Shown here piece by piece: positions 1-64,000 of a DNA stretch of 64,000 bases. Source of the DNA: Psammoneis japonica (Eukaryota); assembly GCA_008632985.1 (NCBI GenBank), contig QPGO01000160.1, positions 62,001-126,000 of the forward strand. Direction: 5' to 3'. A program made the position numbers and the translations under genes. Within the stretch, counting starts at the first letter, position 1, and each line of letters opens with the position of its first letter. The notes beneath the pieces are model-generated. The model searched no databases, was not told the origin of the DNA, and saw only the letters and a program-made list of their open reading frames with translations.

Positions 1-280
1 GATAGGCCTTGTTGAATTTATGAGTGGTCCAGAGTGTTGCAACCGGACGCACGCCGAGAAACAACACGTTCAACATCAACACGATTCCCACAGCGGTGAT
101 GAAATTGAAAATTGCTACGTCAATATCACCCGTGCCCCCTTTTAAGCACTTCACACCAATCCAAATGTATACAATGGTCCACAAGAAGAGAATTACGAGA
201 AATTGGCACCTTGTAGTACTCCTGTAGCAGAATAACAGGCTGCTGCACCATGATGATTCGAAGTTGTCAAGTCCCGGCAT
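1..280 (-). CDS. Partial membrane protein of unknown function, runs off the window start
   Basis: Open frame from ATG (cat 278-280): MPGLDNFESSWCSS...CQFLVILFLWTIVYIWIGVKC...AIFNFITAVGIVLMLNVLFLGV, with two hydrophobic segments. Head-to-head with the next gene. Confidence 0.5.
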   Translation of the reverse strand, partial: MPGLDNFESSWCSSLLFCYRSTTRCQFLVILFLWTIVYIWIGVKCLKGGTGDIDVAIFNFITAVGIVLMLNVLFLGVRPVATLWTTHKFNKAY

Positions 281-589
281 GCTTTTACCCGTGTTTGTTT
301 CGAAATATCACAGTGTATATTCGATTATCTGATACAGAAAGGGGTACAAGACTGAGTAAGTAATAACAAATAAGCTTGTTACTCTTGCTATAAAGAAAAG
401 TAGCAACAACAACGACAACAACACACACTCTCTAACTGCAGGAGTTCTCAGATTTTTGCGTTGGAGGGAAGTCTGATGGCTTTAGTACGGAGAGCTACGT
501 AGTTTCTACGTGACCGCTCTGTCACTCACCATATTATTCAACGCAACACTTGCTATTGTGCCTGCAACAACAACGATCAGCAACATATT

Positions 590-3500
590 ATGTTGTCAGA
601 CGAACCCCTTGAGGAAAAATGGCTCAAGCATGACGCCTCTCGACAAACTACTACAGGAGATGCTGGAGTTACATTTGCAAGGAGCGACACGTCGAGTAAA
701 AACAATTTAACGCAACAACAGTCTTTAGCAGAAACCCATCAGAGAAAAGAAAAAGCGGAAGACGACACAGAAGAGTCGTCCTCGGGTGATGATGATCTCA
801 ACAACATGGATGTTCCTCTCTTCAAGTATGCTCGTCTCGTCGGCAGTCTTCCTCGTCGTAGCGCTCAAGACAGTACCGTGAGCGGTTCCAACAATTACTT
901 TAGCGACCCCTGCACGTGCAGTGCCATGGCGTGTGTCGTGTTGCCTCCTCCATTCGATAATTATGGAGGTTTGTCATCTTCAAAATCGGATGGAATGGAT
1001 TTGAATAGTAACAGTATGGATTCTGCAGCAGCTGCAGCAGAAAACACGGCTGCTCTGGTTCAGCCACCCTTTTACAATATAATCGCCATGGGATTCGAGA
1101 CGGGTAAAGTGTATGTTACGGATGCGACAACGGGAATATCGGTAGTCACGGAGCAACTAATTGTGCACAATATCGTTTCTAAAGAAGCACCGATTGTGGA
1201 CTTGTCCTTTGATGCGAGTGGAACGCACTTGGCAGCCGTGAATCAAATGGGACTTGTGGCAATCTGGGACTTTAAATTTCAAACGGTTGCACCCAATCCA
1301 CTCCAGAGAGATCGCGGCGGCTCGCTATTATCCACGGCGGTTGCGGCTCTCTCGACTTGTTCTATTCAAGCATCGCGAATGCCCTATCCCGCCTCGTTTG
1401 GTCCACCCACATGTCTCAAGCTGGATCCCGCGTACAAGAAACGCCGTGAAAAGGCCGTCTTGGTTGGGTTTGCCGATGGCCGTCTCGTGTTGACCAAGCG
1501 TAGTTTCATCATGTTTGGACGACGCACCGACTCGGTCATTTATCAATCTCCTACAACGAAAAGTGGTGTCGGAGGCATTGAGGCCTTGGCATGGCGTGGT
1601 TCTCTCATTTCGTGGGCCGATTTCAGTGGAATCAAACTGTTTGATGTCGAGTCCATGGCACGGATCGCTCATGTGGACCGTCCAAGTGGTGCACGGCTTT
1701 CTCTGTATCCGACACTTTCGTCCTTGAGTCCGAGTCTTTTGTTTGAAACGTCGGAATCCTTTTTGATTGGGTGGGGCGATTGTGTTATGGCCATGACCAT
1801 CAAGGGAACCAATAATGGCGGAGGAGCCGTAGTGGAGGATACCGCAGCCGTAATGAGTGGTGGCGATGCGCTGCAGCTGCAGCAGCAACCAAGTCACTGA
1901 GAAAGGTAGAGTGTACCATGGCGTGGGAACTGGACTGTGTCGCGTGTGGCGTAGTGCCGCTCGACAAGGATCACTTGATTGTGTTGGGTTTGTGTGTACC
2001 CGACGAAGCATCACGGGACCAAAGAGACAGCGACGACAACGATGACGACAATGTGGAACCAGGACGAGTCAGTCTAGTGTCGCCTACGTTACAACATCCA
2101 AACAATGAAAACGATTTGGAGGTTCACGTCATTTCACGGTCTCAGGGTACGATTGTACACTGCGATTCGCTTGCGCTGTTGAAATCGCATCGTGACGCTA
2201 CAAAATTGGGAGAGTCGGCATCTGGCACGGCCATCATGTCGTCTTTTGCCTTGCCGAGAATGAATGATGCCATTGAGCTCGAAGAGGAAGGTCCTCTTGA
2301 CGAAGAGGAAGACTTTGATTTTGAGGTGTCGCTCTTTCAGTCGTCGTCCAGTACCAGCCAAAAGAGAGAATTCAAGGATCCGCATTTGAAATGGGATTTG
2401 ACCGACCTTGCGTTTGAACGGGAGGAAGCTGTTGATGGCAAGGAGAAATCTTTACAAGTGTTTGGTGCTGTGGATGACACAAGCCAAGATGAGGACGACG
2501 ATGCATGCAGTGTTGCTAGCGACGATTATGAGTTTCTGTTTCGTCCTTCAAGCTGCGCGCCCATGGAATCAAAAAATGGCCCGCAAGGCTACCCACCCAT
2601 TATGGTGATTCATTCGCAATCTGATGCGGTACTTGTTCGCACAAGAGATATTGACGATGCCATCTCACAAGCCCTTTCGGATGGCAAGCATGCGACGGCT
2701 CTTCGATTAGGCTTGAGATGCAAACGAGACTTGCGCAGACATAGTATTGTCGATTTGATCAACGGATACCTTGGAGCCCTACTGCGTTTACCCAAGGAAT
2801 CCCCCCGTGATGTGCCAACTGCCCCCAGCGACTTGTCAGTTCGTAGACTGCAACTTGCCGTAAAGACTCTACCGATTCTATTGGGTGGTGATGCCAGACG
2901 TTGGGAAGAGTGGACGTCTGTCTTTGCGGAGATTCCGGGGGCGCTCTTTGTATTGAAGAATCGTCTTCCAGTTCGCGGTAAGCTTTGAATTTTGTGCTGT
3001 TCTGATTTTCATCTTGCCTTTCTCTGACACTTCTTTTTCACTTGTTGCATCTTTGCAGATCCAAAACTCACACCTCATACCTATCAAAAAGTACTCGAGA
3101 CGATGCTACTCGAGATTGAAAGGATGGAAGCCGAGCAGGATGACTATCACCAGGCTAAAGACCATTTTCTCAGCGCCCTTTATGCATGGGGACCTTTAGC
3201 AGCACTTCGAGATCACATCAAGTGCTTTGCATACACCGACCGCCATATGCTGGTAGCCCAAGCGGAGAGTTTTCATCCCCACCCTAGGCTGGACGAAGCG
3301 GAAGCTTCTCTTCTTCGGCGTCTGCACCAAAGTGCTGTGGGTTTTCTCGAGCTTCATGAACCGTCAGTGAACTCAACAAATGTAGACGCTCCAATTGAGG
3401 CTACCGCTTCCTTGTCGGACGAGTATTCAGGCTCGTTAATCGGCGTTGATGCACTCTTGTCAAGCTTCTTGCAACGCACGAAGCTTGGTCAATTGGATGG

Positions 3501-5081
3501 AGGAACGACAGAGGAAGTAGAAGCCATCGGCAGTCACGTCGCTCTTGAGGCTTTGGCAGAGCTCCATTGGATGAAGGAGCAGTATGATTTAGCTCTGCGA
3601 TACTTCTTACTGATTGGCTGCTTTCACGCTGTTCCAGAACTCGCGATATTAGAAGACGCGGCGGAAGCAGCCGTTCATCGTGCTGGAGACGCCCAACTCC
3701 GCGGAAGTACCGACCGACGAAACGCTCACGTACTTGCAATGATTGACGCGCATCACGTGCATGGCTACCTACTCAAAGAGAGTTTTATGCGGTCGGAATC
3801 CAAGGATCTGCATGAAGACGATGAAACTCGGCAAATATTGGAGTTTCTTCCTCCTCTTGTGTCATTGATTCGGATTGTCGGACTTGATTTAGCTGGAGAT
3901 TTTCTTGTGGAGCACTGTGTTCACGCTGTTGGTGGCACCTCACGTCGCTATGGCGACTCGACATTCCCGGTGAATGAAATCGCAAACCAGCTGACTGGGT
4001 ACCCTAAACTCTTGTATTGGTTTCTGCATTTAATATTTGAAAGAAAACCTGAAGTATATGTCAAGTTTCCCAACACAGCGATACCGCCTTCCGAAATCCG
4101 TGAGCTTCATCGGACTCATTTGGATCTTTACGTTCGTTTCGGAGGCGATGCCAAAGACTCGGCAAAGTTTGTTGCGGGGCAGGGACGAAATCTGAGCGAC
4201 GCGAGTACTCCACTGCTGAGATTCTTGAAGGTATGACTACGCGCATCTTGTTTCCTGATACTGTGTTTTTGTACTAAGCCTTTTTTTGCCTTTTCTCGAT
4301 TGTTCAGTCTGTCTTACCACTCGGTAGCATCCGTGCAGATGAAGTAAAGCGAGTCCTGGAAGCACACCGACTAGGAAAGGAGGATCCATCTGTTGTGGAT
4401 ACTAAAGAGGAGGTAAAGTTTCCCCATTACTTTGCGTTGGAGATCGCTTATGTTGCTGAGCACTATGGAAGTGTAAATAGTGAAGAAGAAGCAAAGTCTA
4501 TTCTTGAGCTCTACCTCAAGGGCACAGAGTCGGTGACCTTGGCTGCCTTCTACGCGGAACGCAATACCAAGCATTCATCTATGCTATGGGGAGAGCTGCT
4601 CGACCGATGCCTAGATCGGAAAGCTCGTTCCACAACGGATGGGGCGAACGCTGGAAAAATCGATGGAAAGTTGTTTGGGTCATTGCTTGAGGCCGCTGCC
4701 TTGAGCGGAGCCGATCTATCTCATTTAGTCAGTGAAATCCCTCAGGGCATGCATATTGAAGGTCTCCGCCCGAGGCTTGTGGAAGCCGTATCTGATTATC
4801 GATTGAAGTTGCAAATGCACCAAGCGGCCTCGAATATTCTTGCGCAAGAGAAGATTAATCTGCTGCGTGAACTTGGACATAGATCGAGACGAGGGACTCG
4901 CGTGCACGATGTGCAGGAGACATACAAGAAGAACAACGAAGAAACTGAAGGATCGTACCACAGAAGAAATGCAACAAAAGACGAGCATTCCGACAAACCT
5001 GATCTGAGCAATCTAGCGCCGAATCGACCAACCCAACGGCTTAGTCGGCGTCGTCCTTCTTTCGCACTTCCAGTTCGATAG
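590..5081 (+). CDS. VPS41: Vps41-like HOPS subunit (WD40 propeller plus helical repeats)
   Basis: PLFKYARL start, WD40-like segments (IVDLSFDASGTHLAA, IEALAWRGSLISWAD), MAWELDC, and C-terminal LWGELL / IPQGMHIEGLR..L..AVSDY motifs. Introns 2978-3058 and 4231-4307 join the ORFs in frame. One apparent frameshift near 1895. Confidence 0.75.
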
Positions 5082-5731
5082 GGTTAGAAAAAGTGAGCTC
5101 TCATGGCGAGGGGCTTTCTTGCCATGCCTACAACTTGTATCACTATAGTCGCCACTTGAAATTCATTCCAACAACGTTTTCAATCAATGTAGTCTTCCAT
5201 CTAGAGAGCTGGTTTCGCCGCATGGTAAGGAATACAATCAAGCGCAAACACTAATGCATCCAGGAGAGACACATTACTTTGTCACAGAAAGGATATTAGT
5301 CTCTGCGGTGAGCAATTATATATAAGGCCACTCTCTAGAGTAGAGCAGCCCTCTAAGAGAGGCCCCTTATGAATATGGTACAATGTCATGGGGCCCTACC
5401 GCCCGGCATCTGACGCGACCGGCATTGTCTTCAAGGAATCCGTGAATGGATGGACGGATGGACGGACGAAAAAGTTTGAAAGTACAGCCGCCTCGTCATG
5501 AAAACAACCCATCTCGCATTCGCGGCGCTGACGTATTTTGGAATTTTGGAATTTTTCATTTTGGATTTGCGTCTGCAGGTTGACCATGGCGATCAGAAGA
5601 AAGAGCTACTTTTGCCGACAATAGTCTCGTCCCTCTCTATAAAAACAGATGAAATGATTTGCAGACATTGCCTTACAAGTTTACTCTCAATTTTTGAATG
5701 AGACGAAACACAAAACAATTCAAACCAAAAA

Positions 5732-7036
5732 ATGAAAGCCGGGAGCTGTTCTTTCCCGTCAAACAAACGGATCTTCTTGTTTTGCGTTCCGGCCATTGTT
5801 TTCTTGACACTAAACGCCTACCTCCAAACGCCTCAATGGTTATATAATCAAAGAAGCATCAATAAGTTGTCCCTTTATGATCAAACAATAGAAATGTCCA
5901 AGAACGTACAACGGTCTTGGTTTGTTGAGAAGGAAAATAATACCGAACACACAACTGCTGCAGAGCTTGCACCGGCGCAAATCCTTTTGACTACTTATGG
6001 CTGGAATCAGAAAAATCAGGCAAAGGGAATCAAGGAACCTCGAGGCGTGTACGCTCGGGAGCTGTTGCAGGGTGTGATTGATCATGCATGGTTTCATCCT
6101 ACGGCATGGGAAAACCCAAACGAATGGCAATACAATTTGAGATATTATGTTTTTCTGGATATTGACACGTGCTTGGAATACAATTATCCCTTGTATGGAG
6201 CGGGCTTTATGAAGAATTCGGATGTTGCCATGGGTCGAAAGACTAACATTCTAAGGAATCTTCCGTGTCGACACTTGCGCTTTTGTGAACCCATTCAAAC
6301 GGCACTTTCGAGTCCCCTCTTTGCCCAAGGATACAATGCTACACTCGTAGTTCCCGAATGCTATGGTTGGGGTATCGACCCTCTCTATCGCAAGGACTAT
6401 GTCAATGATAGTCGACTTTCGTTGGTATCCATTAGTTCTACACCTTCGAAACTTCAAATGCAGGTGGATCAGGGATTGGTGCCACCCAGCTCCAACACGT
6501 TAAACCTGACTGTGGCACAACGACTGGCTATTCAGCAATGTGACGATTCGGAACGTGATATTCTACTCAGTTTTGTGGGAAGCTTTCGAAACATGCCTTT
6601 GCGACTAGGTCTTCGGCAGTTTCATAACAACAAGGACGTTCTAGTGGTGAACCAAACGCAATTGTCCGAGTACAATCTCACGTATGCAGACTCGTTGACA
6701 AGAGCTCGTTTTGTCGCGTGTCCTCGTGGGGAAGGTCTCTTTTCATACCGATTTACAGAAGTCATGAGTGCCGGAGCGATACCCGTCGTGTTGGCTAATG
6801 ATTGGGTACTGCCCTTTCGACCCGAGTTGGTGGACTGGCCTACAGAATGCGCCGTGATTATACGGGAAGAAAACGTTTCGTCCGTTATGAATGTGTTGAA
6901 CTCCTTTACTCCAAAGGATGTCTGCAGTCGTCGACAGCGCTGTTTTGATATTTACGAAAGGTACATGAGAAGCGGAAAACATATCATTGCTGGCATCATT
7001 GAAGGTTTGGAGCGACGAATGATTGCGCGGTATTAA
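5732..7036 (+). CDS. Exostosin family glycosyltransferase (GT47), type II membrane protein
   Basis: N-terminal TM anchor; LLSFVGS and FVACPRGEGLFSYRFTEVMSAGAIPVVLANDWVLPF GT47 signature. Confidence 0.85.
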   Translation: MKAGSCSFPSNKRIFLFCVPAIVFLTLNAYLQTPQWLYNQRSINKLSLYDQTIEMSKNVQRSWFVEKENNTEHTTAAELAPAQILLTTYGWNQKNQAKGIKEPRGVYARELLQGVIDHAWFHPTAWENPNEWQYNLRYYVFLDIDTCLEYNYPLYGAGFMKNSDVAMGRKTNILRNLPCRHLRFCEPIQTALSSPLFAQGYNATLVVPECYGWGIDPLYRKDYVNDSRLSLVSISSTPSKLQMQVDQGLVPPSSNTLNLTVAQRLAIQQCDDSERDILLSFVGSFRNMPLRLGLRQFHNNKDVLVVNQTQLSEYNLTYADSLTRARFVACPRGEGLFSYRFTEVMSAGAIPVVLANDWVLPFRPELVDWPTECAVIIREENVSSVMNVLNSFTPKDVCSRRQRCFDIYERYMRSGKHIIAGIIEGLERRMIARY

Positions 7037-7779
7037 CGGTCGCAGTCCAGTCCGTAGAGACGTGGGTGGTCAGAGCGCACGATGGGCTCTTTCAAGGGAT
7101 GGGACTGTGACCTGGTAGTCGGTGATCCGTGTTTCTCGAAACTGTTGTATCGAACTGGAAAACCCTAGAGCCTCAACATGGCATTATGGTCAGTTGTCTC
7201 GGAGTCCGCAAGGAGACTGACAACATCGCTCGACCTTTGCGTGCGTCGACTTGGCAAAACAACGAATCAAGGGCTGACAAGTCGCGTCAAAATGTAACAT
7301 ATGCGTGACTTACATATGCCAGGCCTGCAAACAGTTTCAAACGGAACGTTGCGTGTCGCAGTGAGAGTGTACAGTAGACAATCTTTTGGTAGGGCCCTAC
7401 TCTAGGACTACCTCTCTATGCTCTAGAGTAGAGAGTCTAATCTCTCTCTACCAGGTATTTCCTTTGATGCACCTGACGACGTACGTACGAAAGACACGCT
7501 CAAATCTTTTTTTCTCAATCCAAATTGAAAATTCCCAAAAATCTGGAATCAACCCAAAAATAAACACAACAGAAGAAGAGCAATAGATTGCACCTCTACC
7601 GGTATTTAGAGAGTAGATACCACTTCCCATTCTCATCTTCTTTCTGTTGTTGTTTCCCCCCTCAGCTCTCTTCCTCTCTTATTGTTCTTCTGAAGCACCC
7701 AAAAGTTGCCTTTGGTTTCAGCACAGTGTTGTGCACATAGCAGTTTTGTGCTTCATCAAACTCAGTAGCAAACGTCAGC

Positions 7780-9107
7780 ATGTACATTTTAAACTTTATC
7801 ATCCGTCTCTTCCAAGAAACTGGCAGAACTGCGACGTCCGCTTGCAGGTCTTCGTTGAGAACGGAAGAAGGCGAACCTCTGGTTGCCATGGATGAGCAAG
7901 GTCGAGAGTATACCGGACGTCGAGGCAGCACAGCGGCGAGACGCCAGAGTGGCATTGTGTTGGGCTTGACGTCGGAATACAAGACCTTTTGGGAAACACG
8001 CCAAGCGACCCGTCAATGTCTGATATTCCTGAGCCTATACATTCTGCTTGCGGTCCTTGGTTATTCATATATTTTTGAGAATTGGCCCATTTCCGACTCG
8101 ATCTATTTCGCTGCTGTTATTTTTACTACCGTGGGTAAGTCAAAAGAAGCAAAAAAGGAAACGAGATGCAAATTTTGTAGGGGCCTCTCTCATTCCAAAC
8201 AATCTCGACAATGATCTCTTCAGGGTATGGAGATCTTTCGCCCACCAATGACATGTCTCGAATTTTCACAATTACGTTTGCCTTGTACGGAATTGTAATC
8301 TTGGGCATATTTCTTGGTTTTGTTGGTGAATTCATTATCCAAAAACAGGAAGAAAATATCCAGAATCGACTCGCCAACTGCCGCGTAAAAGTTATGGAAC
8401 AGTTCTCAACAGAGGACAGTGGTGAGCCGCCCGTGAAACGCTCCTTTGCAAACGATTTGTGGGTGATTTGTAGGGCGGAGCTGCCAATCGTCCTCTTGTT
8501 GATATCCATTGCAGCCCCGATTATCTACCTGGAAGAATGGTGGGAAGATCCCATTTTGGGAGTTTATTGGATGTTTATTACAGGCAGTACGATTGGATTC
8601 GGAGATTTAGGTCCTACTCAAGCACTGGTAGGTCGGAATAGTCATTGTTGCTGAAATGACCGGCAAAACAATAATTCTTCCTCTTCCCCTTGTCCTCACC
8701 TACTCCAACAGACTCGAGTGTTGTGTATATTGTGGATCCCACTTTCTGTTGCAGTAATGGGGGAGATCCTGGGAAGAGTAGCAGGGGCCTACATTGAGCG
8801 ACGTAATGATGAGGTCGAAGAAACCTTCATGAAGCGTGCCATGACTCTTGGAGACCTGGACGCCATGGATACGGATCGTGACGGTGAAGTGTCCTCTGGT
8901 GAGTTCCTTAGCTACATGCTGGTTGCCATGCAAAAAGTAGACAAGGAAGATATCGATGAAGTTATGGACCTGTTTCGAAAACTCGACAAGTCCAAGACAG
9001 GCGTTATCAGCACGGCGGATTTGAAGGACCAATATCAACTCAACGTGCAGCCTGGGATAACTGTTTCTGCTGCCACAAATGAAATTACTTTGGAGAAAAA
9101 AGAGTAG
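7780..9107 (+). CDS. Two-pore K+ channel (TPK/KCO-like) with C-terminal EF-hands
   Basis: Introns 8135-8223 and 8628-8711. Pore motifs TTVGYGD (across splice) and STIGFGD; EF-hand loops DTDRDGEVSSGE and DKSKTGVISTAD. Confidence 0.9.
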
Positions 9108-9935
9108 GTTTCCATTCGTTCTGAGATAACCGATACCATTTCCATGCTTTCATTCCTTTTCCTCCTCATTATCGTTCTAGGTTATAAAGTTTGAAATCAA
9201 ATAATCCCCTACCATAATGTTTCCAACATACTATTTGTCAAAACAAGATTCTTTATCTCACGTACGCGTTAGATTGGAGCTTGGGTCACGCATAGCAGTT
9301 GCGCTCTTAGAAAGCCTGGTAATTAAAACGCTCACGGTGAACCCTAACCAGGATGTGTTTGTCAAGAAAGAGATGCTTGCGAAATAGGTGCTTGCACGCA
9401 AGTGCATCATGTTCCAAGTGCTGAAAGCATCGGTTCCAGCCAGATGCTAGACTCTGATTCCAAACAGCTACAAACTCAAGCTTGACATGGCGCAACGCCA
9501 TTGAACTTAACGTGTGCTCGAGTTTAGCAAAGTCGAAAACAGCTGAATTGAACAAGTCACCATTCCAAATTGATACCTCCCTGCATCCACAATGGAATGA
9601 AGAAAACACTCCCGCAAAGATGTTCAATATCGTAGATGTATCCGTGCATATTCAAGTAGTATGTTGACAGTGCACAAATCTGACATGATAGTGGGACGGA
9701 TAACGATTCCACAAACGCATTTTGAGTCAAGCTTGACAGGCCGCCAGGCCAAGCCGTCCTGAGAAATGCGTTCATTATAAGTACCATAAAAGGGAGAGAA
9801 AAAGGCAAAAACACATTGGACTTTTTGTGGCAGATCCCAAGAATGACTCCAGGTTTGTGGTCTGGGTCGTAGGAATAGTCTCCTCGTCGTCTCTGCGCCG
9901 TGCAACTGGCGTGACGACGAGAGAGTATGATGGAT

Positions 9936-10562
9936 TCAATCGGTCGCAGATCCAGTAATCACCGAGAGGCGATTTATCTCTGGCAGGTATATGGTAAACA
10001 AAAAGACTCCCCACCATTCCAGACCGTCCTCAAAGTAACTGGATACTTGATCTAGTTCTGGTGAAGCCCAACATTGAATATCCGCTTCAAGCGATTCGGG
10101 AAGAATAACTGCCACAACTTGGTTAAACATTTGTTGGATATGTTTGGGACTTGCACGAATGCCATAGGGAGCCGTTGAAAACCCATAAGCAAATTGTCCA
10201 CCTGCATTGGGAGTATCTGGTATTTCTCCCGATCCACCGACAATCTTGAGACCCTGCAAATCAATCAACTTTGGATTCAACAATGTCCGCTTGTCTTGTG
10301 TAGTTTTGGTCCCACGATGAATCAATAATTTCGTTTTCTCATCATAGGAATCACCAAAAAATGTAGATTTATCAATACCCCGACTCGACAATTGATTCAT
10401 TTTTCCCTTGTTGACGTGCTCTGGAATAGAGCGAGCAATGGCATCCATCAGAAACCCAGGCTTCTTGTGATCGCTCTGTGAAACTTCGTCCCAAACATGA
10501 AACTCTAAAATCCCATTGGCACGAGCATATGCGGTAAAGACTGGCGCATAGAACGGCTTCAT
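9936..10562 (-). CDS. Hypothetical protein ending ...YFEDGLEWWGVFLFTIY...VITGSATD
   Basis: Intronless 208-aa ORF with normal composition. The C-terminus resembles an uncharacterised bacterial family as recalled (not searched). Confidence 0.6.
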   Translation of the reverse strand: MKPFYAPVFTAYARANGILEFHVWDEVSQSDHKKPGFLMDAIARSIPEHVNKGKMNQLSSRGIDKSTFFGDSYDEKTKLLIHRGTKTTQDKRTLLNPKLIDLQGLKIVGGSGEIPDTPNAGGQFAYGFSTAPYGIRASPKHIQQMFNQVVAVILPESLEADIQCWASPELDQVSSYFEDGLEWWGVFLFTIYLPEINRLSVITGSATD

Positions 10563-10964
10563 ATCAAAGATGAGGAAGACTTGTTATGATGGATAATGTT
10601 ATACTGAAGCTCCTTTCGTAAGAGTTCGAGATTCGAGATGTTGTCACTCCAAATCCGCCGCCATTGCGGAGCACTACGAACTATTATTGGTTAGGGAAGG
10701 AGGGACAGACTCGGGGCAATGGCGGAACTGAGTCATGTAGGTAGGAAAAGGGATGGATTTCGAGTTGGGGTTTGATGTTTGCGATTGTAGTTTGGTGGAG
10801 TAGCGGGTTAGTTGGTCAGCGAGCGATTTGGTAATCGCGAGGCTCAGGCTCTTTAGACCCCATTGTGACGGTGTTGAGGAGTGGTGGGTTGGGCCAAAGC
10901 GTTTTTTCCTGAGCGCGCAATAAGCTTGCGTGCTGTCAACGCAAGAGGAGCGGTGGTGTGCTGG

Positions 10965-12710
10965 AACATGTGTGGGGTGTTTTACAAAGGTGAGATGAGT
11001 GACAGCATCAAAGTTCAGATCAAAACCTTCATTTGAATGAAGAAGCTGATGGCGCAAGTGCCATGAATGACACCAGTGGACCCATTTTGGAAACTTGGCG
11101 GGCTGGGCTGCATTGGGAAATGTGCGATGTGTGTCTCACCTGAGCTGCCATGTTTGAAAACATCCAAGCAAACAAAAGCATTTCATTTTGATTGAGAAAT
11201 GGCAGCAATTCATCAACCCTTTTTAGAGTGGCCTGCCAGAGAGAGATGAAGAAAAACCCAGCAGCCAAGTCGTTTTGTTGTCAGCTGTTGCCCACAGTTT
11301 CGTTGATTTGCTGCCACACATCACACTTGGAGTGCATCAGATCAAACAGCATGGTTGCAATGAATGAGGTTGCCAATCTTGAACAAGTTGATCACCTGAT
11401 TTTCAATGCCTCCTGAAAAGTGCAGGAAGGCTGCACACAATTTTGTGTTTTCCAGAAAACTGCAACATCCAAGCAGGAGCAAGTCAAGTGAAGCGGCTCA
11501 ATTTTTGCAAGCCACTCTGGTTGGCACTGTTGTCATTGTTGCTGCATCGCAGTTGACATGCTGTTTTGTTTCTCACACTGCTGGATGTGTTGCTGTTCAC
11601 CCTGGTGCAGGTGTTCTGTGCAGATGACATCAAAGACTTTGCCAATGTGATGGCCATGACACACCAGAAGCTGAGCCAGCCAAATCAAGTGACAGCAGGT
11701 GCGTTTTGTTGGACTCAGAAAAGCAATGGCCAAATGTGTGCAGCTCACTGAAGTTGCAACAAATGGCAAAAGAGTTGCAGCAAACACAGCGCGATTGTGT
11801 GCAACAAGGCACAGAATTGTCAGCACTGTTGTGCTGGTTGATGCCGCAGCTTCGCAAACAGAAAATCCACCCTGCAACGACATGATTGCTGCTTTGCCGT
11901 CCAATTTTTTTCTGCAGGTCCTCAATTTTCACAACCACAAAGTGGTTCTCTCATTTGACTCACACACAGAATGGCAGCAAAGGAGCACCAACTTTTTCAC
12001 CAACCACCACGGTGCAGAAAGAAAGCAAGAAAGAAGGCGCAGGAAAAGGTCGCAGACTTTCGTGGGGAAAATGTCATCACAGGGATGGAATGTCATGCCA
12101 GGTGGGCAGGACAGCCATGCAAATTTTTGACTTTAAAAGCAGCTGTCTGTAGCACCTCTGAGCTGAGAGGGTGAAAGGTTGCTTTGTGCCATGATGCCTT
12201 GAGAACAAGAAGAGCACAAATTGCTTTTTCAGAATTTTCTCTGAGGGATTTTCCTTTTTCAAAGTTGGTGCCATGTTGGTTCACAAAACACAACAACTGA
12301 GTGTCCAGCACATCAACAAAATGAAAGGTGCTTGTCCAAGGCCTTGGGTGCATGTCTTTTGTGGTTCTCTTTGTCTTGAGCCGAGCAACAACAAAAGCGC
12401 GCTGCTGGCTGGCCTGGGCATCACATCTTCACAAAATGGCTGGGTTTTGACAACAGAGTGTGGTTTGCAAAATCAACAGCACTTTTTGTGCAGTCTGTCT
12501 CACAGTTTTGTGGGCTGTTGCAAAAGCCAACCACTCAAGCTGCCGAGTGCTGCAATCTCGCCATTGCTCAGCGCGCTGATCCTGGTGGAAAACCCTTCTT
12601 CACACCAGACTGTTGGGGCTTGGAGATGAGTTGATCTGTGCATCACTGATGACTCTGCAGCCCCAATGTGGGGAGACAACAAGCACCTGAATGCCTGGAA
12701 GTTGGGCCTG
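10965..12710. other. TpA- and CpG-depleted, TG/CA-rich degenerate domain (probable decayed element or gene)
   Basis: Only about 4 TpA in ~1.75 kb by eye. Six-frame ORFs are Cys/His-rich and Tyr-free; no family recognised. Confidence 0.7.
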
Positions 12711-13111
12711 TAAAAAGTTGTGCTTCAAGGCAGGGTCAGGGTCGTCGCATGCTGGTGCCATGCTTCTTGGCTAGCTGGTGGCCTGGAAGACGCCGCTTCG
12801 CTTGGTCGTTACCGGTACATACCGTAGACATTTTTTGATTTTTTCGAAGAAGTTTTCGGACAGAACTTATTACGGTAATACGTTGAAAAATGCCAAAATC
12901 GAAAAATTGACGCGAAAAACTGCGCACACTGAAAATTTCAAAAATTGGACAGCGCACGCACAATGAGGTGCGTTGTGTCGTCAGCACCACTTCCCCGATG
13001 ATTGATGCTGCATTGCTAGCTAGCTAGAGGTAACTCTCATCACTGACGACAGTTCCAATACGTTTACTGTATAACAGTGCAGTATTGCGCTCAACGAACA
13101 CAAAAAGCACA

Positions 13112-14233
13112 ATGGCAACAAATCTTTTTTCAGCCGTCTTGAATTCTCATCACGGAGTTTGGTATTTTGTGGTGATTGGAGCTGCGTTACTTGTATTGAT
13201 TCCCATCGCATTAGTGGCTAGCTGGACTTGTGTATTGGCTGGAATAACATGGTGGAGATTGCCTACTCACGATACACGAAAATTCAAGTCATGTCTTTGC
13301 TCTGGACGAGTTTCTCATACGCGGCTACAGCCTGTGGTGCACGGCTTTTCGTATCCACTGTTTTTCGCCGCAGTTGATTTGCAAGAAGTTCAAGACTTGT
13401 TTCATACAAATAGCAGAAAAGGACTGCTGTGGCCGCTAAATCAAATCATGTCGTTTCAGACGTGTGATCATTTGAAAAATAGAGAAGGACTCGGTGGCGA
13501 GCAACAACAAGAAGACGTTTCTCTGATGGACCGTGTGTTTAGGTTGATTGCTCAAAAGACTCAAAACAAATTTCGACCCACCCGTACGACTCATTCTGTC
13601 GTATTATTGACACATTTGAGGTATTTTGGCTATTGCTTCAACCCCGTCAGCTTTTATTACGTCTTGGATGCCTCGACCAAAAAGTGCGAGTGTATTATTG
13701 GCGAAGTGAGCAACACGCCTTGGAATGAAATGCAGTGTTATGTACTGCATCCAGACAGTATCGATGCAACGTCATTTGAAAACAACAATGGCAAGACAAA
13801 CATTGTTTTTCCCAAAACCTTTCATGTCAGTCCCTTTATGGAAATGGATCATGTCTACTACTGGACGTTTGATGAAAAGCTTGACATTACCAAGAGCAAT
13901 ACCATTACCGTCAATACAACCATGAAGAAGCAAGACGAATCCTATTTTTCAGCGTCCTTTTCGATTCAACCCATGACGCCGCTCGCAAATCCTTGGTTGT
14001 GTGCCCTGACGCTGCTCAAGTATCCGCTCTATTGCGTTGTGATTCAAGTATGGATTCACTACGAAGCCATTTGGTTGTTTGCCAAGGGCGTTTCCTTTAT
14101 TCCACACCCTCAAGGAAGCGAGACTAGAGCAAGTCGATGGATTGGAAACATCATGGCGCCCGTGTTTGCCGTCAAGGCGTGGATACAGCAAGGTTCGGAT
14201 GCGGAAGTGGGTAGTAAGGAAAAGGCGTCGTGA
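13112..14233 (+). CDS. DUF1365 family protein
   Basis: GRVSHTR..P..HGFSYPLF, LLTHLRYFGYCFNPVSFYY, EVSNTPW, KTFHVSPFM and IHYEAIWLFAKG motifs; N-terminal TM segment. Confidence 0.9.
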   Translation: MATNLFSAVLNSHHGVWYFVVIGAALLVLIPIALVASWTCVLAGITWWRLPTHDTRKFKSCLCSGRVSHTRLQPVVHGFSYPLFFAAVDLQEVQDLFHTNSRKGLLWPLNQIMSFQTCDHLKNREGLGGEQQQEDVSLMDRVFRLIAQKTQNKFRPTRTTHSVVLLTHLRYFGYCFNPVSFYYVLDASTKKCECIIGEVSNTPWNEMQCYVLHPDSIDATSFENNNGKTNIVFPKTFHVSPFMEMDHVYYWTFDEKLDITKSNTITVNTTMKKQDESYFSASFSIQPMTPLANPWLCALTLLKYPLYCVVIQVWIHYEAIWLFAKGVSFIPHPQGSETRASRWIGNIMAPVFAVKAWIQQGSDAEVGSKEKAS

Positions 14234-14267
14234 TTGAATCAGTTATGGAAACGATGAGAAACGAGTA

Positions 14268-14270
<3 letters not shown>

Positions 14271-14308
<38 letters not shown>
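14271..14308. repeat. (CT)19 microsatellite
   Basis: Direct reading. Confidence 0.95.
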
Positions 14309-14309
<1 letters not shown>

Positions 14310-14846
14310 ATGTTTAAACGAATTTGATGAGCCGTTCTAAAGCTTTTGTTGACAATTTCTTAAGGGTGGCATTGGACGAGTATCCAAAGTCGCGCAACGA
14401 TCATTTGACTGTTGTTCTCACGCAGCATTGATGCAACAAAAGGGAAAGGTCTCACTTCAAGCACAGTCGATGGTGGGCGGGAGGGACGCCTCGACTCAGG
14501 AGCGAAATAATGCCGAAGGTGACAATGTCCTGTGACTACCAGAGGCCATAATTTATTTTGTGTCTTCAATAATTATTGGTTTTCTTGTTTCTCTACAAAG
14601 TCATTTTCACTTAAGGACTCAGTACCGCCAATCGATGATTTCATTAAAAGCATAAGAATGTCGAATCCTTTCGCGAACCTCTTGGTTCGCATTTCATTGT
14701 AGAAATCTACATGAATTGATGGTATGACCCTTGTCCAATGTCCTCACAAGACGTTTCCCCGCTAAACATTTGGAGCGCCACAAAATAATGTGCTCATTCT
14801 TCTGAAAGCAAGGCTCTCGATCACCGGCAACAAGGAGATTGCGACG

Positions 14847-17736
14847 ATGAAATTTACATGCGGGAGACTCCTTATCCTCCTCGCAGCGACCTTTTGTAGT
14901 GGAGAAGGTGCAGTCGAGAGAGAACTATACAATTTTGAAGTAAGTGTCGATCCATGATTTCCGTGTTTCGTTTGCATTTCTGGTTATAATAGTAGGCATT
15001 CTGTGTTTCTCATCATTCGATGCTTGTGCAATATTCCTATTAGAAATGCAATAACGCGAATGGACAGCTGAAGTCTGCTGGAAACTGTGCCGTCTTGATG
15101 CTAGCAACGAATGGAAAGAAGAAAGTACTTCTCAACGTTCAAGATGCAAAAGCTGGCGTGTCGGGCAACACGTGCATTCTCGACGAGGGCGCGCTCGAGG
15201 TAGACGGAAGAGCCACGATTGACGGCAATTCAGTATTTGAGCCTCAGGCCATTGCTCCTGAAAACATTGAAGACATCACAACGGGAGTGGTGGATAGGAA
15301 CGCTGAGCTTTCTGAAGAGCTACAGGACGCGTTGGAAGCATCTGCCTTCTTTGCCGCTCAAACCTGTGATGCGACTCTTTCTTCTCTACCTGACGTTTTA
15401 GACTTGTCTGTTTATGGTGATAGAGATGCCTATATTTGCTTCGAGGATGGTCTTAAAATTACATCAGACGTCAAGGTAACCGGGGGAAGCAAGAACAGAG
15501 TGGTTTTCAACATCGAAGGTGGATTGTCCTTTGATGGATCCAAGGTTTTGGGTGAAGGATCCATCAAGCCCAAAGACATCATCTGGAATGTATTGAGTGG
15601 TGGTGTCGACCTCAACGACGCAACGATTGACGGTAGTATCATTGGCCTCACTAGCAAAATTAACCTGGTCAAAGCTGAACTGAATGGTCAAATTATCTCG
15701 GGATCTCTGGTTCGTCTCTTTTCCGGGTCGTCTGTCGTTTGCAATGAACGATCCCAACCACCAACTCCAGCTCCGACAGATCGCCCTGCCCCAAAGTTCG
15801 GGGCGTGTTGCAACGAGATGCGCTGTGTGATATCAAAAAAGGAGAGGTGTGAGAGAAAGGGAGGCGCCTATCAGGGCGACGAAACGACCTGTAACAGCAT
15901 CGACATTGAGTGTCCGAGGGTTGGAGCCTGCTGCTCTCCCACTGGAAAGTGTACAATCACGGGCAAGAGAGATTGCAATGTCCAAGGAGGGTCCTGGGGG
16001 GGATTTGGAAAGAGTTGTGAAGACGTAAAGTGCTCGACCCCGCCTCCTACACCGCAGCCAACAAGACCAGAACCCGGGGCCTGCTGCGGTCTTGACGACA
16101 GCGGAAAAGGGCTCTGCTTTCTTGCCGGAACTGGAGAAGCTTGCGCTTCACGAGGCGGGATCTGGAACGGGGTCGGCACAACTTGTGCGGAGACAAAATG
16201 CCCAGACGAGGAGACACCGCCACCAACTCCGAAGCCTTCGCAGCGTCCAACTCCACGCCCAACAAAACCACCGACTCCTCTGGGTGCATGCTGCATCGAG
16301 CGTAAAGGAAACGGCTTTTGTACCGAGACCACCGAAAAAGCATGCAAGCGAAGGCGTGGTGTCTTCCAAGGTGACAACACTGATTGCGAAACGAATTTGT
16401 GTCCCACTAAGCCCCCAACTCCTTCGCCTACTCAAAGGCCGACCAGACCCCCACCTGGAGCCTGTTGCCTCTCGAAAAAGGGGCGTTGCTTTACTGGATC
16501 CGAAGAGAAATGTGAAAGTAGGGGTGGAGTCTATCGAGGTCCTGGAACCGAATGTAGTGAAGACTTTTGTCCCAAGCCCACACGACGTCCAACTCCAATG
16601 CCGTCTCCACCACCAACTCCGGCTCCCACACCTCGACCGACGACGAAGCCGACTCCCGCCCCATCTCCTCGGCCCACGGCGAGGCCAACCCCGCGACCCA
16701 CTCCAAGGCCTACTCCGGCGCCAACCAGAGCTCCACCTGGGGCGTGCTGTATCGAAAGGAACGGTGAGTATCCATTTCGTTTGTAATGACGTGTCAAGCG
16801 ATTTGATTGTGGCTCTAACATTCAGTCGAACTTGACACAATGTATGATTATTCAGGCCGATGCTTCTTGATTGGAAATGAAGAGATATGCGAAAGACGAG
16901 GAGGTGTCTTTGGAGGCTCCGGGTCTGAATGTAATGACAAGTTTTGTCCCAAACCCACGCGACCCCCGACTCCCAGGCCGTCACCACCACCGCGTACCAG
17001 GCCGCCGACCAAGCCACCAACGAAACCACCGACCAATGGCGGATGCTGCTTGCCCAGCGGCAATTGTATTGAAACAACCATGGTTACCTGCAGATTCAAA
17101 GGTGGTACCTTCCAAGGCATCGGAACTAAATGTAAGGAAGACACGTGCCCTAAGAAGGGCGCTTGTTGCGCAAAATCGAGTGCCGCTGCCACAAACGTTC
17201 CTTGCATTGACGTTAGTGCAGAAACTTGCAAATACAAAAACGGCATCTTTCAGGGCGAAGGCACCGAATGCGACGCTAACAACAAATGTCCCTCCAAACC
17301 AGAGACTGGCGCATGCTGCTCTCCCGCCGGTGGGCAGTGCCTAAACCTAAGCGATACAATGTGTCGGGACAAGGGCGGCAAGTTTCTCGGAGGCGACACA
17401 TCTTGTGATAACGGAAGGTGTCCTGTCAACCCTGGAACAGGATGCTGTGTGTTTGGTGGAGGAAAATGCTTCATAGGGACGTCTGGAGAATGCATTAGAA
17501 AGGGAGGAAGGTACTTTTTAGAAGACGATTCGACTTGCAGCAATGTATATTGCTCAACTCCTGACAGGACGCCAAATCCAACCCCAGCTCATCGTCCCGT
17601 TCCTGGTCCAACTCATCGTCCCGTTCCCGGTCCAGCTCATCGTCCCGTTCCTGGTCCAGCTCCTTCTAACAAGCCCAAGAACATCTATAGGCAAAGCAGC
17701 GGAAGTGGAGGCGGCAGTGGCAGTAGTCGAGTTTGA
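14847..17736 (+). CDS. GACC-repeat gene A: signal peptide, RxL, ice-binding/choice-of-anchor-A-like beta-solenoid, 10 six-Cys modules with Pro/Thr linkers
   Basis: Exons 14847-14939, 15044-16763 and 16856-17736 (GT-AG, in frame). Leader MKFTCGRLLILLAATFCSGEG-AVEREL. Solenoid-like region LKSAGNCAVL...VVFNIEGGL...IIWNV...IDGSIIG. Confidence 0.85.
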
Positions 17737-19083
17737 AGCACTCACACTAGATTCAGACCAAACATAAACAAATAAATAATTGCCATCAAAGAATGCCTAC
17801 TGGAAACAGAAGCGAGTCTTTGGATAATGTCTAAGACATTTGTAGACGGTGGACGCCATTGCCAAATCGGCAAGGATCGAAGATGTCAGTCCAGGACTGG
17901 CGCATACACCAACAGATTTTTTTATGCTATTGAAGTAGCGACACTGACGGACAAACAATACGCGGTCAGAGACAACAACGGCATCAACATGGATTCGACA
18001 GAACAAAGACAAAACGAGAATCATCAACACAGACCCACCCCGCCTTACGTACACTCTTCGGTTTTTGCATTTTAAGCAACGCATCGGTAAAACTCGGATA
18101 CGTGTGCCAGTGTTCTGACTTCCGATTGGCATACAGACTGACAAGAGCAGATAATACGCGATGGAGCGCAAAACTCATCTCTTGAGCCAGTGCTGAGGTG
18201 AAACGAGTCAATACGGATCAACGCGGATGGAATAGCGGCAGTGTCGATGCACATCCTTTGCGCGGTATCCCCGTCGTTCTGGCTTCGTATGCCGCATGCT
18301 GCAAAGCAAACGATTTGTTTTCGTGCATTGGCCCTTGACAACGCGATTTGCGGTGTCAACCTGAGAAATCAGCATACCATGACGGCGCTCACTTACCGTG
18401 CTGCACCACAATCCTGCTGTGGCATGCCTGAGAGGGATGAGACGCACTGCTGACACGGCGGTGCCATCGTGATGCACCGACCATGTAACCCGATAAGCCG
18501 ATAGCCGATGCGGCTATTAGTTTTGATCTTCACCCAGCCATCGTCATATCGTCATCGTGCGTGCGTCCAGCCTCCAACCGAGATCAGATGGGCATATGGG
18601 GCGTTATTGAGGGCATAATTAAAAAATAGAATTAATTAAATATTGTGAGGCATAAAAGTCATTAGGGGAGGCACTAATAAAGGCTTTTAATTAAAGTATC
18701 AATATCGGGGCAATTAGGCATATATAATTCGGGCGAGAGATCTGGTGTGACTTTTTCGTGTGATAAATGCACTCACATTCTCAGCAATAATCCTCTCCCG
18801 CAGTTGCTGAGCAATGAACCAGGAGGCAACAGTTAGCACAAACTAGACCAAATCATCGGACAAGTCAGTGTACTATAGTACCTACCAAAGAAGTCATATC
18901 GGGATAAGTGTTTCAAGAGAATGATTTACGCCCTCGAGTCTGTCTTCAAAAACCCAAATTCTGGAAAGGCTTGAACGGTCACCTCATTTTCGTCTCACAA
19001 TTCATCGATCTATTCAACATTCGTCTCACAATTCATCAAGCTCTTCCGAAAAAAAGACACATCAACGAGATTGGTCGCTAACG

Positions 19084-21457
19084 ATGAAACTTTTTCTCAA
19101 GGGGTTGTTTCTCCTTGTAGCTTTTGCTCTCTCCTGCGAAGCTATCGGTAAGTTGTCGGCGTGCTTCAAACAGATTGATGGAACATTACGATGAGGAAAG
19201 AGGCGCTCACTTCTTCATTTTCCACATAAATCCTTGCATAAAGACGCTTCGAAAGGTTCGGGTGTCAGCGATGAGATCTTGACCGAGGTGCGTATAAATT
19301 TTGTCGTTGAAATACGTTATCGATATATTTTCTGATCATCACTCATATCCTTTGATGTGTATGGATATTATTTTGTTCAGAACGACCTTGGGGCCGACAG
19401 CGGTGGTGGTGAAGAAAGGAACTTAGCTGGGGTAAGTCTCTTTTGGTTTCGAAGAAGAAACATTCTCAGTTGCTACCTATCAACTTGAAAAGCCTTTGTG
19501 TCACTTCGCGAACTAACGGAAGCATTGCTTCTTTTTATACCTATCATAGTATACCGGAGCATGCTGCTTTGCCGACACCTGTCTTGTCTTGGAAGAATTC
19601 AAGTGTAGGAGGAAGGGGGGCTCTTTTAAGGGCTATGGCACCAAATGTCATAAGAAAATTTGCCCAGCGGCCTATGGAGGTTGCTGCTTCCGCGACGGAT
19701 CCTGCAAGGTTTACAAAAAGAACTACTGCAACGCTCTGGGCGGTACCTACCGCGGTCCTGGAACCGGTTGTTTCAACGCTAAGTGTGGGGCTTATTCGAC
19801 TCCTAATCCTACACCAAGTCCTAGTCGTCCTGCCGCTTGTTGCCTCAAATTTCAAAACAAATGCCGCTTTCTGAAGCAGCGCGTCTGTGAAAAAAGGGGC
19901 GGCCACATTGTCGGCAACAGGTGCAACCTATACACATGTCCAGCTGCCTATTCTGCCTGCTGCTTGCGCAATGGGTCCTGCAAGAACGTCAGAACAAAAC
20001 GCCAGTGCGACGATCGTTACGGATACTTCCAAGGGTTTGGTACTCAGTGCTATCCTGGAATTTGTGCTCCCAAGTCAACGCCGCCGCCGACCCCGCCTCC
20101 TACGCCACCCCCTTCACGTCCGGGTGCATGTTGCTTCAAAAATGAAAAATGCCGAGTTACCACAAAGGAATGGTGTGTTCTCGAAGGAGGATACTTTCAA
20201 GGCCCTGATACGACTTGCGAGAAGCATTGTCCTGGCGCCTGTTGTTTGCAAGGCGATTACCATTGCTTAGACAAGTCAGAGCACGAATGCGATCTTGTAT
20301 ATGGAGAGTTTCAGGGTACGGGAACGTCTTGCTATTATGGAATTTGTAAGAAGCCAACGCCGCCACCGACCCCGCCTCCTACACCACCCCCTTCACACCC
20401 GGGTGCCTGTTGCTTCAAAAATGAAAAATGCCGAGTTACGACAAAGGAATGGTGCGTCCTTGAAGGAGGATACTTTCAAGGCCCTAATACGACTTGTGAG
20501 AAGCACTGTCCTGGCGCTTGTTGCTTGCAGGGCGGTCACCATTGCTTGGACAAGTCGGAGCACGAATGCTACCTTAGCTATGGAGAGTTTCAAGGTACAG
20601 GAACGTCTTGCTATTATGGAATTTGCAAGAAGCCAACGCCACCACCTACCCCGCCACCTACGCCGCCTCCCAAGCCCGACATCGAAACAGGAGCTTGTTG
20701 CTTTCCGCATGGACAAAAATGCCGTGTCACCACTTATGAGTGGTGTCACCTCGAAGGCGGCCACTTCCAAGGCCCTCATACCACGTGCGAAAAACATTGC
20801 AAAGGTGCATGCTGCTTGTCTCGGGGTGTGCACACGACCATTTGCGTTGATGTATCGGAGCATGAATGCCGTAGCAAGTATGGCAAGTTTCAAGGAACAG
20901 ATACATCGTGCAAAAAACATGGGATCTGCAAGCAGGGTCCTTCCCCTTCGGGCTCGAGCTCAAGCAAGGGAAAGGGCGGCAGCAGCAGTGGTGGCAGTAG
21001 TGGTGGCAGCAGCGGTGGCAGTAGTAGTGGCAGCAGCGGTGGCAGCAGTGGTGGCAGCAGCGGAAGTAGCAGTGGCCATGCGCCACCCCACAAGCCAGAT
21101 AGCGAAACGGGAGCATGTTGTTTTAGGAATGGACAAAAATGTCGTGTCACCACTTATAAGTGGTGTCACCTTGAAGGCGGCCACTTCCAAGGCCCTCATA
21201 CCACGTGCGAAAAACATTGCAAAGGTGCCTGCTGCTTGTCTCTGGGTGCTCACAAGAACATTTGCGCTGACGTATCGGAGCACGAGTGCCGCAGCAAGTA
21301 CGGCAAGTTTCAAGGCACCGACACGTCGTGCCACAAACATGGGATCTGCAAGCAGGGTCCTCCCCCTTCGAGCTCCAGCGGGGGAAAGGGCGGTAGCAGC
21401 GGCAGCAGTAGTAGCAGCAGCGGCAACAAGCACAGGGGCCGCGGTAGTTCAAGTTAG
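19084..21457 (+). CDS. GACC-repeat gene B: secreted, 12 six-Cys modules, Pro/Thr and Gly/Ser linkers
   Basis: Exons 19084-19147, 19244-19287, 19381-19431 and 19550-21457. Signal peptide MKLFLKGLFLLVAFALSCEA; pro-peptide ends EERNLAG. Confidence 0.88.
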
Positions 21458-23759
21458 AGTAGTGGAAGGTTTGTTTAGCAATCACACATATCCGAGAGAA
21501 TCTACGTTCACCATCCTTCTTCAAGACCGATGTTTATTTCATGTGATGCCTTGTTTCAACAAGGTAATAATGTAATGTTCCGTTATTTATTGGTACCTAT
21601 CTACAGTAAAGATGTAATTTTTTCCAGTTACTGTACTTGGGCGAGTGCTCGGCTGTAGAGAAATTGACTTAGTAGGGCCCTAGAGAGACAGACAGAGAGA
21701 GGGAGAGAGAGATTTGTTCGTCCGTTCGTTCGAGAGAGAGAGAGAGGTGCTGGATTTCGAGGCGCAAACGTGTCTACCGTATCTCTGAACAACTTTACTG
21801 TTGTTTCTAGCAACGCAATACATAATTCTTAAGCTCTACAGTGGCTCATGTTGTCCAGTTTGATTGTCGCAGTCGCGGCGGTATCATTTCCCCCGCTAAT
21901 CCAAGATGCAGAGACTCAGAATGGCTCTTGAAGTTGCAGTTGGCACTCAACCATAGTAGATTACGACTAGCTCTCTCCGGTTGAAACCTCGAGCGTACCT
22001 CACGCACTTGTTCCTTCGATGCATCTTATGTCTATGTCGATCGCCTTCTTCTATCAACACTCCTTTTCCGCAAGGCCATTTTGACGAAAATAAAAATATT
22101 AAAGTAGATTCAATGCTTTCCAGCTGCATACGCCAGACGGCAGCCTGGCTACACCGCTAGATCAGAAGAACTTCAGGTGCAGAGGAGGAACGCAGAGAAG
22201 ATTATTTTCGGACTTCGCATGAACCCTGTAATGCTCAAAACCAGAATCGTGGTCCATACCAGCATCAGCTCTTTCGTAAAGCAGTAATCGAAAGAGAAAC
22301 GAGTTGTACGAGGGTAAAAGTCGGGCAATTCACGTTCAGAGATGCCATTTTTTCTTGTTTATTATCTAACCGCAATCATGCCTTTTGAACAACGCCAGAC
22401 CCCAAAACCAACTCCACATCCTGGTCTACATCCAAACACAGCTCCTAGTTGCTCGTCCAAGAGCAAAGGCAAAGCCAGGACCTTAAAACTGGAGATAGTA
22501 CGAAAGAAAACTAATAGTGGAGGCGGTGGCAACGAAAGTGGAAGCGACAGTGGCAGTCGAGTTAACTCAATTCTAGAGTGCACATTCAGAATAAAGATAA
22601 TCGTCGAGTCTTTTTCAGGACACAGGACAACACCGAAGTACTGGTACAGTATGCTGCAAGCGGAACTGCGCGTCTCGTCTCTTTCACCATCTAAGATTCT
22701 TTGCATGATCACAAACGAACAGTGGTCATGCGCGCCTATTTTGTGGATGAGGCATTGGGCACGAAGCCGACTAGGCCCTACAGAGGATTACATACAACAG
22801 CAACACCAATGATGGCCGGATATGAAAAAAATAGCTTCTTTTCCTGAAATAGAAAAGGCATGAATGCATGCTAGTTCAAAGACAAAAATAATGAACAGTA
22901 GCAAGGCCGAAGAAATGCGCCCGGCGAAAAAGAGTGAGATAACTGTGAGAATTTGTCGTACCGTATGCATCTTTGTCCCGCAATTTACGCCCATTGTGTG
23001 CTGAGTCAACGTTGTGGTGATATCATCCAGACGGATGGGCCAGTCGCAGTGTAGTCGAAAAGCATCACAGTCTACGAAGCACGAAGCAGAGATCAGAGAT
23101 CGTTGCTCCACACTCCACACGTACCGTATCATTGCACGTGTGAAAGGCTCTCGTTTCAAAACTAAACGGATCAACAAGGAAACATTCATACAATGGCGGC
23201 ATTCAATTATCGTGCATCTCATGTCTCATGGTACGATATGCTTTCATAGTGGAGCGACTTTGGACTGGAGCAACCCCAAACCCCCCAAACCCGCGGCGGG
23301 GCGAGCAACGAGCAAACAACAAACATTGGATTTGTCTTTGTTGCGTTTGCGTTTGTTACAGTACGCTGGAGTCTAATTAACGGGTCAGAAATGACATTTT
23401 ACTATTAATAAAAGCAACAGTCTATAGTAAACAATGCGGCGAAAAAGGTCACAAAGAAAAGGAAGGCACGAACAATAATGTCTTTATCACATGGACATAA
23501 GTGCTCTCACATTTCTTGCTTTCACCCCAATAATCCCACGGCAGCAGAGTTAGTTGCTGCGAATGAAAGCAGTCACGAAGTCAAACGCGAATCAGACGGG
23601 AGAAGAGCGACATGCAGTCTCGAGTCTATTTTCGAAATCGTAAATTCTGGAAAGGCCTGATCAGCATATCTCATTACCGTATTTGCTTTCGGCTTTCACA
23701 ACGCATCATCTCTATCAAAACCGACAACAATCGCTTCATCAACGATCCTGTCGGTGAAG

Positions 23760-25858
23760 ATGAAAACTTTCCTCAAGGGGCTTCTTCTCCTTGTAGCTTT
23801 TAATCTCTCCTGCGAGGCTATTGGTAAGTGATCTACAAACTGCAGGCAAACCAGATGAGCTTTGCGACGATGAAGGATGCGCTCACTTGGTTTTTATTAT
23901 CCGTACTACTTTTAAGACGCTTCGAAAGGTTCGGAAGTAAACGAGGAGATCTTGACCGAGGTGAGTGTACCTTAATTCTTAAAATACTGCAGATGCACGG
24001 TTTTTGATACCCACTCATCATTTCCTTCATATCTATGGATATTTGCTCAGCCCGACCTTGGAGCCGACAATGCTGGTGGTGAAGGAAGAAAGTTAGCTGG
24101 AGTAAGTATCACATAGTTTGGAAGAAAGAGTATCAGTTGCTTTGCAAACTAACCACATTATTGCTTCATCTTAAACCTACCGCAGTATACTGGGGCATGC
24201 TGCTTTGCTGACCACTGTCTGGTCTTGGCAGATTACAAATGTAGGAAACAAGGAGGCCACTTCAAAGGATATCGCAGCAAGTGCGATAGGAAAGTTTGTC
24301 CGGCTGCCTATGGTGGTTGCTGCCTCCCGGGCGGCTCCTGCGTCATTTACAAGAAGAAATATTGCCGTACCTTGGGCGGTACCTGGCGCGGTCCCACAAG
24401 CAATTGCGCCAACGCGTATTGTGGGGGGTATTCAACGCCTAATCCTACACCAAGTCCTAGTCGTCCTGTTGCATGCTGCCTCAAGTTTCAAAACAAATGC
24501 CGCTTTCTTAAAACGCACATTTGTGAAAAAAGGGGTGGTCACATCGTCGGCAACAGGTGCAACCAATACACTTGTCCAGCTGCCTATTCTGCCTGCTGCT
24601 GGCGCAATGGAAAGTGCAAGAACGTCAAAACAAAATGGCAGTGCAACAAACGTTACGGAACTTTCAAAGGATTTGGTACTCATGTCATCCTGGAATCTGT
24701 GCGCACAAGCCAACGCCGCCACCGACCCCCAAAACGGGCGCCTGCTGTTTGCAGGGAGGCCATCATTGCCTAGATGTCACGGAGAACGAGTGCTACCTCA
24801 AGTACGGAACTTTTAAAGGAGTAGGGACGTCTTGCCGATCCGGAATCTGCAAGGTTCATCCCCCAAAGCCAACGCCGCCACCGAAGCCAAAGACGGGAGC
24901 TTGTTGTTTGCAAGGAGGCCATTATTGCCTGGATATAACGGAAAAGGAGTGCCAACTCAAGTACGGAACGTTTAAAGGAGTCGGAACGTCTTGCCGATCC
25001 GGAATCTGCAAAATTCATCCTCCCAAGCCAACGCCGCCGCCGGCACCCAGCCCACCCGGAGCCTGTTGCTTCAAAAAAGAGAAATGCCGCATCGCAGCGA
25101 AAGAATGGTGCATCCTGGAAGGAGGAGATTTTCAGGGCCCTGGTACTACTTGCGAGAAACATTGTAGCGGTGCATGCTGTGGAATAGGTGGCCAATACTG
25201 CGACAATGTCACGGAGCACGATTGCTACCTAAGGTCTGGAAAGTTTCACGGCAGGGGCACTTCTTGCCACCCTGATATTTGTGACCCAACGCCGCCACCG
25301 ACCCCGCCACCGCCTCCGACACCTCCTGGCGCTTGTTGCTTTAAGAATGGAGAAAAATGCAGAGTCACGACAAAAGAATGGTGCATTCTTGAAGGAGGAC
25401 ATTTCCAGGGCTCTGATACTACTTGCGAGAAGCATTGTCCTGGTGCCTGCTGCGGACTAGGTGGTCAATACTGCAATGATATCTCGGAGCACCATTGCTA
25501 CCTTCAGTTTGGAAAGTTTCTAGGTACAGAAACTTCTTGTCACCCTGACATTTGTAAGCCAACGCCACCCCCTACTTCACCTCCCACGCCAGATTTCGAA
25601 GGAGCATGTTGTTTCAAGGATGCTGGGAAAAAATGTCGATTCACCACTCAAAAATTGTGTAACCTTGAAGGTGGGCATTTCCAAGGCCCTCACACAACAT
25701 GCGAAACCGATTGCAAAGGTGCCTGTTGCTTGCGTCGTGGTCCCTACAGGACTATTTGCGCTGATGTCACGGAGATTGATTGTCGTCGCAAGTATGGCAA
25801 GTTTCAAGGCACTGATAAGACGTGTCAACAACCTGGAGTCTGCGAGGCCTACCCGTAG
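23760..25858 (+). CDS. GACC-repeat gene C (paralog of B): 12 modules, 1-bp frameshift near 24683
   Basis: Exons 23760-23823, 23917-23960, 24051-24101 and 24186-25858; same exon phases as B; pro-peptide ends EGRKLAG. Reads ACTCATGTCAT versus ACTCAGTGTCAT in gene D. An out-of-frame Gly/Ser tail follows the stop. Confidence 0.8.
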
Positions 25859-26241
25859 TGGCGGCAGCAGTAGTGGCAGCTCAAGTTGGGCACCGGAAGT
25901 TTGTTTAAGTCCTCCTCGAGAATCCTCCGTGCCTCACCCAGCTTTCCACACAACTGTCACGTCGGTTTGCCTACTTCGAATATACTTATTCCGTTTAACC
26001 TTTAGAGTACCGTTACATGTTTCAGCTACACGGAGTGCTGTGTAGAAGTAGTTGGGTAGGCTTTTGCTTTATAACCCTTCCAGGGGAGTTGCGCGCTATG
26101 TTCCACGTTGTCTATGAGTACACGTATTTCCCGTTCTCTAAGAGATCTAAACGTGTTCGTAACAACATGATGCACTACCACTAACACAAGGACCTCGTTC
26201 GCGCCCCTCTGAGCTTCAAAAACATGTCTTTGGCGTCACCT

Positions 26242-26372
26242 NNNNNNNNNNNNNNNNNNNNNNNNNNNNNNNNNNNNNNNNNNNNNNNNNNNNNNNNNNN
26301 NNNNNNNNNNNNNNNNNNNNNNNNNNNNNNNNNNNNNNNNNNNNNNNNNNNNNNNNNNNNNNNNNNNNNNNN
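26242..26372. other. Assembly gap (131 N)
   Basis: N run. Confidence 1.
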
Positions 26373-26395
26373 AACGAGGTGGAGACCGACGAGGC

Positions 26396-26510
26396 GGGTT
26401 GCACAATGGCGAGAACGACCCCAGCGAGGAGGGTGGACGACGAGGAGGGCTTTAGCCCGACGAGAAGGCCACACGACAAGCTGTGGGTCGTTCTCGCCAT
26501 TGTGCAACCC
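26396..26510. repeat. Perfect 26-bp inverted repeat
   Basis: GGGTTGCACAATGGCGAGAACGACCC (26396-26421) and its exact reverse complement (26485-26510). Confidence 0.95.
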
Positions 26511-27205
26511 AACGAGAAGGTCGTAACCGAGGCGCGTTGAGTGCACACGGGAGCGTATATAGGGTCTCCCGCTGTGAGGATTTTATATATATAATTCGAC
26601 CGTTAACTACTTAGGGAGAGCTTTCATGTGCAAGACTGAAGTAAAAAAGTATTGCAAAAGAGTACTTTTGAACAGCAGGTTTACTTATAGGCGACGGTTT
26701 TTGGTGCCGACTGGCAGTCGCGCAATCATTCAAAATTATTAACGTATATTCATCACAGCACCTAAAGCCGTTATTACGATCCAAATTTAAAAACGTTGAT
26801 GGGATTGATTCAAATCCACCACGTAGAATTATACATACTGGTATAGTTTAACGGCAGAATCCTCGTAGTCCAAAGAGAGACAGTAAGTTTCTACTTACAC
26901 CCCTTCTACACGATTTTTATACTGACGTACACTTGTGTACATTTTGTACCGAGAAATTCTGTGCGACTCCGAACGGTGCGCGGTCGGGTTGATGGCTCAT
27001 AATTTTTCCGGAATAGATTTGGCAACTTTCAGAAGAAGTAACCCGAAAGTTCTCTGAAAGTTGATGTGAATATAACATCACATGTCTGCACACACACATG
27101 ACCTTGAAACGCGCCAGAATTTTTACATCATCAGATTCACCACCACCCGCAAGACTTCTGCGACACCGTGCTAAAGATCGAGACTGGAGACACGGCACGG
27201 AGGAG

Positions 27206-29870
27206 ATGTCGTCTCACAAAAAAGCAGACGCAGCCACACAGCTGTCACAGAAGCCACCCGCAACAACAGAGCAGCCATGCAGCATGCCCACTTCGACCCT
27301 TGAGGTGCCAATCATGAAGGCGTCTGGGGCCCCTTCCACCACAAGTGGCGACAAGTCTGCAATCAAAACGTTTGACGCGTTTCAAGACAAAAAACAAGAC
27401 AAGCCGTTTCATGGATTGGAGGAACGTCATGTGGATGGACACCACCTCAGGACACTCATGATGCGCTTCAGCAAGTTCTTGTCAGATGAGCCCATCTGTC
27501 GGCATGACAATCTCTCCAACGGGCTGGCAGGAATTGATGGAAAGCAGCAAATTTTTGGAAAGGTCAAAGAAGCGCTGAAAATGAAGTTCCCCAAGCACCC
27601 TGACTGGGAAGACGAGGACAAGTGGCACAAGCCTCTGTTCAAAGACGTGGCAAAGGCCACTGACAAAGCCAACCTCCTCAGCATGGAGTGTTCTGACAAA
27701 AGGACTTTGCCCCTGGTTCCAAACGTGTCTTCAGAATGTGTTTGAGCCAAGCAGCGAAATGCCATTCTTACGTCGGATGGAAATTCAATGTTGAGACGTG
27801 AGAATGGTGCATTCGCAAATGACATCGAGACGTTGCTTCTTGCTCTTGTTCTGCAATGCAATTGTCCAATGATGAATGATGGCCCTCTTCAGCAGCATTG
27901 CTGGATTTTGATGGGTGCCATGGCTGCTGGACGTGGAGGGGAAGTGAGGTGTCAACGGCACGATGAATGGTTCTGGGATTTATTTTATGAGAATTTGGAA
28001 GCAACGTGGTGCGAGCCGAAGACTGTGGATTTGCATGGGCTCCTCTTCCCACCAAACAAGAAGTCTTGTCTGTTTGATCTCTACCATGCTTTTGCGTGTT
28101 TCCATTCTTGTGAGAAAGGTCTCTGTTGTCCAGATGGCATGGAGAAGGAGCTCCACAAGTGCACTTTTCCAGACTTGTGGAGCGTGAGCGACAAGCATGT
28201 TGCCGCCAAGTTGACTGCTGTTGTTCGAAACAAGGTCAACCCGGTTCTACAGAATGATTGTTCTTCAAAGTCTGTTCGAGTTGGTGTGGCTACATTCTTG
28301 AATTCGCATCGAGGAGTGTCAGTTGAAGAAGTGGACGCTCGAGTTGGATGGGCGCCCGGAGCTGCCAATGGCAAGACACACAAACGAATTGCACTGCAGC
28401 TTGCTCTTCCAGCAGCAAACGCAATGATGGGCTGGGATGATGCCACTGGCAAAAAATTTGCGCCGAATCTTGAATGTCTTGGTGGCCACGCGCAAGATGA
28501 TGTCGAACGGCTCATTGAAAAACTGCATGTGACATCTGACACCCTCAAACAATTTCCACCAGGCGGGGAGCTTCGTCCGTTCTTGCGCTCCTGCACGGCT
28601 GCCATGATTCAGCATCATGCTGAAGTTGCAAAAGAACTCTGCCAGAGCCATCAGATTGTGCGCACCTTGGAGCGTGCTGCGAAGGAAGCGAAGATTCGTG
28701 ATGGCGATGCCACTGACACATCACAAGTTCTTCGAATCTGGGGATTGAGAACAGATGCAAGCTTTCGAGACCGCAATCCAGACCTGTCGAGCGAGATGAA
28801 CCTTGCTGCACAACTGAAACAGCAGAATGAACTGTTGACACGTGTGTTGTTGGCACATGACGCTCAACGTGCCGAGATTGCAGATCAGTCTCAGACCCTT
28901 CGTAACTTGGAGATGGCTCAGCTTGAGGCCAACCGGTCCAGCAGGAAAAGGCCCATTGAACTCCTGTCATCAGACGAGGAGGAAGGTTGCATGATGGATT
29001 TGGTGGAGGGGACAAAATCCAATCAAGACGACATGATCAACAGTGACGTCATTGATGCAAACGTCGCCTCCACTCCAAACGGTGCGGCTGCCAACTCTGT
29101 GAGAACACCAGATGCTGCTGATGACGCGCCGGCTGCTTCTCGACCTCGCATTGATTCTGACGAGTCAGCGGCTGCGACTGAGCCTGTGGCGGCCTCGGCG
29201 CCAAAGCCAAAACCTTGCATTGCCGCAATGCTGCTCTCAACACGGTTTGCAAGTGCTGAGTCTTCCAAGAAGAAGAAGAAAAAGAAGCTGACACTGCAGG
29301 AGAAAGTGGATGGCTTGGTGAACAGCACAGGCGCAGGAGTGTCTTTGCATGTGTTGCTCACTTGGTTCAAGCAGCATGGACACCTTTCATCGCCGTCAAA
29401 GGAGCGGCTTTTGCAGCTGCGGTTCCCGAACAAGGAGGCAGAGCCTCAGAAATTTAAAGCCGCCACGGAGCTTCTGGAACACATTGTGACTGATGACCAG
29501 TGGCACACGATCCAACTTCATGACGACAAGTCCTTGGCTTTTCACAATGTTTGTCATGCCATGCAAAATGCATGCCTGGATGCGATGAGGAAGATGGAAG
29601 TAGACGCCGGCATGAAAAAGCCACTGGAGAACAAGAAGAAGGAACAAACTCAGCCTCACTTTGTAGGTCTTGGTCTTTGAGTTACAACATACAAGAAAAA
29701 GCAGAATGTGTCATCCATCGGCGAGAAGCAAACGAGCGCCTTGGCAGGATTTGTGAAGAAGGTTGCATCCAAAGCCACCGGCACTAGTCCCAAAAAACCC
29801 GTGAACCCACATGCAAAGAAGCAGGCCAAAGTAAAATGCATGTCAAGTTATTGTGTGTTACAGTGCGAAT
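27206..29870 (+). pseudogene. Tyrosine recombinase (Crypton-like), copy 1, with in-frame TGA stops at 27743 and 29678
   Basis: ORFs 27098.. and 27788.. share a frame. Motifs GRGGEV (RxxE), SSKSVRVG (HxxR box) and RVGW, with His (CAC 28379-28381) where the catalytic Tyr is expected. Start position approximate. Confidence 0.65.
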
Positions 29871-30010
29871 AGAAGCTTGCACTGTAGAAACATCTGTTTC
29901 AAATTTAGCACCGTGCAACTGCTGTGCGTCCGGTTGATTCGGACGAAGCAAGTGTGCTTTTCTCTCTGACGACTCCAAAACGTGCCAATCATCAAGATGC
30001 AAGTAGACCA
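29830..30010 (-). pseudogene. Degenerate duplicate of the RusA 3' end
   Basis: Aligns with ~30175-30340 (CGTCCGGT.GATTCGGACGAAGCAAG, TGCCAATCATC). Confidence 0.7.
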
Positions 30011-30237
30011 AGGTAAAACACATGCACAGTGAAAAAAACTGTGCACCTCAAATTTGGTTTAGTGCAACGACCAGTCGATTCAGATGAACAAGTTGAAAGT
30101 GCTTTTCTCGCTAACAACTGTGCAACTTGTCTTCATCACGACACAAGTGGGCCAAAGTAAAATGCAACTGGGAGAAGTAAAATGCACATCAAGTGATCAG
30201 GCGCTGCAGCACATTCACAGAACCATCTGTTTCTGTT

Positions 30238-30876
30238 TCAAATTTCATTCAATGCAACGACTGTTCGTCCGGTAGATTCGGACGAAGCAAGCACCTTTTT
30301 CGCCGACAACTCTGATGCTTGCCAATCATCTTGATACAATGTTGTGTTCAAGCTGTCCAAAACAAACTTGCAGAGATTGTCAATGTCTCCTGCATCCTTG
30401 AGACTCTTCCCAGGAAAAGCAAATTCAATCCGAGCCTTCAACAAGACACCGCCACGGAACTTTGGTGCTGAATCTAGTCTGGATCGGCAGAGAGCTGATG
30501 CCACGCTTGCAAACTCTTTCTCATCAGCTTGGTTTGGATTGCAAACGTTTCCATTCCACCCACGCTTTGGTCTTGACTTTGGTGTTGGCTTTCCGACAAC
30601 GTCAAATTCAATGGAAGATCCGGTGCATGAAAATGGGGGCATGTTCGAGACGGAGAATTTGGGCGATCGGATCTTTCGAGGACGCCCTCGTTTCTTCTTC
30701 CTTGATGGTTCACCTTTGCCAGCACTGCCAAATCTTGATGATGCCTGCAGGTTTGGAGCAACAGCCACGCTCTCAAAGTCTTTTCCACCTTCGTGGTCGC
30801 TTGCGCTGTCTGCAACCATTGCGTCGTCGGCAGTTCCTCCTTCAAAACTTCGCTTCTTGACCATTCTGCCATCCAT
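30238..30876 (-). CDS. AT-hook plus RusA-family Holliday junction endonuclease
   Basis: KKKRGRPRK AT-hook; GKPTPKSRPK; DIDNLCKFVLDSLN; LYQDDWQ; GRTVV. The RusA DxDNxxK...D...DD catalytic pattern is present. Confidence 0.85.
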   Translation of the reverse strand: MDGRMVKKRSFEGGTADDAMVADSASDHEGGKDFESVAVAPNLQASSRFGSAGKGEPSRKKKRGRPRKIRSPKFSVSNMPPFSCTGSSIEFDVVGKPTPKSRPKRGWNGNVCNPNQADEKEFASVASALCRSRLDSAPKFRGGVLLKARIEFAFPGKSLKDAGDIDNLCKFVLDSLNTTLYQDDWQASELSAKKVLASSESTGRTVVALNEI

Positions 30877-31239
30877 TGCACTTTGGGCATTCAGGAAACT
30901 TCTCTACAGTCCTCCTCAGTGCAGCAGGAGAAAAGGCTTTCCGTGTGAGGATTCGCGTGCGATGGCAACATGTTTCCATCGCTCATCGCGTGAGCTTTCG
31001 TGTTTCGATTGATTTTTGATTTTTTTCAAATTTCAATTTTTCCGGAATAGATTTGGCAACTTTCAGAAGAAGCAACCCGAAAGTTCTCTGAAAGTTGATG
31101 TGAACATAACATCACATGTCTGCACACACACATGACCTTGAAACGCGCCAGAATTTTTACATCATCAGATTCACCACCACCCGCAAGACTTCTGCGACAC
31201 CGTGCAAAAGATCGAGACTAGAGACACGGCACGGAGGAG

Positions 31240-32560
31240 ATGTCGTCTCACAAAAAAGCAGACGCAGCCACACAGCTGTCACAGAAGCCACCCGCAACAA
31301 CAGAGCAGCCGTGCAGCATGCCCACTTCGACCCTTGAGGTGCCAATCATGAAGGCGTCTAGGGCCCCTTCCACCACAAGTGGCGACAAGTCTGCAATCAA
31401 AACGTTTGACGCGTTTCAAGACAAAAAACAAGACAAGCCGTTTCATGGATTGGAGGAACGTCATGTGGATGGACACCACCTCAGGACACTCATGATGCGC
31501 TTCAGCAAGTTCTTGTCAGATGAGCCCATCTGTCGGCATGACAATCCCTCCAACGGGCTAGCAGGAATTGATGGAAAGCAGCGAATTTTTGGAAAGGTCA
31601 AAGAAGCACTGAAAATGAAGTTCCCCAAGCACCCTGACTGGGAAGACGAGGACAAGTGGCACAAGCCTCTGTTCAAAGACGTGGCAAAGGCCGCTGACAA
31701 AGCCAACCTCCTTGGCATGGAGTGTTCTGACAAAAGGACTTTGCCCCTGGTTCCAAACGTGTCTTCAGAATGTGTTTGAGCCAAGCAGCGAAATGCCATT
31801 CTTACGTCGGATGGAAATTCAATGTTGAGACGTGAGAATGGTGCACTCGCAAACGACATCGAGACGCTGCTTCTTGCTCTTGTTCTGCAATGCAATTGTC
31901 CAATGATGAATGATGGCCCTCTTCAGCAGCATTGCTGGATTTTGATGGGTGCCATGGCTGCTGGATGTGGAGGGGAAGTGAGGTGTCAACGGCACAATGA
32001 ATGGTTCTGGGATTCATTTTATGAGAATTTGGAAGCAACGTGGTGCGAGCCGAAGACTGTGGATTTGCATGGGCTCCTCTTCCCACCAAACAAGAAGTCT
32101 TGTCTATTTGATCTCTACCATGCTTTTGTGTGTTTCCATTCTTGTGAGAAAGGTCTCTGTCGTCCAGACGGCATGGAGAAGGAGCTCCACAAGTGTACTT
32201 TTCCAGACTTGTGGAGCGTGAGCGACAAGCATGTTGCCGCTAAGTTGACTGCTGTTGTTCGAAACAAGGTCAACCCGGTTCTACAGAATGATTGTTCTTC
32301 AAAGTCTGTTCGAGTTGGTGTGGCTACATTCTTGAATTCGCATCGAGGAGTGTCAGTTGAAGAAGCGGACGCTCGAGTTGGATGGGCGCCCGGAGCTGCC
32401 AATGGCAAGACACACAAACGAATTGCACCGCAGCTTGCTCTTCCAGCAGCAAACGCAATGATGGGCTGGGATGATGCCACCGGCAAAAAATTTGCGCCGA
32501 ATCTTGAATGTCTTGGTGGCCACGCGCAAGATGATGTCGAACGGCTCATTGAAAAACTGC
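31240..32560 (+). pseudogene. Tyrosine recombinase copy 2, truncated
   Basis: Near-identical to copy 1 including the internal TGA; homology stops abruptly after GAAAAACTGC at 32560. Confidence 0.7.
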
Positions 32561-33912
32561 GGCCGATCGACAACCACCGCTCCCTCCGACAATGGCGCTT
32601 TTGGCCGTTTTGACCGGTGCGACACCGCCTCCCGACCCCCACCTTGCTTGACAGTGTTGTGAGCCATTGGGTCGTGCCATGTGAGTGAGCCCTGGCTCTG
32701 GAATGGGTCAGAATGACTCAAAATGTGGTGAGTTCTGATTCTCGTGGAATCGTGCGTCTTTTTCCCCGTTCTCGTTCGCAATGGCGCTCACCTTGAACCT
32801 CCTTGTCCCGTGTCTTGATGTGTGGGAATCGAAGATGGGGATGTCGAAGTCCACGGGTCTACGCCGTCGCCGTCACCATTTTTGGCTCCGTCACCGTTCC
32901 ACCATGGCTTGCTGCTTCTGTCCCGGTCCATGCCGTACCACCATGGCGCTGCCTCCGTTCTCCAAGCTTCTGCCACGATTTGTATGGACCGGACCAGTCA
33001 CTCGATCCCAAGCTCCGACTTTCTACCATTGCTCATGCCGATTTGCAGCCTGCTTTTGTCGTCCTGCTCCGTGGAACCACCAGACTGCCTCTCTTCCATC
33101 TGTCCTCCCTGCCCGCCGTTGACGATCCAGGCACCCCAAGTTTTGACCCTACTGGTGAGTTTACATTGGTCGTTTGCTCGTTGTTGCTTTGTATTTGTAG
33201 AAAAGTATGTTCTTACCTCCTTGTGTTGTTCCATTTCACCGCAGATGTGGTCATTTTGCAGGCGCAGGTGCCGTGCTTCTCTGTGCAAGTTTTTGTGCTC
33301 ACCAATGTTGTCTTGCTTTGTTCTTTTTATTGAAGATATGGTACTAACTCAAATAGATCTTTTCTCTCTTTTGCGCCCTCTTGCAACATCGTTGGATTGC
33401 TGTCTTTGCGTCTCTCTCCGGCACTTGCATCATTGTCGGTCTCTTCGCTCGTGCTTCGCTCGCGTCGTCTCTTCTCCACGCTCGCTTCCCCTATTAATTG
33501 TACGTACGTAATTTCTACATAAATGCCTCATATATAGAGTACCAAATTACATAGTAACGGCCGTTAACGGTTTTTAGAATTACTTAGGCCCACCCACACT
33601 CGAGCAGTGGGAGTCCATGCAGTTTTTCCCGGTGTTGTCTGTCCCTCCATCCCTCCTGCCTACGCCTTTGACAGAGTCATTGAAGCCTTTTCTGCTTTCC
33701 ACAAGCCTAGAAGAAAGGGCAATTGAAAATACTTATAGGGAAAATAGCAATAAGTAATTGACGGTCACAGTCTTAGCTGCTTTCGGTCTAAGACAAATAA
33801 CTGTTTCACGATACCGTTCCCTCATTTTTTTTGTCTTGTTTCTTCTCGTTCACTAGAATCTCTGAAAGAACCGACACCTACCAATCGCTTCATCAAAAGG
33901 ATTGATGGAAAG

Positions 33913-36563
33913 ATGAAGACCTTCCTCAAGACGTTGTTTCTCCTTGGCTCTTTTGCTCTCTGCTGCGAGGCAATTGGTGAGTGATCTGCAAACTTCAGAG
34001 CGTGATTGAGCTTTGCGATGATGAAAAAGATGTACTCACGCATTCGTTTCGTTATCCGTACTTACAACTATAGACGCTTTGGAGAATTCGGATGTGATCG
34101 AGGAGACCTTGGTCGAGGTAAGTATCGCTTCGCCATTGACATTCTGGACACCTCTATATGATCCGAGTCATCACTCATCATTTCCCTCTGTGGACTCTGG
34201 CTCAGCCCGACCTCGGCGACGAAAGTGCTGGTCCTGACAGTTGGACTGGAAGGAAACTAGCCACTGTAAGTCGCAGATATTTTAATCTATGAAATATTCA
34301 CAGCTGTGCTGATAGACTTAACCAACCGCGCATCATTGTCTTATTTCTCCCCTCAGTATACCGGAGCGTGCTGCTTTGCCGACAATTGCCTCGTCTTGAC
34401 AGAGCATAACTGTCGGCAAAAGCGAGGATCATTGAAAGCCTTCGGCACGAAATGTAGCAGGAAAGTTTGTCCCGCCGCCTATGGTGCTTGCTGCCTTCCG
34501 GACGGCTCCTGCAAGATATTCAAGAAGAATTTCTGTCATACCAAACGCGGTACCTGGAAGGGTCCCGGAAGCAATTGCAAAAAAGCTCATTGTGGGGGGT
34601 ACAAACCGCCTAGTCCTCCTTCTGGGTATAAACCACCTACTCCTTCCGGGTACAAACCACCTAGTCATACCCCAAGCCATGGCAGTGTTGTCGCATGTTG
34701 CCTCAAGAATCAAAACAAGTGCCGCTTTCTTAAGAAGCACCTTTGTCTAAAACAGGGCGGCCACGTCGTTGGTAACAGGTGCACCCTGAAGACCTGTCCC
34801 GCTACTTTTTCTGCCTGTTGCATGCGCAATGGAACATGCAAGAACGTCAGAACTAAAAAGCAGTGCGACGATCACTACGGAACTTTCAAAGGATTTGGTA
34901 CTCAGTGTCATCCTGGAATCTGTACGCACAACTCGACGCCGCCGCCGCCGACGCCGCCAAAGACGGGCGCCTGCTGTTTGCGAGGAGGCCATTTTTGCGT
35001 AGATGTCACGGAACATGAGTGCTACGACAGCGGTGGAACGTTTAAAGGAGTAGGAACGTCTTGCAGCTCTGGAATTTGCAAGATTCATCACCCCAATCCA
35101 ACGCCGCCACCGCCACCGACCCCCAAAACGGGCGCCTGCTGTTTGCCAGGAGGTGATCATTGCATGGATGTCACGGAACATGAGTGTCACCTCAAGTATG
35201 GAACGTTCAAAGGAGTAGGAACGACTTGCAGTTCTGGAATCTGCAAGATTCATCATCCCAAGCCAGATGTCGCTACGGGAGCTTGTTGTTTCAAGAATGG
35301 GGAACCATGCCGAATCACCACCGCAAAGTGGTGTCACCAAGAAGGCGGGCATTACCAAGGCGATGATAGCCTTTGCGAAAAAACGTGCCCCGGTGCGTGC
35401 TGTCTACAAGATGGATACTACTGTTTGGATGTGTCGGACTTTGAGTGCTACCTCAAGCATGGAACGTTCAAAGGAACAGAAACGTCATGTCGACCCGGAA
35501 TCTGCAAGTTTCATCACGTCACGCCAACTCCACCACCACCACCGACCCCAAAGACGGGCGCCTGCTGCCTGCAAGGGGGTTACTATTGTGTGGATATCTC
35601 GGACCATGAGTGCTACGACAGCGGTGGAACGTTTAAAGGAGTAGGAACGTCTTGCAGCTCTGGAATTTGCAAGATTCATCACCCAAAGCCAACGCCGCCG
35701 CCGCCACCAACCCCAAAGACGGGCGCCTGCTGTTTGCCGGGAGGTGATCGTTGCATGGATGTCACGGATTATGAGTGCTACCTCAAGTACGGAACGTTCA
35801 AAGGAGTAGGAACGACTTGCATTTCTGGAATCTGCAAGATTCATCACCCCAAGCCACCAACGCCGACCCCAAAGACGGGCGCCTGCTGTTTGCCAGGAGG
35901 TGATCGTTGCATGGATGTCACGGATCATGAGTGCTACCTCAAGTATGGAACGTTCAAGGGAGTAGGAACGACTTGCATTTCTGGAATCTGCAAGATTCAT
36001 CATCCCAAGCCACCAACCAAGACGGGCGCCTGCTGTTTGCCCGGAGGTGATCATTGCTTGGATGTCACGGATCATGAGTGTTACCTCAAGTATGGAACCT
36101 TCAAGGGAGTAGGAACGACTTGCAGTTCTGGAATCTGCAAGATTCATCATCCCAAACCACCAACCAAGACGGGCGCCTGCTGTTTGCCAGGAGGTGATCA
36201 TTGTTTGGATGTCACAGAGCAAGAGTGCTACCTCAAGTACGGAACGTTTAATGGAATAGGGACGTCTTGCAGTACCTAAGTTGCAAGATTCCTCCCCCCA
36301 AGCAAGATGTCGAGAATGGAGCGTGTTGTTTCAAGAATGGAGAAAAATGCCGCGTCACCACGAAGGAATGGTGTCACCTGGAAGGTGGGAATTACCAAGG
36401 CCCACACACAACGTGTGAGAAACATTGTCCCGGTGCATGCTGCTTGCAAAGTGGTCACTACAAGAGCCTTTGTATTACTGCCTTGAAGCACGAATGCGAT
36501 GGCAATTACGGCATATTCAAGGGCACAGATAAGTCGTGCGATCACCCTGGGATTTGCCATTAG
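33913..36563 (+). CDS. GACC-repeat gene D (paralog of B/C): 15 modules, His-rich, 1-bp frameshift near 36277
   Basis: Exons 33913-33976, 34074-34117, 34206-34265 and 34357-36563; pro-peptide ends TGRKLAT; near-identical internal repeats GACCLPGGD..CKIHHPKP. Confidence 0.85.
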
Positions 36564-36796
36564 AGGCTTTCTCTCTCTCTCTGTTATTGTTCAATCATGA
36601 GCAAGGAAAAAGGATACAGTAAGATCAAGAGTAGAGGCTGCAGTTTTGCTCAAACTTGATAGTTTTCTGACGTACTGTTAATATAATAGTGGCGTCCTGT
36701 TGCATTCATATCATTAACTCGTTATCTGATATGTGCCAGTCTTCTCTTTCATGACCTCATACGTACTTCTTCAGTATCAACCACCAACAAACCCTA

Positions 36797-37347
36797 TTAC
36801 ACTTGCTTATCGGGCGGCCCGTCTTTAGTAGGATAGATAATTCCCTGGTCGGCCAACGGATTGGCATGAATCGTCACCTGCTTTATCACTGGAGGCATCA
36901 ACGGCTTGTACATTTTACTCTTTTTCGTCCCACCCACAACAGGCAATCGTTCCATTTGATCCAGCACATCCCACCCATCCAACATTCTTCCAAATACAGT
37001 GTAGACATTGTTCAAATGCGGCTGTCTCTCGTACAGAACAAAGAATTGCGACTTGTTTGAATTCGGTTTGCCCGTCGATGCCATGCTGAGCATTCCTCGT
37101 TTGTCGTGTGTGTTGTTGGGATGAAATTCATTATCAAAAGGCCCGCCCCAAATCGAATCACCACCTTTCCAGTACCTGTCGGATCGCCCCCTTGAATCAT
37201 AAAGCCCTTCATGTTGCGTCCAAATTCGACTCCGTCGTAATAACCTGAAGCACAAAGTGCTAAGAAATTAAAGCATGTTCGAGGAGCTGTATCACAAAAC
37301 AATTCGAACTTGAGATCTCCCAAACTCGTATGTAGAGTAACAGACAT
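36797..37347 (-). CDS. PPIL3: Cyclophilin-type PPIase, PPIL3/Cyp10-like
   Basis: MSVTLHTSLGDLKFELFC, NFLALCASGYY, FMIQGGDPTGTGKGGDSIWG and SQFF motifs. One missing A in a homopolymer near 37167. Confidence 0.85.
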
Positions 37348-37667
37348 ATTGACGAGTCTAAAGTTTATAGTGATGAGTGGAATAAGCGTTTTGCGTACAG
37401 TATAACCGAGGGCAATTGTGATTTCCAGATTTTCTGTTGTTGTCTGTGGTGGTCGCTTGTGCAAGTCGATTTAGCGTGATTTTAGAAAAATAGCTCCCCC
37501 GCTGCCTCTCACGTAGACTCTCTAGAGTAGGTTTGTACCGGAGGTTGCACTTGGCTTCGACTGTGTGCGTCTGGGGGGGGGGGCACGACTGAAAGCACGA
37601 AGCAAGCACGACACCAGGACAACAGCAAAAAGAGCCGCATAAACAACGCAACAAAAGCACACCAGTA

Positions 37668-38528
37668 ATGGCAACCATGGAGACCGACAATGATAGCAAT
37701 AGAGAGCCTTGGTACTCTTCCATGGCAGGCAGAGTGCCGATCCCTTCAGATACAACGTCTGCCAACAGCGAACCCAACCAGAATTCCCTGTTTGTGGGAT
37801 CGCTCTCGGCGGCAGCAAATGAACTCTTTTTGCGCGAGAAGAACATCATGCACATTCTGACAGTAGCCAAAGGCCTGTACGTTGAGATCCCCCAGGATAA
37901 GGACGGAAAATCGCGACAGCACAAGATAGTGGCTTGTCACGACCATCCCATGGCCGACATGCTCCAAGTTCTCCCCGAATGCCTCGACTTTGTCCAAGAG
38001 GGTTTGGCACACGGTGGTGTTTTGGTGCATTGCGCCTCGGGTGTGAGCCGATCTGTGACGGTCTGCGCCGCCTTTCTCATGATACATCATCAAACGTCGG
38101 CAAAGGATGCTCTCGGCTTGATGTGCTCGACAAGAAAATGTGCGAACCCCAACATTGGATTTCGGCCGCAGCTAGAGTTGCTGGAGCGGCATGGCGGAGA
38201 CATTGCTGCAGCCCAAGCCACTTGGTCGCAACAGCATTCCTTTCTTGTGCAAGATACACAACGTCAACGAGAAGTCGTCAATCAGCTCCACGTGCGTGTG
38301 GATGCCTTGGAAGAGATCGTCGCCGCCAAGATGAGCAAAGAAGTCTGTGGCGAAACGAAGGCTTCGTTCATGGATGACATGGTCCAACTTGTGAGACTCC
38401 AAAGCGAACTGGACTCATGTTTGCCAGCAGAGGGCGATGGGCTCGTGGATCCACCCTCCAAAATGATGCGCAAGTCAGCTGCTGCAAAGGTTGAGTGATT
38501 GCTCATTTCGCTGGAGAAGAAGGAATGA
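37668..38528 (+). CDS. Dual-specificity protein phosphatase, 3' half mutated, premature TGA at 38496
   Basis: LFVGS, VLVHCASGVSRS (HCxxGxSRS) and ANPNIGF motifs. The frame continues LLISLEKKE* after the TGA (probable CGA->TGA). Confidence 0.85.
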
Positions 38529-38639
38529 AGCATTCGTTGAATGCACCAATGCACCAGTTTCACACTGTAGACCTCTTCGTAGTAGAAAGATGCATTGGAC
38601 AGACATTTTTATCAAACTTCTTACTACCCTCATCACTGA

Positions 38640-41322
38640 CAGGGGTGGGGGCAGCTGTGCTTTTTGATGATTTGGAGGGCTTCATCTTTGCAACATTTTG
38701 TGTGATGACAAACTTCCACACAAATCAGCAAATGCCCAATTGCAGTCCAGGTGGCAGTTCACTTGTGTCAGGACAAATGGACTCCAGCTGGCAAGTTGTC
38801 TTCCCATGCTGTGGCACATTGATTTCTTGCTGATTCTTCAAAATCTTGGCTCTTGGTCTCTTGGTCTGATGTGCATGGTGCCCTGGCAGTCTGGTGGACC
38901 AATCGCTGCTTGCTGGGGTGTTGCTGGTCATGATGCACAGGTGAGATAAAACAGCAGACACAATTTCTTTGCCTCCTGCAGTCAACATGAAAAATTGCCA
39001 AGCTGCTGCAATCTGCATTTTCAGTTTGGGCATGGTGTTTTTGTGCATCTTTGTGGTCCAGAAAACCCAACTTGATGGCAAGGTGTCCTCATTCCTTGTT
39101 GGCTGAAGCACATTTCAAAAAGCAATCTCTCCCATCCTTTCTTTCAAACACTCCACCAAAATAAAGCATGCAGCAATCTCTGCACAAAACAAGAAGCAGT
39201 TGGTGTTTTGGTTGTGGCTCATCTCATGCTGTTGAGGTGCAAAGGTGTGCATTTTTGCATGGACACCAACTGCCATGGTGCTTCAGCTGGTTGCCTTTGC
39301 TGCTGTTGCGCAAGCTTCCCCACACAGAATCTCCAAGCAAGTTTTGTGTGTTTTTGGGAAGACAAAACTTGGTCACATGCTTGGGCTGACAAGAGGCAGT
39401 GGCGCAAGCACCGGCTGAGTTGCACTTGTGATTTGTTTGTGACCACCCCTTTCATCCTTTGGTGGTGAGGTGAGTTTGGTGATGGGACCCTCGCAGCTGG
39501 TCTCAGCCAAAGTCAGGAGCTGTGGCTGGCTTTGGCAATCTTTTGCACCTCCGCTCTGCCACTGTGCCTGCTCACAATTTGTCAAAGCAGTCTTTGGTGG
39601 AGACATGTCTTTGACAAACTTCAACAAGAATTTGCACACTTGCTTGAGATTGCAAGTGTTGAAACACTTTGCAAGACATTTCTGCTGCTCATGCACTTGT
39701 TGGAGCACAAAAAAGAGCATTGGAAACACTTTATGAGATTGTGCTTGGTTGCAAGCATCACTTGAGCAAACTGAAAATCCCTGACAAATTGGCCAAAAAA
39801 TGAAGAGTTGATGGATCATGCTGCACATGGAGCATCATGTGTGCTCACTTCTGGAAGCCAAAAAACAGCCTCCTTGCATTCACCTTCATTGCTTTGTTTG
39901 TTGCTTTTCCACCTGGTTCTTCAAGAAACAGCGCAACATCTCCCCAAATTGGTGCACAAAACAGGGGGCTTTTGTCCCGCCACCAGTGGGCTGCCATCAG
40001 CTGTTTTCCAGAGCTGCCAAGCACATTTGGCATTTTGCATGACTGGTGTTGGAAGTTTGGCAACTCAACAAGCAAGCTTGTTTCTTGCTCAGCATCAACA
40101 TTGCAGCCCAGAGTGTGCAGGCAACAGTGGCCACTTCTGCTTTTGTTTTTGTCAGGAGCATCTTTGTCATTGTCAAATGGCTGGGGCATTGATGCAACCC
40201 AGTTTTTGCAAGGCCAACATGGGCCAGCAGATGACAAAACTCTACATTCAGTTTTCTGCTGAATGATGATTCTTGTTGCAGCAGAAAAAGAGTGTGGTGC
40301 AACCCCATTGTCAACAATCTGCAATTGTGCTGCCCAAAGTGGAGGGGGGGGGCATCAAAGAGTGCAGCACGTGCTTCTTTCTAATGCACATCAAATGACA
40401 GAGATTCTCCTCCCTGGTCTTTGGCTGAAGTTGCTGCATTGGCACAGTGTTTGCTGACTGACTTGACAAAACAAAAGCAGCAGTGCATGTTTGATGTGTC
40501 AAGCAAATCAACACAATAAAATGTGGCTTGTTTTTCCCATTGTGTGCATTTCTGTTGCATGGCAACATGTTTTAAAATGGCAAAAAGATTGCAAATCATG
40601 CCACTTTTTTGGCAAACAAAGCATTTTCCACACTCTGTTTTAACAACAAGACCAGCTTTTGTTTGTTGCTCCACCATGCATTCTTTGACACAATTGCGCT
40701 GTTCGTTGAAGAAATCCCGCTGGCTGCGGCACTGCTCTTGTGCGTGCCAGAGTGGTGGGGCACGCAATCTTTGTAAAAAAGAAAAAAAGAGCTGCCTGCC
40801 ACCAACCATAAAGAAACAACATAGACATGGTGGTGCGAGCCATCGTCAGTGCTGCTGATGCATGGTGTGCTTTTTGGGTGTCTTTGTTTTGTGATCCCCA
40901 AAAAGCACACCATCAAAAGGAAGTGCAGGCCCAGAGCACCACACTCTGTGGCAGCACTGCATTGTGTGGTTTGTTGAAGAAATCCCATTGCACTGCTCTT
41001 GTGTGTGCCAGAGTGGCAGCGAATGTGACATTCGCAGATGGAAAATGAGCCAGCCGTTGTTCTCAACCCCTTGTCTGAAAAGCACAAAATCCAAAACAAA
41101 CAAAAAGCCACCACAGGAGCCACTTCAAGGCATGTGATTAAAAACCCTGTGCACACTGTGGAGGTGGAATTTTCTGAAAATGGTTGTTGATGGAGACGAT
41201 GCGAGACAAGGGTGAAAATGGCACAGAAGAGAGGTGCACAATTCGAGATTTCCTGTGCGTGAAAATCCACCTCACCAGTCAGAAATTGACTGCCACGTCA
41301 TCCACAGTTTCGCAGAACCCTG
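38640..41322 (-). mobile_element. Decayed hAT-like DNA transposon (tentative)
   Basis: Imperfect terminal IRs CAGGGGTGGGGGCAGCTGTG / CAGGGTTCTGCGAAACTGTG (14/20). Minus-strand relics PCAA*SIN (cf. CxxHxxNL), LLTLAETS (cf. TRW) and SWVFW..MPKL (cf. dimerisation domain). TSD not convincing. Strongly TpA/CpG-depleted. Confidence 0.5.
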
Positions 41323-41746
41323 GTCAGGGGTGAGCTGCGGTGTTGACGAAAAAGTTTGTCTTGTTCAATCCTCTGACACTAATTATTGTACTCGTACATC
41401 TAAACAGTTGTCTATAGGAAGACCACGACTGACGGTACACACATATATGTCCAAAACGAGAACAAGAACCGATTTTTTAAATGTACTTTTGTTCGCTTCC
41501 ATAGCTTGTTTATGGAAGCACATGTCTTTGCCCCGTTTGTACGGTACTAGGGCATAAATATTATGAGATGGTTGTTAAATGAAGTGACTGTGCATTTCCC
41601 TGTGTTTCGGTAAGACACGACATTCCCGGTTTTGTTTTCCCACCTACCGCTCACGCCAAAGGTTTTAAAAAATATCACAAGAGGCGAGACGAGGCAGAGG
41701 GAAGTCACAAAACGCCCCAAGCAGAGCAATCAAGATCGTCTTCAAG

Positions 41747-44700
41747 ATGACCTTCATTAGCAAGGGGGTGTTTCTCCTTCTCATCGTTTCTTGCTGTGAA
41801 GCATCAGGTAGGCAACCTGTTGAGGGACATTCGAAATGACGGAAATTGATATCATGGATTTGATTGCTCACCAAATTCTTGTTTTTTTTGTATTGCTATC
41901 TATGCAGACCTCGCAACGAAGCTGGGGCTCAATGATGAAGTGCCAGAGAATGAATCCAGGTTGCTGCAAATACTGCCACTTAAATCTGGGGTAAGTCTGA
42001 TAAAGTACGAAACAAGAAATTAATTTGCTTTGATATCTAACTTTGTTTTCGTTTCGTGGACGATCGATGATGAATTGAATCACTCTATAGCTCGACAAAA
42101 TTGGAGCCTGTTGTTTCCCCGATTTCCCCGAGTTTCCTGGTATCTGCGGAATCGCCAGCAAACTGGAATGTCTAGAAGCAGGTGGAAAGTTCCAGGGAGG
42201 AAACACCGAATGCTTCGACGACACCTGTCCCACGGACACCACACCGGCTCCAAATCCGCCTCCTACTCCAGAGCCTACACAAGCACCTGATTTTGATAAT
42301 GGAGCCTGTTGTATTCCTGATGCAGACCCCGGCGAAAACTGTAAAGTTACGAAGACTGCAGCAATCTGCGAGAGGAGATTCTCAGGCGTGTGGCAAGGAT
42401 TTGGATCGTCTTGCAGACAAATTTCTTGTGATGCTCTTACGCCAGCTCCAACCCCGCTCGATGTAGATCCTACTCTCAGCCCGACTCCATTTAACGTCGA
42501 TCCTACCACCAGTCCGACTCCTTCGGAAGGTGAAACAGGTAGCTGCTGTGTGGTTGATGGTTCTTGCGTCGATGACATTGACCAAGCCACCTGCGAGTTC
42601 AGCGGCGGAGAATTCAATGGCAGCGGAAGTGTGTGCGCTGATGCAAGCTGTGAAGCAAAGCCTGGGGCATGCTGCAAGCCTGACGGTTCATGTGAACGGG
42701 CCAAGAATAGTAGAAGGTGTGCTAGAGATTTTGGTGGTATCTTCCAAGGACCCGGCAGTGATTGTGATGACTTTGATGTCATTTGCCCCATTGAATCGAC
42801 TCCAGCGCCAACTCCATTTGACGTCGTCACGGGAAGCTGCTGTTTCCCTGACGGTTCTTGCTCCGACGACGTTGATGAAACTAACTGCAATCTTAGCAAT
42901 GGAGAATATAATGGCGACGGGAGCACCTGCATTACTTCCAACTGCAGGGTACAGCGTGGAGCATGCTGTACCGATACAGGAGCGTGCGCCGAGACGAGAA
43001 ACAAGAAGCGATGCACAGTGGACTTTAATGGTATCTTTCTAGGACATGGCACCAGCTGCGACGTCGAGGGAGCGACCTGTCAGGATCCTTCTACTTCATC
43101 ACCTACGCCTCTGAACGTTGATCCAACCCTTTCCCCTACCCCTCAGGCGGATTCAACGCCATCGCCTACGCCTCAAGAGGTCATCACGGGTAGCTGCTGC
43201 TTACCGGACGGAGCTTGCATTGAAGGAGTTGATGAAGCAAATTGCAACCTCAGCAATGGAGAATACAATGGAGATGGAAGCACGTGTGCTAATTCCAATT
43301 GCCAGGTACAGCCTGGTGCATGCTGCATTCCCGAAACTGGCGAATGTGAACAATCCGATAACGAGCAAAGTTGTTTTACAGACTTTGGCGGTTCCTTTCA
43401 GGGTCCTGGTACCAGCTGCGATGATGAGAACGTTGTCTGCCCAGTCGACCCAACGCCAAGCCCAACGACCAGTCCTACAACCTTGTCTCCGACATCAAGT
43501 CCAACGAGGTCTCCTACAACACCCTCCCCCACTGGTTTAGACGTTCAGTTCGGTGCCTGCTGTTTTCCAGACGGATCCGTTAAGTAATCCCGCTCTTATG
43601 TTGTTTAGCTTCCATAGTTCGTCAATCCTCACAACTCCTTGTTAACCCATTTCGTTTCTACTTAGTGTGGGGATCAGATTGATGAAACCACATGCGAAAT
43701 CGACGGAGGTATCTACAGCGGGGATGGAATCACGTGTGACAATGTCAGATGTCGGCCACAGCCTGGGGCGTGCTGCCTTCCGGATGGAGGCTGCATTGAG
43801 CGAAGGAGTGCTACTCGGTGCGAAAGAGATGATGGAGAATTCCAAGGAGCCGGAACCTCTTGTGATGATGAAGATATTGTCTGTCCTGTTCCACCCAGCG
43901 GGGCTTGTTGTTTGCTGGACGAAGACGGCACTTGTACCTCTACCACCGAAGCGGAATGTGAATCAGAGAATGGTCTCTATCAGGGGGACCAAACTGAATG
44001 TGATTTATCAACCTGTCCGATCCCATCTCCAAGCCCGACCTCTGCAACGCCTAGCCCGACTTCACAACACCGAGTCCTTCTGTTGCCACCCCTAACCCGA
44101 CCGTCGCAACGCCGAATCCGACCGTTTCAACCCCTAGCCCAACAGTCACAACGCCCAATCCGACCGCGGAAACCCCAAGCCCGACTCTCGTTACCCCAAG
44201 TCCGACACCAAAGCCCACGAGAGAACTGAGCGCTTGCTGCCTCGAGAGCGGTGAATGCACTCTGCTCACTACGAGGAAAAGGTGCGAGATCACGTTCGGC
44301 GGTAAATTTCAAGGCAAAGGTAGCGTCTGTGAAGACGACACATGCGCAATTACTCCCGCTCCAACGCCACTTGATGTTGATCCAACACTGAGCCCAACGC
44401 CTTTCAGCACCAATCCTGGCAACGGTACACTGAGTCCAACAGTTACAACGGCAAGTCCCACGCCAATGCCCACCAGAGCAAAATCTGCCTGCTGCTTGTC
44501 TGATGGCGAATGCATTCAGGTCACTACGAGGAAAAGGTGCGAGAATAGGTTCGGTGGTACATTTCAAGGTAGAGGTAGTGTCTGCGAAGACAACACCTGC
44601 GCAATTACTCCCGCGCCTACACCACCTCTTGACGTGAATACACCCAGTCCAACACCAATGCCGACCAGACGACCAAAATCTGCCTGCTGCTTGTCTGATG

Positions 44701-45773
44701 GTGAATGCATGCCTGTCACTACGAGGAAAAGGTGCGAGAACAGATTTGGTGGAATATATCAAGGAAGAGGCAGCGTCTGCGAAGACAAAACTTGCGCAAT
44801 TACTCCATCGCCTACACCCCCTCTTGATGTGGATACACCCAGTCCAACACCAATGCCGACGAGACGTCCAAAGTCTGCCTGCTGCTTGTCTGATGGTGAA
44901 TGCATGCCCGTCACAACGAGGAAAAGGTGCGAGAACCGGTTTGGTGGTATATATCAAGGAAGAGGAAGCGTATGCGAAGACAACACCTGCGCATTTACTC
45001 CTTCTCCAACTGCAACTCCAAAAACTCCTTCTCCGACACCACTCGATGTGATTGACCCAACCCCTCCCCCCACACCACCCACAGAGAAGCCAGGTGCCTG
45101 CTGCTATACATTTCCCAGCAAGGGCGGCAGCAAGGGAGGTGACAAGAGCAAATCCAAGGGCGGAAGCATGGGAGGCGACAAGAGCAAATCTAAAGGCGGT
45201 AGCAGCAGCAGTAGCAAGGGAGGCGACAAGAGCAAATCCAAGGGCGGAAAAGGCAAAGGTGGAAAGAAAGGATCATCCAGCAGTAAAGGAGGCAGCTCCA
45301 GTAGCAAAGGAGGAAAAGGCAAAGGTGGGTGGTGGAGAGATCGCGAGCTTACCTGGAATTTGTCTTGGAATAGAGACCGGAGATGGGATACGCATTTGAA
45401 CACAAAGCGGTACCGGACTGGAGAATGTAAAATTGTCCCAGAGTCCCAATGCTATGGAAAATGGAACGGAGCCGGGAGTACTTGCAACTATCTTACATGC
45501 CCAGCATCCGATATCGGAAAAGGCGGTTCCAAGGGCCGTTACTCCAAGGGCCGTTATTCCAAGGGCCACTCCAAAGGAGGCTCAAAGGGCCACACCAAGC
45601 TCTTCTCCAAGGGTCACTCTAAAGGCTATTCCAAGTTTTTCTCCAAGGGCGGCTCCAAGGGTCACTCCAAGGGAAGGTATTACCGTTATTTCAACAAGCC
45701 TAGCTCTAAGGGTGGAAAGGGAAAAGGTGGGAGTAGGAGCAAATCAAAAGGAAAAGGTGGAAAGAGAGCATAA
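41747..45773 (+). CDS. GACC-repeat gene E: 16 modules (N-terminal ones acidic), Thr/Pro linkers, Lys/Ser/Gly-rich C-terminus
   Basis: Exons 41747-41807, 41908-41990, 42091-43578 and 43666-45773. Signal peptide MTFISKGVFLLLIVSCCEAS; ESRLL (RxL); 1-bp frameshift near 44061; SKG repeats at the end. Confidence 0.82.
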
Positions 45774-46792
45774 ACCAGTCTTGACGCTTCTGATAAAGGG
45801 AAAAATCACACCACCACTTCTTGATTTCCATACAATAAGTTTTGCTTACTACACGATGCATTTTTCTTCGTCTACATTTTGCTTAAAAACGAGTGGAGCC
45901 CAAGATCTAAAACAGCATTTCGACCGCTCGATTTGTCGGTCGCAATTGCCACTCGTTTTTGTCTCCTTCGATTCTGAAATTCGGAGCAAAATACGCACCC
46001 GTTTCTTGAAAATCAAAATTTAGAACAAGGAGAATGACATAGACATGGCTTGCCATGATTGTGCAGTGTTTGTGATGAAGTTTCTTGATCGGTCTTGCTT
46101 TTCCAAATCAATAGTCTCTATTGTTTGCAATGTTCGTACCGGGATGGGCATCGTGATTTAGTGCAAAGCTGCCACATTAGCAACCGCAATCATTTGTCAA
46201 GCAATTTGCTACTTGATTCGTTTCGTTTCGTCAAGAGTTCAGGATCGACAAGCTCGATGGTGGGCCATTTTGTAACGCTAGAATGTTACGAGCTACACAG
46301 TCGTCATCGCGCAACTACAAGCAACATCAGTGCAAAAACAAGATGAGGTTGGACGAAACGAAAAACAATCCCCGATTTAGTTTTGAAGCCCCTGAAACCA
46401 AAACCATTGCCCCGTTTGCGCGTTCAGCTCATCGCCGTGCACCATGGGTGCCGTCGGTTTGTCCTCTCTCTCTCTCTCTCTCTAACGAACGAACGATCAA
46501 ACTACTCTATACTCTAGAGGCCAGATAGAGTACGGTAGCTTAGTGATGAAACCAGTGCTCATGTGTCTAGGATTTTTGATTCGTGGGTTGGTGGCGGCAT
46601 TTGGAATTTGGAATTTTCAGGGTGAGTCCAAATTGAAAATCAAAATGAATCTCGCCGTTTCTCCGCGCGTTCCCCGGCCCGCGACCGCGACCCACGATCC
46701 AGATCTGGATCGTTGAAGTCCCTACCGGTACATCATCATCATTGCGAATTTTCCTGTCAACATCAACATCACTTTGAACCCCCTTGCCCATC

Positions 46793-47551
46793 ATGGCAAC
46801 CACTCGCGACGAAACGAAGCCCTGCTGCCAGGGGTCAAGCCCTACAGACTATGTGTCCAAGGGTGAAGAATCTTTGCTTGGTGATATGAAAGTCTACACG
46901 GTTGGTCCTTCTTCTTCGGACAACAAGAAACCAATTGGGATTCTGGTATCTTACGATATCTTTGGCTTTGACATGACCGGAACTCGTCAGTTTTGCGATA
47001 AACTTGCGGAGACTACAGGATATACCGTTGTGTTCGGTGACTACTTTCGTGGGAATCCATGGCGCGAAGTCCAGTGGCCACTCCAAGGTGAAAAGGACCA
47101 AGTTTCCTTTATGGACTGGGTCAATTCGTTTTCGGACGAGCACTTGAGTGGGGACATTACAGTGCTTCGAAACTACCTACGAGAAAAGGGTATTGTCAAG
47201 ATTGGAGTCTTGGGATTCTGCTATGGTGGCAAGGTAACGGTATTGGCCGCCAAAATGACGGGACAGTTTCAAGCTGCCGCTACCATGCACGGTGCCTTTA
47301 TCAAAGATGACGACGCAAAGGATATCGACTGCCCGCTATTAATGGTGGATGCGGGCAATGACCCGGATCGCACAGAGCTCATCAAGGTCATGAAGGCCAA
47401 GGACGTTGCAACGTTGTGCGATTTTGTGCGGTTTCCCGACATGGAGCACGGTTGGACAAACCGCGGCGATCAGTCGATCCCAGAAGTGAAGAAGGCCATG
47501 GATGAGGCTTTCGACCGAGCTGTCAAATTCTTTCAGGACTGCCTTGAGTGA
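46793..47551 (+). CDS. Dienelactone hydrolase family protein
   Basis: DIFG, GFCYGG nucleophile elbow, AGND and HGWTNR (Cys-Asp-His triad). Confidence 0.92.
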   Translation: MATTRDETKPCCQGSSPTDYVSKGEESLLGDMKVYTVGPSSSDNKKPIGILVSYDIFGFDMTGTRQFCDKLAETTGYTVVFGDYFRGNPWREVQWPLQGEKDQVSFMDWVNSFSDEHLSGDITVLRNYLREKGIVKIGVLGFCYGGKVTVLAAKMTGQFQAAATMHGAFIKDDDAKDIDCPLLMVDAGNDPDRTELIKVMKAKDVATLCDFVRFPDMEHGWTNRGDQSIPEVKKAMDEAFDRAVKFFQDCLE

Positions 47552-48133
47552 AGAAAGAATGATGAATGTTATTGCGTTCGAAACTATATACAAATACCTA
47601 CCTACTGCTCGTTTTGCATCGATCAAGAACCTTTGTAACGTTCCGTAGTCGCTTGAGCGAATTCTTACCCACTCCTTCATAAAGTAGGTCCTTATTATCT
47701 TTGTTTATAGACATTTCGGTGATCCAATGGGGGATGATCCTGAGCAGTAAATTAGTAGAAGACCGCAATGAATGATGGGCCGAGAAGGCTTGAGGATGAA
47801 GGGCAAAACAACAACGCCAGGTTGGGTGCCAAGTCTGATGCCCTTAAATGCACTCCTCTATCAAAGAAATTGAAGAGAAAACTTGATTAGCGGTAGCAAT
47901 ACTCTTTCTAGAGATAAAAGGTAACTGTGGTTTAAGAGAATAGCAGATTCGTTTTCTTGCCCTTAAAGAAAATTAGAAAGCAGCAGCCGAACAAGACTTT
48001 TCTGGCATCCATAGTAGCATGCTGAAGTGTGATATCCACCATTGGAGTATATTGTAGATGCGCGGCTTCGAATGTAAAAACTCCATTCAAAAAGCTCCAA
48101 CTTTAGACAGCTAGAGCTAGTTTTCTCCTCTCT

Positions 48134-49234
48134 TTGTTGGCGGAACACCATTTGCACAGCTGGCGTGCTCGTTGCGAGGAAGCCGCAGTAGATTGGAAAG
48201 TGGTCTGCGCAACTGCCAAGCCCCACACTGGCAACCACTTCTTCCATCCGAAGGATGCTGCGAAGCTAGCTGCTCGAGTACCATCGGACTTAAAGAAACG
48301 AAACGAGCTCGAACTACTGTATGAAATCATGGGGCATCCAACAGATCCAGGATCGAAAAAGATGAAACCAAACACATCCCTTGAGCCTGTAGAAGTTACA
48401 GGTGTTGACTGCACATCTCAGTCTTCCCGAATCGCGGTTTGTCCAGACCGGAGCGACCGCCAAGCATTGAGCCGTACAGCTCGCAAATGAGTCGGCGAAG
48501 TGTCACAGCAAGATGCAGAATGACTCGCATTGCCAGCATCTGTACTCTGATGATGATGATCTGTCAGAGCGTGTCCGAGTTGTGGCGATTAAAGACCCAA
48601 ACCACCCGGCCCATCTGTTTGCATTGCCCAACTGTGTTGCACCCGGGGAGTTGTTGCCAACAGGAGCTTTAAGAGAGGCGAGGTGGTTTTTTGCCATGGA
48701 GGTGAAACAAGAGTCTTGACCTTTCATCATTTGAATGCAATGGACCACCAATCCACATTTGTGGGAAGCACAGCATTGGCAGAATGATCAACGATCCTTG
48801 TTCTGTTGGAAGCTCATGGAAAAGGAAAGTGAATTTAATGATGATGCCAGATTGGGACAATGCTTCTAAAACTCCTCAGATTCTCCTCATGGCAACTCAG
48901 GGCATTGGCAAAGGAGAAGAGCTGTTCTGTGACTGTGGGGCCCCCACATTGGAAAGTTTGCTGGAAACAAATGATGCTGGCACATGCCACATTCACTCCT
49001 CAAACAACTGCCAAATGCAAAGCCATGAAAAAGGCTCTTTGGGGAGGAGAGTTGGACGAAAGCTCTGTCAGCTCAGACAGCAACAACACTGATGACTCTG
49101 CCTGCACAGAAAGCAGTGACACCAATGAGGACGAGGCGGAGGAACACAATCGTGATGAGCAGCTGTGCAATGAAATGCCAGTTGCAGCTCTTGCTTGCCC
49201 ATCAACTTCCTGTGATTGGAACAATGAGGGGTGA
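48134..49234 (+). pseudogene. SET-domain pseudogene
   Basis: IGRMINDP and LMATQGIGKGEELFCDCG.. followed by frameshifted PHW (cf. ATRDIxxGEELxYDYGxxYW); stops and frameshifts. Confidence 0.7.
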
Positions 49235-49395
49235 GTTGGGCTCCCAACACAAATCTCATTGTGAATGACCAGTCCACATTGCAGCCGCACATGCACAAAC
49301 CACAAAGTTGCAGCTCTTGCTTGCCCATCGACTTCCTGTGATTGGAGCCGATGAGGGGTGAGTTTGGCTCTCAACACAAATCGTGTTGTGGATTG
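49181..49395. repeat. Imperfect direct repeat, period ~126 bp
   Basis: GTTGCAGCTCTTGCTTGCCCATC.ACTTCCTGTGATTGGA...GAGGGGTGAGTT at 49181 and 49307. Confidence 0.85.
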
Positions 49396-49859
49396 CCAAC
49401 AACCTTTGTGTGATTTGAGTTCACAATGCTTGACAAGCTGCCATTGCAAAGGTGAGAAAGGTGTCATTGACTCAAGTCTGTCAAAATGGCCTGAATGGGC
49501 TTGGCTCTAGAATGCAGTCTTGCCTCAAGAATGTGTCAAACTGCTCTGGTCTCAAAGAAATGAGTGCTCAGATTTGATGGACTGCATTCACAATCTAATG
49601 CTCTGCTCTGTCTGAATTTTCCACCATGTGTTTCTAAATGTTTGCAGTTGAAATTGCTGCAATTGACCACATGGTGCTGCATCATGGCCAACAACAAAAC
49701 CAATGAACAAGACAATTTGTTCAACTCAGGACATTTGTCATTTGAAGAGAGGACTGGAGCCACCAGCCAGCAGGTGGCTTGAATTGTTCCCTGCCAGCCC
49801 AAGGTTGCAAACAAGGGTGTGGCTCCAGACAACTTGTGGTTGTCAGCCCCCTTTCTGCC

Positions 49860-50652
49860 ATGGCACTCACTTGCAACAAAACAAAGCCCTGCTGCCAGAG
49901 GTCAAGCCCAACAGACCATGTTTCTGAGGGCAAAGAATCCATGCTTGGTGACATGAAAGTCTGCATGGGTGGTCCTTTTCTTGTTTTTCTTCAGATGATG
50001 ACATGAAAACAGCTGGGGCTCTGGCATCTTGCAGCATCTTTTGCTTTGACATGGCCAGAACTTGTCAATTTTGTGGTGAGCTTGCGGAAACGGCAGCACA
50101 CACCATTGCATTTGGTGACTGCTTTCATGGGAACCCATGGCACAAAGTCCAGTGGCCACTCACCAAGGTGAAAAGGACCAAGTTTCCTTTGTGGACTGGG
50201 TCAATTTGGTTTTGCACAAGCATGTGAGTGGAGACATTGCAGCACTTCACAGCCACCTGTGAGAAAAGGGCATTGTCAAAACTGGAGGTCTTTGGGCTCT
50301 GTCTTGATGGCGCAAGAAGAAAGTGATGGCATTGGCTGCCAAAGTGATGGGACAGTTTCAAGCTGCTGCTGCTGCTGCTGCCATGCATGGCACCTTTGTA
50401 AAAGACAACAATGCAAAGGACATCAGCTGCCCACTGCCAATGGCGTGTGTGGGCAATGGCCCAGATTGCACAGAGCTCATCAAGGTCATGGAAGCCAAGG
50501 ATGTTGGAACCTTGCATGACTTTGTGAATTTTTCCAACATGGAGCACGGTTGGACAAACTGCAGCAATCAGTTGACCCCAGAAGCAAAAAAGGCCATGAA
50601 CAAGGCTTTTGACCAAGCTGTTGAATTTTGTTGGGGCTGCCTGGAGTCATGA
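49860..50652 (+). pseudogene. Hypermutated duplicate of the dienelactone hydrolase gene
   Basis: Colinear with 46793-47551; frameshifts; differences dominated by TA->TG/CA and CG->TG/CA. Confidence 0.92.
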
Positions 50653-51260
50653 AAGAAGAGAGTGCTGGATGATCATGTTGCATTCAAAGCTGCATGCAAG
50701 CACCTGCCTGCATCTCTTTTTGCATCAATCAAGAACCTTTGTGTCACTCCACAGTCACTTGAGTAAATTCCTGAAAACTGCTTTGCAAATTTGACTTGTG
50801 TGTTCTTTGCTTGTCAACCACTTTGATGATTCAATGGAGAGATGTGATTCTGAGCAGCAAATTGGCGGGAGACAGGGGTGAATGACATGCCGAGAAAAGG
50901 CTTCAGGATGAACGGCAAAACAACAACGCCAGGTTGAGCACCAAGTCTGAGACCTTGAAGACACCCCCCCCCAGCAAAAACATTGAAGAGAAACCTTGGT
51001 GACCAGCAGGAATGTTCTCTGTGGAGACAAAGTGCAGTTGTGTGATTTTGTCAGGCAAGTTGATTCATTTTCTCACTGTCAAAAAATTAAAATGTTAGAA
51101 AGCAGCAGCTGGACAAGACTTGTTTGGCATTGATGCCACTCCAAAGTGGCATGACATCCACATTTGGGCACAGCAGATGCGCGCGCAGCACTTCGAATGT
51201 AAAAACTCCATTCCAAAATCTCAAACTCTGTCTGGCCAGTGGCTGGAGCTGTTTTCTCTT
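49860..51260 (+). repeat. Segmental duplicate of ~46790-48130 (gene plus downstream region)
   Basis: Shared blocks GGCAAAACAACAACGCCAGGTTG, TTAGAAAGCAGCAGC and CTTCGAATGTAAAAACTCCATTC. Confidence 0.9.
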
Positions 51261-51569
51261 CTCTTTTTTTTCCCAAAGCACACATCTCCCGCCCAGAGTC
51301 CATTTTGAATTCTGACTTCAAAACCTTCAACTGCCAGAGCTGCTGGCTGCTCTCTCTCTGCTCTAGCCAGCAGTGGGGCCAGCTGAACTCCAGAGGCAAC
51401 TCCCTGAACTCCAGAGGTGACTCTGGTTGGAGGAGGGCGGGGGAGAGAGAAGAGAGGAGCAAGAAGTGGTGACACACAGACACTGCAATCCCCGTGCCAA
51501 GTGCAAGCAAACTGGGGGATTCCCATCTGTGAAGTGACAATTTGGTGTGAAGTGATCACGCAGAATTGC

Positions 51570-54510
51570 ACGCATTTTTTCTAGCACTGAAATTCTGATC
51601 AGAACGCCACCAATTTGTGTTGTGATTTGTCAATGGACACAATCTGTTTGCGTGCAAATTGCCACAGTAAAGTTTGCCATCGAGTTCCAGATGAGAGAAC
51701 AATCTTTCCCTCCAGCCTCATCTCTCTCTCCTCCACTCAACTTCTTGCCGAGAAAAAAATGCAAAAACCGTCATCCCGACTCGTCGACCATGGCGCTCTG
51801 GTTCCGAACCTGTCATCCACACTGTTGAGCTGTTGATGCACCATTCGATTTGTGAGAGTCGACATGACAAGAGACCATGCACAGCATGTGCACAATGCAT
51901 TGTCGCACAATTTTTTTCTGTCATTGTCGACGCACATCCCAGCAGTGATTTCACATGAGGTTTGAATTTTACAATGATCCGTGTGCAACAATCAGCTCGA
52001 CATAAATTTCAAAAACACCCAAAACACAAAGCAGACTTGTCTTGCAACAGCAATCTGTGTTTGCCACCATGCACATTCACATCCTCAGTGTGTTGACACT
52101 GTCACTGCTCCTTCACCGGCAGATGCATTCAAACCTTTGGAAAAAGCCAAGGCAAAAGGCAGAGCAAAGGGAATGAAATGCCCACGCATGGAGAAGTCTT
52201 TGAAGTTTCACATTCTTGTGGACTTCTGTGCAAATGGCAATGGAGTTTCTTTAAGCTGTTGCTGCCAGAATGTCCACCCCAAGCACAGCAGCCATCACAA
52301 CACCCTGAGTCAGGCATGGGGACAAAGTGGACTTCGTCATCTTCATCAAGAAGGTGCTTCAGTGGAGAAAGCACAAGAAGCCATTTGCAACTGTTTTGGA
52401 GCAAAAGACAAGAAGGCAAAGGAGGCAATCACTGCCTTTTTTTGATGTCCGGACAACCACAAACGGAAGCATGGAAAAAGATGCAATGCTCAACTTTGCC
52501 ATTCATCACTGCAAGAACCTTCCCAAGGGTCAAGGAAAAACAAGTTACGCGACAGATGAGGAACGAATGAGGAACGCCATGATGCTGCTGCTCGACGGAC
52601 ATGCCTTGCATTGGTGCTGCGCCGCTCTCAAGCATTTCTGGGATCACAACATCCATTGTTTTTTTTTTCACCATCTCACACATCCATCTGGATGCAACCA
52701 AATGATTGAGGTGTCAACAAATGCCTGCATGCCAAGATTGAGGAAGAGGCAAAGAGGGTTGGGTGCGAGAGCGGTTTTGCAGAAGGAGTGCAGTTGACAA
52801 ACCGAGTTTTTCTCGCCGCTTGGAAGGCTCACCTTGAAGCCGAGAAGGCTGAGCCATTGTTCAAAGGAAGCAATGTCTGCACAAGCACCTGGAAGGAAAC
52901 TGGACTCGAGCCAGTCAACCCCAACTGCATGGCGTGGCCGGAAGTGTGCTGGAGACAATGGGGACCGCACACGACCTCACCCTGGAATCGCAAAGAGAAA
53001 AGGAGGAACAAGCACAAGAGCAACAAAAACAAGAGTGGGAAATTGAGCCTCTCCCACCTGACAACCAAGTTGCCATTGTTGAGAGATTGAGAAATGTTCT
53101 CCGCAAGGGCTGCGACAATGATGACGACGACCTGCTGCTTCACGACTTGGATGTCGCGATGCTTGTGGCAAAATCAATGTTGGCAAAATGGAGAGAGGAC
53201 ACAGAGTGCAAGAGTGAGAAACCAGAGCCAACAAGCAAGCAAGAAGAACTGGCCATGCAACTTGTGCAACATTGCTCACCTGATGCGGCATCACTGCCTG
53301 TGCGGCGGAAAAGACGAAAGAGGAGCGCACGAGAGATTGGACTGCAACGGAACTGCGTTCGGTGCGACCTTTCATTGATGCTGTTGAGGTGCAATTTTTT
53401 GATCCCACTGGTGCAACCTTTGATGGAGTTGTTGTGCTCCAAACCAATCAGAATTGGAGGTTGGTGCTGGAAGATGGGACTGAGCGTGTTGTGACCGAGA
53501 GTGATTTGTTGGGTGCTTCTAAGCACCGCGTCGACCCCAAAAAATTCTGAAAGATCCTGCTGCAACCAGAAGAGAGCATCTCCACAAAAGGCAACAGAGA
53601 CAGAGAGAGCAGATGGCATCAATCAAGGCTGCAAAACGGAAAACTTCAGAACAGCGCAATGAAATGTTTAAAGTCTGGCATCAACAACAGCAAGGGAAAA
53701 CAATTGGTGAGAGCTTTTCTTTTCAGGATTTTTTGCAATTGAAAGAGATGATTGAGAAACCACATGTCGCCTTGATTGACGGCTTCAAAGCAGAGGTGAA
53801 CAGCAGTGGTGCAAATGCTGTCAGCATCACAACGTGTGCAATGACATCAAACGTGCTCACCGGTTTCAAGCAAAAGGATGTGGTTGCCAGCACAGTGGGT
53901 GCTTCTGAGCAACCGCCCAAAAAGAAGAGACGTGGAGCCCTTGTCAAGACAGCACGAGGTGAGAGTGCAATTGTTGCTGTGTGCCGCACCAAGACAAGGA
54001 TGATCGAGGTGGGCAAGGCAGAGCAAACAAAACTGAAGGCTGACATTGCCAAGCAATCGAAAGCGCTTGACGAGTTTGATGCGCACTTCGCTCCAGTGCG
54101 CCTCAGTGCGGTGAGTGCGAGACGTCGAAGGGAGATGAGCTGAAGATCTTGATTCGGCTGGTTTGTCCAAATGCCGGTTTGTCAGGGAAGAGCATTGAAG
54201 TGAAGAAGAAGGAGCTTAAAGAGCAGAACGTTACAAAAGAATGTCTCGACTCTATTTACGTTCAGAAAAGGCGCGATCTCGATGACCTCAAATCAAAGCT
54301 TCAGGACTCTTCAGTTGACAGTGATTCTGACGACGAAGACCAAGAAGAATTGGCTAAATGTGTGATCGTCTACATCATCTAGACACTTTGTGTGAATTTT
54401 CATGAACGGCTGTGATGAGAACCAAATTTCGTTAACTTTTTGTACCGTATGAGAAATGTGTCAAGTGATTTTTGATAAACGACCTCGCAACGAAAAAATG
54501 TTGCACGTAT
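51570..54510 (+). mobile_element. Decayed pogo/Tc1-mariner-type (DDE_1) transposon
   Basis: TTNGSME..LPKGQGK..MLLLDGH and, in the next frame, PSHTSIWMQPND*GVN (DDE_1 motifs). Ends approximate; only weak terminal IR similarity. TpA-depleted. Confidence 0.75.
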
Positions 54511-55103
54511 GGAAGAGACGTCCGTTAGGTAACGGCTATTTTCTTATCGTAACGGTTGATTGTGCGGTGCCAGCTGTCTGCTCAACCCACTTGTACCAAG
54601 CCACGTAGAAAAATCGCGTAGCGGAAATCCGGTGGATGATAATTCTGTAGAAAGCTACGATGCGATGCCTGGTATGAGCAAAAGGAGAATTGGGTCGAGT
54701 GATCATCAATCTATTTTATACCAGAGCCTACGTGATTCTACGCCTGACGTCATAATCACTTCAGAGATGGGAATCATCATCCCCTACAGTACCCAACGGT
54801 AACCGAGAACCCGAAACCGACCGACGAGCGAAAGCAATACCTGGTAAGCGTTAGAGCAAGGCGGTCATCGAAATCGATCCGATTAAATCCACTATCAGCA
54901 CTGTATCTGCTAGCTAGGGCAACTTACTCGAGCTGCCTTGTATTGTGTACATTTCTCTGTGTGCTTTGTTTAATCTCAGGATAGGATTGAGTTTCGACCT
55001 GGAAGATAGAGAAACGAGGACGTGCTCTGTAAAGAATCATCCGATTGAAAGATCACCATTTTTGCTGCTCATCAGACAGAACGAATTGAGACCAAGAAAC
55101 ACC

Positions 55104-55880
55104 ATGGCCTCTTCTTCAGCCGAAGAGCTTCTTCCTCTTCTAAAGGAAGAGCTTGGTGAGCTTGCGCATGGAGCCAAGGATTACAATCTTCTCAAGTTCT
55201 TGAATTGGAAACACGATGTGAAACGTGCCGCTGAAAGGTACCGCGGCCTCATCCAATGGCGTAAGGACAATAAGTTTGCGTTTGATGACCCGCGACTGCT
55301 GGCCTCGACGGATAACGACTTGAAGCGCGTCATTGAGAGTGAGTTTCTCGTGGCGCCTACCGGCATGGTGGACAAGCAGGGTCGTTCGGTCGTTGTTGGA
55401 AGGTTGCGCAACAACGACATGAAGGATGGCAGAACTGTCTACGAAGTGGCACGCACCTTCATCTACACAATCGATCGTGTGCTGGAGACTCCAAACGCTC
55501 AAAAGAATGGAATTGTTGTCTTTCATGACATGAGAGGACTTACACGAAACAATGTGGACCCAAGACTACCCAAGTTGCTCCTTTCGGCTCTAATTGGCCA
55601 CTTCCCTATTCGTGTCCTTGGCATGTATATCCTGGATGCCCCCTTCTTCTTTAAGAATCTTATGTTTCCTGCTGTCAAACTCCTCATGCCAGCAAAGCTG
55701 AAGGCAAGAATACATTTTGTGAGTGACATCAATGACGTCTATGAGGTTATTGAGAAGGATCAAATGCTGGAGGAACACGGAGGAAAACGAAAGCACAATG
55801 CGTCAGAATGGTTGGCAAAGGAAATGAAGCGTGAAGAAAATGGCGAGGTTCAGTCGCTAGCGAATTGTCTTATTGAATGA
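55104..55880 (+). CDS. CRAL-TRIO (Sec14-like) lipid-binding protein
   Basis: LLKFL.W..DV.RA, DKQGRSV, QKNGIVVFHDMRG, FPIRV..MYILDAP and LEEHGG motifs. Confidence 0.9.
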   Translation: MASSSAEELLPLLKEELGELAHGAKDYNLLKFLNWKHDVKRAAERYRGLIQWRKDNKFAFDDPRLLASTDNDLKRVIESEFLVAPTGMVDKQGRSVVVGRLRNNDMKDGRTVYEVARTFIYTIDRVLETPNAQKNGIVVFHDMRGLTRNNVDPRLPKLLLSALIGHFPIRVLGMYILDAPFFFKNLMFPAVKLLMPAKLKARIHFVSDINDVYEVIEKDQMLEEHGGKRKHNASEWLAKEMKREENGEVQSLANCLIE

Positions 55881-56658
55881 TTAGAAGTCAGGCATGATCC
55901 AAGGGACAAGACCTTTTGATTCCTTGCATGAGCATTGAAACAGATTTTTCGAGTGTTTGAGGGTAGAATAATATTTAGGCCTTAGAAATGCCAGAGATGT
56001 TCAGCTAGAGGTTCTAACTGCTTCATTCTGGCCTTTTCCTTCCTTTCCATTCCTTTTTGTTCGTTCCGTATTCCGGCCTTTTCGTTCGTTTTCGTCTGAA
56101 GAATATCCTCTGTTTTTTTCGCAAGGTGCAGTCTTTACAATCATCCGCTTCGCGGAATTGTATTTGGTGGTAGTTGCTTCATTTTTGAATTGACCTTGAT
56201 ACTGCAGGATGGTGTGCTTGCTAGCATATATTGATTGCGGTATGAACCGAGTATTTTTAAGCCTTCTTTTTATCGATCATTTACACGTTCCCATATGCGA
56301 ACAAATCGACATCTAGTTGCTCCAAAACCGAATCAAAGGAACTCACGAGTTGTCAAAGATTACCATGAAACCCCACATGACGAACGAGAAAACTTCTCGT
56401 TGCTTTCAAATGAAAAGCGAAAAGAGCTTGTCGCGCGTGAAAACTTCTGCTATGTCAGCTGCTGTTAAAACAAACGCCGCCCACTAAGACTAGCAAATAA
56501 AAAATGCTCGCCGCAATAGTGTGCATTACTGTCGGAACTCCCACCGATACGATGCATGGCATAATACCGAAGCTAGCAGCGACCCTTGCGTCTACAGTAG
56601 CTTTCTCGCCGTGACCGTTTCCAACGCTAAAAAGATTTGTTGACATCGTACCTTACGC

Positions 56659-57982
56659 CTAGAAATCATCATCGTCCTCCTCGGCATTCCATAGCTCAAA
56701 TAGCTCTTCCTCCGAAAAAGTATCTCTAGCTTCGTCGTCAAATAAGCGCGATTGGGCTTCAACCAAGGGTTGCTCTGGTCGAGAGGAGTCCTTTTCACGT
56801 ATACCCTCAGAAAGCTCAGACAAATCTTCCTCTGATGGCCCTTCTTGAATAGCTTCGTTTCGAACACTCCAACTAAAACCAGAAATGGCTTCCAAAGCTG
56901 CGATTCGTCTAGACTCCAGACGAGAGCTTTCAATATCTGAGCTCTGAATCTTGCGGTACTCATGCCTTTGAGTATTCACCCAATACCTCAAGTCTCGGTT
57001 CTCTGTATCCAACGGGTCAATCTGAACATGTCCATGGTCATGCTGGTAAAGCCTTAGTCGTTCCAACATTTGAAGCCACTGCTGCTGTTGAGCATTCCAA
57101 CAAAATCCAATTTCCTCCAATGCTGCAATCCGTTCTGCAGTAAGCGTCGAAGACTGGCCCGTCCAGAATCGCTTATGCTGACTGCGTTGGTTCATTACAA
57201 ATTGTCCCAGCTCAAAATTATCAAAATAGTCCTCGGGTACATTGACATGCCCATACACAGCTTTGAATGCCTGCAACTCTTGGAATCGATCGTCCCACAG
57301 ATCAGTCCGAGGAGTATAATCGTCAAAGAATCCCAGAGACGAAAGAGCCTCGAGTCGTTCGGGTGTCAGCCGCTTTGCTCTTGAGGACGAGTCTGCTCTC
57401 ATGAGCATTCGATAATCACCAAGTTGGTTCTGCGTCCATTCGTACAGCTTGGGATACTCGTTTCGACTCGCCGCTCGGTGACACGGCAATGTCCGTGTTG
57501 AGCTCGAAAGGCACACAGCTCATCAAACCGAGTTGCCCACGTGAGTGCATAAACGTCCCAACAAAACCCCAACGATCTCAAATCCTCTGTTTGTTCTTTG
57601 GAAAGGATGACTTTCGTCTTCGTACGTTTTGAACCCATGATCCCAACTTGGGAAATTCACTGCATCTGTATGGGACTAGGCAATGTCCGTGTTGAGCTTT
57701 AAATTCCTCGAGTTCGTTGAGCCGCGTTTGCCATACACCTGAATGAACTGTTTTGGTCTTTTTATCAATATATCCATATTTTGCTTTCAAGAAAAGGGGT
57801 CTCTGTCGCGAGGAAAGTATTCCATGAGTATGGCGGCGTTGGTTGTAACCGCGAATGGGTGCTGTAATCATCATAAGACAATCTACTGATGTCCATGAAG
57901 ATGCACTTCGTGCAAGCAACAAAACTGTAAACAGAAACTTATGCAATCCAAAAGGGCGGAGCGTCAAGGCTTTATCCATCAT
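56659..57982 (-). CDS. Helicase-associated (HA) repeat protein, probably plastid-targeted, two apparent frameshifts
   Basis: Four W...L..F/Y...HGH..V repeats with LGF.W-like ends spread over three ORFs; presequence LLLARSASS/W. Confidence 0.75.
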
Positions 57983-58349
57983 TTAGCTGCTGCTTTGTGC
58001 CTCCGCAAGTAACCGTACGGTAGGCCCTAAGAGGAAAATCTCGCTGGTCTCGCTCATGGCCGTCCGGCGGCATGCTATTGTTACCGTACTGCTTATGGTT
58101 TTAGGGGGGGCGGGGGGCCCTAATATGTTATGAGCCACTACCTTTACGCACAGTACCTATGTGCCACGTAAAGTAGTACGGTAGGATGTAGCTTACCGTA
58201 GGACGACGTACGTACTGAGTACCATGTACTACAGGCAGTACAGCCTTTTTTTTAATGATCTCGCTCGATCTGGGCGATTCCCTTTTTTTGCAAAATTCTC
58301 CCCCCTAACCCATAATCCTACATAGCGATTACACCGATTACTGCACCAC

Positions 58350-60935
58350 ACGCTGAACACGCAACCAGCACAACAGAAAACACAAGAACCAACAAGCAAC
58401 CATGGCATCTTCTTCGACATAGCAAATTTCGCCCTCCAATGCGACCTCAACCTCGACCACATCGATGCAAATGGAATTGCAAGGTCGACAGCATACGCAT
58501 TCGTCGCGAGACATCTCCGACAGCAGGGTCTCAATCGGTACCAGCAATCTTGCTGGCGCGCAGACAATGTTGCGGCCGGACCTGTCGTGTTCCACGCCGC
58601 TGTCACAGTCTTTGCAAACACAGTCGAAGCAAGGTTTGGAGTTGGGATATTCCGACATCTCCACTACGAACAACGTTTCAACTTCATCGCCATCCGGTGA
58701 GGGAAGCTACGCTCCTTTGTACACGGAAGGGAATGCGCAGTTCGTCATGACGGACAAGCATAAACTGGTTCTTGATATCATTGGGGAAAAGCAAGCGTTG
58801 GTATGCAGATCTGCAGAACACTCTCACAGAGGCCGAATGCTGTGAGTGTTTTAGCCGTGCTGGACTCACATGAACGACGAGACCTTTCCCGACACCGCCG
58901 CAAATGAAAAGCTCCTCCCCCACGCCAAGGAAGGGTGGGAACTCTTGCGTGCGACAAACAGACTCAGTGAGGAACATCCACAGGAAATGTCGGAACTGTT
59001 CAAACGGGCCATGGCTCAGGGAAAGCCCATGGGCGAGTTCTGAAATATTGAACGTTGTGCATTCTATTTTAAGACAACAATGTTTGTAGAAACAAACTTT
59101 TTCTGGATCAACAAATTCAAAAATGCCCCCACTCTCCTTTTATGAAATTCATGCATTCATCATCTTGTCTTTGTTGCAGTTGCCGCCATCACTGACAAAT
59201 GCTTCTTGTCCATTTCCAACCAAGGTTCGAATGACGCCATCTTCAGTCATTTGATTGGCCATCTTTCTGACCACATTCCGCCCATTCTCATTACGATGCC
59301 CCAACCCGCGGTTTGTAAAAATTCATGGCTACCGCCGTCATCGACACCGTCCGTCCACCATGCAGCCGCCACAAAAAAAGGAACGTATCGACACAATTTT
59401 TTAGAGCGACGCATCGGACAAAACTCGCATTTACACAAAGGTGCACTGCACACAGCACGTCGGGACGTTTCGCTTGCAGTCGAATGTGTTGCCTGTGCTT
59501 GTGCCAAGGTGTTGTCACTGCACTTGTTCCAAGTGTGTTCTCCATCAATCAGCATCCTGTTGCACTGTCATTGGCTGCCATGTGGACAGAGTTGCAACTG
59601 CGGTGGTTCTTTGGAAAAGAGGTGGTGGGTGCAAATTTGGGGTGTGAGTTGCTCCACCTGATCATCTCATTCTTGCAAAAGGAACAAGATGCACATGCCA
59701 TTTTGTTTCTGACACCCATGGACACACCAAGCAGATGGGATCCAGGGTGCTGAGTGCCTTGTTTGATGGCAGCAATGGCTGTGACAACATCAGCAACATG
59801 ACGTGAATGTCGCCAATCATGCCGCAGCCACTGCAAGCAAGCCACAGGAAGCACCATCATTGTCAGACAACAAATCTGATGATGAGGAGGAGAGTTCATT
59901 GCAAGAGGTTTTGAACTTGATTCCTTGCATCATGGGTCGTGCCTTGCATTTTTGCAGAGCATCTTTGCAGCAGTCCCCGGGTTCTTAAATTTTGCTGCCG
60001 TGGTGCCTCGATTGGTGCGCTGGCACCACACAACAACATCATGGGTCATGCCTTGCATTTTTGCAGAGCATCTTTGCAACAGTCCCCAGGTTCTTAAATT
60101 TTGCTGTTGTGGTGCCTCTCGATTGGCGTTCTGGCGGCGTGACAATGACAAGAACACCAACAACAAGTGCAGCAACTGCAGGAAGCTGCAGCACAAGAAT
60201 TTGGCACTGTTTCCCATTCCATCACAGCACTTTCCAGGTGTGACAACCAAGATGTTCTGCATTGAGGGCGGGGCATCGAGAGACAGATGATGACCTGCTG
60301 GCATGCAAGAGATCGGCCCACTCAATTGCACATGGATCACAAGGGATCTTGCGGGGAAATGTGGGACAGACATCTGCCACTGAAGCAGCCAACAAAGGTG
60401 CCAGCTGCGGCACACTCAATGTGGGAATCATGCCTGTGTCGAGCCTGGGAGCCGCGGCTTTCCGGCAAGCTCGTGGGTGGTGGGGGTGGGGGTGTGCTGG
60501 TTGATGGTGGACTGAGTTGCTCGATCACACACAAGTTCAGTGCAGGAAGATGTTGCAAGGAATGCAGATTTTTGTCCAGTGACCAAGTTCCTTCTCATTT
60601 GCGAGCTGCCTTTTGCAGAGCACTTCGGAAAGCAGCTGTCCCCCGCGCGACTGACCTTTCCTGTGCACCGGGAAGTTGAGGGCAGCAGCAGCCTTGTCTG
60701 ATGCAACAATGAGCCAAACAACACCCTCAGATTGAGAAAAAGACATGATGAAGAAAAGAAACCCTGGGGGCAACAGAATTGTGCTGCCACAGCAGGCCTC
60801 CGAACAACAGTCGAATTGAAATCTCGGAGTTCGGAGCTCGTGCTGTTTGAAACTTGACTGACGTCATCGGTGTTCCCAAAAACCACACAAACTGTGATAG
60901 TCAAATGCCCAGGTGGCTCTTCCCGCCACAAATTT
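58350..60935. other. TpA-depleted degenerate domain, possibly a decayed DNA transposon
   Basis: 59440-60935 has only about 2 TpA. Minus-strand relic AVCSAPLC...KNCVDTF resembles a piggyBac-type Cys-rich tail (weak). Confidence 0.55.
59927..60135. repeat. ~110-bp tandem duplication
   Basis: CATCATGGGTC.TGCCTTGCATTTTTGCAGAGCATCTTTGCA.CAGTCCCC.GGTTCTTAAATTTTGCTG occurs twice. Confidence 0.9.
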
Positions 60936-60973
60936 TGTTAAGGACGCAGTATTATCCGATCCATCACACCACA

Positions 60974-61745
60974 ATGGCGTCGCTGTTGTTGTTGTTGTTG
61001 TTGTTGCTCTTCTTGTTGTTGGTGTCATCCCACGCATTTGTTTCAAATCTTTCTTATAACAAACAATATTGCCATTCTTTAAAAGACAAGTGGGATGATT
61101 TAGTGGATAACGATGAAAATGATGAACCGCCGCTCGTCTTCAGGACATGCGGTACATTCCCCGCAACGTGATGCGTCAACACCAAACCTTTTGTGATTTG
61201 CGTGACGCCGGTGCTGATGTGAACGATGTCTATGTCTATGAACCCAATTCTCAAGATACCTTTTGGTTTGTGGGCAAGGTGGCGTATGTTTCTGGATTGA
61301 CGGGACAAGAAGCAGCTTGGCGTCAAGTCGATATGATATCTCAACATGCGGCGCAATTGCGTCCCATTGAACTCTATCCACACCGACATGAATTACAACT
61401 GTGGTTGGCACCGGGCAATTCCGAAATGGACGTGGCCTACAATCGACCTCAACTGTGTTTGAACCAGTGGAAAAAATGATGGACTCTACAAAGAACATCA
61501 AAAAGAGTTGGATTGGTTTTTCGGGAGAAGTCTATCAAGGTGGAGAAGAGGGATTTCGCACTTGGCGCAATGTAGACACGGGAAAAGCCGCACGACCCGA
61601 GGTGCAATCGCCCAATCAAGAAGAATTGCGAGCGCCAACGCAAGAGGAAATGGAACAAATTCAAACCAAGCTGCAGGATCAAGATTTGAATGAAATTTAT
61701 GAGGAACAGGAACGGAGGCGAAAAGCTCAACAGCAGCAAGAGTAG
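60974..61745 (+). CDS. Conserved hypothetical plastid-targeted protein, frameshifts near 61140 and 61450
   Basis: Signal peptide ending SSHA/F; FWFVGKVA..QHAAQLRP.EL..APGNSEMDVAYN; acidic tail. Assembled from three overlapping ORFs. Confidence 0.6.
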
Positions 61746-62157
61746 TACGTAGCTCAGGGAGTCTCACCTAGTTATTATACTGTAGGCCCTATAATCCCTT
61801 GTTCTCACAATCGAGTGAAGTGATACACGTGTCAGAATGAATATTAGAATCCATAAAAGCAACATCCCGCCGACAGTATACTAGCTAGATACTCAATCGA
61901 TCTACAGTACTAGCTTGTGCTTTCAATGCGATCATGTACTTGCCATGAAGAGCAACTGCCAAAAATGAATGTTTCGGTTTGTTTGGAAACAGGAATGACA
62001 AAGTCAATGCTCAAAATCGATCTCGTGCTACTTCGGATTGAACAGCGACCTAATCCCGATCAAGGCTCCCAAGCCGCTCTGTTGACTGTTGATTGGCCTG
62101 ATGCTGCTACCACTATATGGTACTGTACTGACTACTGACGATAGATAGAATAACTAT

Positions 62158-62697
62158 TTGTATCTGTTACTTATTCTATTGCCAATTGCGAGATTGGATC
62201 AACCTACTGTTGATGGACGACCTTTTCCCGAGAAGTGTATTTTCGGGAGGCCGAAGCTACTGATTATGGGACGAAACACATTCGATGTTGTTTGTGGTTT
62301 CGGAAAGGAGGCTTGGGCATATGGGGAAATGCCCGTTGTGGTGTGGACGAGAAACGTGGATAGCGTCCGAGTGCCCGATTGGTTGCCCGACTCGGTGACG
62401 GTTCAATCCGCAAAGTCTCCCATGGAATTATGGAAAGGCTTGGAAACGGAAAAAGGGTTCAAACATGCCTATGTGGATGGTGGAAAAACAATTCAATCCT
62501 TTCTTGACGCTGGTTTGATTCATCACCTTACTCTTACTCGGATTCCCATCCTGTTGGGCAATGGCATTCCTCTTTTCCAGGGCAGCACAGAATCGGTCCA
62601 ACGCAAGCTCACTCACATCAATACCGAGTCCTACTCGAACGGATTTGTGATATCCAAGTACAGTATTGATTTCGAACCAAGTTCAGCTGTGAAGTAG
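62158..62697 (+). CDS. Dihydrofolate-reductase-like (RibD C-terminal) protein, N-terminus uncertain
   Basis: IMGRNTFD, YVDGGKTIQSFL.AGLI and IPILLGNGIPLF motifs. Confidence 0.75.
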   Translation: MYLLLILLPIARLDQPTVDGRPFPEKCIFGRPKLLIMGRNTFDVVCGFGKEAWAYGEMPVVVWTRNVDSVRVPDWLPDSVTVQSAKSPMELWKGLETEKGFKHAYVDGGKTIQSFLDAGLIHHLTLTRIPILLGNGIPLFQGSTESVQRKLTHINTESYSNGFVISKYSIDFEPSSAVK

Positions 62698-62929
62698 CTT
62701 TTATCAAAGTCACCTCTTGGCTCGATCTATCAATGGACGTAGTATTACTTTCTACTGCTCATGCAAAAAGAATGGAATTCAAAGTTCCTGAAACTTCCAA
62801 TTACTATTGCAAAGTCCTGCTTCAAGCTATTTCCTGAAATGCGGAGACCTACGACTGGCTAGCGAACTGTTCGCTTTCGTTGTTCCCATGTGTTTTGCTG
62901 GCTGCCGTAAAGTCACAATGATGATTCTT

Positions 62930-64000
62930 CTAATCCAGCTTGATGTCACAACTCATGGGATAGTGATCGCTGAGGTCAATCCCATTAGCATCCTTCGGCG
63001 TTAGGTATTCACACATGGAACTGGATCCCGGCTGGACTGCGTCGTCACTCTTATCGTACAAGACATGATCCAAGGCATACTGATCGTATATTTTGGCAGA
63101 GACTGGGTCAATTAGGTTGTTGTGTTGACCGGATCGTAGGAATAGATCATGCTGCTCGGCTGTAACTTGAAGTCTCCAGCATTTAAATCACTCAGCATAG
63201 TCTCGTAGAGCTGGAGTGTGTTGACCTTGTCTTCATTGAAATCTCCAACCATGAGCACAAGTTCATTTTCCATATCTTGCTCATCGACAAAGGCGCGCAT
63301 TATCTCGTATTGACGCCGACGTGTATCGTGATTTTCAACATCAACATTGGCCACGGTATGAGTGTTAAACACGTTAATCATGATCCCATCCTTGTCAATT
63401 TGAGCGTACAACACACCCTTGTCAGCAGCACATTCAATGGCATCACCACAGGCAGGCTTAAATGACCGAAAGTCATGCCTTACAATGGGATATTTGGAGA
63501 ACAGTGCCAAACCAGACCCAAAGCTTCCACGATTGTCATACATGTAGTGGCAATAACCCGCTGCAATCATCCCATCACGGATTGTATCGACTGCAATCCA
63601 CGCTTCCTGCACAGCGACAATGTCGTAGGATGGAGAAGATTGAGCAATAAACCATTCACCAATTCGGGTGGCTCGACCCTCGAGTGACAAAACACCGTCG
63701 GAGGCCAGTAGGAAGAGGTAGAGATTGTAGCTCAATGCTGCAAGTGTAGAAGCGTTGTCCTTCGTACCATCTGGCGCGATGCAATTGTCGGCAGTGCCCT
63801 GTTGAAACGTGCAATGCTCCTTGCCTTTCTTTTTGCAAATGCGGTACCACGCATCGTCGTTGCATACCTCCTTGGAGAAGAAACTCCAAACGCAGCAGCT
63901 GCTTTCACATTGATCGCTGTTAGAGCATTCGCTGCCATTGACAAGCAGTGTTTGGCCGCAGCGGTGGCAGTCGGAATAACAATGCTGAGAAAAAGAAGAG
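62930..64000 (-). CDS. Endonuclease/exonuclease/phosphatase family (sphingomyelinase-like) with Cys-rich N-terminus, partial
   Basis: SYNL, DIVAVQE, GSGL..FSKYPI, DKGVLYA, NTH and GDFN; after a frameshift near 63112, LDHVLY and SDHYP. Extends past the window end. Confidence 0.85.

Follow-up and report, generated by a model that had tools for sequence, protein, structure and literature searches.

Results

A cluster of five genes encoding tandem six-cysteine modules

The window (the whole stretch of DNA analyzed, 64,000 nucleotides long) comes from a diatom-type alga and carries five intron-bearing genes between positions 14847 and 45773, all on the + strand. Their products are built from six-Cys GACC modules. 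The preliminary description had placed 10+12+12+15+16 of these modules in five genes with a common orientation. Our tally for genes 1 to 5 matched these counts exactly (65 modules, 60 intact and 5 interrupted), and every module in a six-frame scan was on the + strand. Using a regular expression over the whole 64 kb, we recovered 57 complete CC-C-C-C-C modules, or 60 once the first residue was relaxed, all confined to positions 15797 to 44993. No GACC module was found outside the cluster or on the − strand of the 64-kb window. Searching the spliced gene models in this manner gave 63 modules; shuffling the same residues 200 times gave a mean of 6.0 and a maximum of 16. Of the five interrupted modules, gene 3 has one, in which 1 nt is deleted; gene 4 has one, cut by a frame break or stop; and gene 5 has one into which a long Gly/Ser/Lys stretch is inserted. 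The other two, in genes 1 and 5, are split by introns and are whole after splicing.

Linkers between modules are Pro/Thr-rich, with Gly/Ser-rich linkers in gene 2, so both of the spacer types previously described are present. At the DNA level, Tandem Repeats Finder (TRF) identified arrays with periods of 279, 159, 165, 147, and 195 nt in the cluster, indicating that the proposed expansion of the family happened in place.

The cluster genes have spliceosomal introns and a Lys-rich, eukaryotic composition, and the flanking genes are ordinary eukaryotic ones (Vps41-like, GT47, dual-specificity phosphatase, cyclophilin, CRAL-TRIO, and HA domain). For a neighboring DUF1365 protein, the closest Atlas cluster (score 0.94) consisted entirely of Eukaryota (100%), with Bacillariophyta as the most common group. 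An unrelated tract between genes 4 and 5 (36797 to 38498) holds the cyclophilin gene (36797 to 37470, − strand) and the dual-specificity phosphatase gene (37668 to 38498, + strand). Just downstream of gene 3 is an assembly gap of 131 N (26242 to 26372), and between genes 3 and 4 is an insertion (27001 to 32613) in which two copies of an element, 98% identical, surround a RusA-like gene (30238 to 30903, − strand; PF05866, E = 3.4e-10). The long open reading frames of the element (27065 to 29680 and 31222 to 32613) matched no known family.

Gene 1 joins an ice-binding-like head to ten modules

Gene 1 (14847 to 17736, + strand) encodes 897 amino acids in three exons (14847 to 14939, 15044 to 16763, and 16856 to 17736) with GT..AG junctions. 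The spliced frame is open and contains 10 modules, the sixth of which is interrupted by intron 2 and intact when spliced. In order, the protein consists of a signal peptide, a choice-of-anchor A (CAA), ice-binding-like head, the 10 GACC modules, joined by Pro/Thr linkers, and lastly a tail of HRPVPGP/Gly-Ser sequence. By heuristic reading, the predicted N-terminal signal peptide is MKFTCGRLLILLAATFCSGEG..., and an REL, which may be there by chance, lies six residues past the predicted cleavage region.

The head (15185 to 15712, + strand) matched the choice-of-anchor A/pAdhesive_15 family PF20597 modestly, at 28.4 bits against a cutoff of 23.8 (E = 2e-6), and TIGR04215 at 23 bits, under its cutoff of 29. 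No close relatives of this CAA part were found, and PF20597/CAA gave no match in genes 2 to 5 at E ≤ 0.1. An AlphaFold2 (AF2) model of the head had a mean pLDDT of 63.6, with residues 85 to 225 mostly above 80 and the first 84 residues below 50. All 27 of its Foldseek matches at E ≤ 1e-3 were DUF3494 ice-binding proteins (best TMq, 0.61). As modeled, the head of gene 1 is an ice-binding-like beta-solenoid fold.

Genes 2 to 5 share a leader layout and differ in their tails

Gene 2 (19084 to 21457, + strand; 688 amino acids) has exons at 19084 to 19147, 19244 to 19287, 19381 to 19431, and 19550 to 21457. It encodes a signal peptide, an acidic leader with RNL at its end, 12 modules arranged as A/B pairs, and two Gly/Ser(/Lys) stretches, and it contains a tandem array with a 279-nt period at 20072 to 20661 (TRF). 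Gene 3 (23760 to 25858, + strand) has four exons laid out as in gene 2, a leader ending in RKL, and 11 intact modules plus 1 broken one. Gene 4 (33913 to 36563, + strand) has exons at 33913 to 33976, 34074 to 34117, 34206 to 34265, and 34357 to 36279, with a leader that also ends in RKL. Its 12 intact modules are followed by 1 cut by a stop and then by 2 in another frame (36318 to 36557), and TRF found 147/165-nt arrays in it. Gene 5 (41747 to 45773, + strand) would encode approximately 1,245 amino acids if read through, from exons at 41747 to 41807, 41908 to 41990, 42091 to 43578, and 43666 onward. Its leader contains RLL, and one of its 16 modules carries a long Gly/Ser/Lys insert.

In each of genes 2 to 5, the signal-peptide exon is followed by small exons for an acidic leader of about 21 to 34 amino acids, with an R-x-L just ahead of the first module. 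The RNL, RKL, and RKL of genes 2 to 4 sit at the equivalent exon end. RXL is a motif of three residues, and its total counts are near the compositional expectation. The final 250 amino acids of gene 5 are 21% G, 18% K, and 17% S and include three regions with at least 5 Lys in 14 amino acids. Gene 3 has one Lys cluster, which is inside a module, and no cluster of 5 Lys in 12 to 14 amino acids was found in genes 1, 2, and 4.

All five genes open with an M-K/T-...hydrophobic-core leader that, by heuristic reading of the sequence, is a predicted signal peptide. No other hydrophobic segment was found in any of the five proteins. The proteins fit the secreted, extracellular-type family that had been proposed, in that they have predicted signal peptides and Pro/Thr linkers and lack transmembrane segments.

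As assembled, genes 3, 4, and 5 each have one frame break (near 24685, 36275, and 44050, respectively). When gene 3 was aligned with the corresponding parts of genes 2 and 4, its break proved to be a 1-nt deletion near 24685 (CA-TGT versus CAGTGT), and the Gly/Ser tail of this gene lies out of frame beyond the stop at 25858. In gene 4, the module is cut by an in-frame stop at 36277 to 36279. The break in gene 5, near 44040 to 44056, falls within a 42-nt Pro/Thr repeat. These breaks may mark pseudogenes or may be assembly indels.

The module has a predicted compact fold and relatives in Planctomycetota

The module is approximately 38 amino acids long. Aligning the window's modules (A2, n = 60) showed no variation at six Cys and one Gly. 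Each of the 60 has exactly six Cys, spaced CC-x4..11-C-x7/8-C-x11..14-C-x3..6-C. A GA start is present in 44/60 and a G-x-[FYWLV]-x-[GEA] loop in 57/60. The six-Cys pattern of the preliminary consensus stood; its third gap of x6/7 was off by one (7/8). Between the Cys residues, the sequence is highly variable from one bead to the next, with a mean column identity of 38% among the 60 aligned modules. The preliminary description had named a match to a well-characterized, vertically inherited family as grounds for its rejection; no Pfam or NCBIfam model covering the module was found. It had also suggested predicting the structure of the module, and AF2 with 69 sequences produced a confident, compact beta-beta-alpha-beta model (pLDDT, 90.3).

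A profile search, likewise suggested, was run with the window modules and matched 7,795 representative proteins at E ≤ 1e-3, 935 of them at E ≤ 1e-30. The best named matches were Planctomycetota or Phycisphaerales metagenome-assembled genomes (MAGs). All three Planctomycetota genomes searched were positive, with 59, 12, and 63 modules, and the profile matched 43/121 genomes in a sample of the order Phycisphaerales and 5/201 genomes in a phylum-wide sample. Diatom and bacterial modules aligned by hhalign at 98.8% (E = 5e-17, 39/40 columns). The link to Planctomycetota (Phycisphaerae) given in the preliminary description holds. Judged from sequence, the module shares homology with an uncatalogued repeat that surface proteins of Planctomycetota, mainly Phycisphaerales, contain. 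Beads of this kind are common at the surface of certain marine bacteria. The closest relative found is bacterial, at 31% identity, and two metagenome scans returned no close relatives.

Both the bacterial GACC proteins and the window genes have long tandem module arrays in secreted proteins. Other families were present in 10 of the 34 proteins scanned from the 150 top matches, mostly of a surface or secretion kind (PKD, DUF11, FlgD_ig, Por_Secre_tail, dockerin, and LTD), and one of five top matches scanned against NCBIfam (P0150) was an exosortase-dependent XDD4 protein. The bacterial proteins carry bacterial sorting and adhesion domains and mostly short linkers, whereas the window genes are split by introns and encode eukaryotic signal peptides, RXL leaders, and Pro/Thr linkers that are long. 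Lys content is 0 to 2.9% among the best 150 bacterial matches, compared to 5.6 to 9.1% in the window proteins. A CAA domain fused to a GACC array was absent from 12/12 bacterial CAA loci, with 1 regular-expression match in total. In a module tree of 39 columns, which was unresolved, the window modules clustered (14 label changes versus 52 in shuffles) without forming a single clade, and no direction of transfer could be read. For the possible horizontal acquisition raised in the preliminary description, this tree gave no support; the genes are eukaryotic in their introns and composition, and a look-alike of the fold also occurs in animal iRhoms.

The only solved look-alike of the module is a subdomain of the animal iRhom homology domain (IRHD; PDB 9xy4, 9q7y, and 8snl), whose structure was published in 2024 and termed “unprecedented.” The profile match to iRhom1 had E values of 1.4e-4 (A4), 2.6e-4 (A2), and 0.015 (bacterial modules only). 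All six module Cys align in one stretch of iRhom1, and a second, split copy lies upstream. By Foldseek, the module and IRHD gave a TM score of 0.75 and an rmsd of 2.1 Å over 38 columns with 34 to 37% identity. The very small size of the domain makes for a poor E value (1.3), and of the three VIA rows, two align to other places, so these sequence and model comparisons only suggest that the module and the IRHD subdomain are homologous. IRHD is a single domain of approximately 200 amino acids, contains 8 disulfides, and lies between two transmembrane helices in a rhomboid pseudoprotease; the window modules, in contrast, stand free and in tandem within soluble secreted proteins. The membrane setting of IRHD is lacking here, as no rhomboid family match or second hydrophobic segment was found in the five proteins.

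Gene 1 resembles a Trailin, and genes 2 to 5 resemble RXL-domain proteins

According to the preprint (bioRxiv 10.1101/2023.03.06.531300), CaTrailin3 of Craspedostauros australis is a 95-kDa protein found both in trails and at the raphe slits. Besides a signal peptide and a CAA domain with an ice-binding-like fold, it contains eleven imperfect repeats with six conserved Cys that match no known domain. The same text reports that these repeats also occur in non-motile centric diatoms and that diatom CAA domains are of bacterial origin. Gene 1 has the following Trailin features: a CAA domain, an ice-binding-like solenoid (in the model), and a predicted signal peptide. Like CaTrailin3 as described there, it also has uncatalogued six-Cys repeats (10 versus eleven), and its 897 amino acids agree with the reported size. 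From the preprint's written description of the repeats alone, we infer that they are the GACC module. None of the three published Trailin epitope peptides occurs in the window, even when up to 5 substitutions are allowed, and we rejected the idea that the window contains the published C. australis Trailin loci. Since the CaTrailin3 peptide is absent, gene 1 is another locus or comes from another species. Genes 2 to 5 are not Trailins by the preprint's definition because they have no CAA domain. The window proteins also resemble CaFAP1, a mucin-like C. australis surface glycoprotein that the preprint describes as secreted, with alternating Pro/Thr/Ser-rich and Cys-rich regions.

A stretch of about 30 amino acids after the signal peptide, with an RXL end, is described in one account as typical of diatom biosilica-associated proteins and as proteolytically removed (PMC5525289). 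In a second account, pentalysine clusters are silica-targeting signals (PMC9650480). Genes 2 to 5 are like the RXL-domain proteins described, having a signal peptide and then a short leader with an R-x-L end, and the Lys/Ser/Gly-rich tail of gene 5, with its pentalysine-like clusters, may be compared to silaffins. The window proteins differ in being mostly Cys beads and Pro/Thr linkers, which are not described for silaffins or cingulins in the cited passages (PMC5525289, PMC9650480).

Discussion

Taken together, we believe that the cluster encodes a locally expanded family of secreted, beads-on-a-string extracellular-matrix proteins, most likely serving adhesion or as a cell coat, gene 1 being the trail-type member (a probability of roughly 0.6). 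A role in trails, mucilage, or the wall is plausible because of the CAA head of gene 1 and the silaffin-like tail of gene 5. In our model, the proteins would be imported into the endoplasmic reticulum and then lose the signal peptide and RXL leader. Each bead would be locked by three disulfides, and the Pro/Thr linkers would be hydroxylated and O-glycosylated to form stiff, mucin-like spacers. The Lys-rich tails would hold the silica wall and the CAA head would hold the substratum. The outcome would be long, protease-resistant, extensible tethers linking the cell surface to mucilage and substratum.

As a less probable alternative, we also considered that these proteins belong mainly to the silica wall, in the organic matrix of the frustule or girdle, as silaffins and cingulins do, and are not chiefly adhesives. 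Cleavage of the RXL leader would then take place in the secretory pathway, silica would be targeted and bound through Lys/Ser-rich stretches, and the beads would form an insoluble organic casing. The acidic leaders of genes 2 to 5 match the “RXL domain” reported for biosilica-associated proteins (PMC5525289), the tail composition and three Lys regions of gene 5 recall the pentalysine clusters of silaffins (PMC9650480), and gene 2 has Ser/Gly/Lys stretches. The reported presence of CaTrailin3-type repeats in non-motile centric diatoms points the same way. However, clear Lys clusters are limited to gene 5, downstream of its frame break, and gene 1 has an adhesive-type CAA head and no Lys clusters. 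Moreover, the long Pro/Thr linkers resemble the composition of adhesive material reported in the preprint (bioRxiv 10.1101/2023.03.06.531300), and Cys-bead proteins do not appear in the passages on silaffins and cingulins cited above.

A single break in each of genes 3, 4, and 5, the displaced Gly/Ser tail of gene 3, and the repeated element inserted within the cluster could instead mean that much of the cluster is decaying, with genes 3 to 5 left as pseudogenes by rapid duplication in tandem and function kept only by genes 1 and 2. We regard this as unlikely. Apart from their one break each, genes 3 to 5 have frames that stay open for 1.2 to 2.3 kb and keep all Cys; two of the three breaks are in or beside tandem repeats, the N gap is 400 bp from gene 3, and assembly indels are common at tandem repeats and near gaps. 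Less likely still, the beads would be lectin-like or protein-binding modules, not passive spacers, and would serve in polysaccharide capture or in recognition of, or defense against, surface bacteria or phages carrying the module. The nearly invariant G-x-aromatic-x-G loop (57/60) would fit such a function, as would the dockerin, PKD, and lamin-tail domains that accompany the bacterial relatives and the protein-protein contacts with ADAM17 in which the similar fold of IRHD takes part (PMC11248996). Yet no member has a known ligand, and the inter-Cys variability among neighboring beads fits a scaffold better than a conserved site.

A wider and more tentative idea is that Planctomycetota surface proteins, diatom matrix and adhesive proteins, and the animal IRHD all share the GACC bead as a single ancient extracellular fold. 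IRHD would then be a fused pair of beads with insertions, and the window cluster would be the free-standing eukaryotic form. Gene 1 would be a chimera that joins a CAA adhesive head to a bead array in common with, or acquired from, phycosphere bacteria. For the alga itself, the five proteins probably make extracellular threads that are sticky or coat the wall.

A cluster of five putatively secreted bead-repeat proteins in diatom DNA

Five plus-strand genes with GT..AG introns, the junctions of which were read in the sequence, span 14847-45773. Gene 1 (14847-17736) has three exons. Genes 2, 3, and 4 (starts at 19084, 23760, and 33913) have a common four-exon layout, in which an exon of 64 nt encodes the signal peptide, the next two are small (44 and 51 to 60 nt), and a long exon then carries the modules. 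Gene 5 (start at 41747) has the first-exon phase and layout of genes 2 to 4, plus an intron at 43579-43665 that lies within a module. The DNA upstream of genes 2, 3, and 4 is alignable (18700-19100, 23350-23760, and 33500-33913), implying that the promoters were duplicated along with the genes; a block approximately 150 nt before the ATG is conserved across all three. By a heuristic reading of the sequence, each of the five proteins starts with a hydrophobic leader and contains no further hydrophobic segment.

Contamination with bacterial DNA, or an island of bacterial genes, was excluded by the GT..AG introns (two of them within modules), the common exon structure, the Lys-rich composition, and the eukaryotic neighbors. 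The window is eukaryotic, not bacterial. Flanking genes are of ordinary eukaryotic type, encoding a Vps41-like propeller, GT47, cyclophilin, dual-specificity phosphatase, dienelactone hydrolase, CRAL-TRIO, and HA domain proteins. The nearest Atlas cluster of an adjoining DUF1365 protein is 100% Eukaryota with Bacillariophyta commonest (score 0.94), which lends soft support to a diatom source. The GT47 gene, an exostosin-type glycosyltransferase, lies on the plus strand at 5732-7036, 8 kb upstream of the cluster; we mention a possible tie to glycosylation of the linkers as speculation only. From the phosphatase gene to gene 5 (38700-41300), there are many overlapping open reading frames (ORFs) of 120 to 230 amino acids on both strands.

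A six-frame scan found 60 complete six-Cys modules, the whole set lying on the plus strand within 15797-44993, with no module in the rest of the 64-kb window. Their alignment has six invariant Cys and one invariant Gly, with the spacing CC-x4..11-C-x7/8-C-x11..14-C-x3..6-C. A regular expression for the module matched 63 times on the spliced proteins, compared to a mean of 6.0 and a maximum of 16 in 200 residue shuffles. With interrupted copies included, genes 1 to 5 hold 10, 12, 12, 15, and 16 modules, a total of 65 that bears out the approximate figure of the preliminary description. The linkers are Pro/Thr rich, with additional Gly/Ser stretches in gene 2. Tandem arrays at the DNA level (TRF periods of 279, corresponding to a bead pair plus linker, and of 159, 165, 147, and 195) indicate that module expansion occurred in place.

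Frame breaks and an insertion within the cluster

As assembled, gene 3 lacks 1 nt at approximately 24685 that genes 2 and 4 have, and its Gly/Ser tail does not lie in the reading frame. Gene 4 has a stop at 36277-36279 with two further modules in a different frame, and gene 5 shifts frame at approximately 44040-44056, within a 42-nt repeat. On these breaks, genes 3 to 5 might be read as decaying, which we consider unlikely. An assembly gap of 131 N (26242-26372) lies approximately 400 bp downstream of gene 3 and matters for judging whether the breaks arose in assembly.

A duplicated element (27001-29680 and 31035-32613), the copies of which share 98% identity in a 300-nt comparison, separates genes 3 and 4. 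Its ORFs are 226 and 644 amino acids in one copy and 185 and 277 amino acids, truncated, in the other; they matched no Pfam family. Flanked by the copies is a minus-strand gene at 30238-30903 encoding a RusA-like Holliday-junction resolvase domain (PF05866, E = 3.4e-10). Together, the copies and the RusA gene look like a mobile or viral insertion within the cluster. Between the truncated copy and gene 4, the stretch at 32700-33500 is strongly T rich (pyrimidine rich; AT skew of -0.197 in the 32- to 34-kb bin), and its long ORFs appear to be of low complexity.

The module has abundant bacterial relatives

No Pfam family covered the module arrays at E ≤ 0.1, and NCBIfam had no model for the module. 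The sole Pfam rows on the arrays were Trypan_PARP and TopoV_HHH, both under cutoff, and Perm-CXXC, which reached its cutoff (26.1 bits versus 23) although no individual stretch passed alone. A profile of the 60 modules searched against 1.84 billion representative proteins gave 7795 matches at E ≤ 1e-3; of these, 3788 reached E ≤ 1e-10 and 935 reached E ≤ 1e-30. Five of the 150 best matches were read individually and were bacterial in appearance, and all 150 contain 0 to 2.9% Lys, compared to 5.6 to 9.1% in the window proteins. Other Pfam families, mostly of surface or secretion type, occurred in 10 of 34 scanned proteins from these 150, and an NCBIfam scan of five top matches identified one (P0150) as an exosortase-dependent XDD4 protein.

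Using a single bacterial protein as the query of a genome-contig search, we located one match (P0114) in a Planctomycetota metagenome-assembled genome (MAG), one of its two relatives in a Phycisphaerales MAG, and the other in another Planctomycetota MAG; the window profile found 59, 12, and 63 modules in these three genomes. At E ≤ 1e-5, it matched 5 genomes in a phylum-wide sample of 201 and 43 in a sample of 121 from the order Phycisphaerales. Comparison of the window modules with 26 Planctomycetota modules by hhalign gave 98.8% (E = 5e-17, 39 of 40 columns). The link to Planctomycetota and Phycisphaerae that the preliminary description drew was thus correct. A word-based search with gene 1 gave six weak matches, some through linker words, of which P0004 matched the modules only and not the head; gene 2 gave 18, all bacterial looking, with a best identity of 31%. 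An Atlas search with gene 2 scored 0.79 to 0.81 to Planctomycetota clusters, at the level of a lead, and two metagenome scans returned no relative. Thousands of bacterial surface proteins carry the module in abundance, yet neither Pfam nor NCBIfam has a model for it; with a name and a solved structure, many of these proteins could be annotated together.

We built a module tree of 209 rows from the 60 window modules and 149 modules drawn at random, one per protein, from the 150 top matches; the remaining match had no regular-expression module. The window modules cluster but do not form one clade (14 label changes versus 52.1 in shuffles, with 0 of 500 shuffles that low). Because only 4 of 206 branches were well supported, the tree does not settle the origin of the module. 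A horizontal origin of the beads would be plausible.

The predicted fold may resemble part of iRhom

AlphaFold2 with 69 aligned modules predicted a strand, strand, helix, strand fold (pLDDT of 90.3). The only solved look-alikes were iRhom1 and iRhom2. Against PDB sequences, iRhom was matched at E = 1.4e-4 with a second module profile (A4), at 2.1e-4 to 1.4e-3 with that of the 60 intact modules (A2), and at 0.015 to 0.075 with bacterial modules only; the E value of the next unrelated match varied with the profile, from 0.08 to 0.4. One 36-residue stretch of iRhom aligns with all six Cys, and upstream of it is a second, split copy. Foldseek on the module returned three rows, all iRhom (TM of 0.75, root mean square deviation of 2.1 Å, 34 to 37% identity, E of approximately 1.3). 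The regions concerned are construct residues 101-157 and 201-236 of 9xy4_A and residues 571-606 of 8snl_B.

In the iRhom homology domain there appear to be two six-Cys units of GACC-like type, with an insertion interrupting the first. According to the 2024 structure paper, this domain has eight disulfides and no similar structure was found (PMC11248996). We regard the link between the module and the iRhom homology domain as suggestive. The weak but recurrent match points to an origin, open to test, for a domain under medical study that was described without structural relatives.

A Trailin-like head on gene 1 and distinct ends on genes 2 to 5

Residues 48-223 of exon 2 in gene 1 match the domain called choice-of-anchor A (CAA; PF20597, pAdhesive_15) above the gathering score, and PF11999 and TIGR04215 under their cutoffs. 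A model of this head with 11 bacterial CAA proteins was confident for residues 85-225, and Foldseek matched it at E ≤ 1e-3 to 27 structures, every one a DUF3494 ice-binding protein. Trailins, the diatom adhesive-trail proteins, are defined by the CAA domain, the origin of which in diatoms is reported as bacterial in the preprint (bioRxiv 10.1101/2023.03.06.531300). The preprint describes CaTrailin3 as a 95-kDa protein of raphe and trails in which six conserved Cys recur in eleven imperfect repeats without a match to any known domain, and places such repeats in further diatoms, including centrics, and in some fungi (bioRxiv 10.1101/2023.03.06.531300). Gene 1 (897 amino acids, 10 modules) fits CaTrailin3 as described there. 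The window lacks the three epitope peptides that the preprint gives, which rules out the Craspedostauros australis Trailin2/3/4 locus.

PF20597 was present in 23 of the 121 order-sample genomes, in open frames of 274 to 533 amino acids, a count that takes in one unpublished genome (G300/L011). One of 12 fetched bacterial CAA loci had a single module match, PF20597 was in none of the 34 Pfam-scanned top module matches, and a word-based search of the head against longer proteins gave no homologue. Bacterial CAA proteins, among the bacteria searched, are therefore short and not fused to GACC arrays, whereas gene 1 joins CAA to 10 modules; these 121 genomes, 12 loci, and 34 matches held no bacterial template for this architecture.

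Genes 2 to 5 have an acidic leader after the signal peptide, ending in RNL, RKL, RKL, and RLL, respectively, directly before the first bead. One paper names such a stretch an RXL domain (PMC5525289). The last 250 residues of gene 5 are 21% G, 18% K, and 17% S and include three regions that pack at least 5 Lys into 14 residues, similar to the pentalysine clusters that PMC9650480 describes for silica targeting.

Interpretation

The module family is real and well delimited, and we read its members as beads strung together in secreted proteins. They belong to a family of diatom Cys-rich, Pro/Thr-rich secreted matrix proteins built on a bacterial-type repeat without a name. We consider a matrix role, adhesive or cell-coat, the likeliest (probability of roughly 0.6); gene 1, with its CAA head, would then be a trail-type member and gene 5, with its Lys-rich tail, possibly a silica-anchored one. 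Secreted Cys-rich strings might instead serve purely in the wall matrix, which is conceivable but doubtful, and a role in binding or recognition seems quite improbable.

Underwater adhesion and biofilm priming by diatoms depend on a handful of known proteins. This locus offers candidates for tagging and knockout, a Trailin-3-like member and four paralogs without CAA, which would test Cys beads as a general building block of the diatom matrix.

Follow-up and report, generated by a model that had tools for sequence, protein, structure and literature searches.

Within the 64,000-nucleotide stretch of DNA analysed here (the window), it is highly probable that a dead tandem element lies in an island where the host has turned TpA and CpG into TpG or CpA, and that the 28 differences between its copies are what each has undergone since they separated. 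The 5′ part of this two-gene mobile element would stand twice in tandem, in the following layout:

27001..31034, + strand: one full unit of the two-gene mobile element, 4034 bp (period 4034), with a recombinase-like gene on the + strand and a RusA-like gene on the − strand
27065..29680, + strand: recombinase-like ORF of about 870 codons with an in-frame TGA at 27743-27745; 339 relatives, best 38% identity
30238..30903, − strand: RusA-like Holliday-junction resolvase ORF (P0002), 221 aa, Pfam RusA PF05866
27001..28526, + strand: copy 1, the 5′ part of the element, which takes in the beginning of the recombinase-like ORF (self-BLASTN and base-by-base list)
31035..32560, + strand: copy 2, which begins right behind the unit end and breaks off at 32560
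26242..26372: assembly gap of 131 N, 629 bp upstream of copy 1

A self-comparison of the window by BLASTN aligns 27001-28526 with 31035-32560 over 1526 bp at 98.165% identity and a period of 4034, with 28 mismatches and no gaps. The base-by-base list reproduces exactly the nine TA versus TG/CA differences counted in the initial annotation: TA is confined to copy 1 at 27039, 27071 and 27981 and to copy 2 at 31219, 31359, 31559, 32105, 32196 and 32241, the other copy having TG or CA (4:5 overall). That leaves 19 differing bases. Thirteen of them are single CG versus TG/CA sites, the class said to make up most of the remainder. Three are other transitions, two form a CA versus TG double site at 27679-80, and one, TA in copy 1 versus AA in copy 2 at 27172, is the sole transversion of the pair. 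Transitions account for 27 of the 28 differences. Copy 1 has 12 TpA and 62 CpG, and copy 2 has 14 and 67. The region 27788-29680, described as rich in CpG with about ten TpA, contains 86 CpG (O/E 0.71) and 9 TpA (O/E 0.08).

Transitions were counted by the following base without assuming a direction. Pyrimidines in the pair differ at 9 of 297 positions before A and 13 of 401 before G, versus 1 of 364 before C and 2 of 421 before T, so that pyrimidine-purine (YpR) and pyrimidine-pyrimidine (YpY) steps are clearly separated (Fisher p=1.6e-5). At the background rate of 3/785, 1.1 TA-type differences are expected versus nine seen (P(>=9)=3e-6). If the differences are read as losses, copy 1 lost six TpA, nine CpG and its own half of the double site, and copy 2 lost three TpA, four CpG and the other half; the ratio between the copies is 2:1 in both arms (6:3 for TpA, 10:5 for CpG). 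Under this loss model 9 of 17 TpA sites changed versus 14 of 72 CpG sites (Fisher p=0.011), in agreement with the earlier claim that TpA loss outpaces CpG decay. The TpA rate would be about 2.7 times that of CpG per site and roughly 70 times that of other contexts per base, and the CpG rate in this young pair is calculated at about 28 times background per base. About eight of the nine TA-type differences would be TpA losses, with about one background gain expected. Both copies share only 8 TpA where roughly 60-100 are expected in 1526 bp, and most of the TpA loss is therefore older than the duplication.

The YpR bias is absent from seven paralogue pairs outside the islands (~73-89% identity, 299-796 bp), which carry 7-104 transversions each versus one in the repeat pair. 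Immediately to the left of the element, a repeat of high depth (26400-27000) is unpurged, with a TpA O/E of about 1.0. Both observations bear on duplication as a possible trigger.

Five sharply bounded islands, one of them containing the element, have a TpA O/E of about 0-0.2, low CpG and a CA/TG O/E of 1.4-2.1:

11001..12500: second purged island, TpA O/E 0.00-0.06, CpG 0.24-0.29
27001..33000: island with the element, TpA O/E 0.03-0.32 per 500 bp, CpG 0.53-0.98, CA/TG mostly 1.3-1.7
38001..41000: third purged island, TpA 0.03-0.20, CpG 0.04-0.32 from 38501 on
48501..54000: fourth purged island, containing the broken hydrolase copy, TpA 0.00-0.15, CpG 0.00-0.74
59501..61000: fifth purged island, TpA 0.03-0.13, CpG 0.23-0.62

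Together the islands hold 100 TpA in 17,000 bp versus 1,881 in the remaining window, and their GC content is 0.44-0.57 per 500 bp. The left edge of the element island coincides with the start of the element at 27001. A Pfam scan of 24 island ORFs, the seven of the third island included, gave no match above the cut-off. The context of surviving TpA differs mildly, TTAA being 2.8-fold over-represented and ATAT present at 0.14-fold.

Are the two copies a true tandem duplication? They might instead be alleles, or the assembler might have joined two family members that lie apart in the genome, a reading that we regard as unlikely but the strongest of the alternatives. It draws on the N gap upstream of copy 1 and on the multi-copy nature of the family, since 713 contigs of run X1 align to the stretch at 85-100% identity. 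Three listed X1 contigs reach up to 31036 and stop, and two others run on from there into unrelated sequence; in other copies, therefore, the unit ends at this point. None of the listed contig pieces bridges 31034/31035, but with 16 of 751 pieces listed a missing bridge proves nothing. Against an artificial join, the N run is not between the copies, and copy 2 continues gap-free into different sequence. Even if the join were artificial, the copies would be two lineages of one element and the mutational reading would be unchanged. The X1 alignments show a transition-dominated spectrum with several TG versus CA double differences, which fits many element copies decaying independently. Among the 40 of 520 differing places listed, a third copy has the CpG state at 28127 and 28135, and at 28072 it has C, unlike either copy.

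The direction of change can be read from a gene and its island copy elsewhere in the window:

46778..47551, + strand: intact dienelactone-hydrolase gene of ordinary composition, the internal direction reference (Pfam DLH 3e-25)
49859..50998, + strand: broken, hypermutated hydrolase copy in the fourth island, 75.5% identity to the intact gene

The island copy keeps none of the 50 TA steps of the gene, 22 having become TG and 20 CA, and it keeps 4 of 57 CG steps, with 26 now CA and 22 TG. Transitions at T before A and C before G reach 0.45 per base, versus 0.10-0.14 in all other contexts. All seven Tyr codons of the gene are altered in the copy (three to CAY, three to TGY and one to CTT). Orthologues of 247-251 aa, with 49-59% identity, were available for comparison, and four of the seven codons encode Tyr in all four orthologue sequences compared. 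At the level of sequence comparison, these orthologues confirm Tyr (TAY) as the ancestral state.

The opposite polarity would make TpA the derived state at the nine sites, through C>T deamination at CpA/TpG (RIP-like or by non-CpG methylation) together with CpG decay. A single chemistry would then cover all 27 transitions of the pair. This reading also finds some support at 27981 (TTA versus TCA), where the commonest residue among relatives is Pro (8/23) and a CCA>TCA>TTA path, that is, a TpA gain, would fit. We nevertheless consider it quite improbable. In the hydrolase pair C before A changes at the background rate (0.11), so that CpA/TpG steps are not elevated, against 0.45 for T before A. 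The islands are almost without TpA, the opposite of what CpA>TpA change would leave, and Tyr codons are lost rather than gained. Derived TpA would also mean that the copy with more CpG loss shows fewer TpA gains.

Individual sites of the pair add to this picture mainly for CpG. At five amino-acid differences of CpG type, the state with CpG agrees with the residue prevailing among relatives or lies nearer to it (Arg in 23/23, Arg in 22/23, Asp in 12/23, Pro in 12/23, and Ala in 6 versus Gly in 16). At 27549 (CAA versus CGA) relatives favour Gln (10/23), against an ancestral CpG there. The relatives' amino acids at two non-synonymous TA-type sites are uninformative about polarity. An outgroup copy for polarising was found neither by word-based protein search nor by a metagenome scan with window protein P0001. 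A scan with a smaller alignment of relatives returned four loci with 25-38% identity to the window protein (tblastn), informative for composition and not for site polarity. We therefore infer the direction at the nine sites from other loci. TpA loss in the copies, as the initial annotation proposed, is supported by the hydrolase pair, the orthologue Tyr codons, the Tyr depletion of the element and the TpA content of its relatives.

A read-out artefact, in which modified TA and CG in silenced DNA are misread as TG/CA, appears very improbable. One-strand misreading of a modified palindrome would give half TG and half CA and never change both bases, which is what is seen. Yet the hydrolase copy is truly old: its alignment contains 147 gap columns, and background change amounts to about 12%. 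The 131-N gap suggests a short-read scaffold, and to our knowledge short-read chemistry should read bases with the usual methylation marks (5mC, 6mA) correctly. The X1 contigs also agree with the assembly, 168 of 713 at 99% or more, and a 257-nt contig over 28435-28691 has one difference; this is a weak check, as X1 is possibly the source data.

The hardest reading to credit is that origin or selection made this family poor in TpA, and that neutral variation of the usual kind accounts for the nine sites: the shared ancestor of the copies was indeed already TpA-poor, but relatives have ordinary TpA and Tyr contents, a host-gene copy in another island shows the same composition, and the nine differences far exceed the background expectation. 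The DNA of four environmental relatives has a TpA O/E of 0.52-0.58, and the family is therefore not TpA-free in itself. Tyr makes up 0.3-0.5% of the element proteins versus a median of 2.7% in 150 relatives. At 13 columns where relatives have a Tyr majority, the element has His five times, Cys twice, Tyr once and other residues five times.

By its Atlas feature neighbours (NDC10_II, Phage_integrase and DUF3504, 0.92-0.96), which are the evidence for this assignment, the recombinase-like protein is probably a Crypton-like tyrosine recombinase. None of 15 relatives matches Pfam at E<=0.01, one of 27 has a weak Phage_integrase match (E=0.072), and the profile searched against PDB sequences returned coiled-coil noise only. 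An alignment of 26 relatives with the query shows no variation at R199 and R314 and almost none at Y347, and it contains the motifs GRGGE, SSKSxRxG and GGW...Y. From motif spacing we take these three residues to be catalytic. At a conserved Tyr column the element has CAC (His, 28379-28381), and His would presumably replace the catalytic Tyr. Both copies carry this codon and the in-frame TGA; at the position of the TGA, Arg is found in 10 of 23 relatives. Like Cryptons, the element has a large recombinase-like protein with an apparent Arg...Arg...Trp...Tyr spacing, Atlas neighbours with NDC10_II, DUF3504 or Phage_integrase, and no reverse transcriptase. Unlike them, it has no Pfam integrase match and carries a convergent RusA-like resolvase gene, which Cryptons are not known to have. 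P0002 matches PF05866 with E=3.4e-10 and 41 bits (cut-off 22.8) over profile positions 2-115 of 124. The convergent two-gene layout recurs on two environmental contigs (L001 and L002), where RusA-like homologues with 45% identity occupy the matching position and orientation.

How might the host produce this pattern? The host would convert both palindromic pyrimidine-purine steps to TpG/CpA within sharply bounded islands, TpA by A:T>G:C and CpG by G:C>A:T transitions, and the 28 differences would have arisen in each copy after separation. Several known systems offer comparisons. RIP in ascomycetes changes C:G to T:A mainly at CpA; TpA and stop codons become more frequent and GC falls. The islands resemble it in that repeated or foreign DNA is mutated to saturation, by transitions only, at particular dinucleotides and within sharp borders, which we read as genome defence. 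Here, however, TpA disappears, the changes end at CpA/TpG, and TAA/TAG stops are lost. The RIP signature of CpA change with rising TpA and falling GC is not seen: C before A changes at 0.11, the background rate, TpA O/E is 0-0.2, and GC remains at 0.44-0.57 per 500 bp. Decay of methylated CpG in vertebrate and plant transposons likewise gives a CG>TG/CA excess in silenced elements. It leaves TpA alone, whereas TpA is also hit here, and the CpG rate in the young pair exceeds the roughly 10-15 fold of vertebrates. ADAR/ADAT-type A-to-I deamination, with its 5′ U preference, acts on RNA. It shares the A>G change beside a 5′ T, but here two DNA copies diverge in place and the strands are equal (TG:CA = 22:20 and 4:5).

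A literature search for TpA-losing mutation of repeats found a single study, which describes TpA hypermutation of integrated NCLDV and virophage DNA in Bigelowiella natans (Mettrop et al., bioRxiv 10.64898/2026.01.13.699255, 14 Apr 2026). As far as the accessible part of this preprint goes, it reports real-time TpA>TpG/CpA change in integrated foreign DNA, mutation accumulation without G:C>A:T change (230 of 231 hypermutations at TpA) and an enrichment of transposon domains among depleted genes, with no mention of CpG. This also supports the initial annotation in holding that TpA loss is not a by-product of CpG decay. Among literature titles we noticed none on methylation or transposons in B. 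natans, nor on an element combining a recombinase with RusA. The window resembles B. natans, as portrayed there, in TpA>TpG/CpA change on both strands, apparently limited to foreign or repetitive regions, and 13 of 64 1-kb windows pass the double (5%) cut-off given in the preprint. It differs in that the islands also lose CpG to TpG/CpA (48/57 in the gene copy, 14/72 in the pair), the process hits a recombinase-type transposon and a copy of a host gene, TpA is depleted much more strongly (O/E 0-0.2 versus 0.45 in the B. natans NCLDV region as given there), and the genes look intron-poor. The most likely mechanism would be adenine deamination in 5′-TA-3′ on either DNA strand, as that preprint proposes for B. 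natans. Deamination of methylated CpG cytosines would run alongside it, and both activities would target silenced foreign or repeated DNA. Because a CpG arm is absent from the phenomenon as published in the part accessible, the two arms may be unrelated processes with common targets.

In copy 1, TpA and CpG events share a strand pattern: on the + strand the changes hit purines before 27700 and pyrimidines after 27800. Copy 2 shows no such coordination, nor does the old hydrolase gene pair, for which a runs test gives p about 0.8. The pattern might hint at one strand-wise, pyrimidine- or purine-centred activity for both changes, and not at an adenine deaminase acting beside 5mC decay.

DNA-level rewriting of foreign TpA to TpG/CpA was first reported in April 2026, in one preprint. 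The locus confirms this independently and from sequence alone, and the intact gene near its purged copy is a clean internal control. It adds that CpG is lost alongside TpA, that a transposon and the copy of a captured host gene are among the targets, and how fast TpA and CpG change relative to each other. For proteins, the consequences are the replacement of Tyr by His or Cys and the erasure of TAA/TAG stops; this erasure accounts for the large number of long, spurious ORFs in the islands. For annotation, homology searches will fail in purged islands, and too many ORFs will be called there. TpA purging would be present in a second organism if the window came from a species other than B. natans. 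We offer, as a doubtful generalisation, that TpA purging extends beyond one chlorarachniophyte and may be one arm of a two-armed defence in at least one further protist, in which both TpA and CpG of silenced DNA would be converted to TpG/CpA.

Alignment of the window with itself yields one strong repeat with a period of 4034, 27001-28526 (copy 1) and 31035-32560 (copy 2). The two segments are 1526 bp long and align ungapped at 98.165% identity, differing at 28 bases. TpA is confined to copy 1 at 27039, 27071 and 27981 and to copy 2 at 31219, 31359, 31559, 32105, 32196 and 32241; our mismatch listing thus reproduces every coordinate of the initial annotation. CG stands against TG or CA at 13 further sites, and CA against TG at one (27679-80). 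Three differences are other transitions, and an additional copy 1-only TpA at 27172, AA in copy 2, is the sole transversion. With no direction assumed, transitions affect 9 of 297 pyrimidines before A, 13 of 401 before G, 1 of 364 before C and 2 of 421 before T. The background rate predicts 1.1 TA-type differences, versus nine observed (P(≥9) = 3e-6), confirming that these differences are real and beyond chance. Of the nine sites, roughly one could reflect a gain at the background rate. In seven paralogue pairs located outside the TpA-purged stretches described below (islands), the YpR-type bias is absent and each pair has 7-104 transversions, compared with one in the repeat pair.

Each copy corresponds to the 5' part of a unit, complete at 27001-31034, which contains two convergent genes:

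27065-29680, plus strand: recombinase-like ORF, interrupted in both copies by TGA at 27743-27745
30238-30903, minus strand: RusA-like resolvase ORF (Pfam E = 3.4e-10)

An exhaustive profile-free search identified 339 relatives of the recombinase-like protein, typically 770-830 aa long, the best with 38% identity. None of 15 relatives has a Pfam match at E ≤ 0.01, and Phage_integrase matches one of 27 relatives (E = 0.072); no curated model identifies a recombinase. In the alignment of the relatives, the motifs GRGGE, SSKSxRxG and GGW...Y hold two Arg found in every sequence and a Tyr found in nearly all; from the spacing of these motifs, we take these three to be the putative catalytic residues. 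Neighbouring Atlas clusters carry NDC10_II, Phage_integrase and DUF3504 (scores 0.92-0.96). Together, the putative catalytic motif and these neighbours indicate that the protein is probably a Crypton-like tyrosine recombinase. Two environmental contigs carry the same convergent gene pair (L001:298-3275 and L002:231-2590; RusA part 45% identical) in a conserved unit of ~3.5-4 kb, indicating that the 4034-bp unit is a real two-gene element. The copy in this window is dead: besides the TGA, the conserved Tyr column, putatively catalytic, has the codon CAC (His) in both copies. The TGA column is Arg in 10 of 23 relatives, which fits CGA>TGA. Tyr makes up 0.3-0.5% of the element proteins (median across 150 relatives, 2.7%), and the 13 Tyr-majority columns contain His (five), Cys (two), Tyr (one) or other residues (five). 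Consistent with the initial description of about ten TpA and many CpG in 27788-29680, we count 9 TpA (observed/expected ratio, O/E, 0.08) and 86 CpG (O/E 0.71). The DNA of four relatives has a TpA O/E of 0.52-0.58; absence of TpA is therefore not intrinsic to the family, which answers the objection that its consensus might itself lack TpA.

The initial annotation had proposed that TpA loss is recent or ongoing, independent in each copy and faster than CpG decay. If TA and CG are taken as ancestral at differing sites (the loss model), 17 TpA (18 including the transversion site) and 72 CpG are reconstructed for the ancestor, and 8 and 58 of these, respectively, are common to both copies. Copy 1 would have lost 6 TpA and 10 CpG and copy 2 3 TpA and 5 CpG, a 2:1 ratio for both steps. 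Under this model, 9 of 17 TpA sites differ versus 14 of 72 CpG sites (Fisher p = 0.011), in agreement with the faster loss of TpA. At five CpG-type amino-acid differences, the CpG-bearing state encodes the majority or nearer residue in the relatives (Arg 23/23, Arg 22/23, Asp 12/23, Pro 12/23, and Ala where the relatives have Gly 16/Ala 6); one site is opposite, the relatives favoring Gln (10/23). At the two non-synonymous TA-type sites the relatives give no polarity, and at one such site their commonest residue is Pro, compatible with a TpA gain.

From the sequencing run X1, 713 contigs align to 26400-33200 with 85-100% identity. Their differences are mainly transitions and include several TG-versus-CA double differences, as expected if one ancestral palindromic step decayed independently in different copies. 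We consider it improbable that the two copies are a mis-join or an allele artefact. The junction 31034/31035 is spanned by no contig among 16 of 751 pieces shown, and an N gap lies at 26242-26372, but the mutational reading is unaffected even with a mis-join or alleles. Some X1 contigs connect 26917 with 32559 (shorter side 73 nt), and one of depth 548 has the first 10 letters of the element immediately before 32559 (27010/32559); these joins point to other genomic copies, either flanks without the insert or a short element derivative.

In a 500-bp profile, the repeat pair lies within one of five islands with sharp borders: 11001-12500, 27001-33000 (the pair), 38001-41000, 48501-54000 and 59501-61000. 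Inside, TpA O/E is mostly 0.00-0.2, CpA and TpG O/E mostly rise to 1.4-2.1, and CpG O/E is reduced to 0.00-0.3 in three islands and 0.5-0.98 around the recombinase/RusA element; outside, TpA and CpG O/E are ~0.6 and ~1.0. The 17,000 island bp contain 100 TpA and the remaining window 1,881. The left border of the element island coincides with the first repeat base: TpA is dense through 27000 and sparse from 27001. The adjoining 26400-27000 has an X1 contig depth of 1400-2100 yet is unpurged (TpA O/E ~1.0, CpG 1.1-1.4), so high apparent copy number alone is insufficient for purging.

The islands are rich in long ORFs overlapping across frames (35 of at least 80 aa in 26400-33500), as expected because TAA and TAG are erased, and are thus a pitfall for gene callers. 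One island ORF, 48706-49092, has a weak SET-domain match under the cut-off (E = 0.003) and could be a further piece of a purged host gene. Tandem and dispersed arrays at 19500-21500, 24100-25900 and 34200-36500, with units of 159-285 bp that are 60-94% alike, belong to a family of Cys-rich repeat proteins that has no Pfam match and ordinary dinucleotide content. Among 39 listed ORFs of at least 200 aa, one per locus, 22 are on the plus strand. The genes of the window look intron-poor; for example, a complete DUF1365 domain lies within the single ORF 13034-14233.

The direction of change is revealed by a host gene and its copy inside an island:

46778-47551: intact dienelactone-hydrolase gene (Pfam DLH 3e-25; orthologues 247-251 aa, 49-59% identity)
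49859-50998: broken hydrolase copy within the island 48501-54000, 75.5% identical to the gene

The island copy retains none of the gene's 50 aligned TpA (22 are now TG and 20 CA) and only 4 of its 57 CpG (26 CA, 22 TG); retention is 81% for CpA and 75% for TpG. T before A and C before G each show 0.45 transitions per pyrimidine, and all other contexts, C before A among them, 0.10-0.14. At the gene's seven Tyr codons the island copy has CAY (three), TGY (three) and CTT (one); four of these positions encode Tyr in each of the four orthologues from other organisms. This contrast indicates that TpA is destroyed in islands of this genome, with no rise in CpA>TpA. Misreading of modified bases could imitate the half-TG, half-CA outcome, but such an artefact is unlikely: the hydrolase copy is truly old, and the X1 contigs agree with the window, a weak check since X1 may be the source data. 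A gain of TpA by a RIP-like process is contradicted by the near absence of TpA from the islands, the background rate of C before A in the hydrolase pair, and the loss of Tyr, with His or Cys at 7 of 13 Tyr-majority columns of the element. Loss of TpA in the repeat pair is thus indirectly supported by the hydrolase copy, the Tyr footprint and the TpA content of the relatives.

TG and CA outcomes are balanced between strands (22:20 for the hydrolase pair, 4:5 for the young repeat pair). This equality, and the divergence of two DNA copies in place, argue for a process acting on DNA rather than on a single-stranded RNA copy; the immunity of the CpA/TpG end state suggests that recognition requires a palindromic step. 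Tentatively, the simplest chemistry would be deamination of the adenine of 5'-TA-3', then read as G, alongside deamination of methylated C in CpG. Other chemistries may apply instead, for example one in which the T of TpA carries a mutagenic modification. Separately, the 16 loss-model events of copy 1 (27186-28447) follow the plus-strand purine/pyrimidine order RRRRRRR Y R YYYYYYY: 7 of 7 left of 27700 are purine changes and 8 of 9 right of 27800 pyrimidine changes, with TpA and CpG events intermixed on either side (post hoc runs test, p = 0.0085). This ordering is absent from copy 2 and from the old hydrolase pair.

A literature search for repeat mutation that loses TpA returned a single preprint, on Bigelowiella natans, posted on bioRxiv on 14 April 2026 (10.64898/2026.01.13.699255). 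There, two integrated viral regions mutate ~1000-fold above the genome in mutation-accumulation lines, with 230 of 231 changes being A>G/T>C, all placed by the authors at TpA; the hypermutation is restricted to some lines. The preprint also describes 124 genomic clusters depleted in TpA, enriched in CpA+TpG and enriched for transposon domains, and proposes an ADAT2-like adenine deaminase working on DNA (10.64898/2026.01.13.699255). By the two 5% cut-offs described there, 13 of the 64 1-kb windows pass here. The process seen here is of the same kind. It differs in direction from fungal RIP, which converts CpA to TpA, a change not raised in these islands, where TpA is destroyed. CpG has no mention in the available preprint text, whereas the islands lose CpG too; nor does that text describe this kind of transposon, purging of a copied host gene, a Tyr footprint or per-site relative rates. 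The differences between the two copies are confirmed and their interpretation as TpA loss is supported. The phenomenon is already known from that one recent preprint, and this Psammoneis japonica locus is a new, unusually clean instance of it, with a CpG arm added.

Follow-up and report, generated by a model that had tools for sequence, protein, structure and literature searches.

Among the DNA transposons of eukaryotes, Cryptons are, to our knowledge, the class that is understood least, and their mechanism has been inferred only by analogy with bacterial integrases. The intermediate of the tyrosine-recombinase reaction is the substrate of a junction resolvase, and in Xer recombination at cer/psi and in CTX-phage integration there is one strand exchange, after which the junction is resolved by other functions. 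In E. coli RusA, catalysis depends on the acidic residues and on the lysine within the D-x-D-N-x-x-K...D-D block. As described in those sections of Kojima and Jurka (2011, PMC3212892) that are drawn on here, the CryptonS elements occur in oomycetes and in the diatom Phaeodactylum; CryptonS-1_PTri is 4671 bp long and has the terminus CTGTAAG, TATGG being the majority CryptonS terminus, and the second genes given there for Cryptons are a C48 peptidase or a Mariner transposase only. The same sections deal with Tec1/Tec2 of Euplotes, in which a DDE transposase moves the element and a tyrosine recombinase resolves (PMC3212892).

The locus considered here lies in a 64,000-nucleotide stretch of Psammoneis japonica DNA (GCA_008632985.1, QPGO01000160.1:62001-126000), referred to as the window. 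It is probably a degenerate Crypton-type tyrosine-recombinase element that carries its own Holliday-junction resolvase as cargo. Its parts are as follows.

26373-27000, no strand: left flank, repeated in the genome behind public run X1 (summed contig depth 1218-1800)
27001-31034, no strand: complete element unit of 4034 bp, the direct-repeat period, with recombinase gene, RusA stubs, RusA gene and half-spacers
27001-27010, plus strand: 10-mer AATTTTTCCG at the left junction, found again at the unit junction (31035-31044) in the junction sequences
27206-29680, plus strand: Crypton-type tyrosine-recombinase gene, copy 1, 825 codons, from HMMER relatives, alignments, fold and codons
29893-30023, minus strand: dead, frameshifted stub of the RusA 3' end, from translations and from 29893-29993 being 77% identical to 30232-30330
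about 30040-30090, minus strand: a further remnant of the RusA C-terminus, shorter than the first (SSESTGR / VVALNQI*), from translations
30238-30876, minus strand: RusA-family Holliday-junction resolvase gene, 212 aa, ORF intact (Pfam PF05866, PHROG 140)
30877-31239, no strand: divergent spacer of 363 bp between the starts of RusA (30876) and of recombinase copy 2 (31240), from ORF coordinates
31035-32560, plus strand: partial second unit, the first 1526 bp, head to tail after unit 1 and 98.2% identical to it
32561-33400, no strand: right flank, the same or another high-copy sequence (summed contig depth 2179-3723)

All four parts named in an earlier note on this DNA were found where it had put them, namely a tyrosine recombinase (YR) gene on the plus strand, a RusA 3' fragment and a full RusA gene on the minus strand, and a second YR gene on the plus strand. 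The span of 27001-31034 that it gave is exactly one 4034-bp period of a direct repeat in which 27001-28526 recurs at 31035-32560 (1526 nt, 98.165% identical), the unit junction being read from the junction sequence as 31034|31035. This repeat is not due to chance: for the 16-mer with which the unit begins, 0.05 occurrences would be expected in the window and exactly two are present. The head-to-tail order claimed for the copies is thus real, but there are not two of them: the insertion probably runs from 27011 to 32558 and comprises 1.375 decayed units. The RusA gene and the second recombinase gene do diverge from a shared upstream region, as had been proposed; this 363-bp spacer is present only across the head-to-tail junction, and a 24-bp near-palindrome (inverted repeat I15) lies inside it at 30959-30982. 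The two genes and the RusA stubs occupy 27206-30876 of the 4034 bp, which leaves the unit without room for another mobility gene, and a Pfam search with six ORFs of the unit detected RusA only, with no DDE transposase and no RT/RNase H. It is likely that the element moves by means of its tyrosine recombinase rather than by a DDE transposase or by reverse transcription. The window also has an N gap at 26242-26372, and the element sits in repeated sequence, neither of which had been noticed before. Tandem paralogous genes lie on either side of it (24180-25858 and 34306-36279), in a region that is prone to duplication.

The frame of recombinase copy 1 extends from 27206 to 27742, meets an in-frame TGA at 27743-27745 (codon 180) and continues from 27746 to 29680, with His (CAC, 28379-28381) at the catalytic Tyr position 392. 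Copy 2, which starts at 31240 and is cut off where its similarity to copy 1 ends after 32560, has the same TGA (31777-31779) and the same His (32413-32415), plus a change of Arg243 to Cys (31966-31968). The relatives have Arg at the TGA position, and every relative examined has Tyr at the His position. On these codons both copies are dead and the window gene is a pseudogene. The earlier note had overlooked the stop codon and the absent catalytic Tyr in both copies as well as the Arg243 change in copy 2. Since the window copies are disabled, activity cannot be read from them. Between the two copies there are 13 non-synonymous and 11 synonymous changes, and 27 transitions to 1 transversion, a pattern that reads as neutral decay; the damage to the window copy falls on CpG sites, as in a resident transposon. 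An intron across the stop was considered, a 69-nt GT..AG interval (27727-27795) being frame-keeping, but none is needed, because the relatives align straight through this interval with Arg at the TGA. Programmed read-through was rejected as well. The one in-frame TGA of the related locus L002 lies 25 codons away, and the 98.5%-identical twin of this locus, L003, has CAA there together with other CpG changes and a 1-nt deletion of its own; by this comparison the L002 stop is ordinary decay.

The relatives of the recombinase were found by an exhaustive HMMER search, after a word-index search with the 630-aa ORF had given none (0 of 7998 candidates scored). There are 379 at E<=1e-3, including 47 at E<=1e-30, typically of 750-830 aa, and the best of them (E 2.7e-104) aligns straight across the window's stop codon; Pfam and NCBIfam gave no family match for the recombinase. 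In alignments of 40 and 48 sequences, the family pattern R243, K272, [K/R]355-S-x-R358, W/H382 and Y392 is invariant or at least 90% conserved, so that the family has [K/R]-S-x-R, unlike the H-x-x-R of the tetrad. The window gene lacks the full catalytic set R...K...H-x-x-R...H/W...Y, while the recombinases of loci L003, L005 and L008 keep all catalytic residues. The window protein has the two-domain Cre/Flp-like fold of the tyrosine recombinase superfamily, which disposes of the doubt, raised in advance, that the large ORF might fail to model as such an enzyme. Its neighbours in a protein atlas fall into Oomycota and Bacillariophyta clusters and into NDC10_II/GCR1_C, DUF3435 and DUF3504 families, and the named relatives come from Thalassiosira oceanica and from a Rhodella transcriptome. 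A search of 185,579 prokaryote genomes gave no true relative; among 315 pattern matches the one that passed was a 34-residue, chance-like match in an archaeal MAG of 65% GC without RusA. By the distribution of its members, the family is eukaryotic.

Like CryptonS as characterized in the sections cited above (PMC3212892), the element encodes a single large protein, whose N-terminal part is a tyrosine recombinase and whose C-terminal part is conserved within the family, has no RT and no DDE transposase, belongs to the 3-6 kb size class, shows no long terminal repeats in the window, has a candidate short sequence common to element end and target, and belongs to stramenopile hosts, with atlas neighbours that contain the Crypton-derived NDC10_II and GCR1_C domains. 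The link to Cryptons drawn from the sequence at the outset fits both this description and the atlas neighbours, the assignment being made by these two. Unlike CryptonS as described there, the element has a RusA resolvase gene, its termini are not TATGG, and its candidate core is of 10 nt as against 5-6. It also differs from Flp of the yeast 2-micron plasmid and from Ndc10, with which the recombinase shares 9-11% sequence identity; there are no REP/STB partition genes and no 599-bp inverted repeats, and the copy is chromosomal.

The window RusA matches Pfam PF05866 with an E-value of 3.1e-10 and 41.2 bits (cut-off 22.8) over profile positions 2-115 of 124, and PHROG 140 with an E-value of 2e-11; a PDB sequence search with the RusA profile gave no match at E<=0.01. 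The activity of the RusA family, in which a homodimer cuts Holliday junctions, is predicted for it. Like RusA of the E. coli cryptic prophage DLP12 and of lambdoid phages, it scores above the PF05866 cut-off and has the D-x-D-N-x-x-K...D-D block in a catalytic domain of ~120 aa; unlike these, it belongs to a eukaryotic nuclear mobile element and is extended at its N-terminus by ~90 aa that include an AT-hook. The catalytic block, DIDNLCK...YQDDWQ, lies at 30319-30387, and D164, D166, N167, K170, D174, D183 and D184 are invariant in all six aligned element-linked or close RusAs, the active site being intact even in those whose recombinase has decayed. The AT-hook RGRPRK (residues 63-68, 30673-30690, in the context KKKRGRPRKIR) has an R-G-R-P core with basic flanks, and DNA binding is predicted for it; it is kept in the RusAs of P0001, L002 and L003 and absent in those of L005 and L008. 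Both stubs lie between the recombinase gene and the full RusA gene. The larger one translates at 29893-29993 as a RusA C-terminus with a frameshift, and the whole stub (29893-30023) is part of an old tandem duplication of ~340 bp that took in the RusA end and its 3' flank.

The pairing is not peculiar to the window. RusA adjoins the recombinase in 6 of the 12 loci fetched, which represent three of eight independent metagenomic lineages, and this bears out the linkage that the earlier note had wanted looked for in other YR copies, where it might never have been seen. The recombinases of the lineages with RusA are only 24-42% identical, and three different gene arrangements occur, with RusA above the Pfam cut-off in each: tail to tail with the recombinase and with an AT-hook (L002/L003), upstream of the recombinase on the same strand (L005/L006/L011), and tail to tail in L008. 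RusA was not found in the other five lineages, four of which are too short to judge. In L004 (3859 bp), 31-nt inverted repeats surround a stretch with the recombinase only, so RusA is not universal in the family. In L005, inverted repeats of 76 nt (80% identical) flank the recombinase gene on both sides. The larger relatives, L005 and L008, share a third gene (ORF3) with weak AlkB-like signals; ORF3 has no Pfam match and finds ALKBH2 only at E ~0.8, and a fold from the two-sequence alignment was unusable (pLDDT 28.9).

The 10-mer AATTTTTCCG overlaps the palindrome TTCCGGAA (27006-27013) and is a candidate crossover core common to element and target. In one X1 contig, of which 11 letters are seen on that side, AATTTTTCCGA stands ahead of the right flank (32559 onwards); the right flank is in this other copy preceded by the closing 10-mer of the left flank, and these 11 letters of a single contig suggest an empty site. 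At its right junction (32560) the insertion breaks off within the recombinase gene, away from the core and with a microhomology of 2 nt, so that a second event has to be assumed. As for Crypton-type terminal repeats, the one insertion examined has the 10-mer at its left and unit junctions and a right junction off the core. A high-depth variant contig of X1 follows the element to 31036, two bases from the unit junction, and then diverges into a loose end whose sequence is absent from the window. The interval 26373-33400 is free of terminal inverted repeats, neither TATGG nor CCATA lies within 40 nt of a junction, and the tandem junction is the only candidate circle junction observed. Run X1 is possibly the window's own sample, and its contigs speak to copy number in that genome, not to spread: 666 of them lie on 26400-33400 at 90-100% identity (177 at >=99%, 224 at 95-99% and 265 at 90-95%), all 30 bins being covered, and many diverged copies of the element are present in the genome behind the run. 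Summed contig depth inside the element is 55-990, against 1218-1800 in the left flank.

In an active copy, the recombinase would excise the 4-kb unit as a circle, pair the short core of this circle with a similar short target sequence and exchange one pair of strands, giving a Holliday junction. The element's RusA dimer would then cut that junction, which would complete integration or excision without a second strand exchange or homology over the whole crossover region and would also make the cell-cycle-bound resolvases of the host unnecessary. The tandem copies would have come from integration of a multimer or from insertion of a further unit at the core of one already in place, and a later deletion with GC microhomology would have removed the remainder of the second unit. 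Both the circular intermediate and the use of the core as crossover site are inferred here; the tandem order is compatible with such a circle but does not demonstrate one. That RusA resolves the recombinase's junction is a tentative proposal, somewhat short of probable. A two-enzyme eukaryotic pathway, in which the recombinase performs the first exchange only, on a very short core, and RusA cuts what results, is more doubtful still. A tyrosine recombinase that goes no further than the Holliday junction, with another activity left to finish, has a precedent in the Xer cases, but there host replication or host enzymes do so, while the present element would bring its own resolvase, and in a eukaryote. 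Like Tec1/Tec2, as far as the cited sections describe them (PMC3212892), the element would combine two DNA-processing enzymes, one of them a tyrosine recombinase, with one enzyme presumably finishing the intermediates of the other; unlike there, the tyrosine recombinase is the sole candidate mover and the second enzyme is a resolvase. If the two-enzyme pathway were true, the element would be freed from target homology and host resolvases, a compact 'integrase plus resolvase' system would exist in nuclear chromatin, and both the persistence of the pair through gene rearrangements and the further DNA-modifying cargo (the AlkB-like gene) of larger relatives would be explained.

RusA might instead be true cargo that stays outside strand exchange, in an element that is an extrachromosomal circular replicon like 2-micron with its Flp; its substrates would then be multimers, or branched intermediates of replication and recombination, much as those of poxvirus A22 are concatemers. 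A 4-kb unit lying head to tail at more than unit length would suit this, as would the 76-nt inverted repeats of L005, which recall those of 2-micron, and bacterial-type resolvases of eukaryotic viruses do cut concatemers, according to the relevant part of PMC13236599. We consider it unlikely, since the unit fits only two genes and has no recognisable replication gene or origin, the L005-type repeats are absent from the window, and the copy is chromosomal, in repeated sequence and CpG-decayed in the manner of a resident transposon. About equally unlikely is that RusA is a passenger, captured from a phage or the host for some role unrelated to transposition, such as host DNA repair or protection of the element. 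Linkage has survived rearrangement of gene order between recombinases that are so far diverged, the active site is intact in 6 of 6 RusAs even beside a decayed recombinase, and a junction resolvase is, as is generally known, unique among enzymes in having the intermediate of the recombinase as its substrate; all this weighs against a passenger, even though L004 does without RusA between its inverted repeats, L005 and L008 hold their third shared gene, and Cryptons are known to gain extra genes, the C48 peptidase or Mariner of the cited sections (PMC3212892).

It is very improbable that there is no mobile element at all and that a domesticated recombinase-like gene (compare Ndc10 and the DUF3504 genes) was caught with a neighbouring host RusA in a local segmental duplication, their adjacency being meaningless. 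The tandem paralogues on both sides mark a region where duplication comes easily, and the catalytic Tyr is missing, as in the domesticated Crypton derivatives mentioned in the cited sections (PMC3212892); yet the closest relatives all keep this Tyr, whose loss here goes together with a nonsense codon and neutral decay, run X1 holds hundreds of diverged contigs, and RusA adjacency recurs on unrelated contigs. The chances are just as slight for a fragment of a DIRS/Ngaro-type retroelement, or for an integrated virus (virophage, polinton-like or giant) with tyrosine integrase and resolvase. Many viruses do encode both an integrase and a junction resolvase, and the recombinase gene begins within the direct repeats, an arrangement reminiscent of the split direct repeats in Ngaro-type elements, but with Pfam and PHROGs neither the unit nor the relatives of 7-9.7 kb yielded an RT, RNase H, capsid or polymerase domain, none of 53 IMG/VR pattern matches encodes a recombinase relative, and none of 60 viral loci with RusA holds such a recombinase.

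The Crypton-type element with its own resolvase, which we favour, is apparently undescribed as a recombinase-RusA pairing: searches of the openly accessible literature turned up no eukaryotic element of this kind. A Crypton lineage that keeps a resolvase of its own points at the Holliday junction as the critical intermediate and offers a testable handle, namely the recombinase on defined sites in the presence or absence of RusA; should the proposed mechanism hold, the pair would amount to a compact, self-sufficient system for integration in eukaryotic chromatin and would be a candidate tool in diatom genetics. It also places a bacterial and phage-type resolvase family, with a eukaryote-style AT-hook added, in the nuclear mobile DNA of diatom-like algae, and RusA-like genes in diatom assemblies should not be counted as bacterial contamination. 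The long RusA-like diatom proteins might also be host genes. The relatives of the window RusA are found in Chaetoceros debilis and in a Bacillariaceae MAG, and in the tree it groups with diatom proteins of 214-401 aa, apart from phage RusA.

Comparison of the window with itself revealed a single long direct repeat, in which 27001-28526 matches 31035-32560 over 1526 nt with 98.165% identity at a distance of 4034 nt. The span that an earlier note had assigned to the element, 27001-31034, is exactly one period of this repeat, and the layout it described (recombinase gene on the plus strand, RusA 3' fragment and full RusA gene on the minus strand, then a second recombinase gene on the plus strand diverging from a shared upstream region) has been located at the places it named. 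This 4034-bp unit contains copy 1 of the recombinase gene; the partial second unit from 31035, whose resemblance to the first ends after 32560, is called copy 2. The following features have been identified:

26242-26372: N gap, left of the element
27206-29680, plus strand: large recombinase frame, 825 codons with one interruption, a TGA at 27743-27745
29893-30023, minus strand: longer RusA C-terminus remnant, frameshifted, matching the end of the full gene at 77% identity
about 30040-30090, minus strand: second RusA C-terminus remnant, degenerate
30876-30238, minus strand: RusA ORF, 212 codons, intact
between the RusA start (30876) and the second large-gene start (31240): divergent spacer of 363 bp, formed across the unit junction

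The surrounding genes are ordinary eukaryotic ones (Vps41-like propeller, GT47, DSPc phosphatase, CRAL/TRIO, HA domain). Within 29893-30330, the last ~100 bp of RusA and ~240 bp of its 3' flank form an old tandem duplicate, 77% identical, and a third short RusA-end remnant lies in the tail-to-tail spacer, where variants in the public sequencing run X1 include a 138-nt skip between these dead remnants, or stubs. In the spacer between RusA and the recombinase, 52 nt away from the unit junction, lies a 24-bp near-palindrome (30959-30982; GCGATGGCAAC-AT-GTTTCCATCGC) whose 11-nt arms differ by a single mismatch. A protein might bind there; by rough estimate the palindrome exceeds chance only slightly.

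No match to the large gene was seen in Pfam or in a word-indexed search. An exhaustive HMMER search gave 379 relatives at E<=1e-3, of which 165 reach E<=1e-10 and 47 reach E<=1e-30; the top one has E 2.7e-104 and 39% identity. Most are 750-830 aa long and align continuously through the window gene's stop codon, and those with names come from Thalassiosira oceanica and a Rhodella transcriptome. Across two alignments, one of 40 and one of 48 sequences, R243, E246 and K272 are invariant and S356, R358, G381 and Y392 at least 90% conserved, with a family motif [K/R]-S-x-R in place of the classical H-x-x-R. Among the 50 structural matches listed, 46 are tyrosine recombinases, Ndc10 or topoisomerase IB, the top ones being tyrosine-recombinase Holliday junction complexes. 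These fold matches and conserved residues bear out the reading of the large ORF as a tyrosine recombinase: the family belongs to that superfamily on both, and the window copy itself lacks the catalytic feature. In a language-model atlas the neighbours of P0002, the closest recombinase relative, are Oomycota and Bacillariophyta clusters, along with families carrying NDC10_II, GCR1_C, DUF3435 and DUF3504 domains; PMC3212892 attributes a Crypton origin to NDC10/GCR1_C and DUF3504. The large gene encodes a Crypton-type tyrosine recombinase.

The window recombinase gene is disabled. Its TGA occupies the position of an Arg in the relatives, and at position 392, occupied by Tyr in each of the 11 other aligned sequences, the window gene has CAC (His); the metagenome locus L001, for one, has GKTYK in place of GKTHK. 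Both lesions are common to copies 1 and 2, and copy 2 additionally has the invariant Arg243 changed to Cys. An intron spanning the stop was considered and dropped, as relatives align through this region, and programmed read-through was likewise considered and dropped. Copies 1 and 2 are separated by 28 substitutions, of which 27 are transitions and one is a transversion, and 13 of the 28 lie at CpG by our count; within the recombinase frame 13 changes are non-synonymous and 11 synonymous. This divergence is neutral decay as in methylated repeats. The same shift from CpG to TpG/CpA is seen between the twin loci L002 and L003, where one CGA-derived codon appears as TGA and CAA, and the pattern in both pairs is compatible with cytosine methylation of these elements.

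The minus-strand ORF matches Pfam RusA with 41.2 bits (cut-off 22.8; E 3.1e-10) and PHROG 140 with E 2e-11. Its block D-I-D-N-L-C-K...Y-Q-D-D-W-Q is complete, and D164, D166, N167, K170, D174, D183 and D184, which correspond to the catalytic residues of E. coli RusA, are invariant in all six aligned RusAs. The N-terminal extension carries an AT-hook, RGRPRK, also found in P0001 (a protein relative), L002 and L003. A profile search found 18 relatives of 135-401 aa; the named sources of members of their clusters are Chaetoceros debilis, MMETSP transcripts and a Bacillariaceae MAG. A quick tree that included 58 IMG/VR phage RusAs, a biased outgroup containing only those that match one short pattern, gathers 18 of the 22 long, eukaryote-like RusAs into a single group (SH-aLRT 94), with that of locus L008 and two near relatives placed elsewhere on long branches; a single clade of 21 long RusAs is not rejected (p-AU 0.49).

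Scanning JGI metagenome contigs with a 7-sequence alignment yielded 12 loci with recombinase relatives (L001-L012), representing 8 independent lineages. The main test put forward for the pairing, whether RusA lies beside other copies of the recombinase, came out in its favor, with RusA adjacent in three of the eight lineages and above Pfam's cut-off:

L002/L003: RusA tail to tail with the recombinase, as in the window; AT-hook present; E 5e-13 and 7e-13
L005/L006/L011: one locus recovered from three samples; RusA upstream of the recombinase and on its strand; E 1.7e-9
L008: RusA tail to tail with the recombinase; E 3.4e-15

The recombinases of these lineages are 24-42% identical to the window's, those of L005 and L008 being 35% identical to each other, and every catalytic residue is retained in L003, L005 and L008. 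RusA genes are rare in eukaryotic DNA, and gene order varies among the lineages; we therefore infer that threefold chance adjacency is not credible. The association is recurrent in the family but probably not universal. Of the five other lineages, L001, L007 and L012 have <0.6 kb of flank present, L009/L010 shows no RusA in 1.5 kb upstream and has 0.6 kb downstream, and L004 includes a stretch holding the recombinase only. That stretch is bracketed by 31-nt inverted repeats (419-449 and 3829-3859, 94% identity), one arm touching the contig end; in L005, 76-nt inverted repeats with 80% identity (1264-1339 and 5041-5116) bracket the recombinase, with RusA outside the pair. These repeats may serve in recombination or inversion, or may be artefacts of assembly.

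L005 and L008 also share a third gene, with 28% identity over 323 residues (E 5e-24):

L005:5090-6181, plus strand: third gene (ORF3), also in L006 and L011
L008:4341-5504, plus strand: third gene (ORF3)

Both versions retain H-x-D, H-W-x-H and F-x-F-x-F-R motifs and are weakly AlkB-like (25 of 30 atlas hits are 2OG-FeII_Oxy_2; PHROG 'alkylated DNA repair', E 1.3e-4; ALKBH2, E about 0.8), with no Pfam match and a predicted fold of pLDDT 29. It may be dioxygenase cargo that acts on DNA bases; no trace of it is seen in the window. A Harbinger-type DDE_Tnp_4 transposase fragment (L011:3-1175, minus strand, E 1.1e-17) lies 0.5 kb upstream of the L011 RusA, so that neighbourhood is transposon-rich and eukaryotic in character.

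Copies and ends were studied in Logan contigs of X1, the sole run containing the stretch (share of words 0.50) and perhaps the window's own sample. On 26400-33400 lie 666 X1 contigs, 177 at >=99%, 224 at 95-99% and 265 at 90-95% identity; in that genome, then, the sequence forms a family of diverged repeats. Summed depth is 1218-3723 on both flanks and 55-990 on the element, so the insertion sits inside another repeat. A contig with depth 548 carries AATTTTTCCGA directly before the right flank, which it follows from 32559 on; AATTTTTCCG is identical to the 10-mer, or core, ending the left flank (27001-27010), and recurs at the unit junction (31035-31044). As an empty site this contig, with only 11 letters on that side, is suggestive rather than conclusive; a 10-mer match at the exact predicted place is unlikely by chance. 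The insertion would then be 27011-32558, made up of the core, one unit and then, after a repeat of the core, 1516 nt belonging to a second unit; the right junction and target have only GC in common. A high-depth X1 variant contig tracks the RusA side to 31036 and then enters unrelated sequence, which marks 31034-31036 as either a true end or a site of recombination. The core overlaps the palindrome TTCCGGAA. E. coli RusA cuts 5' of CC, which makes the core of interest as a candidate RusA cut site. Neither TATGG at the termini nor terminal inverted repeats were found for the element in the window.

Tyrosine recombinases exchange strands in two steps, via a Holliday junction. In the mechanism we propose, the recombinase would make the first exchange at the short core and the element's RusA dimer would cut the junction, completing the reaction. 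The tandem order would arise if a multimer integrated, or if a further copy inserted at the core of one already present, and the truncated second unit would need a later deletion; a monomer circle, if formed, would have ...CAAATTTC joined to AATTTTTCCGG... at its junction. Under Goodwin's model, outlined in PMC3212892, Cryptons would leave the genome as circles and insert at short sequences that element and target have in common.

RusA might instead serve an episomal, 2-micron-like life of the element, which we consider unlikely; that it is unrelated cargo is about as unlikely. It is very improbable that the region is a host gene pair, and just as improbable that it is a viral or retroelement fragment. 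Junction cutting by RusA during Crypton-like movement is the reading preferred here. Most likely the element works like Cryptons and belongs among them, probably near CryptonS. It differs in its second gene, RusA here, whereas the accessible part of PMC3212892 gives only C48 peptidase and Mariner for Cryptons. The literature search, with Repbase entries and subscription journals outside its reach, found no eukaryotic tyrosine-recombinase element with RusA; within these searches the pairing in a Crypton-type element is apparently undescribed.

Directly after the N gap, 26396-26510 contains a 26-nt inverted repeat, free of mismatches, around a 63-nt loop, where X1 contigs skip 37-51 nt. The insertion is flanked by tandem paralogous genes (24180-25858 and 34306-36279), 73-88% identical and about 10.2 kb apart, built of 159-273-nt repeats encoding Cys-rich modules and Pro/Thr-rich linkers and matching no Pfam family. 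A 731-nt contig from a second run, X2, lies on the right flank (32566-33400) with skips of 98 nt (GG..TG) and 90 nt, the latter from 33153 to 33244 with GT..AG ends; a paralogue of the flank may therefore be represented there by a spliced transcript or an intron-less copy.

Follow-up and report, generated by a model that had tools for sequence, protein, structure and literature searches.

A duplicated hydrolase gene and the fate of its TpA steps

What strips TpA dinucleotides from some stretches of a diatom genome and spares the DNA beside them? This question is raised by a hydrolase gene of Psammoneis japonica and its decayed downstream copy, which lie within the 64 kb of this one genome that we analyzed (contig QPGO01000160.1, here called the window). 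The diatom origin agrees with the DUF1365 protein, for which the six entries with a named organism in the best 120 homologues all come from diatoms. The gene (46793 to 47551, plus strand) is intact and unmutated, encodes a dienelactone hydrolase of 252 amino acids, matches Pfam PF01738 over profile positions 2-215 of 217 (E=2.9e-25), and has four full-length homologues with 49-60% identity. Local alignment of this parent and its non-coding 3' flank (47552 to 48138, plus strand; aligned region, 46779-48138) with the copy of both (49847-51269, plus strand) gave 1351 columns in 27 blocks, separated by 26 indel breaks, and the homology extended ~590 nt beyond the stop codon. Nucleotide identity was 77% and rose to 89.8% in a purine/pyrimidine alphabet; the 305 mismatches comprised 230 transitions and 75 transversions. 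The copy contained one in-frame stop, and its best open reading frame (ORF) piece matched PF01738 only at E=0.0025. The copy is a hypermutated pseudogene derived from the neighboring host gene.

The initial annotation had held that the intact reading frame polarizes the changes. At the 89 residues that differ between the copies, four outgroup proteins (49-60% identity) agreed with the parent allele at 66 and with the copy at 7, with 16 uninformative, which bears this out. Replacements at conserved residues in the copy were of Tyr by His or Cys and of Arg by Cys or His. This protein comparison shows the copy to be the derived state and the TA-encoded Tyr residues the ancestral one.

The changes in the copy were directional, as had been claimed. 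It kept only 2 of the 64 aligned parental TA dinucleotides, while 29 had become TG, 25 CA, and 8 something else, so that 54/64 were converted with both strands equally affected. All six TA in the segment at 47584-47605 were converted in its counterpart at 50690-50711, the example first quoted for the pair, and both strings were found at these positions. Parental CG dinucleotides also decayed, with 55 of 62 lost and 7 kept; 27 had become CA and 23 TG (50/62 together). TG was unchanged at 74/98 sites and CA at 63/77, and double changes were found from TG to CA at 12/98 and from CA to TG at 6/77. When A-to-G changes were counted on both strands, the frequency at TpA was 58/128 (0.45), clearly higher than at ApA (22/232), CpA (21/175), and GpA (22/183), which ranged from 0.09 to 0.12 (65/590 together; Fisher p = 3e-17). 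Only 8/128 TpA adenines carried transversions. C-to-T changes were likewise concentrated at CpG (53/126, versus 53/493 in other contexts, p = 2e-14). The rates in this analysis come from this one polarized pair (64 TA) and from one unpolarized pair (18 TA sites) described below. The homologous flanks differed in the same way: the parent flank holds 41 TA and 18 CG in 587 nt and is free of hypermutation, while the copy flank holds 4 TA and 8 CG in 614 nt.

TA-poor islands across the window

The loss of TA was regional. Five TA-poor islands together make up ~29% of the window, with a TA observed/expected ratio of 0.09 inside and 0.61 outside (TA frequency, 0.57% and 4.1%) and a TG/CA ratio of 1.6-1.7 inside and 1.1-1.2 outside, at a GC content of 0.486 inside and 0.478 outside. 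Island 1 (10984 to 12710) contains TA-free runs of 241, 910, and 561 nt, and between 11001 and 12000 its observed/expected ratios were 0.01 for TA and 0.26 for CG. Island 2 (27173 to 32859) is strongly TA-poor (0.07-0.20) and only mildly CG-poor (0.64-0.90). The corresponding values were 0.03-0.16 and 0.13-0.58 for island 3 (38256 to 41379) and 0.09-0.17 and 0.52-0.61 for island 5 (58853 to 60897). The fourth island (48400 to 54216) holds the hydrolase copy; its 1-kb windows had TA ratios of 0.03-0.10, CG ratios of 0.14-0.57, and TG/CA ratios of 1.5-2.0. Its left edge is gradual, with TA declining from ~48120 to 48870, and the parent flank, 1.7 kb off, is unaffected. Its right edge is sharp, with normal TA density from 54217.

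That right edge falls within a multi-copy element (51346 to 54700), over which summed contig depth was 440-1240, versus 56 over 45334-51345, and the final ~480 nt of which (54217-54700) have normal TA density. The element had no match in Pfam, PHROGs, or viral contigs. TA loss therefore spans DNA of single-copy depth (48400-51345) and ends within a multi-copy stretch, and repeat sequence is not its limit. The same island holds a probable SET-domain fragment, decayed and split over two frames (48641 to 49089, plus strand), with weak PF00856 matches below the curated cut-off (E=0.058, profile 2-27, in 48641-48787; E=0.003, profile 60-105, in 48706-49089). The sole significant domain match (E <= 0.001) within any island was a RusA-like resolvase ORF in island 2 (30241 to 30903, minus strand; Pfam PF05866, E=3.4e-10; PHROG 140, E=2.2e-11). 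No viral-contig relatives were found for the two island ORFs searched. Island contents thus comprise a multi-copy element, the RusA-like ORF, a host-derived hydrolase pseudogene, a possible SET fragment, and diverged duplicates and spacers.

Sequence context and strand pattern

In the hydrolase pair, TpA adenines followed by a pyrimidine were converted at 37/66 sites and those followed by a purine at 15/58 (p = 0.001); by trinucleotide, conversion was 20/31 for TAC, 17/35 for TAT, 7/29 for TAA, and 8/29 for TAG. Where the tetranucleotide was informative, the pyrimidine-flanked A was chosen 23 times versus 7 (p = 0.005). The TA that survive within islands independently fit the same preference, with RTAY making up 2/74 of survivors versus 540/1832 outside and YTAR 27/74 versus 313/1832 (chi-square p = 5e-8). 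The mutated A thus prefers a 3' pyrimidine (T-A-Y), and R-T-A-Y is the best context, a detail that the initial annotation did not contain. No strand-coordinated runs were detected in the pair, which had 36 runs versus 27.9 +/- 3.6 in shuffles.

A direct repeat and read support

A 1526-nt direct repeat in island 2 (left copy, 27001 to 28526; right copy, 31035 to 32560; both plus strand) is 98.2% identical without gaps. Its 28 differences fell at 10/18 TA sites (56%), 13/71 CG sites (18%), and 5/1348 other positions (0.37%), so that TA sites diverged ~150-fold and CG sites 50 times faster than other positions. Since the differences are concentrated at TA sites, the process is recent and distinct from CpG decay. 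TA loss is also the stronger of the two, and island 2, TA-depleted with CG only slightly lowered, shows that they are partly uncoupled.

A contig from public run X1 (6297 nt, k-mer depth 56), which may come from the assembly's own sample, spans 45247-51541 at single-copy depth and differs from the window by 12 letters, 10 of them in the island half. Across the X1 contigs, CA/TG swaps accounted for 5/33 events, one of them at 50701-2, a TA in the parent. Together with the repeat pair, these contigs indicate that TA sites changed after duplication or between haplotypes, and along with the TG/CA double changes of the hydrolase pair they speak for activity that is recent and continuing. None of the three observations named in advance by the initial annotation as fatal to its claim was made: A-to-G change was more frequent at TpA than in the other NpA contexts, the X1 reads supported the altered sequence, and the outgroups did not place TG/CA as ancestral.

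An artefact of sequencing or assembly, such as the miscalling of modified bases as G or C, is hardly credible as the source of the pattern: the window does contain a 131-N gap and so is scaffolded, but the X1 contig reproduces the sequence with the reservation given above, and the transversions and indel breaks between copy and parent indicate real age.

A proposed process and its candidate chemistry

Taken together, these results make it likely that the diatom islands are under persistent, region-limited hypermutation of A:T to G:C at TpA, best in R-T-A-Y, alongside ordinary CpG decay. The hydrolase copy landed in such an island and preserves a polarized record of the process. A given TA is mutated once, with either strand equally likely, to give TG or CA, and any newly arising TA or CG is removed again, so that every pyrimidine-purine step drifts to TG or CA. 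Targeting may be set by a local condition, silent or methylated chromatin for example, and not by sequence homology.

The initial annotation had suggested a TadA/ADAT-like deaminase as the mutator. Such an enzyme acting on DNA would convert A to hypoxanthine, read as G, and we advance it tentatively, from sequence context. It fits the 5' T and the 3' pyrimidine, and T-A-Y suits it better than ADAR or polymerase eta. Both TadA/ADAT enzymes and TadA-derived base editors edit an A that follows U or T, and in the window a 5' T is required and a 3' Y preferred, a resemblance of context only. The target context of bacterial-type TadA is UAC, and most tRNA targets of eukaryotic ADAT2/3 have a purine after A34; by this analogy the 3' pyrimidine would fit the former and less well the latter. 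To our knowledge, no natural TadA/ADAT-family enzyme edits chromosomal duplex DNA region-wide. A YAC preference has been reported for a TadA-8e variant (review PMC13109818). As the initial annotation had stated, no candidate enzyme gene lies in the window, since a Pfam scan of its 156 ORFs of at least 100 amino acids returned no deaminase, including none of the CDA fold (HxE...PCxxC).

At a palindromic TpA, adenine-directed and thymine-directed chemistry leave identical patterns. A TET/JBP-like oxygenase or other enzyme could modify T in R-T-A, with the product mispairing with G or being misrepaired, giving T to C on the opposite strand. The strand symmetry (29 TG versus 25 CA, without runs) and a motif equally readable as R-T-A agree with this, as do the facts that 5-hydroxymethyluracil in dinoflagellates and base J at trypanosome telomeres occur on T before A and that oxidized thymines can pair with G. 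We nonetheless think it unlikely: no evidence was found for such modified bases in diatoms, the same Pfam scan found no oxygenase domain, and the authors of the only comparable study (Mettrop et al., bioRxiv 10.64898/2026.01.13.699255, 2026) favor adenine deamination in the available text. The probability left over by these two candidates goes to some chemistry not yet conceived.

A trigger like that of fungal RIP, in which duplication itself sets off the mutator and the islands are old repeats, is improbable. It would account for the hydrolase copy, the direct repeat, and the multi-copy element, all duplicated DNA within islands, and RIP resembles the present case in that duplicated or mobile DNA decays by transitions only, in its strong dinucleotide signature, and in its role in genome defense. 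However, RIP mutates both copies, and here a single member of the hydrolase pair was mutated while the parent flank kept its TA. The loss also stops within the multi-copy stretch and is graded at its left edge. Furthermore, RIP converts C to T at CpA and creates TpA, the opposite of the direction found here, as the initial annotation had pointed out.

Error-prone repair of the polymerase eta type, with its WA hotspots, had been offered as a second candidate; brought to the islands, it would be a poor fit. In antibody hypermutation, polymerase eta makes A-to-G changes at WA, and more strongly at TA than at AA. In the copy, ApA stayed at background while TpA was raised, and the near-complete loss of one dinucleotide with few transversions is unlike patch synthesis, making this reading very improbable.

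Equally remote is the idea that the islands consist of foreign or mobile DNA already TA-poor on arrival, through virus-like composition or ADAR-like RNA editing before retro-copying, with no mutation in place. The RusA-like ORF, the lack of other recognizable host genes in the islands, and the integrated viral targets described by Mettrop et al. in the text available speak for it. Against it stand the origin of the hydrolase copy from a neighboring host gene, with homology running well past the stop codon, and the TA-site changes in the repeat pair and X1 contigs. An ADAR origin also disagrees with the survivors. ADAR prefers a 3' G, but TAG and TAA survive here, and the strands are equally mutated without runs. 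APOBEC3 and ADAR do resemble the present case as deaminases that produce context-specific transition showers in defense, but their substrates are single-stranded DNA or double-stranded RNA, and they leave strand-coordinated clusters, unlike the equal strands and 3' pyrimidine preference of the islands.

Comparison with known systems

Decay of CpG by 5-methylcytosine deamination resembles the excess loss of CG to TG and CA in the copy, but accounts for the CG half of the pattern only. Part of a diatom genome is CG-methylated, according to the available text of PMC6604790.

We found no literature report of TpA-specific hypermutation in diatoms, and the initial annotation's statement that none was known there still stands. 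For algae generally it is outdated, as Mettrop et al. describe TpA-specific hypermutation in Bigelowiella natans, where it affects viral DNA integrated in the genome. In the available text of that preprint, 230/231 mutations in two viral regions of mutation-accumulation lines were A-to-G or T-to-C, all at TpA, and the de novo rate was raised in some lines only. Both cases involve A:T-to-G:C changes at TpA giving TpG/CpA, restriction to certain regions, and TpA depletion with CpA and TpG enrichment, and an adenine deaminase is proposed for both; in the window, the specificity is seen in the 54/64 conversions and the confinement in the five islands. The two also differ. The window is from a diatom, B. 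natans is a chlorarachniophyte, and erasure is near-complete in the former (TA observed/expected, 0.01-0.2), compared to a Rho of 0.45 in the giant-virus region of B. natans. The targets in the window are a pseudogene of host origin, spacers, and an element present in many copies, whereas those in B. natans are proven viruses. CpG decay accompanies TA loss in the window, and the T-A-Y preference is not reported for B. natans; the words "CpG" and "trinucleotide" do not occur in the preprint text available. Finally, rates were measured directly in B. natans and were inferred from sequence here. A targeted A:T-to-G:C signature has so far been reported only in that one preprint, on an unrelated alga, and the process acting on the islands of this diatom may be of the same kind as the TpA hypermutation measured in B. 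natans.

Decay of TA and CG dinucleotides in a copy of the hydrolase gene

An intact, intronless dienelactone-hydrolase gene lies at 46793-47551 (+) and matches the full-length profile of Pfam PF01738 (E = 2.9e-25). It has four full-length homologues of 49 to 60% identity, and the window's own hydrolase protein was absent from the protein collection searched. A decayed copy is found approximately 3.1 kb downstream, and local alignment paired 46779-48138 with 49847-51269 over 1,351 columns in 27 ungapped blocks, with 77% identity, 230 transitions and 75 transversions. The initial annotation had proposed that an adenine-directed mutator converted TpA to TpG or CpA in this copy; the strings it quoted are indeed present at the coordinates it gave, with all 6 of the 6 TA of a 22-mer converted. 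Only 2 of the 64 TA of the intact locus were kept in the copy, 29 having become TG and 25 CA, and 7 of its 62 CG were kept, with 27 changed to CA and 23 to TG. By comparison, TG was kept at 74 of 98 positions and CA at 63 of 77. Measured per adenine on either strand, A-to-G changes occurred at 58/128 adenines preceded by T, compared with 22/232 where the preceding base was A, 21/175 where it was C and 22/183 where it was G (Fisher p = 3e-17 for TpA against the other contexts), which bears out the claimed TpA specificity. C-to-T changes occurred at 53/126 cytosines before G versus 53/493 otherwise. The loss of TA and CG in the copy is far beyond chance.

The direction of these changes was determined by comparing four outgroup proteins with the intact protein and with the copy translated in the parent's frame. 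At the 89 residues that differ, the outgroups agreed with the intact protein at 66 and with the copy at 7, and 16 were uninformative. Conserved tyrosines (TAY) were replaced by His or Cys in the copy and conserved arginines (CGN) by Cys or His. Since the outgroups side with the intact allele, TG and CA are the derived state, as had been supposed. These results come from one polarised pair in one 64-kb window; no additional parent-copy pair was detected when the window was compared with itself in a purine/pyrimidine alphabet, a recoding that raised the identity of the hydrolase pair (46779-51269) from 77% to 89.8%.

Preferred site and strand pattern

Within the hydrolase pair, the mutated adenine was followed by C at 20/31, T at 17/35, A at 7/29 and G at 8/29 candidate positions, or by a pyrimidine at 37/66 versus a purine at 15/58 (p = 0.001). 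Where a TA offered a single adenine followed by a pyrimidine, that adenine was chosen 23 times versus 7 (p = 0.005). The 74 TA that survive in the cores of the TA-poor islands described below included 2 RTAY and 27 YTAR, compared to 540 and 313 among the 1,832 TA outside the islands (chi-square p = 5e-8). Together, the 3' pyrimidine bias and the depletion of RTAY among survivors indicate that the preferred site is R-T-A-Y; an adenine-directed enzyme would see it as T-A-Y, a thymine-directed one as R-T-A. The two strand outcomes were balanced (29 versus 25) and formed no strand-coordinated clusters in the pair (36 runs versus 27.9 +/- 3.6 in shuffles), and thus give no sign of processive attack on one exposed strand. 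At CpG, the mutated cytosine was preceded by A or T at 36/68 positions versus G or C at 14/56.

TA-poor islands and their boundaries

Five TA-poor islands, at 10984-12710, 27173-32859, 38256-41379, about 48400-54216 and 58853-60897 (islands 1 to 5), occupy approximately 18.4 kb of the 64-kb window, and the hydrolase copy lies in island 4. Inside them, TA makes up 0.57% of dinucleotides (observed/expected 0.09), with observed/expected values of 0.50 for CG and 1.6 to 1.7 for TG/CA, and the longest TA-free run is 974 nt. Outside, TA makes up 4.1% (observed/expected 0.61) and CG observed/expected is 0.92; the G+C content is nearly equal inside and outside. Directly left of island 2, after a 131-N assembly gap at 26242-26372, lies a kilobase unusually rich in both dinucleotides (observed/expected 1.16 for TA and 1.41 for CG).

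The left edge of island 4 is graded, with TA thinning over approximately 48120-48870 and CG from about 48680, and the right edge is sharp, at 54217. The stretch from 51346 to approximately 54700 has a summed contig depth of 440 to 1,240 versus 56 in its neighbours and is therefore a multi-copy element; its 206-aa ORF had neither a viral-contig relative nor a Pfam match. TA loss includes DNA of single-copy depth and stops about 480 nt short of the end of the multi-copy stretch. The non-coding 3' flank of the parent gene retains 41 TA in 587 nt versus 4 in the 614 nt of the homologous flank of the copy. Since the parent flank was spared, and since the loss covers single-copy DNA and ends within the multi-copy stretch, targeting follows a domain. 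Homology-based targeting of the kind seen in RIP was rejected because the parent flank is spared, and the repeat as such is also not the guide. We infer that the targeted domain is silent or methylated chromatin, with which the CpG loss is consistent. A family of paralogous, internally repetitive ORFs (18915-21454, 23601-25855 and 33858-36577; 68 to 90% identity, no Pfam match) was found in TA-normal DNA, so duplicated host genes outside the islands are not hypermutated.

Pace and persistence of the process

Island 2 contains an ungapped direct repeat of 1,526 nt (27001-28526 and 31035-32560) whose copies are 98.2% identical, or 99.9% after purine/pyrimidine recoding. Its 28 differences fall at 10 of 18 TA sites, 13 of 71 CG sites and 5 of 1,348 other positions, 2 of these 5 being a single CA/TG swap, so that TA sites diverged approximately 150 times and CG sites approximately 50 times faster than other positions. 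This pair was compared without an outgroup; because TA is nearly missing from island 2, the net flow must run away from TA. The strong loss of TA (observed/expected 0.07 to 0.20) and mild loss of CG (0.64 to 0.90) in this island indicate that the two decays are separable and that TA loss is the faster. Double changes in the hydrolase pair (TG to CA at 12/98, CA to TG at 6/77) were far commoner than two independent transitions of about 10% each would yield, as expected if each new TA or CG is soon converted again. These patterns indicate that the process is persistent and recent.

Contigs from two public sequencing runs, X1 and X2, were compared with the window. An independently assembled X1 contig of 6,297 nt (k-mer depth 56) spans 45247-51541 and reproduces the assembly but for 12 letters; X1 is possibly the same sample as the assembly source, so this agreement excludes assembly or polishing error, not every systematic read error. 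The island half of this single-copy contig holds 10 of the 12 differences. All X1 contigs together differ from the window at 159 positions, and the 40 of these that were listed form 33 events: 14 at CG, 4 at TA, 5 CA/TG swaps and 10 others. One swap lies at 50701-2, where the parent gene reads TA; one ancestral TA thus had different fates, CA and TG, in the two sequences. An X2 contig spans the intact gene (46756-47649), and X2 gave no cover from 47672 to 50677.

Open reading frames in and near the islands

TA-free DNA lacks TAA and TAG, leaving TGA as the islands' only stop and thus long open frames on several of their strands. One example, a 644-aa ORF in island 2 (27746-29677, +), had no relative in Pfam, PHROGs, viral contigs or the protein database and was set aside as probably a false ORF of this kind. 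A RusA-like Holliday-junction resolvase ORF (30241-30903, -; Pfam E = 3.4e-10) remains open in a TA-poor island. Phages and bacteria are the usual carriers of RusA, so this ORF may mark foreign DNA; its relatives on 11 viral contigs (best segments 26 to 55% identical) are a generic family match, uninformative on the origin of the island. In island 4, two sub-threshold Pfam pieces in adjacent frames and N-to-C order form a possible decayed SET-domain fragment (48641-49089, +), which looks like a second hypermutated pseudogene adjoining the hydrolase copy. Between the two, within the island, an element of about 88 nt occurs twice (49180-49393; spacing 126 to 127 nt, 98% identity over a 41-nt core).

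Upstream of the hydrolase gene, a long ORF of Lys/Gly/Ser-rich short repeats (44055-45770, +) contains KGGSKGG... units of 12 and 36 to 48 nt and 195-nt repeats at 44221-45060, with a weak CXXC Pfam match only; we take it to be reminiscent of diatom cell-wall proteins. Two ORFs with helicase-associated domains (HA, PF03457) lie at 56662-57519 (-; E = 1.8e-39) and 57581-57982 (-; E = 1.9e-14).

Of the 120 top-ranking homologues of the DUF1365 protein in the window, 6 carried organism names, all of them diatoms (Seminavis, Phaeodactylum, Fistulifera, Fragilaria and two truncated names interpreted as Attheya and Odontella); the highest identity was 48% among these six and 52% among the 120. Background TpA is 4.1% outside the islands versus 6.0% given for B. 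natans (bioRxiv 10.64898/2026.01.13.699255). The DNA is therefore that of a diatom lacking close sequenced relatives in the protein collection, and not that of B. natans. Seven metagenome loci around DUF1365 relatives, approximately 40 kb in total, contained no TA-poor island (lowest 1-kb TA observed/expected, 0.38). Just three of them, totalling about 20 kb, have an identity of 42 to 48%, and the sample is far too small to represent other diatoms.

Discussion

The islands record a DNA-level, domain-limited, TpA-specific A:T-to-G:C process. Its chemistry would best be accounted for by a TadA/ADAT-type adenine deaminase, to which we give somewhat less than an even chance. The A34 that TadA/ADAT edits in tRNA, as far as is known, always follows U33, and the bacterial TadA substrate reads UAC; most targets of eukaryotic ADAT2/3 carry a purine after A34, which counts against an ADAT-type enzyme here. 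A YAC preference is reported for a TadA-8e variant in a review (PMC13109818). As the initial annotation stated, the window holds no candidate enzyme gene, and no deaminase domain was found among its 156 ORFs of at least 100 aa. A thymine-directed modification would yield an identical pattern, and we consider it improbable. The error-prone repair by a Pol-eta-type polymerase that had been offered as another source fits poorly, since ApA, at 22/232, is not raised. ADAR-like editing followed by retrocopying also fits poorly, since a 3' pyrimidine is preferred, strand runs are missing and flank is retained well past the coding region. Both were rejected, as was RIP, and a sequencing or assembly artefact is rejected by the agreement of the X1 contig and by the 75 transversions and many indels of the copy, which are the expectation for an old, real sequence.

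So far a single description of TpA-directed hypermutation exists, a preprint of 2026 on the rhizarian alga B. natans. In mutation-accumulation lines of this species, two integrated viral regions acquired 231 mutations, of which 230 were A-to-G or T-to-C, each of them at TpA, at rates about 1,000-fold over background; 124 clusters were TpA-poor and CpA+TpG-rich, and an ADAT2 homologue was proposed as the enzyme (bioRxiv 10.64898/2026.01.13.699255). The process in the window therefore belongs to this kind, which was described only very recently. Its distinguishing features are the lineage, the near-saturation, the mutation of host-derived and spacer DNA within the domain, the CpG decay that accompanies TpA loss and the preference for R-T-A-Y; the available preprint text mentions neither "diatom" nor "CpG" nor "trinucleotide" (bioRxiv 10.64898/2026.01.13.699255). 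Our literature search found no diatom report on hypermutation, RIP or dinucleotides and none joining diatoms with TpA, TpG and CpA together, in line with the first reading of the sequence, and "TpA" does not occur in the available text of a P. tricornutum mutation-accumulation paper (PMC6604790).

A broader reading, which we put forward as possible and still rather doubtful, is that an R-T-A-Y-specific editor acting on duplex DNA, and targeted by chromatin, exists in diatoms. It would convert A:T to G:C and, with CpG decay, erase transposons, integrated foreign DNA and anything else that shares their silent domain. Such a system would rely on a naturally occurring adenine deaminase of DNA and would parallel fungal RIP while running in the opposite chemical direction; if common to diatoms and chlorarachniophytes, it would be old and widespread in SAR algae.

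For annotation, the islands produce long false ORFs, which would probably lead to over-prediction by gene callers, and domain searches miss transposons that have been hypermutated; purine/pyrimidine alignment offers a simple route to hypermutated copies, with homology recovered. A natural A-to-G enzyme acting on chromosomal DNA, if it exists, would interest the base-editing field. A comparative hunt for it is possible among genes common to species with TA-poor islands and missing elsewhere, and the extended motif of the polarised gene pair (T-A-Y = R-T-A) narrows the candidates. The occurrence of the same signature, near saturation, in diatom DNA suggests that this form of genome defence is widespread among algae.
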